57,362 nucleotides of DNA from Macrostomum lignano (taxonomy: Eukaryota). The stretch spans positions 1 to 57,362 of the forward strand of contig NIVC01004162.1 of the NCBI GenBank assembly GCA_002269645.1. Reading direction: 5' to 3'. Position numbers and translations under genes: made by a program. The notes under the pieces are model-generated. The model had not been told where the DNA came from. It worked only from the letters and a program-made list of their open reading frames with translations, and did not search any database. Shown piece by piece: positions 1 through 57,362 of this stretch; positions within the stretch are counted from its first letter, which is position 1; each line of letters starts with the position of its first letter.

Positions 1-283
1 GAGAGGCAGAGATGAGAGAGGATGGATGAGAGAGGCAGAGATGAGAGAGGCAGAGATGAGAGAGGATGGATGAGAGAGGCAGAGATGAGAGAGGCAGAGA
101 TGAGAGAGGATGGATGAGAGAGGCAGAGATGAGAGAGGCAGAGATGAGAGAGGATGGATGATGAGAGGCAGAGATGAGAGAGGCAGAGATGAGAGAGGAT
201 GGATGAGAGAGGCAGAGATGAGAGAGGCAGAGATGAGAGAGGATGGATGAGAGAGGCAGAGATGAGAGAGGCAGAGATGAGAG
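1..283. repeat. Purine-rich simple tandem repeat (GAGAGAGGCAGAGAT / GAGAGAGGATGGAT units)
   Basis: Two alternating 14-15-bp units are directly visible; the array runs off the window start. Confidence 0.95.
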
Positions 284-1118
284 ATAGCGGAATGGTGGAA
301 ATATACCTACGAGCGCGTATATATAATGAACTTAACCAGAGAGGAACTTGTAATCTTTAAATATGCAGTTTCAACCGCTCTTCACCAAAATAATAATAAT
401 ATAATAATTATAAGCTTTATCTTATAAGCTCACTTCCGTTCGCATTGAAACTATGGACTTGTTGCCTATGTGTAATTCGAGTCTAGCTAATCCTTTCATT
501 AAGTGGATGGATTCTGCTATGGGGATCGAATTACATGTATTTTGACTCTGCAATGTAGGTTATAACCTCTATACGACTTTTTGAATAGATTGTACAACTT
601 CAAAGCTTTCTTTGCACTTTTAGTGAAAGCTAGTTTACATTGACTCTTTAACTATAATCACTATAGCCTATCGCTGTGTAACAACACCCTTTTGTGTAAC
701 ACCCTCCTGTGTAACACCCTCCTGTGTAACACCCTCCTGTAGAACACCCTCCTCCTGTGCCTGACAGGAGAGTGTTTTATTCCAATATTACAACAAGCAG
801 TCCAGTTTGCAAATGCAAATGTCCATTTTGTACGCTCGCATGCTGCCTTCAGCAAATTCGTGATAAAATCTACTCTCGGAAACAATGGAGTATGTAAATT
901 TCAATGAGTCAAATCTCATTGTGCAGCTATAGCACCATCGAATTCATTTCCAAGCCGTTTTTTAATATTTTTGATAAATCAAGCCCTCAAATGAGAGATT
1001 TTTTCTGAGGTTGATTATCAAAGCAATTTTTCTCCAAATTTTAAATTTAATCTTCCGACTGCAACTAGCCAGCATTAGGAAGAATTTAGCCAGTCCCTAT
1101 AGACTGACCGATCTCCAA

Positions 1119-1318
1119 CCCTAGAATCTCACCCTGAGAGTTTAATAAGACTCTAATTGCTATCTCAGACCCTAGAATCTCACCCTGAGACTCTTTGTGA
1201 GACCGACTCTAGTTGCTATCGCATACCATAGAATCTCACCCTGAGAGTCTTTGTGAGACCGACTCTAATTGCTATCTCAAACGGGTCAAACCCAAGAATC
1301 TCACCTTGAGAGTCTAAT
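1119..1318. repeat. Degenerate tandem repeat, about 4 copies, period about 51-64 bp
   Basis: The motif agaatctcacc(c/t)tgag recurs near 1120, 1170, 1226 and 1291, with gactcta(a/g)ttgctatc between copies; it lies just upstream of the GPCR acceptor. Confidence 0.8.
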
Positions 1319-1338
1319 TTTCTTCTGCGTCACTTCAG

Positions 1339-1961
1339 CCACGGATGCTGAAAGTCTGAACGGTTACCAACAGCAACAGCAGCAGCAGCCGCTGCAGCCC
1401 GAACCCAGCTCGCCGACACTCGGCACCGACTTCTTAAATAATCATCATCATCCAAAACAGCGGCAGCAGCAGCAGCAGCGGTCTCAACTTCAGACCCAGT
1501 CGCCACCGAGCTACGAGATGCAATTAAACCAAGCCGGCAACTTCATCGCCAGCTATCGTCAGGCATTTTTACTTCGCGCAAAACTGCGCAGCTTTCGAAT
1601 GTTCTCCGTCATCATTTTGACATTCCTACTGCTCTGGCTGCCCTACTGGGGCCTGTACATATTTGCGTGCGCTAACCGGCTTAGCGGAGGTCGGTACAAC
1701 GACGCGGTGGAACTGATTTCAAACGGAGTGTTCTTTTTCGGCATGTCTACCAGCGCTGTGAATCCGGTAATCTACGGGGCTTATCAGAGCCGCTGGCCGA
1801 CACCTTTGTCACGCTGTTTTGACCGCTGCTGCTGCTGCTGCTGCAAGAGTCTTGGGCAGCACGAAGAGATCAACGATCTGGTAGCAGTTGGTTATCGCCA
1901 GCAGCCGGTTAATTTGGTGATGAAGCTGAGGAATGAGAGAGCTACTAGCGGACCAGACTGA
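1339..1961 (+). CDS. Last coding exon of a rhodopsin-family peptide GPCR (GnRH/AKH/vasopressin-receptor-like): ICL3, TM6, TM7 and tail
   Basis: Acceptor cacttcag|cc at 1338/1339. RAKLRSFRMFSVIILTFLLLWLPYW (TM6), FFFGMSTSAVNPVIYGAY (TM7, NPxxY), Cys cluster in the tail. Upstream exons are not identifiable in the window. Confidence 0.85.
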
Positions 1962-4260
1962 GGTGTGCAGGAACAAGGACCGCATGTTTCTACATACATG
2001 TAGCACTTCAAATTTGCAATAATTCATTTTACTTTGAAACTGACGAGATACATTTCTCTCCATTTCCGCTCTAAACTCGGCAATTTAGTGTTCTCAGCTT
2101 ATCTTTTGACATTCAATGATCATAGAAAATGTCACGTTTATTGAATTTGAATTTTTGGTAAAGGCTTACTATACAATGTATAACAAACAATGAAATTTCA
2201 AGCAAAATTTTTGCCAGTTTCTATAGTTCCTGGGACTGTATATATAAATTTCAAAATCGATATTTTTTCAAAGAATATTTTCCAAAAAAAGTTTCTTTAT
2301 GATAAAACCACTCTTCGTGCACTAAAAACAATCAGATTCTCGATCTCCAAGTTCTGTTTTTTAAAAGTTGAAATCAGCATGAATTTTATATTTTCGATGC
2401 TAACGTATTGTAGTATTTACAATTTTGTGCAATGAAAACTGAATATTCGATATTTTTACGATGCTTTTCTAGTAAAATTATTTGTTTAAATGAAATTACA
2501 TGGTTTTAATATAGAGGGTCGTAAAGCTATTAGAATCCAACGGGCGAAAAATTTGCAATTTATCAGTTAGCAGTTCAAAAAAATACAAAAAAAATTATCT
2601 AAACCTTGAAATTCCTGTAAAGTTTCTTTTCACTCCCGTTGAAGTTACTTGCTATTTATCACTCAAGCCGAAAAGCAAAAAGAATAGTCACCGTTGAATA
2701 GTCTTGGTTCTGTAATCTTGTTTTTTTCATCGAAATGCACCATTGAATCAAAAATTCGCGTTGTTTTCCTTTTTGAATTGTGCTACAATTTTTTTAAGAT
2801 GATATAATCAGTAAACAAAAATACTTTTTCTTATATATACGAGTACATGTACATGTATGCTAATATTTCGTTTTTTTGTCGATCTGACCAAATTACTCGT
2901 AGTAGTAAATATATATCTTCGGTGACAATTTATCATGTATTTTTCGTTCCAAGTCCTGTTCTGCTAAAATTATATTAGTGTTAACTCTTGATAATAATTT
3001 AATTTAATGTTCCGTTCAGTAGCGCAGTGTTTTAATTCAGTCACGTGGCGCAGCCACGACCAAGGTTGGGAGGTTGCGCCTCCTCTCTATTGGCTTTGAC
3101 AATAAGCTAGAAAACCCCACAAAAAATCCCTTGCATATTCAAGTAAGGACAAGTTTCGTTATACTTTTGCGTTGTAATGCATGTATATTTTTTCGTCCGA
3201 ATCGATCTACGAGTATATTGCATCTTGTCCTCAACAAAGAAAGTTTGTGTATTATGTTTTTGTTCAAGATTGACTTCAATGTGACCTACATTAGCGCAGA
3301 TTCTTTTTAGTTTTCGTGCAGCATTGTTGCCATCGTTACACGACGTACATGTATATTACCTTTTAAGCCGTGACTCGTAATCCCAAACTTCTATATAAAA
3401 GAAAATTGCTAATTACCATACAAACGCTAATTTTTCATAAATTGCGACAAAAAAGTCGAAATTATTTCCGAAAAACAGAAAAGACAATTAATCAATCTTA
3501 AACAAACGATGTAGTCGTTTCTGTAGAAGAGCACTATGTTGTTCGGAATCAAGAATCATTAATTTTTTTGTGTTGTACGTGTATAATCGTTTTGATTTAG
3601 ATATTCTTGTCATTTCTTATCTTCGTGTTTAGAAAAGCTAAAAAATAGATATTAGCGATAAAAAGCATACAAATATTTGTATAGCTATTAGTATATATAA
3701 TTATGGCATATATTTGGCATCACTGAAATTTCAACTGAATGTTCTACTTTTACAAAATAACACGTACAATGGAACTATACAACTTACTTAAATTTTTCGT
3801 TTAATTTTAAATCAAGTATTCCTACTATATCTACGTAAGCTAGGTACATAAATCACTTATATTACGAGCGCCCGTAGCTACTTGTAGTTAGTTAACTTTT
3901 TTGGATGTTTTATGTGTGCTGTTACGCTAAAATCGCCAATCCTTAAATGAGTTAACTCGATAGAAAATGTTACTCTTAGCACAGAGAGTAACTTACATGT
4001 ACGTTCTGAACATTTGATTTGAATATATGTAGCGGGCCAAGCAGTCTAAAATGTATTATATTAAAACTTAACGCAGATGAATTTAAAAAAAAATAATGTT
4101 ATTGCTATTGAGAACCAGAAAACGGAAATATACAGTAATTGTTTTCTAAAAAATCTCACCAAGAAAAACGTTTTGCTTAACGTTGAATAGTGTGCGCGTT
4201 TTACCTAATAATAATACTGATAATAATACTAGTAATAATAATAATAATAATAATATAGTA

Positions 4261-4668
4261 TTTGTCATGCCATCCCAGCCCAGAGACATCCAAACTCAGC
4301 CAGCCCATCTCAACAGTGCGATTTTTTACGTAAGCCAGTCAAGTTTTACCATAGACATGCTTCTTAAGGCCATGCTATCTCAGCCTGGGACATGCAATCT
4401 CAGCCACTTTTCAGATTCTTACTGACTTTTCTTGCTGCGTTCATTCATTGCTGTTTGTTGCCATTTCATGTCACGTTACAGAAATGATAGCATTGAGATC
4501 TGTTTGCAATTGAAATCTATATTGGCTGAGATTGCATGTCCCAGGCTGAGATAGCATGGCCCCAAGAAGCACGTCTATGGCAAAACTCGACTAGCTCGAG
4601 CCAAAAAACGCATTGCGGAATGGGGCTGGCTGAGTTTGGATGTCCCCAGGCCGAGACAGCATGACAAA
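4261..4668. mobile_element. Palindromic MITE-like element with nested inverted repeats
   Basis: 4369-4406 and 4523-4560 are a perfect 38-bp inverted pair. 4261-4310 and about 4620-4668 are an imperfect outer inverted pair. No clear TSD. Confidence 0.55.
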
Positions 4669-4840
4669 AGCTATAATAACAATAAAAATAATAGTACTGT
4701 AAGAAGTCTTGAAGGTGAGATATACTGTCCAGTTGGTCCAAAGAAGCAGAAAAATACGAATTCACTAATGCATTTTAAGCAAAAAACCGACTTAGCTAAA
4801 GCAAAATTTTTACCATGTCTTGCGCTTTCACATGAAGTCC

Positions 4841-7800
4841 TTAAGCATGGGTCTCAATTTCCCTGGCCACACTGTCCCTTCGGAGTGAATCGCGTCGATG
4901 TCGCAGACTCAGCGCCAAGCCGATGCTGATGTAGTAAAAGAACTCAAGCAGCTCGCAGATTGTCAGAACAAATATTCCGCTCCATAGGCCTAGAGCTCCT
5001 GAAAAAAGAAAGTTTATATAATAGGTGTACATGCATTTATTAAACTGTGCAAACCTTCATAAAATGGGGGGCACTGCCCTTCACAAATCCAATGAGGGAC
5101 CCATATCTAGTGGAAGTTGAGGTTGTCAAAGACCCCCAGGAAAGAATGAAAGTCTCTGGTCGAGGATCCCCATTCACTGCAGTGGCAGCGACAGCCATAA
5201 ACTCTACTGGGCCATAGAAAATAAAGCAAGCCAATCAATATTAATAAAAGGGATTTTTCATAGCCAGAGTTGATGGGTTCGGGCTTCTTAAGCTTTTTTG
5301 ATCGGAAACTTTTCTGTCCTCAGAGTCCAGAAATGAATCACTGAGCACTCTAGCTAGCCTTGCATTCCTGTCAGATGATAGGTCAATATGGCTAAAAGAG
5401 AGGAGAGCGAGAGACTAGTAGGGGAATTTGTAGGGTAGAAAACAACAAATCCCAGGATTTATGCTAATCCGCCATCACAAGCTGAACAGGCTTAACGAAG
5501 CAGCACTTTCTAAATCAGTTTTTTGACTAGAATTGCGGCTTCTGCACACGTACCTGCCAACTAGTGTCTTTTATAGCTATAACTGTTCATCTCCGATATG
5601 TATAAAGCCGGACGCTGCTAGGATTAGATCGTATTGATCATGCAGCACGGACTGATGGGACTTTTTGTGGGGGTTCTTGCGCTGTCGTCTGAATACATGA
5701 TCAAAAAACTAAATTCTCAGAAAGTATTCGGGATTTCCAATACCTGTTTGATCGATAGACTAATGGACTGGAAAAACCTCGATCAGCAAAGTGGCCACTC
5801 ATCTTGTCTAGCATTGCGATAAGAGTTGCACTTGAAAACTTAAATGATCGAAATTTGACTTTCTCTTTAATTTAAAGTTATTTGCTTGGAACTGAATCGG
5901 AGCAATAGGAATTGAAGTTCTTCCACAAAAATAGCACATTTAAACGAGAGGTGAGAAGGGCCGATTTGTTATACTCAGTGTGGAATTTTCTTATTGGACG
6001 AGCTCAGGATGACTAGCTCGACTTTCAAGACCTCGCAAAATCCTTTGCGCCTGCATGGCGACCTCTCATACATGTGCCCCAGGGAGGGGGGTCGCCATCA
6101 TTAACACGAAAAATCACAATTTCGAAAAGCGCTTTCTATCATAAACCCGAAACAGCATCACTTCGAAAACCAAAATAGTGTTGGGCGTTGCTAGAACTTT
6201 CGAAGTTGTGATATTTCGGGTTTATGATAATTCGGGTTTATTATATTTCAGGTTGTAGTTGAAGACAAACAGAAGACAAACTATCTATACTTTCTGGAGC
6301 GAGAAATGATAGCTATATACGATAATAAATCGAAAAATGTGAAAAATTGTGACGCCCTAAAACAGGTGAGCATGAATCAAAGTTCAACATTTAGGAGTCA
6401 TACTCGTGTTTATTTACTACGTTTAGTAGCACACAATTTTTTTTCAGTAGTATTGATCGAAATAGGCAATTATAAATTTAGCAATTGAGTAAGATTTAAG
6501 TAAGATAATGAATTATTTTTCTTATAAATTGCCATAAAAATAGTAAGAATAAACAATAGAAGTATAGCTTTGATAAATTGCTATTAATTCAAACAGTCAC
6601 CTTTACTAGGACACAATCGTTCTCTCATTCGTAGTTTAATTAACTTTTAATATTCACATTTAGACTAGGAATTTAACTAGGAATAAGCTTTGAATTTCCT
6701 AAGAGGGTATGCTCAATTCAGAAAGGCCTTCGACTCAACGCAAATGTAAAACAGAAAGAAACACTAAAATGGCGTCGCAGTCACTTGGTGAAGCCCGATC
6801 GATCTCAAATTCGGAATCCAGCCAAGATGAACGGCTGGTATAAAAAAGTCAGACACGTTTCTGCCCCGACAAACAAATCTGAGCTCGCCAGCTTTTGGGA
6901 CTGGTCAACTGCTTTAGGAGACTGATTCCGAACTTCGCTCAAAATACTGTTCCTCTTAATTAACTGCAAAAATCTAACATCAACTTTGACTGGACCGATG
7001 AGTGCTCTCGAGCTTTCGATAATCTCAAAGCTGAAGTCCCAATAGTGCAATATATAGTGCAAGCCCTATAGCCTATCAAAAGAGTTAACTCTAAGAAAGG
7101 ATGCCTCAAAGAGCTCAATCGCCGCGTAGTGACATAGGAGAGATATCCCGAAATATTTGTTTCGAGGACACTGTCAGCCGCCAAATCAAATTGCTCAAAA
7201 ATCAAACTTCCTTCATGGCCGTTAGGCACGATTTTCAGCCACTGAGTCGTCTCTTCTGGCTGTGACATCTCTACAGCTTTGCACACATCGTCGAGAATTG
7301 GGCGCTGGGCTATGCGTCTCATGCACTTTGACTCTTGAACATCGAGTATGTGCAAGAAGCTGCGATATTCCACACGCTGACGCTCCACATCGGCTCCGCT
7401 TCGACAACTATTTCGCAGACGACAAGGAAACGTCTGATACCATCAACGCCGAGGCATTCGAATCACTGGTGATCGAGCCCGAAAGAATTTTGACATACAT
7501 GTAAATGGACACAGAGACCCGTTCACCCAGAAGATACTCATGAGAATACGCCATGGAGACTGTCAGGGTTGCTCGCAAGCGGAGTCAAGTTTCAAAGCCA
7601 TTTTCGAAAAGCTAGCGCTGGACAACAGACTTTTTACATGCAGAGGAGCTGCTTTTCATCCCTCCAGCTTCGCCGGCCTGCCTCTCAATAAAGAAAGGCC
7701 ACTTCGACTCAACACGAAGTCTTAACGCAGAAAAGCAATCATCAATAAAGAAAATCCTAAATTAACAATCTAGCCTACTATTAGTAGGAGAGAAGAAGAT

Positions 7801-10800
7801 GAGAACTAGTGTGCAATAAAAAAATTAAAAAAGTTCTTCCTCATCCAGTGACTGAGCGAATGGGGTGGGTTAGGTGCAATTCTCGTGGCAGTGGCTGTTG
7901 CTGCGGTGTGTAAGGTTTTTAGACTTGATTGGCTTTAGTAATTCAAAAACATACAGTCAAAAAACGCAGTTACCTCCTATATCGGCCAGAAGATTTTTCG
8001 CGGGGTAGGCCTCCTCTTCCGAAATTTCCTGACCATACGACGTCAATCCTTTAACCGTCAGTTGAGCCAGTCGGTCTCGAAGAAATTTTAGCTCGTTTTC
8101 AAAATTAATTCTATCGTGCAAGTTGCTCTCGGTCAGATTGCTTTCCAACATGACCAGAGAGCGCCAGTAAGTGCTGTAGATGCTGCTTATTCCTCTAAGA
8201 CGACTGTACTCTGTTCCTAAGCCAAAATTGTGCGCCAGCTTCTTTAGAATCTCCATCGACTTGGCGCCACTTAGATCCGGCCAAGCGTAGGAGATAAGCC
8301 GCATGTCGTAGTCGGTTTCCTCGCACGGCGACAAGGCTTTCTTAGCCGCCTCGAACTGGTACTGCAGCAGCTTCGATAACTGCTCTCTGTAGCATGATTC
8401 CCGTAGCCTTGACACAGTTCCCGTGTCATTGGTGTCAAAGCAGAAGGTATAGTTCGAGAATAACTCAACTTCAATTGGCAGAAATGATGGCAAGCAGTTA
8501 CATGCCTTAGCGAAATGTTGCACAGTAAATTTGTTTGTGTAGTCTTCTTTGCTTGGGATATTGTAGCGCCAATCCATTGCTTGCAGGGGTCTACAAAGTC
8601 AAATGTAAAAGATTTCATATCGTAGGATTAAACTGTTGGACAGGTTAAAATTTTGAGTACAGTATGCCACGCACCTCAACGCGTTTTGTTTTTCAAGTTG
8701 TGCTCGCAGAACAGCAATTTTTTGCCACCATTCCGAGGCTGCCTTAACGAAGTGTAAACGTATATTTTCCCTGAAATAGAAAGTCACGATAATGCAATTT
8801 AGGATCATACTTATGTCCAAGTAATATTTCCAGGCTTACTCATTAGAACTCGTGGTTTTAGCCTGCTTCCAAGACGGCATTCTGTAAGTTACAGGCTCCG
8901 TGTTCTCAACACAGGGCCTCGATGCAGTGGATAGCTTCTTAATTTTTTTAAAACTCAACTGAATATCCATGCTTTGAGCTGTGGCAACATCGACACCCTT
9001 TGACGGCCATGGGTAGCTGCCTTCTGGGACTATGACTGCCTGCAAAATTCAGATGTTCGTGAAAAACTAATAAAGTGGTAATTAAATAAAAGCTTCTACT
9101 AACAATGAGAAATAAGATTGAACAGGCGGGGTTGAGAACTAGGAACTAAGACATGGGAATTAGGACATGAAAAATTGAGAGAAGAACACAACGCAACGGC
9201 ATGGTACAAACAGTTTCAAAATATTCACTGTTTGTAGGACTTACTTTAAAAGCGATTTTTCTTTCATCATTGCTGACGGACCTGTGCACGATGCGGTTCA
9301 GCTTGTCCAATTCTGGTATTGTTCCACCATTCGAGTCTGTCAAGTCCGTGAAATATTTGATTGACAGCTGACTGTCCGCCAACTGCGAGCTGGACATGTT
9401 CTGGGTGAATCGCTGCTTCATAAAGTGGTGACACATGCCCAGCTGCGGGTGAGACACGCTCAGGAAGTCGTCTTTAGTGCAGCTCTGGCCACCGAAGGAG
9501 CACTCGGCCAGGGTGAAGCTCAGGTCGCTGCTGAACTGCAGGGCCAGCAGGTGGCTGCCGATGCCATCCCGGATCGCAGCAGTCACGGTGGGAACTTTAG
9601 TGTCTGCAAGACATCAATAAGAGCTAGAAAACTGTAGCACTTATTGACTGTGACATTTCTTCTACTTATCTTAAAGCTAAATACATGTACTATATTGTAT
9701 TGTGGCCTAAGCAGAAGGGGAGGGGCGAGGGGGGGGGACGTTCCTATTAAAAAAACAAACTAAAGAACTGATGGGTTCCTTTCATAAGACCGAAATTTCA
9801 CAACACCGAAAACTCCATATGCAAGACCCTTTACAAGTCCGAAAATTCATATGACGGAAAGTTCACATCGTAGAAAACTTAATAAAACAAGGACCATGCA
9901 AATATTTGGCGTTGTCAAATTTGGTCTTGTACGAGCTAGAGGGTCTCGTATATACTCGTAGAGTTTTCGGCGTTGTGAAATCACAGGCCTAAGATGAGAG
10001 GGACAGGCCCAAGGACAGGGGCGGGCGCCAATCGAGAGACAGACATTCAGACAGAAGTGAGACAGATGCAGGCAGAAACTGGCACAATATTTTTTAGGAC
10101 TATTTGACTGGCAAATGCTAAACTCACAGCAGGCGGGAATGTCGCACTTGGTCAATGCCAAATTTACCAAGTTGGATTTTCCGAAGGTGTCAGAAGCGCA
10201 GGAGGGAGCCTCGTCGTCTGATTTCAAATCTGGGTTCCGACTGAAATGTTCGATATGAGAACTTAGGGCTGCAAGTGTTTTGGCACTTAAATAATTACTG
10301 AATTGGCAGCACTATTAAGCGTATAGCTGCAATCAAAGCTTACTAATAAACCCTGTCTGAAAAGCCAAACTCCCGGATAATTTGAGCAGGCCTGCAAAAA
10401 TTGTCAGCACCTTCAAGCCGGTCATAGTCGGGCGTTTCCAAATGAATCCGCATTTTATAGTCATAGTTGGCTGAAATGTGACAGTTTAAAATATAAAGAC
10501 ATTTTGTTTAAATATTAAAAGCGCTGGAGGACAACTGGATTATATAAATAAATAAAATACTTTCACTCAACAACTACACAGTTTTTTTTATATCGTTATT
10601 GTGTTATTGTGTTTTGTTGTTACTGCTACTAGAGAAGAGTTTCTCATTCAGTCACAAATTGTTTTTGTCTGATGTTTCTAAACTTGTACGAGTAGTAGCG
10701 AAACTTGCTTCCCCGTATAATCGTTTGTATATAAAGTATACGTGTAACTTATAAAGTATAGCTACTTATAATCTAAAATTCTAATAAATGATTTTTTCTC

Positions 10801-13800
10801 GTCAATTAGTTTTTTTATTGTCCAAGACAACTATTAGACCATACTGCTAACTTAGCCCAGGTTTTTGTTGTTAAAGCGCTTTAAATATTATCATAAATTT
10901 TCCCGAAAAAACTTTCTTTCCTCGAAAAATCTCGTTAATTTTTTTAATTGAATATAATACTTACGAATAAATACTTCACCGTTCTACTAGTAACCACCAC
11001 CGTATTGGTTTTACACGTAAAACGCGTTTTATTATTTTACGTCTACATAGTACATGCACGTTACCAACTGGATCTATTTTTTGCTTTCTCTGCTTGTTTC
11101 GTTCCACGATCTGGTTCCAGGCCAAGCAGGGCTCTCCCGAGGCCGCCACATTCCTGTAGCCGGTGTAGACGGCCTGCTGTCGCTGCCGAGCTGCTTCGTC
11201 AGCTGTACCAGAAATGCAGTCATAGCCGGAATTCATGCCTATAAAATGATGTTGTAGTACTCCTAAAGTTACTGAAATTTTATTAAGTTTATTAAGGAAT
11301 CGCTGTCTGCATCAGCGGTTAGACGCTACTCATACATGCTACACTGTCAAAACCGGAGATTGCGACGTTTGCCAGCCGATGTTAATAGTCGACGTCGTCA
11401 TACAAGTCATTAAGTAGATTAAGTGCGTTGCTCGTACATTACTAGACTATACACGCTTATGCATTCGCATGTATAAACATGTAGGTAGTCTGGAGCTTAG
11501 ACTCAAGGGCCACTAGAAGTTACCGTTGTAGCAGTTGTGTTACAGCCTGAATACGAGTACAACGGTAACTTCTAATCGTCCTTGCTTAGACTTCTACCCA
11601 CGGTAATTTATTTGGAACTCGTGAATCCTGGCCGAACGCCAACCGTCGAATCGCGTGGCCTTTTATTAAGCTCCGAAAATTCCGTCTGCTCAAATTGTTT
11701 CATAGCGAATGTATGGTCAGCATCTTTACGGGCGTTATAGAAATCTAAATGAACTCAGTAGAAGGCATGAGGGGGCTTTTGGGACAAAATTTTTCACGTC
11801 CTCCATAATCCCATTAAATCCATCCATATTATCCCTGACAGAATCAGAAAAAAAGGGGGGTCGCACTCGCTCCGAAAACGTCCTCCATAATCCACCTAAA
11901 TCCATCCATATTATCCCTGACAGAATCAGAAAAAAGGGGGGTCGCACTCGCTCACAAAACGTCCTCCATAATCCCATTAAATCCATCCATATAATCCCTG
12001 ACAGAATCAGAGCAGGTGTCCACTGATACCTGTTATGTTCACTGACACTGACATCCACCCATAGCATCTTCGAAACAATCAGAAAATAATCTGCATTCTT
12101 CTCCCCATGGGGCCCACATTCAATTTGCAACGTGCTACCACATCCCTAAGACTTTAAATCCCCAAACCATGGGTCCTTACCCTTTGAAAAAAAACTAAAT
12201 TCTCAATAAAAATGTTTCCAGTTGTCTCTCCAGGTTCTTATTATACTCAGCCTCATCCATTGTACAAATCCAAGTACCGATGCAAACTAGAATGCAGCGA
12301 GTACATGAGAAAATATTGGCCCGACGTTGATATCAATGTCCCTAATATTAATCAAGCACTTAAATCTCACTGGTTTGAAAAACACGGAGTAGTCATTAAC
12401 AATTTTGACAGCTATTATAACTTTGCTGAAGTTATAAGGCAGTTGTAGTAGCCAACTACACGGTTGTACCCTGTAGAGTGCAGACGCAAGATCTAAAAAT
12501 ACTGACAAAATCATGTGCAGCATATAGCGGCTCGTATTAGTTACATTTGTAAGCGATAGCTTACTGATAGTAAAGCTATTTGAACATGGCGCGAATTCCT
12601 CACATGGTTGACTAGAAAATGTCGCCATGTGCAAGGCAAGGACTTGGTGCAAGGGCGTATAAATAGCAGTTCCACTCAGCTGGCTAGAGGTGGAGCCGAC
12701 CTCGTGTGGCTATGACTGACTGACGAGGGCAAACAAGCCCGAAACCGGTCTCAGTCTGCCCCGCATGGTTCGATTCCCACTGGTTACATGATTTTCACGA
12801 ACGTTCGTAAAAATCATGTGCAGCATAAAGCGGCTCTCAGTGGTTACATGATTTTTACGAACGTTCGTAAAAATCATGTGCAGCATAAAGCGGCTCTCAG
12901 TGGTTACATGATTTTTACGAACGTTCGTAAAAATCATGTGCATAACAAGAATTCGCACGAATTCAACTGTGCAAAATAGCATTTTTCTGAGAAAGACTAG
13001 TGCGCAGTTGGATTCGCGCCATTTCCTGTCTTAACAGGAATTCGCACGAATTCAACTGTGCAAAAAAAAGCTTTTTTTCTGAGAAAGACTAATGACAGAC
13101 TTGTGTTTTTTATGTGCGAATACTTGCGAAGTTAACCAACTTTTGGCATAATAAAACAATAGACTGAGCACAGACTATCTTTTTGTGTCCGATTTCTTTT
13201 GTGTTTTCAATCCTTTCACTAAATACTGGTTAGAAAAAAAATAATGCTTGGTCAGTCCAAAAAGCGTGAGGTTGCCTACTAATAAGTATTATGACTAGAA
13301 AAATATACTAAAAATTCGAAATAGAACTGAAATAAAATATTTAGTTATTTTAACATCACATTCTCTCAATGATCAACGTCAATACAAACTCTTCACAGTT
13401 GAAATCAACACCCATCCCATCTTCAATCTCAAACTGTAGCACAATCTCGTGAATCTCCTTATTACTCAATACAACTCTTTTCACTGGATTTGGTTTCTCT
13501 ACCACCATCTGTCCTCCAGCTACAGAGTTGGAGATATTGTACAAAATATTCGTTCGCTTTCCCTTAAATACCCAATCAAGACTGAGATTAGTTCTGATTA
13601 GAATATTCAAACCCTTTACAATGTCTGCTATATTGGGTGCTAAGAACAAACCGCGTACACTTTCCCGGGCCATGCTAACGGTCCCCAATGCTTGAGTGGC
13701 GGTCCGCGCCGCGGATTCTGCCTTATAAACTTTCTTCTCGAATCCCAGTTCCCTATACCAAGTGTCATCTTTAAACTCAACCTCCGCATCTTTGTGAACT

Positions 13801-16800
13801 TGCATGACCACTCTCACTACAGTGAGATCATAGGTTAGTTTGACAGGGAACAGTTTCTTCTCTGGCTTACTCGCATCAGGTGTCTCAAAATGGCCTCTCT
13901 TAGTAAAGACATTTTCTAGAAAGTTATTGTAGGTATCCACACTTTGCGTGCTCACCTGGAATACCACAGGGTCTGCTGCTGCACCTTTCCATTTGTAATA
14001 AAACTTATTATTTGCTGCCATCACATTGGGAACGTTTGACCAACCAGTGAAGTCGTTAAGATAGACATGGTAATTAGCGCCTGGATCCAGGCGAATCGCC
14101 TGCTCTAATTTTTCAACAAACATCCCGTTTGAGTCATTAATTCGCCCAGTTATTGTAATAGGAATGCTCTCCTTGGAGTGCGAAATAATATTATTTAGTC
14201 TTTCAGCAATCGCTTCCATTTTTTTTCACATAAAAAATATTTAAACTTTACTGGATGAATTGTTGATCATGTTAAGCTTCACCTTCCTCTCAAATGCATA
14301 GATAATGTACAAGTCCACGGGTGTTGCGACAGTCCTTTCAATGTTAGTCACGATATTCACAGGGCTGTTATCAGTAGGCATTTGTCTGGCAGACACATCA
14401 GCTCCAAACATCGGATATAGAGTTCCATATTGAAGAGCAGTGATAGCAATTCCATTGTTCTCTTTCACAGCCAAGTCGACCAACTCGCTGTAAAATTTGC
14501 TAATCTTGTTCTGACTGAAATCTCCATTTTGTGGCAGTGCAGGGTAAAGATTATCACTGATTTCATGCTGAATGGACCGCACGTCTCCATGCATGTAGCG
14601 TATAATGCTATTTGGGTTTCTCATATTAATAATGATATACCTTGGATTGCTGCATGATCCCTCTTTGATGCAGATGTTTGTTCTAGTTTCGTTTCGCTCA
14701 TCTCGACACATGTAGGCCGTGTATGCAACATCAATGTCCTTCTCTATTGCCTTAAGATAGTCTGCTTTTAGTGCAGTCTTTGGCTCAATGACTTCCAAAT
14801 ACAGCTCGATTCCGGTTAGCTTCACCTCCATCCTTGTGTGGTCCGCCCCAGTCCACAACACTCTACTGCGATCATCTCTAGTCAGTCTAAATGTGTAGCT
14901 AAAGTTACTAGTCAGTCGATTAAATGTATTACAGAATCCACTCATGAATCTCAGTGGTACAAATACATCAACAGACCGATACTGCGGGTTCTTAGCAGCA
15001 TCATCAGCACCTTGCAATGCATAGTTGTATCTCTTCTTCCTATTTTTATAACCACTGTCATTGATATCTCCTTCTTTTTCATCTGCAATAAAACCCGCAC
15101 CACTTCCCAACTGAATAAAATCAGGATTCTCGATCAAACAATGAGCGTCATAGACAATTCCAAAGTTGGCGATTCGCTCCAACTCTGTGCTCCCATTCGA
15201 TACACTAAACTCCTTGAACATGTACGCCCAAAAGTTACTGATCAGAGCCACATCCGCATCATGCTTGTCAACGTTAGCACGAGCCGCATCCGCACCACCT
15301 TTTGTCTTGAATTGAAATGTCATATGGAAGCCGCTCTTAAGACTGTGCACACTAACCAGAGACGAACATCCATTGTATGTAAATGTCAGTGTTTGACCTG
15401 GACCCAAATTAGTTTCATTCTGGTTCTCGTGACTCGGAACTCTAACTTGTGTCGCTTTGATTGTGCTATCATCACTCAAAATAGGCTTGTTAATTTTGTA
15501 GAAAACTGGTGTCAGTGGGTCGTTCATTTTTTAACTAAAAATAAAATAAAATAAGAAATGAAGCGGAAAAGTACACAGCAGATATCTGAATTGGAGAAGC
15601 TAGCACAAGCAGAGAAACGAGTTACCGGGCTAATAAATAAGGAGCAACAATCCTACAATGAGTTTGTCCAAGCAGCCACAGAGTTTCATAAGCCCGGGTA
15701 TGGAGAAGCTAAGAAAAATATTGATCAGGTCAAAGAAACTATCGACGACATACAGGAAACCCAAGTGCAAAAGGTTTTGGGCAAAATTCCAGAAGCACCA
15801 CAGATACAGCCGCAACCACAACAACCACAACCACATCAATCACAACTAAAAGTGACAGATAACATTTTTGGACCAGTAGAGCGTGTCGAACATGATGGGA
15901 AATATGTATTTGGAATAAGTATGTGGAGAAGAAACATTTATAATGAACCAGTGGAATATTATATCGACATAAATAAGAAACATATTTCTGTTGTCAAAGG
16001 CTCGGAAACTAAGAGCATTCCTTTCACAGAAACCTTACTGACTTTTATGACCAAGAACCAAGAGAGAATCTCGGACAAACAGCTAAAGAACTATAGAGAT
16101 CTAGTGACTTTTGCTCTTGCTAGAGATATAGCAATACTAAAGGCCCCAGAAGTCCTGAGACTTATGTATGATAACGGTGTCAACCTGACTAGATTCAAAA
16201 AGTACAATCACTTTAAACAATGGTTCGATTTGCCAGATCAGGCGGAAGTCATAAAATATCTAGAACAACAACAACAACAGCAACAACAACCACAACCACA
16301 GCAGCAGCAACATTTCACAGAAGTACTCAGGCAACTGGAAAATGCAGATCCGACTCAAGTAGCTGAATATAAGAAACAAAACCCAACAGATTGGCAACAC
16401 TTAGAACAACACTCTCCAGATCGAATGAACAGAATCAAGCAAAGAGTTTTCACACCTCAACAAAGACAGGCACCACATGACAGTTCCATCTCTGAAAGTG
16501 AGCAGTCTTTTGCATCACCTCCCCAGCAGCCACAAGCCCAACCAACTCCACAACCTCAAGACCAACCGCCCTCAACTGGAAAAGGCATGCCTGAATTCTA
16601 CAAGCGGTTAGCTGTTCTTCTAGGAGCGGCAAAGACCGGAATGAAAGACGAGAATAGAAAAGAATTTGTCAACATCCTGGACAAAATGCTTGAGAGAAAA
16701 TATATCGATAAAAGAGCAAGAGAACTTTTGCTTTCACGGTTTAACAAAAAATAAATTTCTATTTAAAATGATGCCAATTATTTTCGAAAAAGACATTGAC

Positions 16801-19800
16801 AAATACTATGACAAAGAGGAACTTAATCTCATTAAACGCGGATCTGGACTTTTCCCTGCAGGCCACTATCCAAGAAAAGAACGCTCAGGGAACGGTCTTG
16901 CCGATTTGATCGCTCAGGGGGCCAAGATTTTTAAGGTCATTGGAGAGAACAAAGAGAACATCAAGAACGTTGCCGAAGCGGCTGGCAGTGTAGCCACAGC
17001 AGCCAAAAAGATAAAGGATACTGTAACACCTAAACAAGAGATTCAACCGCTGGCTCCGCTGGCCCCAAATCCAGACAATGTGGACCCTGCAGTCTATGAG
17101 AAGATGAGAGCTAGCATTAAAAAGGGAAGCGGTTTCAAATTTGACTAAAGGGTACTTTTCAAGGGTACAAGACATGTAAGAGTATAAGACTAGTCCTGAA
17201 ATGACACATCTAAGTCCCAAAATGACACATCTAAGTCCCAAAATGACACATCTAAGTCCCAAAACGACACATTCAAGTCCCGAAATGACACATCTTCTAA
17301 ATGATTTATTATTTAATTTTTTTTCAATCATAGAAAAAATGGACTTCTCAAACGACTTCAATCCTCACTGGACGCGTAATCAGATTAAGTTTTCTCATCA
17401 CGAGTCAATCCCGAGTCACTTCAGATGCATTGTTGTTGGTTCATCAGGTTCAGGTAAAACATTCAGAGTCTTTAACATGCTTCTTAGACCTGGCTTTATC
17501 GACTATGACACTCTGCACATCTACTCTCCCACACTGTATCAAGATGAGTATAAAATGCTGATTTCTGGATTGCAAAACAAACTGAACAAAGAGGACATTA
17601 TTCAATGTGTTTAATAACCAAATGAGCCTTCCCAGTAACCCTGAAATTGTAGCTGCTGAATATGCAAAGCACCTCAAAGACAATGAAAAATGGCAGAACA
17701 TTAAAGTGTTCACCTATGGAGATCCGCAGGCTGATCCAAAGACCAAACTTCTACCCCAACCAGATGAGCTAGAAAAAGGGAGAAAGCATTTGATCGTCTT
17801 TGATGATTGTATGACAGGCCCACAGAAGCAGATAGAAAACTATTTTACAAGAGGGCGACATAACAATTGTAATGTAATTTACATTGCACAGAACTGGTTC
17901 GAGCTCCCGAACAAAACAATTCGTGGGAACTGCAATCTGATTCTCCTGTTTCCAACCATTCCACAGGATAGGCTAAAAAGATTTTACAATGAGGTCATTG
18001 CGCCTGCCTATTTTATAAATCCAACAAAAAACTCAAGCAGAAAGATTTCACAAGAGGAATTCGTTAATCTTTGCTATGACAAGTGGAACCAACCCTATCA
18101 GTTTGTCATGATCAACAAGGAAAAAAGAACTGTAATTTAAAATTTGCTAATAAAAGATGTCTATTAATTTTGCAGGTGAATCCATTTCTGGCAACAGCGC
18201 TCTTACATCAGCTCAAATATCCATCCTTGACAGGCGATATATCAACAGCGACGAAAAGATCCCAGAGATCAAACTGAATAAAAACAGACTGAAAGCCCTG
18301 GAGCGCTCCATGCACCAGTTGCAAATAAACATGGAAGATCTCAGGCTTAAAGTAGCTAGGCAGAAGTTTGAAAGTGATAAGCTTTATGTGCCGTTGTTAA
18401 ACGCAACTAATGAACTTAGGTCAGAAATAACTTCGGCAGTCTCGCAAATCAACAGCTTAAGATCGACAGTTAATCTTCTGGGAAATTCCACTGATAGACG
18501 GATGCGTATTCTTGAAGGAGGAGTTTTCACAAACACAGCTAAAGTGAATAATTTAGAAGAGTTCATGAACCAGTCAACAGCGTTGCATGATAGAATTAAA
18601 GAAAACGTCGCAACCAACATAGGTAAAGTGAGGAATTTAGAAGAGTTCATGACTCAGTCAACAGCGTTGCATGATCGAATCAAAGAAAGACTTGAAGCAT
18701 TAAAGAGAAAGGATGTATCACACAGTAGCTATCTAAACGGAATGTATAGCGCTTGGGGTAAAATAATAAGGAGGCTTGATCGTCTGGAGAGAACACTCAA
18801 TCTTCGTGATATTGCTATTGATGAAGCAGAATCTACTGCTCGTCCGGTCATGTCTATTAATGAAATTATCGAATTTCATCAAAATCAAATCAAATCAAAA
18901 GAAAACAGATCTTTTTTTTCAAAACAATAGATCTTCAAACCGGATAGTTTTGTAATTTTTTTATTTTTTCTAGGGAAAAATGGCCCAACAAAATTCTCTA
19001 TACGATCAGTCTCAATACGTTGAACCTAAAATACCGACAGCACCAAACCCAATGGCACCGAATTCGAACACACAAAGCCTGAATGCACCGAATCTGAATG
19101 CACCTCAATATGAGCAACAAAAACTCTACCCCGTCATTACTTGTAACTCTCAGCAGTTTCGATTGGTGGAGATTCAAAAAATGCGAGATGATCTTGAAAA
19201 AAATATTTTCCACAACACAAAGAAAATTAAGCGCTATGACAGCCACTGTAAATTTTTCGACTATAGCAATATGATTCTAGGAACTGTGTCTGTTCTATCT
19301 GGATCTGCTGCAGCTGGGCCGTATGAATAAAAAAAAGAAATTTTTTTCTTGCAAGAAATCCAAGAATTTCTTGCGTTTATAAGAATAAAAAACTGCGAGT
19401 TTCTTGCAAGATTTTCTCGCCAAGAAAATCTCGAGCTTTCACAAGAAAAGATTTGCTCGGCAAGAAAATCTCACGAGGAAAAGATTTTCTTGCTTTCTGA
19501 TAAATAATTCTACCCCCCACGCAGCGTCTTATAACATGCTCGCAGTTTTTTTTGCATTGTTTCTGGGCTCCTGCAAAGAGTAATCACGATATACATGTAA
19601 AAAATTGGCAACCATTCGATGCCAGGACGCTCAATCTCAGGGTAAAATTTCAAAGCAAAGTGACTTTCCTGTCACCTGATGTTCAGGTAAACTCCACATG
19701 GATTTTGCCACTTTCTAGTAGGATTTTTCTGGACGGATTTTCGGTGTTCACGTGGTTTTAGCCATAGACACAGCATGGGCTGCGCCCAAGCCTGAGGAGA

Positions 19801-22800
19801 CGGCCGTCGATTCCACGTCACCGACATCTTGGTTTGGGCCCTAGACAACTTTCAGCCAAGTGGCAGTCGCCGAGAAAATCTCACGAGCCGAGAAACTTTT
19901 ATTCATGTCTTTTCTAGAATATCTTGACTCGTAAGATTTTCTCCAACAGATTTTCTTGCCGGAAAAGAATTTCTTTAATTTTTCTCATTTTTCTCATTTT
20001 CTCAATTTTTCTCATTTTTCTCATTTTTCTCAAGATTTTCTCACGTTTTATTCATACGGCCCGCTGTCTCAACGTTGCCAGTCATCACAGCCCCAATCGC
20101 AATCCCACTCGGCTCTGTGGGTGCTGCATGTGGACTTATTTCAGCAATTACTGGAGCATTAGCGCGAAACAGGCGAAAAAAACTAAAACAGCTACAGGAG
20201 AAGCAAGTAAAAGAGAAAGGGGTGCACACTTCAATCATAGGGTACATTTCAAGGGCAATCGAGGATAAGTTCATTTCAGAGGATGAGTTCAAAACCATTC
20301 AGGATCTTTATGAACAATCAATTCGAATGAACTTGAACATGGTCGGTACTGATGACATGAGTCAGCTGAGAAATGAACTCGAGAAAGTTCTTCAACATTA
20401 TGCGGAAAGAAGGACAACGAGAAATTCGGTAAGAAGGACGACGAGAAATGCACAATGAACCCCTATGAAACACAGGTACGAATAATTTCCTTGTAGGTCT
20501 TTCGTGTTTTGGTCATTGCAAACAAAACAGTCATGCACAGCTCACCGCAAATATCACTGCTAAGACCTTGGAGAATAAAGTCTGAGCGATAAATTTTTTT
20601 ATTCTTTTTTCCCTTCATATAATTTCTTAGCTCTTCTGGTACTGCCGTCCCATAGCTATCGAAGTAATAACACTTGTGCTTGCGATCGGGATCAATCACC
20701 CAGCAAACCCAATGAGATCCTGGCTTATCGGTGGTGTCAAAGTTCATGATGCCGCATTCCTTTCTTAGAGGAAAATCAGGCAGAGTGTCCCTCATAAATA
20801 TTTCTCTAAAGTTTGGGATTTCCAGTTCGTTAGCCAAATCTTCAAGAAAGTTATTTGTCGTCATTTTTTTGAGTTTTATTAAACTTTCTCTTAAACCTAA
20901 ACCTAGTCTCCACCTCCTAAACCCAACCTCCTAAGCCTAATCTCCAATGCCCGAACGGTAGACTGTTAATATTGTCATCAAAAATGAATCTTTGTTATCT
21001 GCACCTGACAGTCCAATCTTCTTTTGCTGAATTGTGTGAATAATATGGTTTTTAGATTGTAGCTTTGAGAACTCATGTGATGTCTTTTTGTTGCAATTCA
21101 AGGCGTCTCTGTATTCAGCTTCATTAATTTCCTTCCTAACTACACGTTTCGGAATTCCCTTTGATTTTTTATTGGGTCTGACGACTCACATTTTATAAAA
21201 TAGGACTTTGCTCTCAACCCAATGAATTCAGTGATTATGTCACCAGCAATCTCGTCCTTCATTTTCCCAATCACTTTCTTGTTAGTGGCGTCAAACACTT
21301 GATCGCCATTCTGTGTCCTGAAAGATCATCAACTCAGACAAGTCAAACAAATCTTTTTGCTGCAGCATGTCCTGATAAATGTCTTCTGTTTGAATGTCCA
21401 TAATAAAACTGTCTGTGTCAGTGTACAAGAGTTTCATTTTATCCTTGTACTGCTGCTTCATGCCATAGAAGAACTGGTACATCAGACGTTTTGATTCGTC
21501 GAGACAGTGACACCTGTATAGATCGGCTTGCGCAGCGTCACCTTGGTTTTGTAAAATATGATCACACCTAAGTAGCTATTAAAGATATGGAGTTCTTTGA
21601 ATGTTGGCTTTGACATATTTGCCTGAATAACAGCAGGCTCTGATGAGGTAACAAGTTTCAGGTTTGTTCTTTTCCTCTCATTCTCAAGAGTCTTGCCATA
21701 GACAGAGTTGTTGGCCAACTTAAAGAGGTTCTTGTCAAAGTCGTTGGTTGCTTTGGTCCTAAACTGGGTGTTCTTATCAATGTAGGGTTTCATCCACGCT
21801 TCCTCTGTAAATGTAAGAGCCCTGTGAACTTTGGTGACCCTGCAACCAAGTGAGATAAAATACTGAAGCAGTTTGTAATGGATTTTGTAACGTGTCTTGT
21901 TGTTTAGATTCTGTGTTAGTTTCTCTGTATGTTCTTTTTCTGTTCCTGACAGGTGCCAAGTTCCATTATTATCATTGGGAGTTTCGATTATTTTCGGGCA
22001 CTTGATGTTTTCTGGGAAGGGTGGAAAGTCAGAAATAGTCGTGAAGCTCTGGTGGAATGTAAACATCAACCTCATAAATGGCAGCCAATGAAAAGTCCCA
22101 CTTTAGTTCTGATGAGGGTAGCCATCGAAAATCTCTAACTGGAAGATCTTGACTCATCGCCCACCCGTAGAGATTATTAGCGTCCAAGTAAGTAATGTAG
22201 TTTGAGGGCTGCTCCTTATTGTAAGATTCAATGTAGGGATTGTTTGCTTTTGCATACTATGTGCAAATTGAGATTCCCCCTCGCTTTGACGATTCGACAA
22301 AATTGTACATGTCAATGTCTGTAAGAAGTTCAATGTACCAATCTGGATCTTGATCCCATTTCATTTTAAGCAAAGATTCCCAGCTAGTGGCAGGCAGAGA
22401 CACATAATGTGCTGGATCGAGGCCATATGCTGTGTACCAGGTGTATCTGAAGGTTTCAAACACATCGGCCAGCAGAAACACATCTGTGAAGAGGTAAAGC
22501 AGGTGATACTGGAAGAAGTTTTGACAATTAAAGTAATTATAGACATGCTTCGCGTGCTCATAGTCTTTGTCAGAGATTCCAGAGTCTGTTAGCTTTGAAA
22601 AGAACTTCTCCTGTGGTGGTAAACCTTCTTCAAATACGTGATACCCAGTAATATTTTCATAGGGGTAGAAGCCTTTCTTTCTTAAAAGTTTAAATGATTC
22701 ATCACTGTTGTTAATTTTACTTGCAAACATCTTTGTATATGTACATTGTTCATCTTTTAGATTCTTGCTTAGTTCGTCTAGACTGGCAGCTAGAAATTGA

Positions 22801-25800
22801 TATGAATCCTTCAGTCTTATTTTACCTGTACCCGAATTATCCTGTTTAATATCAACACACTTAAACTTCTCCTTGTTCTCTGCGATGCAGTCAAGGTGTA
22901 TGTCTGGAATCATGCCGATTTTTTCAACTATTAAATGCATGTCATAGTTCTTTGCGTTGTGACAAAATATCGTTAGATCATGAATGTTCGATTTTAGCTT
23001 TAGATTACAGGTGTTATGCGCTGCACCTCTAAATTTCCCAGTAAAGTGGCAGTGGTCCCTAACGGTGGGGTTTTTAATATTAGTGCAAGTTAAATGTTTC
23101 CTGCAGATGTGGCAATGAGTTGCTGATAGGAAATTGCTTTCATCCTCCTCAGACATACTTATTGGAATAGGTTGAAGGGTGCTAATCACTCTTTGCAACT
23201 CTAACATTCTGGCAATAAACTGCTCCACACACTGCTCTCCAAAGAAATAATTAGACTCAACAAGTCCTTTTGTAGTAATACGAGCTAAAGGCATATGCTA
23301 CTGAATTGGGGACATGTTTTTGAGTTTGAGTTTGTTTTTGTGTTTCCGGCACGATTGAGCATTCAAAATCAGCATATACAACAAATGGGAGCTTCTCCAT
23401 CTTGTGATAGTTCTTAAACCGGAGATACTTCTCTTCAGCTGAAGGAAGAGAGCAGTTTGTCGGGTGATCCTCGCATGATAATTCATGCTCTGTTAGCTTT
23501 TCAAAGCGTTCAGGTCCACTGTAATGCTTAAGGCACAAGCGGCAGATGGCAACAGCCTCGTGATGATTATTCAACTGCTTGTGAATGAGTCTTGAAAGAT
23601 CTTTAACCCAAACATAGTGAGCCTCCTCTAGTAAATTACCAATCACTAGAAGATCCACTTCAGTCCGCCTTTTCCCCTCAGGATCTAAAACGTCTTTGCT
23701 ACATCTGACCGGTTGAACTTTTTTCAGTTTTCTCACTCCACTCAAAGACTGTGATTCTAATTTTGTTATTAAACACTTCTTCTAGCTTTGGGATCTGAGA
23801 GATCGCCAAGCCTCCTTTGTCAAACCTGATTCCCTTCTTTTCGCATTCGATGAGATAGTAGTTGAAATAATTTTGATAATTTGAGGTTCTTTCGGGGTGG
23901 TGAGGGACACTATCATAAAGAAGTGCAGAAAGAACTGCCCATAGAGCACAGCAATTGTCTTTATTTTTAACATTTATGCAAGCTTTTTTGCCGGCTAGCT
24001 TGTATGGGAGCTCTATATAAGAGGAGGCTTTAAGTGGGTCATATTTCATGACCATGACAGTCGCTCTTTGAATCCCTCCCACGACCCATCCGGAACCTCT
24101 GGATGTAAACGCTTCAATTTTCTTATTGACATCTTGAAGGAAAGGATCCAGTGTGTCTGTTGGGGTGAATGGCTTTGCCTTTGTTGTCATGTAATACTCG
24201 AGATGCTCAGTGGGTTTTGCAGGCATATAAAACGCAATCTTGAATGATATCTGTAGTTTAAAAGTCTTGCGTGTTTTGAGTGTGTGATCAACAACTGATT
24301 GGATGCTGTCTTTATAGTCGTAGATGTTTGCGGTGGTACCGTTGGTGCCGTTAATTGGGATTGTGTACTCTATGTAATGTTCTGTAAACTTCCTCTGTGC
24401 AAAATTAATCTCTTCAGTGGCAAGCTCCGACTCTTTTAAATGGATTAATTGCTCTAATTTCTCTTGTTCCTGCTTATTTTGTGGGTACTTTGCTTTTTCA
24501 CCAGTGAGAGTTTCGTATTTGTTAACTAAGTTGCGACTCTCTCTTGGTGTTCTTTGCAGGATTTTGATAGGCACATACTGGTTGGATTCTAATTGTTGAT
24601 GATTTCCAACTGTTTTTCATAGCTTCCCAGGTGACCGGGGTCGGTGTTAAACTTTTGTTTACATGCTTCTCTTAGTAAATTACTTTTGTCTTGAAATGAG
24701 ACGCCTTTTGAAAAATGTTTGTTGACTAAATCTTTTGCTGGATTAGCTTTTGGCATTTTTTTCTCTAAAATAAAACAAATTTTTGAGGGTGACCACCCTG
24801 ATAGAAAAGTTGAACTGTTTCTACATCCTATAAGTAGCGCTAGGTTTATGAAGCTGGATAAAGTGGGGTTTAAAACCTCATCACATGCGCATTATTGTAA
24901 ACCCAGCATTGTGCAGTGTCATGATTGCTTTGACAATGTCAGACTTGCTTACAGAATTTTCATTCTCACAATCATCACGATCGGGGCAGGCCTCTCCTGC
25001 CTTAATTGTTATACCTTTGTCTCTTGCAATCTTTTGCAATTCCAGCTGGTGGGCTCTATCATTCCCAGCTTTAACAGCAGTTGCTACACCTCCAGCTACA
25101 CCACCTGCGGCACTTACAGCGCCTGCAATGATCGGAATAAGAGCTGCTAATGGTAGGATTCCTCCTGACTTTTCATCTGTGATGCTGTGTCTTTGCTCAT
25201 TACACTGAAGTATTTGCTGCGTGGGATCGATTTTTACTTTGGCACCTTTAATTGATATAATACCTGGTTTCTTTGATTCAATGATTTTATTGAGTTTATT
25301 GATGGTTCTGGTTTCAATCTTTGTCATTTTTTATTTTAATATTTTAATTAATTTCTGTGTCAGCTGGTATCACTAGGAGTTCAGCTCTAGTGAATGACCG
25401 CGTGGGGGATTTAGGGTTAAAGGCTTGAGATAAAAAGTAATAGTCACCGGAGTCGGAGGTAAAATGTCTGTCTATTTTATGCACATCAAGGCTGAAGTAT
25501 GGATCTGTAGCTCTTCTTTTGGTGTCCTTCTCTAGCTCTCCAGGTAGATATAAAAAGCGTAGAAACTCAGAGTTTGTCAGTATGTATGGTGATTCAACTC
25601 CTGGAAGCTTAGGGTAGTTCGAGGTGTGTTTTGTGTTGTGTGTGTTGTGTGGGGTGGTCGTGTTGTTGTCTGTTCTATGAGATGCCTTAAGTTCGACAGT
25701 GTCTTGTTTAATTGCATGGGATGGTTTCAATCCAGTCATGCGTGTGACTTCATTGTTCAGTTGCTCTATAACAGTGGGGAGTCTATCTGTCCACTTGGTA

Positions 25801-28800
25801 TAGTACTGCCCCGCACTCAGTTTGAGTTCTTGCGCTGTCTGCTTAGTGAATAGTCTCTTGGCTAGAGTTAGATTGAATCTTTCCACAAAAGCCTGGTCTC
25901 TGTGGAGCTCAGTTCTGCCATAGCGAATCTCTGTGTTTTTCTTTTCCATAAGGGATTTCACTACACCCATGAATTCCTTACCCGGGTCGGTCATAAAGAT
26001 TTGGGGGTATGTGAGCGGAGAGTTTTTATAAATATCTTGGAGGGCGGCTGCAACTGCTTCTGACTTCTTCGTCTTAAGCGGTCTCGCTTCCTTATATCTG
26101 GAGGCAACGTCTGTAATTGTAAGAGCATACTTGTAGCCTGAGTCGTTGGGGAGAAACAAAAGATCTGCTTGGTGCGCTTCATTAGGTTTATAAATACTGA
26201 AATGGGGCCTTTCAAATTTTACTGGTGGGAAATAGACTTGAAAGACAGCCTGCTTAGAGAGCCATTTTTCTACTGTAGCTTTTGGCTCCTTACTCAGCTC
26301 CATGAGTTTACTAACGGCATTTTTTGCCTACAAAGAATCCTTTGTCGCTGTAGTAGAGTTTTTTAAGTTTCTGATCTGTCATTTATTTAAAAAGAAAATT
26401 TTAAATAAAATAATGCAACGCTCTGGTGGTAAAATAGATTCACATGGACTGATAGAAAAGCTTCCTCATCCAAACAAAGGCTGGACACTTCCCGGCTATA
26501 AATATTGCGGGCCTTTGAATCCTCTTGAAATACAGTTAGATAAAAACAATAATCCAAATCCTGGGCATGAGCCTGTGAATGAGCTAGACTCTGTCTGCAT
26601 GTGGCACGATGTTAAATATAGAGATTTTCCTGAGGAGAAGAATCGCTGGGACAAAGAAATGCTTAAGAGACTAGACAATATAGGGGCTTCAAGCGGATTT
26701 CGTGAGTCGATCGCTCGGAAGCTAGTTAAAGCTGTTATTTTTAGTAAGACAAAACTGGGGTTGGGGGTGTACGCCGAGGGCGGGTGTTTGGGGAGAGAGG
26801 GCGAGTGCACGGGGAGAGAGGGCGAACGCACGGGAGCAGAGTTTATTTTGTGCGCTCCTAACAATGAATTGGGAAGACTGCTGAAAGAGCTGGGGGTAGA
26901 AAGGGGCGCTTGAATCGGGAAGGGCATGAGCAAGTGTGGATTTGAGTAAGTACAGTTTTTTATTCCCTAAAGAGTTGCGCACAAGATAGATTCTCATTCT
27001 CCAGAGAGCTAAGAGCAGAAAATAAAAAAGTCAACCGCTTCGCTCCCATTAGCATGCATGGACTGTGTATGTTGAGATTCCCTCCTTGATTGATATTGAT
27101 TATTGGCCAAATTGCGAGGCCAGTTGGCCCGCCGAGTTGGCCTCGGCCCGCCGATTTGGCCTCGGAATGTGGCCCGCCTAGTTGGTCTATACGGTATGAA
27201 TATCTAAAAATAGCCTACGAGTATGAGCGTATAAATTCAAGGAAGAACTGTGCACGTCTCGCCACACTTGGCACATGCCTTCTCTTTCGACTCTCAAGGA
27301 ACGTGTTATTGCATTGAAACGGAAACAAAATAGTAAACTAGGACCCCTCACAGCCAGCCACAGAAAATCTGACTTCAGAAGGATTAATATAGAAGTATTT
27401 CTACAAGAAGAGGAGCCGCAATATAAGGAAAACGAACTATTTTTGCAACGTCTTCGGGAGTATCGATCCTCGCGAAATAAACTTCACCATCTAGAAGAAA
27501 CCGTTCGTACACAAACTAGATTCAATCAAGAAAGACGTGCGGAAGAAGAGGAAGCGGATAATATCCGCTTCCAAGAGGCCGATCCACCACTGCCTAACCA
27601 TCCGCCTGTGGAATCGCCGGCGTTAACAAATTTGCCACCGCCACCGACGACATGGCTTCAACCGCCAACCCAACTGGCCGCGTCGCAGCCTGGTCTATCA
27701 CAACCACCGATCCAGCCGAAGGCTGAGCCAATGGTTACGGATTGGTCAAATTCTGGAGGGCTGTGCCCCTATTGTCAACACGAACCACAATATCCTGTTT
27801 TTACTACATGTTGCAGGGGCGTCTTCTGCAACCAGTGTTTGACAACCGCACTTGCTCAGGGTGAGCAAACCTGTCCTCTCTGCAGGAGCCCCAGAGAACA
27901 AGTGTAACTGTAACTTTTTTACTCGAGCATACTACTGAACTATGTTGATTAAACTGGAGGTGAAAGGTTTTTTCCTAGAAGTCGAGATAATTATTTCTTT
28001 AAACTTTTTACTCGAGCATACTACTGAACTATGTTGATTAAACTGGAGGTGAAAGGTTTTTTCCTAGAAGTCGAGATAATTATTTCTTTAAACTTTTTAC
28101 TCGAGCATACTACTGAACGGTACATAAATACACTCGTGTGTCATCGATGGCGATCTGTTATTTGAAAAGTGACAGATCATGTTCGAAGTTTTCGGAGCAA
28201 GTAGGACACCTGTTATGCTCTGATTCTGTCAGGGATAATATGGATGGATTTAATAGGATTATGGAGGATGTTTTGTGAGCGAGTGCGACCCCCCTTTTTT
28301 CTGATTCTGTCAGGGATAATATGGATGGATTTAGGTGGATTATGGAGGACGTTTTCGGAGCGAGTGCGACCCCCCTTTTTTTCTGATTCTGTCAGGGATA
28401 ATATGGATGGATTTAATGGGATTATGGAGGACGTGAAAAATTTTGTCCCAAAAGCCCCCTCATGCCTTCTACTGAACTCTATCAATGACCACTTTCGACG
28501 AAAATTAGACGAAAAACTTAGACGAAACGGATCGCCTCCTGAAGAGTAATCTTGAAAGAAATTTAGCGCGGACCTCTTACCTAATGCCTGTGTTAAATAG
28601 TTCTATTTCTAACATCTGTACACTTATTCACGGTTAAAGCCTCTTGACTCAATGCTTTTGACCAGTTTGCAAATTTGAACCGAGAACAGTTTGAAACTGG
28701 CCCCATCAGCAAATCAAAAGTTCAGAAGGCGTGTGCGGTGTCCTTCTACAACAGCAGCGTTCAAAATTGAAGCCTTAGAAACCTACGGCAGAGTGGGACG

Positions 28801-36094: not shown

Positions 36095-36663
36095 CCTTGG
36101 TGCCGGCGCCCCTTGGTGCTGGCGCCCCTTGGTGCTGGCGCCCCTTGGTGCTGGCGCCCCTTGGTGCTGGCGCCCCTTGGTGCTGGCGCCCCTTGGTGCT
36201 GGCGCCCCTTGGTGCTGGCGCCCCTTGGTGCTGGCGCCCCTTGGTGCTGGCGCCCCTTGGTGCTGGCGCCCCTTGGTGCTGGCGCCCCTTGGTGCTGGCG
36301 CCCCTTGGTGCTGGCGCCCCTTGGTGCTGGCGCCCCTTGGTGCTGGCGCCCCTTGGTGCTGGCGCCCCTTGGTGCTGGCGCCCCTTGGTGCTGGCGCCCC
36401 TTGGTGCTGGCGCCCCTTGGTGCTGGCGCCCCTTGGTGCTGGCGCCCCTTGGTGCTGGCGCCCCTTGGTGCTGGCGCCCCTTGGTGCTGGCGCCCCTTGG
36501 TGCTGGCGCCCCTTGGTGCTGGCGCCCCTTGGTGCTGGCGCCCCTTGGTGCTGGCGCCCCTTGGTGCTGGCGCCCCTTGGTGCTGGCGCCCCTTGGTGCT
36601 GGCGCCCCTTGGTGCTGGCGCCCCTTGGTGCTGGCGCCCCTTGGTGCTGGCGCCCCTTGGTGG
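36095..36663. repeat. 16-bp minisatellite (CCTTGGTGCTGGCGCC), about 35 copies
   Basis: Essentially invariant tandem unit. Confidence 0.98.
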
Positions 36664-37679
36664 GGTTTTGAAAGGGTTAATTGAGGTGACATTCCATAAG
36701 CTAAGTGTAGCCTTGTGAATCCACTGTTTTTAATTTGGATGACTCCAAGTTCTGCGTCAAACTGTCCTTGGACAGGATGGAGAGAGGAGGAGGCGGACAG
36801 ATGCAGAGAGAGAACCGTGGGAACCGCGACACGTGGGATCGCTCTAGCATCCCCAGCATCCCCAGCAGCTCCATCAGGGATTTTTGTTGATTCATTCTTT
36901 CTCCCCATCTATACAGCTTCCTCCATCCCATGCATGCGTTCCAATGCTAACATACTCGACTTGGGTTTCCAGTCCAGATCGGGTTTTCTCTTCAAAAGTA
37001 GTCCTTCGCTCAATCGTATTGAAATCGACTGTGAAGACGAATTGCAGATAAGCTTAGCTGCTTAGAAGGGATATTTGTTAAATAATTGGACTAGTATAGT
37101 TCGCTGGGATTATCTTAGAATGCTTGGTTGGATAGAAAAGAAGCTTTCCCTGAGCTCCTTCTGTCTCCTACGCCTACCCCCTGTCCATTCTTCCAGCGCC
37201 CCCAAGCTAACATGGCCTTGGAACAACAGCTGACGGAATTCCCACCATAACTGGTGGCCCCTTACAAGACACGGCCCAAGAGTTTCTTTTCCTTCATCTG
37301 GCTCCTCGTCGATTCGTTACCAGGGCCTAAACTCTTATATGCTACGGAGACTGGAAAACGAAACTATTTTTGTCAATACTTGAAGCAAAAACTATACATG
37401 TACATGTTCACATGACGCCAAAATCAGTGTTTTAGCTAGGGAAAAATCAGTGCTTAGAAAGTGCCAAAACTAGGGTTTAAATTGTGCCAAGGCCAAAATT
37501 AGTGTTTATTTGTCGCAAAAATTAATGTTTATATAGCGACAGAATCAGTGTTTAAATAGTGTTTAAATTGGTGTTTAAATACCAACAAAATCGGTGTACA
37601 AATTGTGCAACAATCTGTGTTTAAATATCGCAAAAACCAGTGTTTAAATATCTTCAAAATCGGTGTTTAAAAGGCGACT

Positions 37680-38176
37680 AAATTAGTGTTTAAACAACGC
37701 CAAAATTAGTGTCTAAACAGCGCCAAAATTAGTGTCTAAACAGCGCCAAAATTAGTGTCTAAACAGCGCCAAAATTAGTGTCTAAACAGCGCCAAAATTA
37801 GTGTCTAAACAGCGCCAAAATTAGTGTTTAAACAACGCCAAAATTAGTGTTTAAACAACGCCAAAATTAGTGTCCAAACAACGCCAAAATTAGTGTCTAA
37901 ACAGCGCCAAAATTAGTGTCTAAACAACGCCAAAATTAGTGTCTAAACAACGCCAAAATTAGTGTCTAAACAGCGCCAGAATTAGTGTCCAAACAACGCC
38001 AAAATTAGTGTCCAAACAACGCCAAAATTAGTGTCTAAACAGCGCCAAAATTAGTGTCTAAACAACGCCAAAATTAGTGTCTAAACAGCGCCAAAATTAG
38101 TGTCTAAACAACGCCAAAATTAGTGTCCAAACAACGCCAAAATTAGTGTCTAAAAAACGCCAAAATTAGTGTTTAA
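37680..38176. repeat. 23-bp minisatellite (CTAAACA(G/A)CGCCAAAATTAGTGT), about 21 copies
   Basis: Directly visible, with degenerate copies extending back to about 37420. Confidence 0.95.
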
Positions 38177-38867
38177 ATCGCGCCATAGCGCCGAAATCGG
38201 TGCTGACAGGAATTTTCAGAGTGAAAATTTTAAACTCAAACCTCCAAATATCGTGACCGGGCGCAGAAAAAATAAAAGAAGAGTTGCCTTTCCAGAATTT
38301 TGCTTAACGAAGTTTAATGCTCCGCGTCTTCACGCGTGCTCCCGTTGTCGTGTTTTGGGATTCGAAATTGCTGCCTACTGGGTGAGGGGCCGGGGCTGCG
38401 GAAGTCGCTTGATTGGTAAGAAACAGTTACCGCAGCCCCCACCCCTACCCCAAGCCTGGCTCAAGAGCAAGACTTAAATAGATGCTATCCAATTACTGTA
38501 GGGAAACTTATCATATAGGGTCGCCTCTCTGCCCGTTAATTTCTGCTCCTAGCCAAACCATTTGTTAGTGAAAGACACGTGGATATTGCATATAGAATAT
38601 AATATACTGGTCTGCCAGTGCCACGTAAAATCACTCCAAGAGAGCTACTAAGCCTTACCTTAATAAGCCTTACTAGGCCACCCGTGAGAACGGAGCCATC
38701 TGGATTTCTTATTTTTCCTCGCTTTGCTCCCTCCTCCCTCTCTGGCTGCTCACGCTACTCCCTATACCGTTTTTAGGCATAGAGGGAAGAGAAGAGCTCA
38801 GCCCTAGCAGTAGGTAAGGGCTGCAATCCGAATCATATTCTCACTGTGCAGTTGCGCGTGCGCGTGA

Positions 38868-41073
<2,206 letters not shown>

Positions 41074-43112
41074 ACAATTTCTAAGAATAACTAATTGCCA
41101 TTATGACACTTTATGATTGTTTATATTACGAGAGCCACTGTATAAGAAGATACCGTTGGACGTACGAATACATAGCACTGTTGGCTAGTTTAATATATTT
41201 TTTGTGTAGCACTACAAATAGTTCACAGGTAACAGTGAAGCAGTAGAGTACGCAGGTAGTTTGAAGGGCCGCAACCCCTTGGCCATATTTGATTTCTTGG
41301 TATGCGTTTCTTCTCTTGAGCCAATGGATGCGAAGTCCAAGAGGAGACTAAAGTTGGGCGCCCGTCATTCTTCCAGTTTGGTTACAAGTCTTCTCGCATT
41401 TAGCTTTTCGAGGGGTGATTGGAGGGGCCGCGACCCCCTGAACCCTCCCCCCTTTGCGAACGCCAATGCAGCGCAAAGATTACCCCACCCATGGCTGTTC
41501 TCTGTACTTCAAAACTTGAAGCCATTTTTCAGCATAACAGGGTTACATTTATGATTAAGTGCAACGGTAACTTCAAGTGATGCTATGCCTGTCAATAAAG
41601 TCCTTTATATTACTCTCTGTATATTTTGATTTTAGTCTACTTTTAAAAAGATTTCCCAACGAATTAGGTTTCGGTTTTGGTAAAATGTTATAAGATTTCT
41701 ACTTGCAGAAAGATATTGCTGATCATACGAAGTATAATGTTTTTAAATATATGCATTATAGTATCGAGTTTTTTAGCGCAATTCAGAAACAAGCCATTCG
41801 ATCAATCTATTATGTAAGTTCTTTACTACTGATAACCTGCAGAGCTGTTAGATTATTTCAGTTAATTATTGCCTGGTCCGTAAATCAGTATCGAGGCCAA
41901 AGTAAAGATATAATATTTGACTAAATTCTAGAGAATCACAAAATTGCTAAAATTAATAACGAGTTCTAGCCGCGAAGAATGTGCATTGACTTGTAATTAA
42001 ATCAACTGTCTCGTTTGCAAGTTTGTCAAGACTTTCTAAAACTGGTAACAGACTAATTAATACATGAAAATTGTAACCAGTGTAGATTAAGAAACAGTGC
42101 GCTTGATTTAAATCCATACAGCAATCCGAAATAGACGACAACCTACGGATAACGACGTCATAGGTCGGCTGAACGTCAGTGTAATGTAAAAAGACGAATT
42201 TGTCAGTTACGTCCGTACATCGGACGTCCGGCTTGTCGTGGGTATGTTTTTCAGATTAGAAAATAAAATCTTCAAATTAGGTTTCAAAAACTAATTTTAC
42301 TTAATCCTGTCACGTCACTAACTACTTCGTAGTATTAGTTATTGACTTAGGCGAAAGTTCTAAATTATTGTCATAGGTAGGCCAATTGTTGCACCAAGAA
42401 ATCCCGCATGTCCGTCAAATTGTTTTCAAGAAAAAGAGGAACCTACACATGAGAGTTTATGGATTGTCAATGCATCAATTGTGCATCAGACATCAGAGAC
42501 TTCAAAACTGTCTAATTGGACTGTCTGTTATGTTAATATCGTAAAACTTCTCAACGTACTTAAGACTCTCCATTGTCTTGCCCGTACGTACTAAATGTAT
42601 TTGACTGAACTAGAAAATAAACAAAAGTTTTAAACGACGTAGTTGAAAAACTGCGCAGCTTATCTACCCAAATTTGAGAAATTAGAACATGTGATTTAGT
42701 TAACTCTCGTCGATGCTTTAAAACAATAAAAGTTATACCTTCTGTAAAAATATAGAGGCCTCATATCGATGCAAATATTATATAGCTTAGATTACCAGAA
42801 ATTATAATTCCGAAAACCTGGCTTCATCAGAAATACGCTCGCAATTTTTTCATCAGTAAAACAGCATTTAAGTGTTCCAGATAAATTATAACAAAACTGA
42901 TTCATCTCTTGACGGAAATAAAAAATCAAAATTAATAATATCGAGCATACCAATTCCATCAGAAAAAAATCAAGAAAATAGTGATTAATTCCAATAAGAG
43001 AGACAAGTATTATTTTTAGAATGAATATTACAAGTACAAACGACTTAATTACAAAGAAAAATTAAAACGTCAAATCATACATCAAACGTCAAATTGGCCT
43101 GTCCAGAGTCAG

Positions 43113-46100
43113 CTAAACCAGCACCTCCCGGTAGACGGACGAAGCCAGGCCGGCCTCGCTGATGGCCGAAAGCCTGACGAACAGCCTCTGCTTGCCCGGG
43201 TCGATGGCCTTCAGCAGCAGACTCGGCTCGCGGGTCTCCAGCCAGCGCTGAAGGTCGCCAGCTGCCGGCTTGGTCTCGACCGTCACTTCGAACAGCAGCG
43301 AGCTGTCGGAGCGGAACATCCCGGACCAGTCCAGCAGCAGCTGGCGCTTAGCGGGGTCGAAGCTGACTTGCCACTGCCTGCCTGTGGTGCGGTTTTGCAT
43401 ATTTGGGTTTGAGGTTGTAAAGACTTCACTTTTTTTTAGTTTGTGTGGCAGAAAGATGCTTAGCGATAGGCTGATAAAATCATTCATATATGTATTTGTC
43501 GAAATAGTATTTTAACCGATCAATAATTTGGGGACTGTAAACTATACATATTAGTCACGTGCACGTACGCACAAAAACAGGCGAAGGAGAGAGTTAAAAG
43601 AGCACAATGGTAAAGTGTACGCAGCAACCCCTCAGCACCCCACAAAACACAAGCCAAGTCACTACAGAGGTTGCATTCGGGTTTGCGGTTGCATTTCGGT
43701 TTCTCGGTTGCATTTGGGTTTGTGGTTGCATTTGTGTTTGTGGTTGCACTTAGGTTTAAGGTTGCATTTGGGTTTGTGGTTGCATTTGTGTTTGTGGTTG
43801 CACTTAGGTTTAAGGTTGCATTTGGGTTTGTGGTTGCATTTGGGTTTGTGGTTGCATTTCGGTTTCTCGGTTGCATTTGGGTTTGTGGTTGCATTTGTGT
43901 TTGTGGTTGCACTTAGGTTTAAGGTTGCATTTGGGTTTGTGGTTGCATTTGGGTTTGTGGTTGCATTTCGGTTTCCCGGTTGCATTTGTGTTTGTGGTTG
44001 CATTTGTGTTTGTGGTTGCATTTGTGTTTGTGGTTGCATTTGTGTTTGTGGTTGCATTTGTGTTTGTGGTTGCATTTGTGTTTGTGGTTGCATTTGTGTT
44101 TGTGGTTGCATTTGTGTTTGTGGTTGCATTTGTGTTTGTGGTTGCATTTCGGTTTCCCGGTTGCATTTCGGTTTCCCGGTTGCATTTGGGTTTGTGGTTG
44201 CATTTGTGTTTGTGGTTGCACTTAGGTTTAAGGTTGCATTTGGGTTTGTGGTTGCATTTGTGTTTTTAGTTGCACTTAGGTTTAAGGTTGCATTTGGGTT
44301 TGTGGTTGCATTTGTGTTTGTGGTTGCACTTAGGTTTAAGGTTGCATTTGGGTTTGTGGTTGCATTTGTGTTTGTGGTTGCACTTAGGTTTAAGGTTGCA
44401 TTTGGGTTCCCGGTTGCATTTTGGTTTGTGGTTTCATTCGGGTTTGAGGTTGCATTAGGGTTTGCGGTTGCATTTGGGTTTGAGGTTGCACTTGGGTTTA
44501 AGGTTGCATTTGGGTTTCCTGTAGCATTTGGGTTCCCGGTTTCATTCGGGTTTGAGGTTGCATTAGGGTTTGCGGTTGCATTTGTGTTTGTGGTTGCACT
44601 TAGGTTTAAGGTTGCATTTGGGTTTGTGGTTGCATTTGGGTTTGTGGTTGCATTTCGGTTTCTCGGTTGCATTTGGGTTTGTGGTTGCATTTGGGTTTGT
44701 GGTTGCATTTGTGTTTGTGGTTGCACTTAGGTTTAAGGTTGCATTTGGGTTTGTGGTTGCATTTGTGTTTTTAGTTGCACTTAGGTTTAAGGTTGCATTT
44801 GGGTTTGTGGTTGCATTTGTGTTTGTGGTTGCACTTAGGTTTAAGGTTGCATTTGGGTTTGTGGTTGCATTTGTGTTTGTGGTTGCACTTAGGTTTAAGG
44901 TTGCATTTGGGTTCCCGGTTGCATTTTGGTTTGTGGTTTCATTCGGGTTTGAGGTTGCATTAGGGTTTGCGGTTGCATTTGGGTTTGAGGTTGCACTTGG
45001 GTTTAAGGTTGCATTTGGGTTTCCTGTAGCATTTGGGTTCCCGGTTGCATTGGGTTTGCGGTTGCATTTAAGTTTCCGGTTGCATTTCGGGTCGAATTCG
45101 AAATTGAAAACAAGTCACAATGTCCACTCTTACCAGTCAGCGCTGGAAACTGCGAGTCCACCGAGAACTCGCGCTCAACAATGCTGCTCAGCTTCCCCAG
45201 AGCGTTCACGGCTCGCACCTCAGCTCGGTAGCGCTGCCCGCTCGCTAGCGACAGACCGTGCAAAGCTGCCGCCTGAACGAAGGCGCCCTTCACCCGAGTC
45301 CAGTCCGGCACTACGGCGTTTCGAGTCACTTCTCTCAGTCGAATATCGTAGTCCCGAATCGGAATTCGATCGGTGAAGCCGCTCCAGCTCAGCTGCAGGT
45401 CTGTGGCGTTACCGAGCACGGAATTCGTTTGACCGAATGGCGTGACAGAGGTGCTGAGCAGTCGCAGCTTCACGTGTGCCGCATCGGGAGCTCCGTTGTA
45501 GATGAGCACGCCTGCTGATACGCTGAAATGGTATTCAAGTTTTGAGCATGTCATCCTGCTGCGATGCACCTCTGAACCGACTGTGACTCACCCTGTAGAC
45601 ACCAGTCCGACTCCGTTCGAGCACCTCACCAAGCTGAACACTCGCTGGCCGAGAAGCTTCTCGGGCTCGTTGATGAGCCGTGTTGCTGACAGCTGGCCCT
45701 GTGCCAGCTTCACATACTCCGCTACGTCGCAGGTTACTGCAGAAGTTCCCGAGCACCAGAAGCACTCGCTCAGGCCCGACTCCGGATCCTCGACTCCGAA
45801 TCGAACGGACAGCTCGCGCGCATTTTCCTGCAGATCGGTGTGGCCAGCGCTTGAGCTTCCGTCATGCACAAAGTCAAAGGCCGGCGGAGTCAAGTCGATC
45901 AGGTCGGGTTGCGAGTGGAAGAGTCGCGGAATTCCGGCACCGTTGATAGCCAGCACCGACACGTAGACATTGCTTCCGTGAGTGAGCATCACATCCGCCT
46001 TTGCCTCGTTGGCCGGTCCGAGCTGAGTAAACGGCAGAAGCTGCGTCCCTCCACGAACTGTTCCGATGGCCCATAGAACTTCGCTGATGCCACTCTCGGG

Positions 46101-49100
46101 ATCAGAGATGTCCCAACTGGCGTGCACAGTGCCGCTGTCTCTGACGCTCACGGAGTCCACATGAACGGATGCAGCCGTTGTGTTGTAGTCAGCAATTCCC
46201 ACATTGAGCACGGATACTGAGACCATGTCGATGGCTGACGATTGATATTGAACTCTTTGTAAAGGGGCAAAACTAAAGCATAAGCAAAACAAATGAAACA
46301 AATGACTAACGAGAGGAAACTCACCCAGACCGGTGTGAGGTGACAGAGACTCAATGGAAACGGTTGATTCCGCTGACTCGGCAGTAAAGTAGAATATCTG
46401 CTTGTGCCACTCTACACCGGAGCTCACTCCGCCTAGATCGGTGAACAACCGGAACGTCTGCAGCATTCCCGGACCCGAGACGAGACCGCCGACCGTAACT
46501 GATAGCGGGTCAGAGACGGGAAGATGAGACGCAAACAGTTGCATCCGATATCGACGTCCAGCTTCGGTTGTCAAAGTCTGCGATACCCGACCGAACAGCA
46601 GCAGCACAGATTCTCCGTCCACGGCCATGGAATGTCCAATGCGGACTGCGATCGCTCGACCATCTTGCAAAGTCCAGCGTGGCGAAACAGACTCGAGTCC
46701 AGCTAGAACTATGTGGCTGAGTGGCGCTGAGCTCGGAGGTCGGAGCGCTCCTTCTTCGAAGCTCGGGTTACCGACATTAATCGGCCGGTGTCCAATGCGG
46801 TTGGCCGCAATAGCCGGTGTCGTGTCTATAGTCACTCCGGGAGAAGTGATCGCCTCTGAGCTGCGATTTGCCGCGTCGACCGCCTTTGCACGACAGAAAT
46901 AGGTGCTTCCATGATGCCAAGGTCCTTTCCAAGTAGCTCTCTGCTCGAACTTAACATTCTTCCAGTCGGCGATGTCGCATTTGCTGGCATCATTGCTGGA
47001 AGTAATGCATGCAGAGTACGACTTGATGTAGGATTCTCGATCAAAGAAGCTGTGCCAACTGCATGACAGAGTCGTTTGGTCGCTGGAGTACTTTGAGTTG
47101 CTGTGATCTGTGAGAAATTGTTTATCTTGATTGAAATTGTTTAGGATAGTACTATAAATAGTTAGATAAATAATTTTGGTTGACATAGGCAACTTACCAT
47201 ACTATTGAACACCAATCCTGTAGACGGATTGTCCAAGTCCAGTACGAACCCATCAGATGATACTGACACGGAGAGTCCGTTCTCATCGAGAGCGGTCACG
47301 GTAGAAAAGTACCGTTACCTGGCTCAAGTTGCAGCTCATTGAATGTATAAGTGAAGTTTCCAGGAGGCATGAGGACGTTTGCAACATCGTCCATTCCGAT
47401 CTCACTGCCAATAGACACGCGGAATGACAGCGGCGGTGCTTCGTTTAGACTCGTGAACTTATTTCGCCACCCTACCGTCAGACTGTCAGTACTAGTTATG
47501 AAATCGGTGTCCCGTCGACTATCTGGTGACAACAGGTCCTTGACGCCGACACCGTAGTGTCGATTTACCCGCGGAAAGGTCGGGTTGACCAGTACGCCGT
47601 CCGAGCTGAACACGACGTGCGTGTTGTGATCAAACCAAGCCCGAACAAACACCTTGTATGATCGAAATACATTGAGGCGACGCCCAGCTGTGATATTCAA
47701 TGCCAAGAACGTCCTTAGACCGACATCATGCCATACGCGCTCGTGAACAGCGTCGTAGATACCCTTCGGCTCATTGTACTCAGCCAGACCTGCACTCACT
47801 TCATAACGAACAGGTGGTCGTCCCATTGCTCGACGGACTCGCCAAGTCGCTGCCAACAGAGACCTAGTCGGAGTTGTTTTTGCATCAGTTTGAGATTCTC
47901 CTCGAGGACCGAAGGCGGACACATCTAGAACCTCTATTTCGTTGTCGACATTATCCACTACATCGACGGCTCGACACTCAGTTCCTCGGCAGGTCTGATG
48001 CTGCGGAGCGCACGAGCAGTGCCCGTAGCAAGTAGCTGCGCCAGCACACCGACGAAGGAGCCACAAGTGACCACTTTCCAGCACGGACAATGCCGCTTGA
48101 ACTGGTTGACTGTGGAGACCGGCCTGAATCAGTAAATTACACACTTTCAAGTTTAAATAGTAGCTTCACAGTAATTATCCAACTGACTATTACCTTGTTG
48201 ACTGCAACAATGTGCACAATGAAGGACGTGCCCTCAGTTAGACTTCTCTTCAGTTCAAAGCTGGCCATCTGAATGGGACCTTCGTGAGGATTCAGCGGCA
48301 GACCAACTCCTTCGTCACTGTGCGGAACCTCTGTGACCTAAATAACAAAAAGCAGGCAATGCAGTTTTGTGATAACTATTTCGCGGTAACTTTAAAATTC
48401 TTTGTGGCTCACAACCTACCGACAAAAGCTCCGATCCGAACCATGTTGTGCCCATCTGAACGGTGTAGCGATCGATTCCCGAGTGAGGATCGTGGAATCC
48501 CACCCAGCTGATGTTGACTTCGTTTCCATCCCACCTGAGGCCATCCTCGATGTGTCTGCCCAGCTGCACGGCCGACTCTGTCTCGGCGGCTACGTGTCCC
48601 GTGATCGGAGGCGAAGTGTCCACAGCAACCGAGGCCGTCTGACGAGTGCATGCGTCCGCCAGATTGCACGACACGAGGTGAACAGTGTAGTTGGCTCCGT
48701 CTTTCAGATCCAGATCGCTGAATGTAAAGTTGCTCAGCAGACCGGGAATCTGCGATGTCAACAAAGAGGTGCGCAGCATTAGTTTACATACAAATTAAAT
48801 AAATCAGCTGCAAAACTAGGTCAGATACCTTTACGGGCTCGAACGTCACTCGTCCGTTATCATGGTTAGACAGAGAGATCCAGTGTTCTTTGATGCCGCT
48901 CTCCTTGTCAAAGACGCTCCACTTTACCACCATGATGTCGTCCAGGACGAGCCAGTTTGGCTCAATCTGACCGAAAGTCTCGCTTGCTGAGAGAGCAGTC
49001 TCGATCTCGGGAGGTGTGTCGTCAATCAGAAACTTGCTCGACTCAGTCAATGTCGTAAGACCTAAATGGTTGTAAAAATGTTGTTCAAATATTCAGCAAA

Positions 49101-52100
49101 GTTTAGCACGATCGACGCTATGATTACGTCATGCCCGCCGCTCACCTGCTTTATTCACAGTTTCCACAAACACCTTTAGACGCATCCCCGTTGGCAAGCT
49201 TCCAGAGTGTCGCACAAATGTCCTTTCGAAAGTTTTGATCCAGGCTATAACATCCGGCGAGTCAGACTCTTCGCGACCGACTCCCCAACGGTGATATGCA
49301 ATGTCGGACTCTGGATCGTTGAATCCGTATAGCAAAAACTCTAGCGATGAGCTACACATGCAAAAGTACAGCATGCATGTTTAGGCTATGAGTGGCTTTC
49401 AGCGTATCAAGTCATTATGATAAAATTGTTACTAAAAACACATTTACTCACCTTGATCGCAGGTACTGTTGGTTTGCGTCGCTTGAACCAATCAAGATGA
49501 TTCCGTTCAACGGAGGTGTGGAATCCAAAATGACACCATCGGAAGACGCCACAGAACAGAGATCCCCCGCGTTGCAGCCTTTGACATTGACAAAGTACCT
49601 CTGTCCAGGTTGCAAACGCAGATGGTCAATCTTTATACCTGAAGTAAGCAAAGTACGTCTGTATTCTTTGTTTAGAGTTAGTAATGAGCATAATTAGCTT
49701 CGTTTGACTTACTGTGTCGAACACCGACGTGAAGATACGGCATCACGTCTTGGCAACCTGGACATGATCCGATCGCCACCGAATAGTCCCTCACGTGACT
49801 GTGAGGATCATGGAAGTCGGTCCATTTTGCTGAGATGCCGTCCATATTGAACCGAAAGTTGCAATCGGTGCTGTTTGATACGGTCGGGTCGATATCGATC
49901 ACCGATCCAGCTACTGGTGGACTTCTGTCTACGAGCACTGGCTTCGAGTGGTCGCTCGATATAAGTCCGGCAAAGTTCTCAGCTCTCAGCAGCACCCAGT
50001 AGTGCTGTCCGTCTCTGGAGTATGACAGCTGCTTGGTTGTCCACCAAACACACTCGCCATCTGATTCAGTGTACGGAATGACATCAGGACGACCGGGCGA
50101 AGATCCGAGACCGACCCAGTAGCGACGAATGCCCGCGACGGGGTCAGAGAATCTACCGTTCCAGCACACTTCTTGGCCATTGCTGTTCGAGATTACATGC
50201 CGCAGACCCACAGAGATAGCTGCTGAGTGATTGGACTTAGGACCGTGCAGCACCACTCGGATCGACCGGGGCTTTGACCGACTCTCGCGACCGATGAAGT
50301 CGACAGCTGGAGCATAAGGCACAAGTCAATAGAAGCTCAGTAGTTTATTTGCGAAATTCAATTCTTCACTTACCTCTCACCGAGACAAAGTAGACGTGAC
50401 CTTCCTGAAGGACTCCCTTGAGCTGAGTAACAATCACACTGCGAGCACCGCCGACGTTTTTCCAATCGATTAGGTCACAACCGGAGGCGAATGATCCAAT
50501 GCAGTATTCGTAGTACTTTATGTCAGTCACGTGCGGCATGTCCGTAGACGTTCCAGACTCGAATCCTGACCACTCGAGAAGAAACTCAGTCACAGATGAC
50601 TGCAAACAATGAATGAATTCATTAAAACATCTACTTTGTAAAACTTACTGCAAAAATCGACATTCAACTTACCAGCATCTGATTGGCAAATCGTCCATTC
50701 ACTGCGATCCTGCCTTCGGTTGCTACATCTCCAAGCACAGTGACGCCATCGCTGCACTCGCTCAACTCAGGCAACAGCTGAGTGAACTTCTCAAATTGCA
50801 GCAAAGTTTCGTTAGCGTGAATGCACACGTGATACCGAGTCCCTGGTTGCAGCTGAACTCCGGGAACGTTCACGAACTCATCCCGAGTAAAGCCGCCTGC
50901 GATCGCATTCGCGTGACTCGTCGGCCGTTTTGGCGGCTCAAGCAGAATTCGGTCATAGTAACCGGAGCCTCCGGTCCCACTGGCTGCTAGAACAGCCCAT
51001 TCGTAGTTCTGTAAGGATTATATCCTATTTTGGTAACCATGCATGTATGCCTTTTAAAGCTTGTTTCGAATGGAATCCCGTTCTCTCACCAAATATCTCA
51101 GCTGGGGCCACACCGCTGCAAGTCGAGCGCTCGAGTTTGAGTAGTCCACGTCATCGACCGTCCATTGGTCATTCTTCTCAAGCTTCACTGGCCCGATTGC
51201 GTCCATCACGTTCGGATTACTTATCAGCTTCGGGTCGTACGCGCTGCAGTCTCTCAGCTCTCTACTGTCTACAGTCGACAGGCCTGCCTTGTTGAAGCAG
51301 CGAATCGCAAAACGGATGCATTTCGTCGATTTCAGAGGCCACGGTAGAGATATAGATTTAGTCTAAAGTATAGATAGTCAAATTAGGAGGTAGCTACATA
51401 CCACCATTGTTTCATTGTTTCAAGTGAAGCAGCCACCTACCGAGTTACTCGAATCGAGTTTCAATTCCGTCCATTGTACGATGTTGGCACCATCGTGTTG
51501 CAATGACCACTGGTATCCGCTGATAACACTGCTTCCTGCTGATCCTAGCTGCTTGAACTCGTCCATCTGCACTGTGATCTGAAAACAAAAGAAAATGTTC
51601 TTGTTTAGACGCCATAAATGCATTTGTGACAGAGTATGTTGTTCAGCATACTGTCTGGTTGTCAGCTCAAGATTGACACTCCACGCTCCAGCCACTGGGG
51701 AAGTGTGCAGGACCACAAAGTCTGGAGCAGTCTCGACCTCTGAGCAAACTTCACCATGACAGAGCTTCATTCGCGATCGGTAAGTGGCCCCATCGATGAG
51801 GTGCAAATTCGTGACGAGGACCGTCTCGCCCGAGTGCGAGACGCGTCTAAACTCTTCCACTGTGATCCAATCTAAAGCGAGTGGGTCAACACGGGAAGCA
51901 ACTCAGTCTACTTGCAGATAAACAAGGAGAAATGATTTTTCTACCGTACCGTCTCCTCGCTTCAACTCGAGACCCCAACTGACGTCGTGAAACAGCAGAT
52001 CGAGGGGTGATTTCGGCTTTGTCCACTTCAAACCAACCGTCGACAAAGAGCTTTGGAAATTATCTGTCAGCGACCCATCATTGTCGGGTCTCCAGTTCAC

Positions 52101-55100
52101 AGGTTTCAACTCGAGGAGGGGCTCTCGAGACTCGACAGTAACACCGCTTGACTCTGCAGAGACGCTTCCGACCACATTCGATGCTGTTACTCGAGTAAAG
52201 TAGGTCTGAAGCGTAATCAAACAGAAGAGACATAATTTCAATGAATGAAACCATTTCGAGTCTGAATCGAACGACTGTGTATAAGCTTGCCTTGAATACA
52301 TCCAACTTGAGTCCGTCAAACTGATGTCGAGTTGCATTTGAAGGGAGGGTCACAGATGCGAGCTCCTTGTGCTGAGAATCCACAACCGAAACATGGAACT
52401 CGTTTGCGAATTTGAATCCGGTCCATCGCGACCTTAGCGAGTCCGATCGCAGCTGATACTGAATGTCGTGTGGTGTCTAAAATTGAGAATGTCAGTGTTT
52501 TGTTCGTGTACTCAGAATTCACGCTAAAAATACACAACTGGTATCTTTTAGGCTATCAAAGTACCACTTTACCCCGAGCATTGAGTCCGAGTCGATACTC
52601 GGATCCTCGTCAGTAACGAAACCGACACTGGGAAGTCGGTTGTTATGTACAATTGGCTCAGCGAATGCAACAGTTCTTAGCTGAGCTTCATTGGTGCATC
52701 GAATGGACACGTAGTATGTGTGATCGCCGATTAAACTCCAGTCAAGCTGGCTCAGCTCCAGAGATGCGCAAGTCACTGGCGTGTGACTGTGACTGCACTC
52801 AGGTCCTTGCTTGACCCTCTCGAAATGAACAATGTCTGTAGAGTGCTCCTTGCTGCCTATAAAATTAAACCATGAGAACTAAGCGATGCATTGCCTTAAT
52901 CTCCAGTATGAGATAACAGATTGACAGACACTAACCGACTCCGATCTCAAACTCGAGCGACTCGGACTCCGGATCTACGAAGTCGCCCGCATCCCAACGG
53001 ACTAACAAGTGCTCATTGTTGGTACTGACGGACAATGAGCCCGAGAAGCTCGGTGGACTGGTGTCTACAGTCAGTGGTCCGACACTCTAAAATGATACGA
53101 ACAAACATTCACCGTTTCATAGCAAGCAGTCTAGATAAGTTGCAGTGTAAATCTCACCATGTTTGACGACAGTCCCGCCTGTTTACTGCCGCTATTGTCA
53201 AGTAGATCTGCTGACCATCTTTCAAATCAATGTGGTCGAGAATTTCGCTAGAGTGTGTCGTGACTACGCGATTGGCAAGATCAGACACGAGTCCTCGTTG
53301 CTCACTACTGACACGATGGAGTGCCTCAGTCCGGAAACACTGTCGGAGGCAATCCAGCTTAGTTTCAGCTGAAATGCAGTGCCTGCTCTCTGATAAGAAG
53401 CTTCTTCTCAAAAATACTCAGCAATACACGCGCCTTACCCTGTCGTCCTTGGTGAGATAGAACTCAGTTCCAGCTGGTCCGATTTGCTCACAGAACTCTC
53501 CTTCGTGAGTGAGCACTACAGTGCGATTGAACTTGCTGAGATCAAGTGCCAGAACTCCGCTGTCCGCCATCACGGTTGCTCGAGCTCTGAAAAAGAGACG
53601 CTTTCCATTATTAAGACCTCTAGCACAGGGCTAATTAGCAGACTGTTGGCTCTACCTGCACGTCTCGTTAACGTTTAGAAGTTTCTGTCTGCGACCAAGG
53701 TCGGTCAGGTACCAGAGCTCCTGCGAGCTGGCGTCCAGGATGAGTCCTGGACGGACTCGAAGACTCTCGATGCTCAACTGGCTCACTTCTGGCCTTTGAT
53801 CCGTGATCAGGACTCCGTCAGAGCACACAGCGGCAGATGGCTCCATCGCGTTGTTGAAAGCGACTACCGTGACGAAGTACCGACCAGGACCAGGAGCCTC
53901 CCAGCTCGCCTCAAGACCCGTCGTCTCTTGTATGAGTTGCGACTCTGACTGACAGGATACTCCGAAGCCGTATCTGTACATTCGTACTCCGCTCTCGGGA
54001 TCAAAGAAGCCGCTCCAGTGCGCCGTCAGGTGTCGCCCGTTCTGGAAGTCGACCTCTTCATCGCCAGGCGCGCCGTCGAACACGTGGCCAGGATGAGGAG
54101 CAGACAAATCGATGCTAATCTTCATCACGCTGCTCGCGACCAACTCCGCTCCGTTTGTAACTGTGAGTCGAATGTGCAAATCGTGGTTGTGCTCCGTTGT
54201 GGCATTTGTGTTTGGCGATGCCGCAAAGAATGAGTTGTAGCAGCCAGTAGCTTGAGTGCAGTAGCAGTTGTCTGGTCTCTCGGAATCTCTTTGGCACAGC
54301 TGGAAGCAATCCGGCACTTACAAATCATTTGCCTACAGTCATTTTTTAATAAGCTTTCTTACCGTAAGACTGTCGAAATGTCTCCGTCCTTCCATGTTGG
54401 AGTACATCTGCACAATCTCGTCAGTGTGGTTGTCGAAGATCTCCCACAGCACAGTGTGCAAGCCGCTGTGCAAGTCGGACGCGGTCCAGTGAGCTCTACA
54501 AACGGGGCAAAAATGTCATGGCACTCGAGTCCATATCAGCAGTTTTTGCATTCAAACGGACTCACCTCAAACTGTGTAGGTCTCTGCTGTGGTGCACAAC
54601 GAGCCCTCGACGCCTCTGTTAGTCAGACTGAGCGTCCCTAACTCGGCAGGTGAGGAGTCGATGTGCATGAGGAAGCTGTTCACACGGCTGTTGCCCATCA
54701 CATCCTCGCCAATCACCCAGAACTTTGCTGACTCGCCGTCTCGTCTATCGAAGCGAAAGCTCTGCATCTGGGCGTGAATGTCGGTGGTGGTGAGCCACCG
54801 GCTTTGATCCGGCTGTTGCAGACTGCGACCACCGACCGCGTCCACTCCGAACTGGGACGCGAAGTGCACGAACTCCGTGCACGTTGTCGATCGGGTGGAT
54901 GCTCCGAGGTCCGGAAGTCTGATCGTAGCCGTCACCGTAGAACTCCGGCACATGCTCGATCGGTAGCAGAAAGCCTTGACCTGTGTGCACCTCGTTGATC
55001 AGGTTGTCCGTCCATCGGAACGCGACGTCTCCGTCAAGCCGTCGAAGCCACCACAGTCCTCTATTGTTGACGGTATCGTCTACACCGAGAGGATAGCGCT

Positions 55101-57362
55101 CGTCCCTGCTTTCCACGCTCGACGAGTTATCAAAGATAAAGAAGCGTCTGCTGCGTCTCACATTCTTGATCGAGTTCCTGACCGCATCGCGCACCGTCAC
55201 CACAACAGTGTAGACCGACGGCTCGTCGGGAGGCAAGTCAAAGTGAACACTGAACTCTCGGTTTCCGCCATTTCGTCTCTCTTCCTCGCCCTCGCCATTC
55301 AAATCAATGATTTTGTGCTCAGAGCCCGCCATCTCGTTCTCCTTCAGCACCTCTCCGACTTTGTGCATGAGCTTGAGCTCAATGTCGTACTGCAGCACTC
55401 CAGCGTGATCGTCTCTCCAGCCTCCGAATTTACCGTTGATTTGATTCTATAAAAGTACGTTAGCGCATTCTTAGATATGTTTCAACGATCAAAATCATGT
55501 CATTTCAAGCCTCATACCTGCTTGGTGAAGGCTTCGCTAAGCTCAAGCATTCGCTGGTCGAATGGCTGAGTGCAGGGTCGAGCTCCGTGTCCCGCCACTG
55601 TGCAGTGGTACGGCAGGCTGTAGTCAAACACGAATGTTCCAGCCTGAGTAAACGACTCTCCGGTGAGAAATCTCGGATGCGTGGCTCCTCCGGCGTCGAG
55701 GTCAGCGACAGTGACGAAGCCGCCGTTGTACACCGAGTACGTGTACTTGAGCGAGTGTCCGGACTGCAGCTGCCAGCCGGCCGGAGGCAGCTGGTTCAGC
55801 TGTCCGGTAAAGGCGCGTTCTGCGAGCTTCGGGTTAGACGGACTGATCCCAGTCTCTTCCAGAGGACCGATCGAGTTGTCGGGAAAATTCTCTGCAATGA
55901 AGATGCGGCACTAAGCTTACCTAGCCGAAAGTATAGCTAGGTACTGTATGTCCACGTGTGTGAAACTCACGGTTTCCGGACAGCACGAAAACGAAATTTT
56001 CTCGCACAAGGCCGATCTTGTAACCGGACGGTGGGATGAAGTGTTCGCGAGGACCCGGACTGGATATTGTGGGCTTGAAGCGGCTTGTTGCTGTCCACTC
56101 AAGCTGGATTTTCCTGTTTGGAGCTGACAAGGTGAATATTTCAGTGAAAAATAACTGCATTAGCGTATGGCTATCAGATGGCTATTGTTTTGGATCACTT
56201 ACCTGGTTTAGTATTAATATAGTTCACCGAGTTTGGTGATTTATGGAAGTCAATTGTAACATCGTCCTTCGGTGCTGAAAAAATCGTTAGGAAATTTTAT
56301 ATCTTAAAAAAACTATGAATTTCTAAGGCTCCAGGCATCTACCTACTGGTTCCATCCGGAGGAATTCTCACTGTCATTGTCGCAGTCAGTACGTTGGCTT
56401 CGTGACAACTGAAAGTCAATACGGTATGCTAGTATATCCAAGATGAATCTTTTTTTACGTTTTAATTCTGCAAATCCAGGTTGTTCTATTGTGGTTTGTT
56501 TACTTTTTAGACAGTCCCTCGCTCCAGGTGTCGATGTGAAGCCGGCATCGCACTGGCACTCCGTGTGATACCCGTTGCACACGCCTGGAAAGCACAGGTT
56601 GTGCTCTCGCCTCCACGAGCAGGTTTCTGCAGTTTAATTCGAATCTATGACGACTTTATTTTAACCCTCAAATGTTTGTCTTAGGCTTTGGTAAACTATT
56701 ACCTATAGGTGGAATTCCATACGGAACTTATCCGAGCCCAAAGTGTCAGACCGAACTAGAAGGTCTCTTCTCAGGAGGGGGCAGAGTAGCTCAGGTGTTA
56801 ATACGTGACTTTCGCATGTTTCCATACAAGGATCACGAGGGCGAAACCTCAAGGCACAGACAGTGTTCACGACAGAGAAAGTCTTGGCAGTTGTAACAGC
56901 CTGTATGAGCACGTGCCACTATAGGTATGTCTCATATGTGCTCAGGACTCAGCGCAATCAAAGTACCGTATCAGATACTTGCTGTCTCGCTCTTTGGCAG
57001 CTCTCCAAAGGTCCCCTCAATGTTCAGTTTTTTATAACAAGCTCATGGTTGAGCCGTGAAAGCGAGGCCTAATTTTAACTCACCAATGCAAGCCTTCCGA
57101 TCGCTACTCAGCTTGTACGCCTGACCCTTTGGTCCGTGATCGAACATGCAAATCTGGCAGGTCATCGTCTCTATCGCGCTCGGCAAATGCGTGCAGTAAG
57201 TCAGCGCGCAGAATGGAACTTGTGGACACACTGAAATTGGGTTTACGTACGGATCGTATGTCTCTGCATGCACGTTTCTGTGGCTTTTAAATGAAGCTTT
57301 ACACAAGCTATGAGCCACCACTCACAGTCGCAGCGGGGACTGTAGTGAGTCGGATTGCAGTT
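43113..57362 (-). CDS. 3' portion of a giant multi-exon extracellular protein with many FN3/Ig-like repeats and EGF-like modules (5' end outside the window)
   Basis: Recurrent DxTPP..G.V.DG...D.D...W.GF.DPESGI..Y motif in more than 10 exons; EGF-like Cys exons at about 56350-56620 and 57070-57300; NPSFE sugar-binding-like insert near 46770; last exons 45522-45134 and 43381-43113 splice in frame. Not all internal exon boundaries were resolved. Confidence 0.8.
43671..45085. repeat. 18-bp-based complex minisatellite (GGTTGCATTTG(G/T)GTTTGT) in the last intron of the giant gene
   Basis: Variant units arranged in larger duplicated blocks; accounts for the many low-complexity ORFs here. Confidence 0.95.

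What the first reader, a model, noticed from the sequence alone, without database searches (positions are those of the whole stretch)
10128..30174. DEG/ENaC channel with kringle-WSC-kringle modules in its extracellular finger region
Seen: between FPDVYIC and the CSFGGQSC palm segment the gene splices in frame through a kringle-like exon, a WSC exon (absent from the ORF track) and a three-exon kringle, each module bounded by phase-1 introns. Known: 1-1 phase is the exon-shuffling signature of kringle modules; kringle plus WSC is the Kremen ectodomain pairing; the finger is the variable gating region of ENaC/ASIC. Inference: a channel gated by glycans, proteins or matrix tethers. I do not recognise this architecture in characterised DEG/ENaCs.
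Basis: partly seen in the sequence, partly recalled or inferred. Interest (0 to 1): 0.8.

Follow-up and report, generated by a model that had tools for sequence, protein, structure and literature searches.

The report
Sodium channel with built-in kringle and WSC modules
A flatworm (Macrostomum lignano) DEG/ENaC-type sodium channel gene really does carry binding-type protein modules spliced into the gating "finger" of its outer domain: a kringle that itself contains a WSC domain, followed by a second kringle, an architecture not described for any studied channel of this family; 83% of the flagged span, however, is a virus-like Maverick transposon sitting in one intron.

Summary
On the minus strand, 12 GT-AG exons (31232-4841) give an uninterrupted 1033-aa DEG/ENaC protein (Pfam ASC 144 bits). 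It is colinear with RNA-seq-derived Macrostomum lignano gene models.

About 370 residues are inserted between the finger helices, encoded by six exons; the block and each module are flanked by phase-1 introns.

- 28909-28787 supplies the C-terminal third of the first kringle.
- 8770-8675 is a core exon.

With the first of these, the layout becomes kringle 1 (N part), WSC, kringle 1 (C part), kringle 2. The WSC domain is therefore nested inside kringle 1.

- **Kringle:** hhalign gives 97.9% and 97.6% probability against real kringles; shuffled and other controls stay at or below 0.8%.
- **WSC:** three of four paralog lineages scanned in the first Pfam pass match (two clear the cut-off), later-found paralogs P0011/P0014 also clear it, the profile finds Kremen1, and an AlphaFold model matches yeast Wsc1. 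The window's own WSC is degenerate.

The insert was found only in M. lignano, in at least six paralog lineages, among 1.84 billion representative proteins.

Positions 11757-28473 are a 16.7-kb Maverick/Polinton in intron 4, absent from the homeologous locus. This copy also has Phe in place of the conserved selectivity-filter Ser. The proposed function, binding or tethering coupled to gating, is inference only.

The parts
30671..31232 (-). Exon 1 (aa 1-188). Contains the start codon, the cytoplasmic N-terminus with the TTAHGLG 'HG' motif, TM1 (LIWIGFLLG...), FPDVYIC and the first finger helices. Ends in phase 1.
   Evidence: Pfam ASC profile positions 1-103, E 3.6e-15. Sequence and junction.
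29854..30150 (-). Exon 2 (aa 188-287), phase 1-1. Encodes the N-terminal two thirds of kringle 1: C1 (LLDC), GEEYAGN, C2-x2-W (KPCIRW) and C3 (SRCRAP). An alternative upstream acceptor lies at 30174.
   Evidence: The 30150 acceptor is the one used in the RNA-seq-derived model P0002. hhalign of K1N alone against kringle columns 1-30 gives 91.6% probability, E 8e-7.
28997..29272 (-). Exon 3 (aa 287-379), phase 1-1. Encodes the WSC domain, which is degenerate in this copy.
   Evidence: No Pfam hit on the window copy. The homologous exon scores PF01822 41-43 bits in P0006 and P0014 and 39 bits in P0011. The insert profile matches the Kremen1 WSC. An AlphaFold model of the P0003 segment matches yeast Wsc1 with TM 0.72.
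28787..28909 (-). Exon 4 (aa 379-420), phase 1-1. Encodes the C-terminal third of kringle 1: GPFCFF (C4) and AAFCNVPLC (C5, C6).
   Evidence: Present in P0001 and P0002 and annotated as an exon there. hhalign of K1C alone against kringle columns 72-96 gives 96% probability, E 4e-9. It also matches the C-terminal end of the Kremen1 kringle.
11757..28473 (.). A 16,717-bp Maverick/Polinton element inside intron 4 (the intron spans 11239-28786). It has a 6-bp target-site duplication GAGTTC, AG...CT termini and ~260-bp terminal inverted repeats. It is not part of the channel's coding sequence.
   Evidence: Empty site in the homeologous locus L001. Protein matches: rve integrase, protein-primed PolB, adenovirus-type protease, A32-like ATPase, double-jelly-roll capsid, PLA2, RING, and an adenovirus protein X-like protein.
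11065..11238 (-). Exon 5 (aa 420-478), phase 1-1. First exon of kringle 2: C1 (YDC), YTGYRNVAASGEPC (C2) and LAW.
   Evidence: Pfam Kringle 15-18 bits, below threshold. hhalign of the K2 alignment gives 97.6% probability, E 3.7e-12.
10344..10470 (-). Exon 6 (aa 478-520), phase 1 in and phase 2 out. Middle exon of kringle 2, with ...TPDYDRLEGADNFCR (C3) and an extended C3-C4 loop.
   Evidence: The same exon boundary is annotated in P0002 and P0003.
10128..10240 (-). Exon 7 (aa 520-558), phase 2 in and phase 1 out. Last exon of kringle 2: PSC (C4) and TKCDIPAC (C5, C6).
9245..9603 (-). Exon 8 (aa 558-677). The channel core resumes here: a finger helix (TAAIRDGIGSHLLALQF) followed by AECSFGGQSC.
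   Evidence: The Pfam ASC match resumes at profile position 148. Aligns to FaNaC 7yvb from residue 190.
8840..9039 (-). Exon 9 (aa 678-744), extracellular core.
   Evidence: Colinear with P0003 and P0011.
8675..8770 (-). Exon 10 (aa 744-776), phase 2-2.
   Evidence: Homologous to P0003 aa 739-769. GT-AG junctions, in frame.
7974..8590 (-). Exon 11 (aa 776-982). Thumb and palm regions, up to ...AKNLLADIGG.
   Evidence: Pfam ASC profile positions 306-437..
4841..4998 (-). Exon 12 (aa 982-1033). TM2 (ALGLWSGIFVLTICELLEF), the short C-terminus and the stop codon. The filter reads G-I-F, with F991 where every relative has Ser.

Best explanation
**Shown**
- This is an intact copy of a Macrostomum lignano DEG/ENaC-family channel gene from a FaNaC-related lineage.
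- An ancestral phase-1 intron in the finger-coding region has acquired a block of disulfide-rich extracellular modules through phase 1-1 exons.
- The encoded ectodomain carries about 370 extra residues at the outer finger: a kringle whose C3-C4 loop contains a complete WSC domain, followed by a second kringle with an enlarged C3-C4 loop.
- The architecture is old within this lineage. At least six paralog lineages, 27-43% identical, share the same intron positions. The split kringle is conserved as strongly as the channel core.

**Inferred**
- The finger helices are the part of DEG/ENaC channels that binds ligand or is released by proteases, and that drives thumb and pore movement.
- Kringle and WSC are protein- and carbohydrate-binding modules.
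- The most likely role is therefore a built-in receptor or anchor. It would bind an extracellular macromolecule (glycan, matrix or a secreted protein) and pass binding or tension directly to the finger to bias gating.

**About this particular copy**
- It tolerates a 16.7-kb Maverick in intron 4.
- It carries a Ser-to-Phe change in the GxS selectivity filter, so its own conductance may be altered.

**My confidence by step**
- Gene model and nested architecture: about 0.9.
- Modules exposed on the finger: about 0.75.
- Binding or tether-coupled gating: about 0.35.
For: **Gene model**
- 12 GT-AG exons give an open 1033-aa frame, colinear end to end with P0003 and P0011.
- The GenBank models of the homeolog and a paralog have the same exon structure.
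- Those models come from a genome-guided RNA-seq transcriptome (PMC5730564).

**Channel identity**
- Pfam ASC 144 bits.
- FaNaC 7yvb at E 2e-14, plus ASIC, ENaC and PPK chains.

**WSC**
- Pfam PF01822 matches 3 of 4 paralog inserts, best E 7e-11. P0011 scores 39 bits and P0014 43 bits against a cut-off of 27.8.
- The insert profile finds Kremen1 in the PDB at E 3.4e-8.
- An AlphaFold model of the P0003 K1N-WSC-K1C segment reached pLDDT 81.6 and pTM 0.74.
- Foldseek on that model gives Kremen1 at E 3.6e-5 and yeast Wsc1 at TM 0.72, rmsd 2.6 A.

**Kringles**
- An exhaustive HMMER scan with the insert profile finds bona fide multi-kringle proteins at E 1e-15 to 1e-21. Four of these were checked and score 150-243 bits on Pfam Kringle.
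- hhalign of kringle 1 with the WSC excised covers kringle columns 1-96 of 96, at 97.9% probability and E 3.7e-13. Kringle 2 gives 97.6%.
- Each half of kringle 1 matches its own half of the kringle profile. WSC, shuffled and reversed controls give 0.8% or less.

**Constraint**
- All kringle cysteines are invariant.
- Window versus P0003 identity: K1N 54.5%, K1C 51%, core 50-52%.

**Position and relevance of the finger**
- The insert lies between ASC profile positions 103 and 148.
- Finger helices alpha1-alpha3 form the FaNaC ligand pocket and the gating lever. The same paper notes ENaC protease sites and proposed matrix-tether sites there (PMC11026163).
- The ENaC GRIP domain is an insertion between finger alpha1 and alpha2 (PMC6197857).
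- The WSC domain of Wsc1 is described as a mechanosensor domain (7pz2 title; PMC9024836 abstract).
Against: **No functional data**
- There are no expression, localisation or physiology data for this gene.

**Weak domain signal in this copy**
- The window's own WSC gives no Pfam hit and has an odd number of cysteines (11).
- Pfam Kringle is below threshold in every copy.

**Binding site**
- By inspection, the canonical kringle lysine-binding loop (NPDxD...PWC) is replaced by the WSC in kringle 1 and by an unrelated long loop in kringle 2. Classical kringle-type binding is therefore unlikely.

**Structure**
- Packing of the two kringle-1 halves could not be checked, because no coordinates were available to me.
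- The first AlphaFold run, on the 726-aa homeolog protein P0002 (which lacks the C-terminal part of the channel), failed at pLDDT 30.
- The finger position is inferred from sequence alignment only.

**Signs of decay or optional use**
- F991 replaces the conserved filter Ser.
- The homeolog on L001 is disabled by a stop codon, a 1-nt deletion and a ~780-bp insertion. This gene pair may be decaying after genome duplication.
- All module exons are phase-symmetric as a block and could be skipped. One older automated model (P0001) does skip two of them.
Confidence: 0.55

Rival explanations
1. The insert is an internal regulatory or structural domain, analogous to the ENaC GRIP domain. It would pack against finger and thumb to set open probability, assembly or trafficking (possibly protease-sensitive), with no external macromolecular ligand or tether.
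For: - ENaC's lineage-specific GRIP domain lies in the same finger region and acts as an autoinhibitory wedge (PMC6197857).
- The split kringle is conserved as strongly as the core, as expected for a piece that packs against the channel.
- Classical kringle binding residues are absent, by inspection.
Against: - Kringle and WSC are independently folding binding modules elsewhere, for example in Kremen1 and Wsc1.
- 370 residues is far larger than a wedge needs to be.
- No conserved furin-type site is visible across paralogs in the alignment.
- WSC and kringle 2 evolve faster than the core, at 23-35% identity. That fits surface or ligand-facing modules better than a packed wedge.
Confidence: 0.25
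2. This particular locus is a subfunctional or decaying duplicate. The family architecture is real, but the window copy no longer makes a normal conducting channel.
For: - F991 replaces the Ser of the GxS filter, which is kept in all paralogs, the homeolog and the Ptychodera relatives.
- The WSC is degenerate, with 11 cysteines and no Pfam hit.
- A 16.7-kb Maverick enlarges intron 4 from ~0.8 kb to 17.5 kb.
- The sister copy on L001 is clearly disabled.
- M. lignano carries extensive recent duplication (PMC5730564).
Against: - The 1033-codon frame is fully open and all 22 splice sites are canonical.
- The degenerate WSC is shared with the homeolog, so it predates their split.
- Window versus L001 dN/dS is below 1 (0.28-0.62). 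The counts are small and include the decaying partner.
- One base change (TCT to TTT) could also be an assembly or strain variant.
Confidence: 0.25
3. The modules are optional cassette exons. Because the whole block is flanked by phase-1 introns, splicing exon 1 directly to exon 8 stays in frame, and each of exons 2-5 and the exon 5-7 block is also skippable. The gene would then produce both plain and decorated channels.
For: - Exon 1 to exon 8 splicing is in frame, since both junctions are phase 1.
- The older automated model P0001 joins exon 5 directly to exon 8.
Against: - The RNA-seq-derived models for four paralogs (P0002, P0003, P0006, P0011) all include every module.
- P0001 is a gene prediction containing other obvious errors.
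- Skipping only exon 3 or only exon 4 would leave a broken kringle.
Confidence: 0.15
4. The architecture is an annotation artefact. The kringle and WSC exons would belong to a separate secreted-protein gene nested in a large intron of the channel.
For: - The modules lie in what would otherwise be a single phase-1 intron.
- Exon 1 to exon 8 splicing would give a normal-length channel.
Against: - No start codon or signal peptide precedes the modules.
- Every module exon begins and ends in phase 1, compatible only with read-through from exon 1.
- In P0003 the introns are only ~80-180 bp, leaving no room for a separate promoter.
- The same order recurs in at least six paralog lineages.
- The GenBank models are transcript-derived.
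Confidence: 0.03

Closest known systems
FMRFamide-gated Na+ channels (FaNaC) within the DEG/ENaC superfamily. Closest solved structure: 7yvb, listed as 'FMRFamide-gated Na+ channel'; PMC11026163 describes an Aplysia californica FaNaC structure.
   Same: - Two-TM topology, HG motif, FPxVxxC, the palm cysteine pattern and the TM2 sequence GLWxGxS...E.
- Best solved-structure match by sequence, E 2e-14.
- M. lignano has genes in a branch next to FaNaCs. Three tested genes from that branch did not respond to the FMRFa-type peptides tried (PMC9234716).
- The finger alpha1-alpha3 region is the ligand and gating site.
   Different: - FaNaC has a simple helical finger of a few dozen residues. Here ~370 residues of kringle and WSC modules are inserted in it.
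- No evidence for peptide gating.
- The filter Ser is Phe in this copy.
[quoted passage not shown]
   Same: It is also a lineage-specific, disulfide-stabilised insertion in the finger, between alpha1 and alpha2, and it controls gating (PMC6197857).
   Different: - GRIP is a small beta-sheet unique to ENaC that carries inhibitory tracts removed by proteases.
- The flatworm insert consists of recognisable shuffled modules (kringle, WSC) with their own folds.
- No conserved cleavage sites were seen.
Kremen1/2 ectodomain (kringle-WSC-CUB)
   Same: - It is the only well-known protein pairing a kringle with a WSC domain.
- It is the top PDB match of the insert both by sequence profile (E 3.4e-8) and by fold (E 3.6e-5).
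   Different: - In Kremen the domains follow one another, a CUB domain comes next, and the protein is a single-pass Wnt/Dkk co-receptor (PMC5014086 abstract).
- Here the WSC is nested inside the kringle's C3-C4 loop.
- There is no CUB domain.
- The unit sits inside an ion-channel ectodomain.
Yeast Wsc1 cell-wall integrity sensor (WSC domain, PDB 7pz2)
   Same: - Same WSC fold: TM 0.72, rmsd 2.6 A over 95 columns for the paralog model.
- In Wsc1 this domain belongs to a surface sensor reported to sense mechanical stress at the cell wall (PMC9024836 abstract).
   Different: - Wsc1 is a single-pass signalling sensor in fungi, not a channel.
- Only 26-27% identity.
- The window's own WSC has lost one conserved cysteine and gained two others.
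Predicted mosaic DEG/ENaCs of the hemichordate Ptychodera flava (P0007-P0009)
   Same: - Extra extracellular modules begin ~35 residues after FPSVTVC and lie between the two halves of the ASC profile, the same finger site.
- This suggests the finger is a recurrent docking point for shuffled modules.
   Different: - The modules differ: LDL-receptor class A, F5/8 type C (discoidin), PAN and CUB.
- The acquisition is independent.
- These are automated predictions, and I did not check their transcripts.
C. elegans MEC-4/MEC-10 touch channel with extracellular partners (from general knowledge, not tested here)
   Same: It is a DEG/ENaC channel proposed to be gated through links to extracellular matrix proteins. 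PMC11026163 names the finger corner as the proposed tether site.
   Different: In nematodes the matrix-binding domains are on separate proteins. Here candidate binding modules are part of the channel polypeptide.

Membership tests
DEG/ENaC (Pfam ASC, PF00858) | Profile match above the curated threshold, covering both ends of the domain | tested here: met
   144 bits against a cut-off of 23.6. The match comes in two stretches, profile 1-103 and 148-455.
DEG/ENaC (Pfam ASC, PF00858) | Two transmembrane helices, an N-terminal HG motif and a post-TM1 FPxVTxC-type motif | tested here: met
   TTAHGLG at aa 46, TM1 at aa ~64-85, FPDVYIC at aa 106, TM2 at aa ~985-1005. This rests on reading the sequence; no topology predictor was run.
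DEG/ENaC (Pfam ASC, PF00858) | G/S-x-S selectivity filter in TM2 | tested here: not met
   The window reads G-I-F (F991). The homeolog, P0003, P0011 and the Ptychodera relatives read G-x-S. This fails for this copy only, not for the family of paralogs.
DEG/ENaC (Pfam ASC, PF00858) | Trimeric, amiloride-sensitive Na+-selective conductance | not testable with these tools
   Needs expression and electrophysiology.
Kringle (PF00051) | Pfam match at or above the gathering score | tested here: not met
   Best score on the window protein is 17.9 bits against 34.3. All 4 paralog inserts match, but below threshold, with best E 2.9e-4.
Kringle (PF00051) | Six cysteines in the C1...Y-x-G...C2-x2-W...C3-R...C4...C5-x4-C6 pattern | tested here: met
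   Both kringles have all six. They are invariant in the four aligned paralogs and in register with 45 real kringles.
Kringle (PF00051) | Profile-profile similarity to bona fide kringles over the whole domain, with controls | tested here: met
   - Kringle 1 with the WSC excised: 97.9% probability, E 3.7e-13, columns 1-96 of 96.
- Kringle 2: 97.6% probability.
- Each half of kringle 1 matches its own half; controls give 0.8% or less.
- The insert profile finds multi-kringle proteins at E 1e-15 to 1e-21 among 1.84 billion proteins.
Kringle (PF00051) | Kringle fold with 1-6, 2-4 and 3-5 disulfides, formed by the two separated halves | tested here: inconclusive
   AlphaFold is confident on both halves (pLDDT 85-96 and ~83; pTM 0.74). 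However, no coordinates were available to measure Cys-Cys distances, and Foldseek cannot align across the 130-residue interruption.
Kringle (PF00051) | Lysine-binding pocket (acidic pair in the NPDxD loop, aromatic PWC/W/Y residues) | tested here: not met
   - By inspection, the loop is replaced by the WSC in kringle 1 and by a long unrelated loop in kringle 2.
- PWC is PFC/PYC in kringle 1 and PSC/PVC/PGC in kringle 2.
- This feature is not universal among kringles.
WSC (PF01822) | Pfam match at or above the gathering score | tested here: not met
   - The window copy gives no hit.
- The homologous exon of paralogs passes: P0011 at 39.1, P0014 at 43.0 and P0006 at 41.1 bits against 27.8. P0003 scores 26.4, just below.
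- Membership for the window copy is by homology to these (alignment).
WSC (PF01822) | WSC fold | tested here: met
   - Tested on paralog P0003: the AlphaFold model matches Wsc1 7pz2 at TM 0.72 and rmsd 2.6 A, and also matches Kremen1 and a glyoxal oxidase WSC.
Kremen family | Sequential kringle-WSC-CUB ectodomain on a single-pass membrane protein | tested here: not met
   There is no CUB domain, the WSC is nested rather than sequential, and the host is a two-TM channel. This is a resemblance of parts only.
Maverick/Polinton (the intronic element) | Terminal inverted repeats, 6-bp target-site duplication, protein-primed PolB, retroviral-type integrase, double-jelly-roll capsid, packaging ATPase and adenovirus-type protease | tested here: met
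   - TIRs of ~260 bp at 98.8% identity, TSD GAGTTC, and an empty site in L001.
- rve 36.6 bits and PolB PF03175 40.3 bits, both above cut-off.
- Below cut-off: Peptidase_C5 (E 4.6e-4), A32 (E 1.5e-3) and DJR (24.6 bits against 27).
- PolB and the ATPase are each split over several ORFs.

The most novel reading that the evidence does not exclude
M. lignano has evolved a family of DEG/ENaC channels with a self-contained extracellular receptor or anchor, a WSC domain nested in a kringle plus a second kringle, grafted onto the gating finger. The channel would then be opened or modulated directly by binding to a glycan or matrix component, or by tension through it.

Together with the independently decorated hemichordate channels (LDLa, discoidin, PAN, CUB at the same site), this would show that the DEG/ENaC finger is a general socket into which exon shuffling plugs new sensory modalities. 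It would also provide a natural, genetically tractable test of the tether model of DEG/ENaC gating.
Probability: 0.3. Interest if true: 0.8.

Novelty: new variant of a known kind. Interest (0 to 1): 0.6.

Why it matters
**What is unusual**
- Characterised DEG/ENaC channels sense protons, peptides, proteases, bile acids or force through a compact ectodomain.
- To my knowledge, and in the literature I could search, none carries recognisable shuffled adhesion or binding modules.

**What it would offer if functional**
- It would be a channel whose candidate ligand- or matrix-binding part lies on the same polypeptide as the pore, attached at the helices that drive gating.
- That makes the long-debated tether and extracellular-ligand ideas for this family directly testable: delete, swap or load the module.
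- The organism already has transgenesis (PMC5730564); RNAi (from general knowledge).

**Broader interest**
- It is a clear example of three-level domain nesting produced by phase 1-1 exon shuffling: WSC inside a kringle inside a channel ectodomain.
- A similar decoration at the same site in hemichordate predictions hints at a general evolutionary route to new gating modalities.

**Caveat**
- Everything about function is inferred.
- This particular copy may have an altered pore.

Tried and rejected
1. **Pfam on single exon translations and on my first spliced model.** ASC was clear, Kringle reached only 15-18 bits and WSC gave nothing. This was not decisive for the modules, so I moved to paralog profiles.
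2. **Word-indexed protein search with the insert alone.** It found nothing, not even the 96%-identical homeolog. This reflects the limits of the word filter and is not evidence of absence. The full-length query then found the M. lignano relatives.
4. **AlphaFold on P0002 with a six-sequence alignment.** It failed at pLDDT 30 and was discarded.
5. **Profile of kringle 1 minus WSC against PDB sequences.** Only the C-terminal half matched, weakly (E 0.07). hhalign against 45 real kringles superseded this.
6. **Alignment A6, with kringle halves as separate rows.** MAFFT mis-threaded them into the WSC columns, so I did not use it. A5 was used instead, although its NYCRNP motif is misplaced.
7. **First gene models.**
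   - The 968-aa and 1001-aa models each lacked an exon.
   - They were corrected by comparison with P0002, and then with P0003 and P0011.
It adds an unpaired Cys and is not the one used in the RNA-seq-derived homeolog model.
8. **Nested separate gene.** Considered and rejected; see the rival explanations.
9. **Conserved furin-type site in the insert** (the GRIP analogy). By inspection, none is shared by the paralogs.
10. **Literature.** Five searches for kringle, WSC or other extra domains in DEG/ENaC channels found nothing relevant.
11. **Last word-indexed protein search.** Left unused, because the exhaustive HMMER scan had already answered the distribution question.

Full report
**Source and overall layout**

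The window comes from the flatworm Macrostomum lignano. The best protein matches are M. lignano entries: BOX15_Mlig013355g1 (P0002, 91% identity, truncated) and A0A1I8IQF7 (P0001). The gene lies on the minus strand.

Reading the sequence and assembling exons in Python gives 12 exons with canonical GT-AG junctions:
- 31232-30671
- 30150-29854
- 29272-28997
- 28909-28787
- 11238-11065
- 10470-10344
- 10240-10128
- 9603-9245
- 9039-8840
- 8770-8675
- 8590-7974
- 4998-4841

Together they give an open frame of 1033 codons. The product aligns end to end, without large gaps, with two complete M. lignano paralogs, P0003 and P0011.

**Check of the observation**

- Exon 1 ends in phase 1 after the FPDVYIC segment.
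- A kringle-like exon, a WSC exon and a three-exon kringle follow.
- The palm exon with CSFGGQSC starts in phase 1.
- The WSC exon has no ATG/GTG/TTG start, so it is missing from the ORF list.

Three corrections are needed.

1. A 123-nt phase 1-1 exon at 28909-28787 was missed. It encodes ...SNGPFCFFKDDFGRLEAAFCNVPLC. It is present in P0001 and P0002 and annotated there as an exon.
2. A 96-nt core exon at 8770-8675 was also missed, first by me as well. It is homologous to P0003 residues 739-769.
3. The acceptor used in the RNA-seq-derived homeolog model is 30150, not 30174.

The GenBank models for P0002, P0003, P0006 and P0011 derive from a genome-guided RNA-seq transcriptome (PMC5730564). The junctions linking both channel halves through the modules therefore have transcript support in the homeolog and the paralogs. 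They have none yet for this exact copy.

**What most of the flagged span really is**

Comparison with the homeologous locus L001 (GenBank contig NIVC01000649.1) shows that window positions 11757-28473 are an insertion absent there. Its features are:
- Length 16,717 bp.
- A 6-bp target-site duplication, GAGTTC.
- AG...CT termini.
- Terminal inverted repeats of ~260 bp at 98.8% identity.

It encodes:
- an rve integrase;
- a protein-primed family B polymerase;
- an adenovirus-type protease;
- an A32-like ATPase;
- a double-jelly-roll capsid protein;
- a parvovirus-type PLA2 domain protein;
- a RING protein;
- an adenovirus protein X-like protein.

It is a Maverick/Polinton sitting in intron 4, between the kringle-1 C-terminal exon and the first kringle-2 exon. 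The equivalent intron is ~0.8 kb in L001 and ~90 bp in the paralog locus L002.

**Channel identity**

- Pfam ASC scores 144 bits in two stretches, profile positions 1-103 and 148-455.
- With the insert removed, the closest solved structures are FaNaC (7yvb, E 2e-14), followed by ASIC, ENaC and PPK chains.
- This fits a report that M. lignano has genes in a branch beside FaNaCs. Three tested genes from that branch did not respond to the FMRFamide-type peptides tried (PMC9234716).
- The HG motif, FPDVYIC and TM2 (GLWSG-I-F-VLTICELLEF) are recognisable.

**Identity of the modules**

Pfam thresholds alone are not met on the window protein: Kringle scores 17.9 bits against 34.3, and WSC gives no hit. 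Profiles built from four paralogous inserts (27-41% identical, all kringle cysteines invariant) settle the question.

*WSC*
- Pfam PF01822 matches three of the four inserts, best E 7e-11.
- It scores 39-43 bits in P0011, P0014 and P0006.
- The insert profile finds Kremen1 as the best PDB sequence (E 3.4e-8), mostly through its WSC.
- An AlphaFold model of the P0003 segment reached pLDDT 81.6 and pTM 0.74.
- That model matches Kremen1 (E 3.6e-5) and the yeast Wsc1 sensor domain (TM 0.72, rmsd 2.6 A).

*Kringle*
- An exhaustive HMMER scan of 1.84 billion representative proteins with the insert profile gave 1558 hits.
- Those hits include multi-kringle proteins at E 1e-15 to 1e-21.
- Four of these were checked and score 150-243 bits on Pfam Kringle.
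- I extracted 45 kringles from eleven of these proteins and ran hhalign against them.
- Kringle 2 aligns at 97.6% probability, E 3.7e-12.

**The WSC is nested in kringle 1**

- With the WSC exon excised, exon 2 plus exon 4 align to the kringle profile over columns 1-96 of 96. Probability is 97.9% and E is 3.7e-13. C1, Y-x-G, C2-x2-W, C3-R, G-P-x-C4, C5 and C6 are all in register.
- Exon 2 alone matches columns 1-30 at 91.6% probability. Exon 4 alone matches columns 72-96 at 96%.
- Controls stay low: the WSC alignment gives 0.2%, and five column shuffles and the reversed alignment give 0.8% or less.
- The layout is therefore kringle 1 (N part), WSC, kringle 1 (C part), kringle 2. The WSC occupies the C3-C4 loop of kringle 1.
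- I could not confirm from coordinates that the two halves pack into one kringle. The AlphaFold confidence on both halves and the pTM are consistent with it.
- Each of these exons is phase 1-1. From established knowledge of module shuffling (Patthy's class 1-1 modules), this is the expected signature of exon insertion into phase-1 introns.

**Position in the channel**

- The insert interrupts the ASC profile between positions 103 and 148.
- It lies about 75 residues after FPDVYIC and just ahead of the helix TAAIRDGIGSHLLALQF and the CSFGGQSC strand. That segment aligns to FaNaC from residue 190.
- By alignment, this places it among the finger helices.
- In FaNaC, alpha1-alpha3 of the finger form the peptide pocket, and their movement pulls the thumb and opens the pore.
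- The same paper notes ENaC protease and ion sites and proposed matrix-tether sites at this corner (PMC11026163).
- The ENaC GRIP domain is an insertion between finger alpha1 and alpha2 (PMC6197857).
- This placement is an inference from sequence. No model of the whole subunit succeeded.

**Distribution and constraint**

- Every protein in the top 150 hits that matches the whole insert or also has an ASC core is from M. lignano: P0002, P0004, P0005, P0006, P0011, P0014, P0015, P0036 and P0120.
- At least six paralog lineages share the architecture.
- Intron positions are shared by the three mapped members: the window, P0002 and P0003.
- Window versus P0003 identity by region:

| Region | Identity to P0003 |
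|---|---|
| Channel core | 50-52% |
| Kringle 1, N part | 54.5% |
| Kringle 1, C part | 51% |
| WSC | 29% |
| Kringle 2 | 35% |

- The split kringle is thus as constrained as the channel itself, while WSC and kringle 2 evolve faster.
- Predicted DEG/ENaCs of the hemichordate Ptychodera flava carry LDLa, discoidin, PAN or CUB modules starting ~35 residues after FPSVTVC, the same site. That points to independent decoration of the finger in another phylum. Those models were not checked against transcripts.

**State of this copy**

- The frame is intact.
- The filter reads G-I-F, where the homeolog, all paralogs and the Ptychodera relatives read G-x-S.
- The WSC has 11 cysteines. One conserved cysteine is lost and two are new, a state shared with the homeolog.
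- The homeolog on L001 is disabled by three lesions:
  - a TCA to TAA stop codon;
  - a 1-nt deletion;
  - a ~780-bp insertion with an 8-bp duplication in exon 11.
- dN/dS between the two copies is 0.28-0.62, based on very few changes.
- The family is clearly maintained. Whether this copy conducts normally is open.

**Mechanism**

*Shown:* a DEG/ENaC subunit with a conserved K(WSC)K block encoded in frame within the finger region.

*Inferred:*
- The block is exposed at the outer corner of the trimer and acts as a binding or anchoring device whose occupancy or tension is passed to the finger helices.
- Classical lysine binding by the kringles is unlikely, because that loop is where the WSC sits in kringle 1 and is replaced in kringle 2.
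- A GRIP-like internal regulatory role is the main rival.

No paper in the searchable library describes kringle, WSC or other shuffled modules in DEG/ENaC channels. The proteins exist in UniProt only as automatically named "WSC domain-containing protein" or "Amiloride-sensitive sodium channel".

**Verdict**

This is a real and unusual architecture, a new variant of a known channel family. The functional reading is reasonable and untested.

Noticed in passing
window 11757-28473: A 16.7-kb Maverick/Polinton in intron 4 of the channel gene. It has a GAGTTC target-site duplication and ~260-bp TIRs at 98.8% identity, and the site is empty in the homeolog, so it looks like a recent insertion. Besides the core genes it encodes a parvovirus-type PLA2 domain protein (26302-26913 +, 52 bits), a RING-finger protein (27275-27907 +) and an adenovirus protein X/mu-like core protein (24881-25327 -, 30 bits). 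PolB (about 21140-24574 -) and the ATPase (17201-18140 +) are each split over several ORFs. I did not determine whether by frameshifts or by introns.
   Followed up: partly
window 4841-4998 (codon 991): The selectivity-filter Ser of the G-x-S motif is Phe in this copy (TTT versus TCT). All paralogs, the homeolog and the Ptychodera relatives keep Ser. This could alter or abolish conduction, or it could be a strain or assembly variant.
   Followed up: partly
L001 (NIVC01000649.1), locus coordinates 15484-17283: The homeologous copy of the channel gene is disabled in its 3' half by three lesions: a 1-nt deletion in a T/A run of exon 9, a TCA-to-TAA stop in exon 11, and a ~780-bp insertion flanked by an 8-bp duplication (TATGGTCA) near the end of exon 11. 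The first could be a long-read assembly error; the other two look real.
   Followed up: partly
P0007, P0008, P0009 (Ptychodera flava predicted proteins): Hemichordate DEG/ENaC predictions carry 4x LDLa, 3x F5/8 type C, PAN or CUB domains between the two halves of the ASC domain, starting ~35 residues after FPSVTVC. This is the same finger site as the flatworm insert and may be an independent case of module insertion.
   Followed up: partly
window 776-982 aa region (exon 11, 7974-8590): Two cysteines conserved in P0003 and P0011 (in ...RENCVNTY... and ...ECKSPC / LCLDMC) are both replaced in the window protein (...KEDYTNKF... and ...KKALSPC). This looks like the coordinated loss of one disulfide.
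   Followed up: no
window 35292-38185, 40257-40463 and 43669-45092: Dense tandem-repeat arrays upstream of the gene: 45 bp x 9.8, 16 bp x 35.5, 23/69 bp x 30, 14 bp x 15 and 18 bp x 79. Copy numbers differ from the homeologous locus.
   Followed up: no
window 11796-12011 and 28219-28434; also 12781-12942 and 27916-28118: The Maverick's terminal inverted repeats contain internal 81-bp tandem repeats (2.6 copies each). Further subterminal tandem repeats of 60 bp and 89 bp lie just inside each end.
   Followed up: no

Follow-up and report, generated by a model that had tools for sequence, protein, structure and literature searches.

The window, that is, the whole stretch of DNA analysed here (57,362 nucleotides of Macrostomum lignano contig NIVC01004162.1, forward strand), contains a Polinton/Maverick element, as the original prediction had proposed. 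The element is bounded by terminal inverted repeats (TIRs) at 11755-12014 and 28216-28475 and by a 6-bp target site duplication (TSD), GAACTC, at 11751-56 and 28474-79. It possesses the capsid, ATPase, protease, pPolB and integrase expected of a Polinton, with several of the Pfam matches falling below cut-offs and some genes divided over several open reading frames. The element and its Pfam-matched genes are as follows.

11757 to 28473, no strand assigned: Polinton/Maverick with TIRs of ~260 bp, a 6-bp TSD and hallmark genes
14241 to 15527: DJR capsid
17201 to 17614: A32 ATPase
20463 to 20864: protease C5
22257 to 23294: DNA_pol_B_2 (pPolB)
25344 to 26303: rve (integrase)

The Su(H)/CSL gene next to it shows 58-69% identity to its counterparts from arthropods, molluscs, annelids, nemerteans and vertebrates without favouring any of them, and the host was taken for an invertebrate animal. 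Towards the capsid end of the Polinton lies a compact segment in which a hammerhead motif is situated between promoter-like boxes. This segment comprises the following features.

12543 to 12547, forward strand: 5' copy of a TSD, ACATT (the 3' copy, at 12786-12790, reads ACATG in the window)
12548 to 12785, forward strand: solo LTR of a host TRIM, beginning TGTAAG exactly as free LTRs do
12630 to 12647, forward strand: 18-nt insertion in U3, found in Polinton copies only (16 of 25, and 0 of 14 free LTRs)
12658 to 12665, forward strand: TATA box, TATAAATA, shared by 22 of the 25 Polinton copies
12681 to 12693, forward strand: A-box-like motif, TGGCTAGAGGTGG, of the form TRGCY ... YGG as described for Helenus (PMC10886601)
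12704 to 12764, forward strand: extended type I hammerhead, with its core at 12720-12750 and a predicted cut after C12750
12767 to 12777, forward strand: B box, GGTTCGATTCC, kept in decayed form in an older LTR family
12775 to 12954, no strand assigned: array of three 60-bp repeats, with a 34-nt palindrome and a T4 or T5 run in every unit

Inspection of the sequence shows that the hammerhead consists of stem I (GACTGA 12714-19 pairing with TCAGTC 12751-56), the core CTGACGA (12720-26), stem II (GGGC 12727-30 with GCCC 12737-40, closed by the loop AAACAA), GAAA (12741-44) and the palindrome ACCGGT (12744-49), which forms a weak helix III. The CUGANGA, GAAA and UH core elements and stems I to III occur in type I order, and both the fold and the GUC cut site at C12750 are present where the original prediction had placed them. 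Position 12741 is G12 in hammerhead numbering. The original prediction had drawn a parallel with minimal hammerheads that have a palindromic stem III; the palindrome is confirmed, but stem I continues beyond a UAU/U internal loop (GGC 12708-10 pairing with GCC 12758-60), so the motif is extended rather than minimal. In an Rfam scan the HH9 model matches 12702-12774 at E 3.7e-6; its 32.7 bits fall short of the gathering score of 52, a threshold that no Rfam model reaches anywhere in the window. Across the genome the core pattern has 54 matches, compared with 12 for a reversed control, while a looser hammerhead pattern, applied to the window alone, gives 8 matches against 3.9 +/- 2.5, which is chance level.

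In the minimum-energy fold of a single hammerhead the core is mispaired, and hence blocked. When two copies are co-folded they pair via ACCGGU and both cores are open (-52.7 kcal/mol, compared with -24.8 kcal/mol for one copy). On this model it is likely that the palindromic helix III of two molecules would pair, and that the dimer would cut after C12750; dimeric pairing of this kind has been described for animal hammerheads with a weak helix III (PMC7229834, PMC7761336). In an alignment of 8 LTRs, 85.7% of the helix cells are paired. The changes are wobble or one-sided, with no double, compensatory base-pair changes among these 8 sequences, and the extent of pairing is not above that of shuffles (97/500), though well above that of slid controls.

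All of the transcription signals that had been predicted around the hammerhead are present, namely the A-box-like motif, the B box, the TATA box and the T4 and T5 runs, which in the window lie at 12792 and 12852 respectively. A second, weaker candidate A box overlaps the first at 12672-83. Both boxes follow the Helenus pattern, with TRGCY and YGG in the A box and GGTTC in the B box. No tRNA gene was called in the LTR by ARAGORN and no Rfam tRNA match was obtained up to E 10; the location of the hammerhead between the boxes may mask a tRNA-derived sequence.

The hammerhead and its tRNA-type boxes form the terminal repeat of a very small host LTR retrotransposon that encodes no protein, or TRIM. 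Searching the genome with 12640-12800 gave 40 matches among 47 candidates, comprising 14 free LTRs at 8 loci, 25 copies within Polintons and one copy in an older family; the segment is thus not restricted to Polintons, a question that the original prediction had left for a genome-wide search. The TRIM has LTRs of 230 bp (TGTAAG...CTGATA) and a non-coding interior of 160-162 bp, and accordingly exhibits the paired LTRs, total length below 1 kb and non-coding interior of a TRIM. The free loci contain 1, 1, 1, 1, 1, 2, 3 and 4 LTRs (five are solo), all 8 share the same LTR start and end, and none has a tail or a 5' truncation. Their TSDs are of 5 bp, within the 4-6 bp range for TRIMs, and are perfect in 7 of 8 cases with one mismatch in the other, although this evidence is weakened because three of the eight lie in tandem repeats. 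The primer binding site (PBS), TGGTTCCCTG, is located 2 nt past the LTR and matches, over only 10 nt, the complement of the 3' terminus of the host's tRNA-Glu (37 pattern matches represent this tRNA in the genome; ARAGORN made calls in 5 of the 6 loci fetched, all of them tRNA-Glu). A purine tract directly adjoining the 3' LTR serves as candidate polypurine tract (PPT), and both ends of the interior are therefore arranged as in a TRIM. Moreover, a hammerhead is present in both LTRs in combination with the PBS and PPT, as in the LTR retrozymes of plants. The unit that extends from cut site to cut site is 390 nt long, and its predicted circular fold is well structured, at -146.5 kcal/mol compared with -114.9 +/- 5.8 kcal/mol for 60 shuffles (z -5.4); its sole T4 run is located just behind the B box.

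We did not find an autonomous partner: searches of the genome with the TRIM interior and with its 18-nt PBS region matched only TRIM units (6 units at 3 loci), and a pattern coupling the older LTR end to the PBS had 0 matches in the genome. Six of the 8 full tRNA-Glu PBS-like matches are tRNA-Glu-like sequences, and the ~19 kb retrieved around the other two (L190 and L194) contain no second LTR; their long open reading frames resemble, by eye, simple repeats or host exons. Outside this genome, viral contigs gave no relatives, and metagenomes gave 12 matches, all without stems and none matched by the LTR profile; as few animal genomes are represented in these collections, little can be concluded from this.

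The termini of the young TRIM LTR are TG...TA rather than the TG...CA looked for in a TRIM and present in an older family, which came to light among other core-pattern loci. Nine of the 18 such loci examined outside the young family have the same LTR layout, and most of the remainder are motifs of the Penelope-like kind with CT runs behind them. When one older LTR served as query, 40 scored matches were obtained from 281 candidates, with a single LTR match within the 3-kb locus in 30 of 30 loci examined. These are homologous solo LTRs with TG...CA ends (TGTGA...TCACA where intact), a B box and the same core; some loci retain decayed 5-bp flanks, and similarity is 74-86% at loci other than that of the query itself. 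These sequences show that the combination of LTR and hammerhead is of long standing in this host, with the young family as its recent offshoot.

The copy in the window is an insertion of a solo LTR into the Polinton. The boundaries first proposed, 12547-12782, were nearly right, the actual limits being 12548-12785. The heptamer GTTACAT, put forward as a possible TSD, is part of the 60-bp repeat unit and stands on both sides of the LTR in just 3 of the 25 copies, and was rejected; the true TSD is the 5-bp ACATT, which is perfectly duplicated around the LTR in a sister copy (L108). The 60-bp repeat array was the target of insertion, and in two related elements (L154 and L155) a single repeat unit is uninterrupted, representing the empty site. 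All 25 Polinton copies start at the first base of the LTR, and from all 25 a piece of U5 of ~10 nt that contains the T4 run is missing. The LTR end reads GATA in 17 of the 25 and GGTT in 8, including the window; the GGTT end resembles the neighbouring 60-bp repeat unit. The TATA sequence TATAAATA occurs in 0 of 14 free LTRs, all 14 of which read CATAAATA instead. In a set of 20 Polinton LTRs, 2-7 substitutions separate each copy from its closest free counterpart, which indicates one recent insertion.

Most members of this Polinton family do not carry the LTR. Among 30 orthologous integrase-side ends examined (from 41 matches among 133 candidates) it is present in 6 and absent in 24, two of the latter lying near contig ends, and an exact pPolB 22-mer has 228 genome matches, compared with 25 LTR carriers, or about one in nine of the family. 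Of 10 elements retrieved, 6 have the terminal cassette that contains the LTR at their integrase end, where it faces the integrase-side genes. In the window, by contrast, it is found at the capsid end, a site at which other copies have nothing or an open reading frame, and is oriented toward the 3' end of an opposite-strand gene. These differing positions imply that terminal cassettes are exchanged among Polintons. The original suggestion that the unit was hitch-hiking on the virus-like element is therefore borne out by the free copies at 8 loci and by the 24 of 30 orthologous ends without an LTR, and it is likely that the solo LTR rides a minority Polinton branch as a passenger. The passenger was, however, expected to be a retrozyme or SINE, and it is neither an ordinary non-LTR retrozyme nor a SINE but a TRIM solo LTR.

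Of the 25 Polinton copies, 13 have a damaged catalytic core, in 11 cases at G12 (12741) and in 2 through a 10-nt deletion, and the other 12 keep it in full; when copies with shared flanks or near-identical loci are collapsed, 11 of 20 are broken. Both lesions occur at several distinct insertion sites. The G12 lesion is bound to one haplotype (9 of 10 distinct copies, compared with 0 of 8; p 4e-4), and was thus inherited via Polinton copying rather than arising anew each time. The same G12 lesion is also found in one free LTR. Since more than half of the copies are broken and the broken haplotype has kept spreading, the Polinton does not need cleavage. Diversity, computed on 17 copies (L001, L005 and L108 differ upstream and were excluded), is 0.046 in the hammerhead, 0.012 in U3, 0.009 in the part containing the B box and 0.009-0.018 in the LTR outside the hammerhead, while the corresponding difference in segregating sites (8/43 in the hammerhead and 19/167 in the rest) is not significant (p 0.21).

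Contigs assembled from sequencing runs provide a further view of the free element. In four of four putative RNA runs from 4 studies (4 of the 24 on record, their RNA nature being guessed), we encountered one contig each of 420 nt (390+30) that carries free-TRIM alleles, and in run X2 the ends of this contig overlap by 30 nt. This fits an abundant circle or concatemer, although tandem genomic arrays could yield a looped contig too. Another contig, from run X7, spans the junction between the LTR and the 60-bp repeat of the Polinton. Positions 12496-12523 were uncovered in four runs, to which we attach no evidential weight.

Several alternatives need to be weighed against a passenger derived from an LTR retrozyme. 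One of these accepts the same TRIM donor but proposes that the Polinton branch co-opted the LTR as a promoter, the ribozyme being dispensable, either for a Pol III transcript of ~130-190 nt that resembles adenovirus VA RNA and ends in the palindromic repeats, or through a TATA box that drives the integrase-side genes. Adenovirus VA RNA is a short, hairpin-rich Pol III transcript with internal A and B boxes. The Polinton LTR likewise has internal A and B boxes within a virus-like DNA element and a predicted short, hairpin-rich transcript; unlike VA RNA, the unit is not family-wide, is recent and derives from a host TRIM, and its transcript is known as a prediction. Co-option would account for the universal loss of T4 and the near-universal TATA box among Polinton copies, neither of which is seen in the 14 free LTRs, and for the finding that U3 and the box regions are the least variable parts of the LTR. 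A founder effect explains the T4 loss, the TATA box and the near-invariant boxes equally well, however, and a capture as recent as that implied by the few substitutions also yields low diversity. The predicted 3' product is a long hairpin (z -2.05) and the contig from run X7 bridges the relevant junction, but the runs may contain DNA and contigs show neither strand nor start. The cassette is directed into the integrase-side genes in the six elements mentioned above, but in the window it points at the 3' end of an opposite-strand gene, and about nine in ten family members lack the LTR altogether. We consider co-option unlikely. A bolder version, which we regard as quite doubtful, is that the branch domesticated the LTR of a Pol III LTR-retrozyme as a small-RNA gene, with the 60-bp array supplying a VA-like hairpin, the terminator shed, a TATA box gained and the ribozyme left to decay. 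If true, this would be a recent and still polymorphic case of a DNA virus lineage gaining a Pol III RNA.

Turning to the donor, the free element might be an ordinary Penelope-dependent non-LTR retrozyme or a tandem tRNA-derived SINE, in which the PBS and PPT are coincidental. The type I hammerhead, palindromic helix III and ~390-bp period are typical of metazoan repeats as described in PMC7229834, Penelope-like hammerhead motifs are present in this genome, and the PBS is short. This is nevertheless very unlikely, as all eight free loci share LTR boundaries and 5-bp TSDs with neither tails nor 5' truncation, the PBS and PPT are exactly where they would be expected, and the older family ends in TG...CA. 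The remaining possibility, a self-cleaving viral RNA in which the Polinton depends on the hammerhead for the maturation of a VA-like product, was one of the two options originally offered and is largely refuted and extremely improbable: 12 of 25 copies keep the full core and the boxes and downstream T runs outline a plausible unit, but 13 of 25 are broken by two different lesions, each at several insertion sites, most of the family is without the unit (25 carriers against 228 polymerase-gene matches) and the sequence has a recent origin in a host TRIM.

We therefore return to the reading in which the donor is an animal LTR retrozyme that moves via a self-cut, circular 390-nt RNA, with its solo LTR as a Polinton passenger, which we consider probable. 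Its starting point is directly observed: the TRIM anatomy, the TSDs, the insertions of one to four LTRs, the Polinton insertion with its empty site, the minority spread and the core lesions. Transcription would begin within the 5' LTR, probably driven by Pol III through the A and B boxes, and would have to continue past the one T4 run that follows the B box; alternatively, it may start under the control of a TATA box. The hammerheads of two successive LTRs would cut, likely as a dimer via ACCGGU, and free a 390-nt monomer with a 5'-OH and a 2',3'-cyclic phosphate; a host ligase could circularise this monomer. Host tRNA-Glu may then prime reverse transcription around the circle, with the PPT priming the second strand, giving cDNAs with one to four LTRs. 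These would depend on the reverse transcriptase and integrase of another element, the latter being one that generates 5-bp TSDs upon insertion. The model for plant retrozymes (PMC4918200) leads one to expect insertions of solo, full and multimeric form, as seen here. The Polinton LTR, having lost its own T4, would have spread by Polinton copying and terminal-cassette exchange; it cannot itself make a circle because it has no second hammerhead, PBS or PPT.

In the open-licence literature we found no described Polinton hammerhead or animal LTR retrozyme. The Polinton copy represents a dated case of a virus-like element acquiring a ribozyme-bearing host LTR, and a Polinton could transfer the hammerhead motif between hosts. 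Insertions of one to four LTRs with TSDs also open the circle-template model for the movement of retrozymes to a direct test in an animal.

Comparison with known systems, as far as the available portions of the cited sources extend, places the Macrostomum TRIM between established classes. It resembles the LTR retrozymes of plants (PMC4918200, PMC7761336) in being non-coding and TRIM-like, with a hammerhead in each LTR, a PBS, a PPT and TSDs, in its solo, full and multimeric insertions and in a well-folded unit that extends from hammerhead to hammerhead. Plant retrozymes, however, contain type III hammerheads in a 600-1000-nt unit, a tRNA-Met PBS and 4-bp TSDs, in contrast to the type I hammerhead, 390-nt unit, tRNA-Glu PBS and 5-bp TSDs of the TRIM, which in addition has an animal host and Pol III A and B boxes within its LTR. 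With Helenus/TRIMp3 (Kojima 2024, PMC10886601) it shares the TRIM structure, A and B boxes in the LTR, a PBS, a PPT, tandem arrays and solo LTRs, and bivalve Helenus families include some with tRNA-Glu primers. The Macrostomum TRIM differs in possessing a hammerhead between the boxes, of which the available Helenus text (PMC10886601) makes no mention; core words of the hammerhead were likewise not found in the Helenus consensus file by a word search, in which line breaks can hide matches. Animal Helenus elements have TSDs of 4 bp, compared with 5 bp here (PMC10886601), and a tRNA-derived sequence, for which no tRNA fold was detected in the TRIM.

The non-LTR retrozymes of metazoans (PMC7229834; 10.64898/2026.07.22.740005) are alike in having tandem copies of a 150-450-nt unit and an extended type I motif whose palindromic helix III is weak, but they are defined as lacking LTRs, PBS and PPT and as having long TSDs, whereas the Macrostomum TRIM has all three structures and 5-bp TSDs. 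Animal hammerhead repeats in general have been described as without LTR, PBS and PPT or as non-LTR (PMC4918200, PMC7229834, PMC7761336, 10.64898/2026.07.22.740005), and in the parts of the retrozyme literature consulted the type I hammerheads of animal non-LTR repeats occur without PBS, PPT or promoter. In Schistosoma Sm-alpha (PMC2770079, PMC4918200) a tRNA-derived sequence and a type I hammerhead are similarly combined in a mobile repeat, but Sm-alpha is described as resembling a SINE that has a complete tRNA and neither PBS nor PPT, whereas the TRIM has just the boxes, inside a true LTR. The self-cut circle design with LTRs has, in the accessible sections of these sources, been described so far in plants only (PMC4918200, PMC7761336). 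The division of retrozymes that emerges from them, with LTRs and type III motifs in plants and non-LTR repeats and type I motifs in animals, is broken by the Macrostomum TRIM, in which one 620-bp unit brings together Pol III boxes, the anatomy of a true LTR element and a type I hammerhead of the animal kind, and this suggests that some animal 'tandem retrozymes' may be unrecognised TRIMs. By analogy, its mode of action would be that of a plant LTR retrozyme, while in appearance the element resembles TRIMp3, yet it departs from defining features of both. What is new is the donor, a probable LTR retrozyme of an animal that carries Pol III boxes and can be regarded as a Helenus-like TRIM with a hammerhead, a family that the tables of the preprint might list.

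Exchangeable cargo slots are present at both ends of the Polinton family, as seen in the window and at further loci of the same genome (L049, L050, L053, L062-L066 and L001). Across Polinton copies these slots are either empty or occupied by the hammerhead-bearing solo LTR together with its adjoining 60-bp repeat array, by an open reading frame, or by a RING-finger gene. The reading frame in the slot of L050 encodes 240 amino acids, and that of L001 encodes 347 amino acids and by eye looks related.

Features of the window
7957-8577 and 30624-31232, minus strand: amiloride-sensitive channel exons, flanking the Polinton on both sides
12447-13355 and 26800-28200: cargo slots
12775-12954: 60-bp repeat array, with a 34-nt palindrome within the repeat
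22257-23294, minus strand: pPolB domain region, with an Endonuclease VII-like match (E 8e-5) ahead of the pPolB domain
24881-25327, minus strand: reading frame matching adenovirus protein X/mu (PF05829, E 4e-7, above cut-off)
27275-27907: RING-finger gene in a cargo slot
38874-40235, plus strand: Su(H)/CSL reading frame, 453 amino acids long, beyond the channel exons

The protein X/mu-like reading frame adjoins the integrase gene, and in this copy the polymerase region is broken up over several reading frames. The element may sit in an intron of the amiloride-sensitive channel gene, given that channel exons occur to its left and right. Elsewhere in the genome, two capsid-end Polinton fragments (L065 and L066) lie inverted about 7 kb apart on contig C1584, and contig C633 carries a similar pair; both pairs are possibly palindromic deletion derivatives.

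At LTR position 12734, the two alleles of the free TRIM LTRs are both found among the Polinton copies as well, even though the LTR inserted only once; this hints at parallel change or at gene conversion involving free copies. In the older solo-LTR family (L085-L088, L094, L096, L098, L100, L101, L107 and L200-L229) stem II is mostly unpaired at its base, with A opposite A rather than G-C, which may be either a natural variant or shared decay. Further hammerhead motifs (L073, L084, L091-L093, L097, L099 and L102; two are in tandem) share the ACCGGT helix III, have CT microsatellites behind them and look Penelope-type.

Individual loci (L006 and others) have between 1 and 23 matches to the 60-bp repeat, and an exact 22-mer of it has 87 matches, found only beside LTR-bearing copies and one empty-site copy. 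Large DNA viruses carry palindromic enhancer/origin arrays, of which this palindrome-containing repeat appears reminiscent.

Follow-up and report, generated by a model that had tools for sequence, protein, structure and literature searches.

A Polinton with a solo LTR bearing a predicted hammerhead, probably a recent insertion, in a channel-gene intron of the flatworm Macrostomum lignano

The window analysed here is the whole of a 57,362-nucleotide stretch of Macrostomum lignano DNA (contig NIVC01004162.1, positions 1 to 57,362). A Polinton of 16,717 bp occupies positions 11757-28473. The flatworm DEG/ENaC channel gene that hosts it exists in three copies, and the element lies within an intron of one of them. 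The features of the element and of the neighbouring host exons are as follows.

11065..11238, minus strand: host exon downstream of the element, with a weak kringle match
11751..11756, no strand: left target-site duplication, 6 bp, GAACTC, present singly at the empty sites on contigs C649 and C261
11757..12014, plus strand: left terminal inverted repeat (TIR), 258 bp, with three subrepeats of about 82 bp inside
12548..12781, plus strand: solo LTR of a TRIM / LTR-retrozyme family, with TATA, tRNA-like box A and box B recognized by eye; its 3′ end is shorter than in free LTRs
12714..12756, plus strand: predicted minimal type I hammerhead ribozyme with all core nucleotides, on the strand antisense to the host gene; cleavage is predicted after 12750
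12775..12954, no strand: array of three 60-bp units that contain one 34-bp palindrome apiece, with the LTR embedded in the array
13356..14219, minus strand: likely minor capsid protein (mCP, penton), 287 aa, open, adjoining the major capsid gene
14241..15527, minus strand: major capsid protein (MCP) of the double-jelly-roll type, PF21738 at E 1.7e-5, below cut-off
15558..16754, plus strand: 398-aa ORF with no assigned function, 68-98% among copies
16768..17148, plus strand: 126-aa ORF with no assigned function
17339..18140, plus strand: A32/FtsK-type packaging ATPase in two frames (break near 17.6 kb), Walker A and Walker B motifs, Pfam E 0.0017, below cut-off
18157..18930, plus strand: 257-aa coiled-coil ORF with no assigned function
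18980..20458, plus strand: membrane-protein-like ORF split by a MITE, no family above cut-off
19316..20062, no strand: PIF/Harbinger MITE, 747 bp, 17-bp TIRs, 3-bp duplication
20463..20864, minus strand: adenovirus-like maturation protease, open, His/Asp/Gln/Cys motifs, Pfam E 0.00075, below cut-off
20937..24760, minus strand: protein-primed DNA polymerase B (pPolB) carrying an endonuclease VII (HNH) insert as well as vOTU-like Cys and His motifs, in several frames in the assembly
24881..25327, minus strand: protein X (pX)-like ORF, 148 aa, separate from PLA2, PF05829 at E 4.2e-7
25344..26383, minus strand: rve integrase, PF00665 above cut-off, D, D, E motifs, one frameshift near the 5′ end (about 26.3 kb)
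26413..26913, plus strand: parvovirus-type phospholipase A2 (PLA2)-like ORF, open, no intron, PF08398 at E 8.3e-14
27275..27907, plus strand: accessory gene for a 210-aa RING-finger protein, drawn from a large set of interchangeable end cassettes
27908..28118, no strand: 89-bp tandem repeats 3′ of the RING gene
28216..28473, minus strand: right TIR, 258 bp
28474..28479, no strand: right target-site duplication, GAACTC
28787..28909, minus strand: host exon of 123 bp that by eye resembles a kringle end, immediately upstream of the element-holding intron and included in annotated protein P0132 of an empty homologue
28997..29271, minus strand: host WSC-like exon, with splice joint 29271/29853 in runs X14 and X20; the WSC match is found only in a paralogue

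Pfam matches at or above the cut-off identify pPolB (PF03175, E 2.5e-10, with exonuclease and polymerase motifs present in its pieces), the rve integrase, the PLA2-like protein, the adenovirus pX and the RING protein. The matches of the MCP, the A32 ATPase and the adenoviral protease fall below it. All nine MCP homologues carry PF21738, and the best Foldseek matches of the MCP model (pLDDT 52) are mostly major capsid proteins. For the mCP, which matches unnamed viral clusters in a protein atlas and has no Pfam family, a profile of 53 sequences reaches a PDB penton at E 0.033 only, and its predicted structure (pLDDT 35) was unusable and was left out of the fold search. The virion gene set with PLA2, pX-like and RING genes named in the original prediction is present apart from the minor capsid gene, whose label that penton match leaves tentative. 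The 398-aa ORF has no match in the protein atlas. No family rose above the Pfam cut-off for nine ORFs from other copies (eight end-cassette ORFs and one unsplit membrane ORF). There is no group I intron in the element, and the GGNCC site in PLA2 is uninterrupted in all 31 copies that have it. GGNCC is not avoided (26 observed, 26 expected), and the window contains no tRNA gene. The RING cassette recurs in two of the 36 other copies examined. In several runs, RING contigs end at 27945, which is accounted for by the 89-bp repeat.

Polintons/Mavericks normally have AG...CT termini and a 6-bp target duplication. Both are found here together with TIRs: the termini are 5′-AG...CT-3′, GAACTC stands at both flanks, and the homologous host loci on C649 and C261 of the same assembly are empty sites with one GAACTC. 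The perfect duplication and the adintovirus-like Polinton identity proposed earlier are thereby upheld, the latter by the TIRs, duplication, pPolB, integrase, ATPase, protease and MCP. The TIRs are nearly identical, as had been claimed, though at 255 of 258 positions (three mismatches) and not 254 of 257. These mismatches were rejected as an insertion clock, as two of the three are standing variants among copies. The insertion is likely to be recent. The element is missing from two of the three homologous loci, host flanks diverge from the empty homologues by 1.5-1.6%, and the right 11 kb of the element is about 0.3% diverged from a sister copy. Absence at the empty sites does not establish polymorphism among worms, as these sites probably belong to homeologous subgenomes. 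Beside the right junction, contigs of runs X1, X2 and X4 carry non-window alleles only and continue into non-element sequence; the filled site is therefore seen in the assembly only.

As far as the available text of the sources goes, the features shared with the Polintons/Mavericks and adintoviruses of animals are the TIRs, the 6-bp duplication, the pPolB with vOTU-like Cys/His motifs, the rve integrase, the packaging ATPase, the protease, the double jelly-roll MCP with a likely penton beside it, and the PLA2-like and pX-like genes (PMC8502044, PMC4028283, PMC11161782). The RING gene, the solo LTR with its hammerhead, and the MITE are additions relative to these elements. PMC8502044 ties a fused PLA2X to Alpha adintovirus virion modules, whereas the M. 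lignano Polinton encodes PLA2 on one strand and pX, as a gene of its own, on the other. Most pPolB homologues among the matches listed have the HNH insert, and PF03175 is matched only partly. By these two traits, the polymerase leans towards the divergent (Beta) adintovirus class, yet PLA2 is described for Alpha modules in the passages available.

The copy search across the genome recovered a young family, with pPolB 96-98% identical among 35 full-length matches. Perfect 6-bp duplications, all different, flank 12 of the 14 other two-ended copies, and those of the remaining two are unmatched. Together with the two empty loci and the closeness of the sister copy, this bears out the earlier proposal of a recently active family. 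The nonsynonymous/synonymous ratio of shared variants (22-37 copies) is 0.04-0.26, against 0.20-0.66 for private variants; by gene, it is 0.07 for the MCP, 0.13 for the integrase and 0.04-0.26 for the polymerase. Such counts are crude and reflect past selection. They indicate that the family, capsid gene included, is under purifying selection. The family is also apparently transcribed. Likely RNA contigs span the MCP, mCP and protease in four studies (runs X13, X14, X18 and X20 are presumed to be RNA), and RING RNA contigs match sister copies, not this copy, at two letters. Missing coverage of host introns in these runs was given no weight as evidence.

Variation within the family is unevenly distributed. 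The MCP is 74-79% identical between types and the ATPase 81%, end cassettes are variable, and the polymerase is uniform. All four combinations of MCP and ATPase types occur in 12 duplication-matched copies (7, 3, 1 and 1). These patterns point to a mosaic family whose copies exchange capsid, ATPase and end cassettes. Module swapping between co-resident elements, and an HNH in some pPolBs, are likewise described in the available part of a nematode Polinton study, in which, by contrast, the pPolB is exchanged (10.1101/2023.08.22.554363).

The element had been called complete, which holds for its ends but not for its genes. The longest open stretch of pPolB is 346 aa, the ATPase and integrase have one frameshift each, and one ORF is split by the MITE. 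The MITE insertion is a genuine lesion. Its short TIRs, 3-bp duplication and 3.2-kb partner encoding DDE_Tnp_4 are those of a PIF/Harbinger MITE, it is >99% identical to free copies and to this transposase-coding partner, and run contigs join across its site in 8 of the 8 runs examined.

The solo LTR in the left end is absent from the element description in the original prediction, as is its hammerhead. Stems I-III and every core position of the hammerhead are present in the LTR; the Rfam HH9 match (32.7 bits, E 6.2e-5) stays under the gathering score of 52, and a descriptor scan found one match in the window and none in 100 shuffles of the element. No metagenome contig matched the hammerhead pattern. 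Rfam microRNA matches at 12788-12943 reflect the palindromes only. The parent TRIM has a 390-bp period, with 230-bp LTRs (TG...TA termini, against the usual TG...CA), a 160-bp non-coding interior, a primer site with a 10-nt match to the 3′ end of host tRNA-Glu, and a purine run before the 3′ LTR. Perfect 5-bp duplications flank seven of eight free insertions, and five of the eight are solo LTRs. With LTRs, primer site, purine tract, short duplication, solo LTRs and hammerhead core all found, the parent is, on its sequence, an LTR-type retrozyme with predicted self-cleavage. No autonomous LTR partner was found by DNA and pattern search; three extra LTR-end/primer pattern matches lie in sugar-transporter genes and are ascribed to chance.

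This design combines properties of several known families, to the extent that they are covered in the source sections available. Plant LTR retrozymes share the hammerhead in each LTR, the non-coding interior, the primer site, the purine tract and the short duplication, but have a type III hammerhead and a 4-bp duplication; the family seen here has an animal host, a hammerhead of minimal type I, a duplication of 5 bp and a 390-nt unit, and it forms tandem arrays (PMC7229834, 10.64898/2026.07.22.740005, PMC4918200). Metazoan non-LTR retrozymes share the type I hammerhead and tandem units (150-450 bp in their case), but are tied to Penelope-like elements and described as having no LTRs, primer site or purine tract; the M. 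lignano TRIM has all three, and solo LTRs (PMC7229834, 10.64898/2026.07.22.740005). Helenus TRIMs share short LTRs with tRNA-like box A/B, the occurrence of solo LTRs and of tandem arrays, and a primer site, which matches tRNA-Glu in certain bivalve families, whereas no hammerhead is reported in the portion available, where the word stands in a reference only, and animal Helenus duplications are 4 bp (PMC10886601). No Macrostomum entry was found in the Helenus supplement text available (PMC10886601). Within the retrozyme literature, as far as it was available, the LTR-type design is described only from plants; Repbase or the repeat tables of PMC5730564/PMC10733133 may annotate either family.

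The Polinton is probably the vehicle and the hammerhead its passenger, since the core is intact in 11 of 22 Polinton-borne loci and broken in the other 11 (G12 changed in 10, deleted in one). It is very unlikely that the Polinton has co-opted the cassette, with a polymerase III-type promoter, hammerhead and hairpins as its working parts, either to produce a small structured RNA comparable to adenovirus VA RNA or to halt read-through at the element end. Such a role would suit the excess of Polinton-borne over free LTR matches (about 25 and 14 of 40 scored), the constant inward orientation at either end, the palindromes that come after the LTR (fold z -3.8) and the coverage of the LTR-repeat junction by likely RNA runs. 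Besides the broken cores, it is opposed by a lack of covariation, hence no sign of structural selection, and by the absence of the cassette from 41 of 48 ends; where present, it lies at the left end in five cases and at the right end in two. An effect on the host is also rather unlikely, namely that viral poly(A) signals truncate or mis-splice the channel transcript. The intron (11239-28786) has grown from 825 bp in the empty state to 17,548 bp, and the host strand across the element has 14 AATAAA, the first about 1.8 kb past the donor. Yet four AATAAA are present even in the 1,041 bp of host sequence that surrounds the element, the hammerhead has antisense orientation relative to the host transcript, and two gene copies are empty; these would buffer any loss, and the enlarged intron would most likely be spliced out. 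The intron had been given as 17.8 kb between WSC and second kringle exons, which proved too long because the 123-bp exon at 28787-28909 separates the WSC-like exon from the element. The WSC and kringle labels of the exons fall under the Pfam cut-off at this locus.

The broken polymerase, integrase and ATPase are probably assembly errors for the most part. Frameshifting indels drop with increasing substitutions (rho -0.37, p 0.026, 36 copies), and private indels and private substitutions are uncorrelated (rho 0.09). The insertion is also found on an overlapping contig, which disagrees at 10 places in the element, all indels and all within its last 860 bp. The window's state at the ATPase break is almost wholly absent from contigs of four runs. 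Against this reading, pPolB is open end to end in just one of 37 copies, and at the integrase break run X16 is without the majority state. Run contigs also lose rare variants, and some private frameshifts of this copy may be genuine. It is somewhat unlikely that the frameshifts are true mutations and the copy dead, either because other copies mobilised it or because it decayed immediately after inserting; private pPolB events (eight indels, five substitutions), with most of the indels outside long homopolymers, and the damage done by the MITE fit such decay, but the most diverged copies are nearly without private indels, the duplicate contig disagrees by indels alone, and the MCP, mCP, protease, pX, PLA2 and RING frames are all open. 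The mosaic could also be an assembly composite, a collapsed tandem pair or joined reads of two copies, since the type switch at about 16.2-16.8 kb coincides with the end of overlapping contig C3007. The different family haplotypes of the left and right TIRs and the two copies with unmatched duplications agree with this. It is nonetheless highly improbable, as both ends are anchored in unique flanking sequence that is contiguous in the empty homologues, and the 12 duplication-matched copies are themselves mosaic.

An intact-ended Polinton, recently inserted by its family's integrase, with mostly assembly-error breaks and a passenger LTR with a predicted hammerhead, is the probable joint explanation. 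The family's own integrase would insert the element, which would later be excised or copied and replicated by protein priming from its ends. Recombination with co-resident copies would generate the capsid, ATPase and end-cassette mosaics, and packaging by the element's own capsid set would precede reintegration with a 6-bp duplication. The LTR element may have entered an ancestral Polinton by integrating into the 60-bp repeat array in the usual LTR manner; reduced to one LTR, it would then have been spread by the Polinton. That the family is an intracellular transposon only, forming no infectious particles and keeping capsid genes for other reasons or from a recent viral past, is a lesser yet appreciable possibility. 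According to the available part of PMC8097293, Polintons without observed virions usually have conserved capsid genes all the same, and the selection counts carry the limits given above; the MCP is, however, as constrained as the integrase or polymerase, and likely RNA contigs cover capsid and protease genes.

A Polinton insertion alone is ordinary. Its cargo reveals an animal retrozyme with the architecture of an LTR retrotransposon, and the retrozyme papers, in the text available, place none in animals (PMC7229834, 10.64898/2026.07.22.740005). Virion formation by animal Polintons is a long-standing question, and here it meets a family that is young and apparently transcribed and whose capsid gene is constrained. 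The worm is kept and made transgenic in laboratories, so that particles can be sought directly. It is conceivable, at slightly less than an even chance, that this is a living, recombining population of integrating DNA viruses carrying the first animal LTR-type retrozyme, and that the virus has done more to multiply this retrozyme than its own retrotransposition has. If true, a virus-like element amplifies the end of a ribozyme-bearing retroelement, and the published split between plant LTR and animal non-LTR retrozymes would be broken.

The Polinton occupies positions 11757-28473 (16,717 bp) of the window, within an intron of a DEG/ENaC gene. Its inverted ends measure 258 bp and differ at three positions, two of which are standing variants among copies of the family. 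GAACTC is present at either flank, and where both flanks abut on two contigs that contain no element (C649 and C261) it occurs once, so the intact ends and perfect target-site duplication of the original prediction hold. An overlapping contig, C3007, duplicates the first 16,620 bases of the window, including the left junction. The available text of PMC10733133 reports three subgenomes in M. lignano, approximately 2% apart. The three host loci diverge by 1.62%, 1.52% and 0.69%, in keeping with this, and the empty sites are probably homeologues; as such they do not speak for polymorphism of the insertion between worms. Around the right junction, contigs of sequencing runs X1, X2 and X4 carry only non-window alleles and continue into non-element sequence; window-type alleles are found approximately 1.4 kb from this junction in X1 and X2.

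The host gene and its neighbours in the window are as follows:

1269-1961, plus strand: 3′ exon of a gene resembling G-protein-coupled receptors, labelled by eye
31256-7957, minus strand: host DEG/ENaC gene, with kringle-like and WSC-like inserts in the extracellular loop; these domain labels are weak in the window copy
35200-38250, 40230-40490 and 43590-45100: satellite arrays with units of 45, 16, 23, 14 and 18 bp
38868-41073, plus strand: two large exons, read by eye, of what is presumably a Suppressor of Hairless/RBPJ-like gene
43020-57362, minus strand: a gene of very large size and multiple exons, labelled by eye, in which beta-rich, fibronectin-like repeats are numerous

P0132, the annotated protein of an empty homologue, contains a 40-residue segment whose exon, at 28787-28909, has good splice sites and a good phase. 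Because this exon is present in P0132, the invaded intron spans 11239-28786, or 17,548 bp when filled and 825 bp when empty; the 17.8 kb given previously had overlooked the exon. Splice joints at 29271/29853 and 30148/30671 occur in runs X13, X14 and X20, which are presumed to be RNA. WSC accompanies ASC in five of the seven relatives among the matches listed, all from Macrostomum.

Within the Polinton, the protein-primed polymerase (pPolB), integrase, PLA2-like, pX and RING genes score above the Pfam cut-off, the last three being the accessory genes of the original prediction. The major capsid protein (MCP), ATPase and protease score below it. The MCP assignment is supported by homologues and by a fold search using a low-confidence model, and the catalytic motifs of the Polinton genes are present in their natural frames. 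The ORF adjoining the MCP may tentatively be a penton. MCP relatives P0002-P0006 (71-74% identity) lie on short metagenomic contigs. A 21-bp tandem repeat at 17192-17296, directly upstream of the ATPase gene, varies between copies.

The Polinton had also been called complete. This applies to its ends but not to its coding part, as the pPolB, ATPase and integrase frames read as broken in the assembly and a membrane-protein ORF is split by a 747-bp Harbinger MITE. The MITE is more than 99% identical to free copies and is absent from all 36 other Polinton copies fetched. Harbinger elements of 3.2 kb on contigs C1425 (167832-171026) and C3999 (38824-42018) of the assembly, G000, are also more than 99% identical to it, pointing to a second very young transposon family.

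Compared with the column majorities of 36 copies, the window pPolB carries 15 short indel events, of which eight are private and two belong together to a 3-bp variant that is common among copies; the ATPase and integrase carry one each. The whole polymerase is open in only one of 37 copies. Across copies, indels decrease with more substitutions (rho -0.37, p 0.026). Nor do the private indels track private substitutions. Inside the element, C3007 and the window show 10 differences, all of them indels close to the end of C3007. The window state at the ATPase break is missing from nearly all contigs of four runs, and that at the integrase break from nearly all contigs in three of the four. These patterns favour assembly error over mutation. 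However, contigs drop rare variants, most window indels lie outside long homopolymers, and at the integrase break X16 does not have the state of the majority, all of which count against such a reading. The published long-read assembly of M. lignano, which may or may not be G000, was made with Canu and Pilon, according to the accessible part of PMC5730564. On balance, it is fairly likely that most of the frame breaks are assembly errors.

The genome-wide copy search put forward in the original prediction bears out a family. With 40 of 380 pPolB candidates scored, at least 35 full-length matches at 95-98% were found, a minimum figure for the number of copies. Among the 36 copies fetched, picked from the best pPolB matches, both ends are present in 14, with perfect 6-bp duplications in 12 of these. 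In nine natural open pieces, a crude count that is not tree-based gave nonsynonymous/synonymous ratios of 0.04-0.26 for shared variants (MCP 0.07) and 0.20-0.66 for private ones. The family has no group I intron and shows no depletion of GGNCC. The Polinton is real and probably young. One copy on contig C1753 (L052-L053) has its MCP gene broken by approximately 3.5 kb of sequence in which retrotransposon-like ORFs lie.

MCP falls into two types (74-79% apart), as does the ATPase (81%), and each of the four possible pairings is found. The window element differs from its sister copy C2640 by approximately 0.3% rightwards of 16.8 kb, and leftwards it is of the other capsid type. Examination of 48 ends gave 12 cassette classes among those of sufficient length for comparison, two of the classes being found at either end. 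Other Polinton ends carry extra insertions (L182:4382-5539 and L190:2593-3687) with a reverse-transcriptase fragment and a 365-aa frame.

The element genes are covered in four runs presumed to be RNA. There, contigs of the low-copy RING gene reach a depth of 16-36 versus 3-7 for spliced host contigs, whereas in DNA-like runs RING depth is close to that of the flanks, which argues against DNA carry-over. The RING letters in the presumed RNA contigs are those of sister copies.

Anatomy, empty sites, mosaicism and constraint are the observed steps of the cycle. By analogy with known Polintons (accessible portions of PMC11161782 and PMC4028283), protein-primed replication would start at the element ends, a vOTU would process the polymerase, and packaging would be followed by reintegration. 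Recombination among co-resident copies best explains the mosaics. Searches of the open-access literature, judged by title, returned no relevant report of a Macrostomum Polinton/Maverick, and one supplement file of PMC8502044 has no flatworm entry. Excerpts of a 2026 preprint mention Polinton/Maverick insertions in Rhabditophora.

The left end of the Polinton carries a solo LTR (12548-12781) with a predicted complete minimal type I hammerhead at 12714-12756 (Rfam HH9, E 6.2e-5, below gathering); the descriptor gave no match in 100 shuffles. The 234 bp around it matches elsewhere in the genome, and the 40 scored matches comprise approximately 25 in Polintons, 14 free and one partial. Free matches consist of 230-bp direct repeats flanking a 160-bp interior, whose first 10 nt are complementary to host tRNA-Glu and whose far end is a purine run. 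They form arrays of four, three and two alongside five solo repeats, and seven of the eight insertions show 5-bp duplications:

C201 (371.7-373.2 kb), C4118, C3053, C1413, C63, C247, C1089 and C114: free copies, arrays and solo LTRs

By this anatomy the free element is a TRIM with a predicted hammerhead in its LTR. Read by eye, the LTR has motifs for box A and box B like those given in the available text of PMC10886601. The Helenus TRIMs described there are the nearest animal design, although that text reports no ribozyme for them. In the accessible parts of PMC7229834 and 10.64898/2026.07.22.740005, animal retrozymes are without LTRs, primer site or purine tract, or LTR retrozymes are mainly plant elements. 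No animal LTR retrozyme appeared by title in the searches of the open-access literature.

The Polinton-borne LTR interrupts a 60-bp repeat array and lacks part of its 3′ end, indicating capture into the Polinton. When its stem III is palindromic, a minimal hammerhead would be expected to cut best as a dimer. The free arrays would permit such cutting and the single Polinton end would not. The hammerhead core is intact in just 11 of the 22 Polinton loci examined (two loci being one insertion), which gives no sign of selection for cutting. The LTR lies antisense to the host transcript, which it would not cut. It most likely travels as a passenger, and the Polinton cargo is, on its sequence features, the end of an LTR-type retrozyme.
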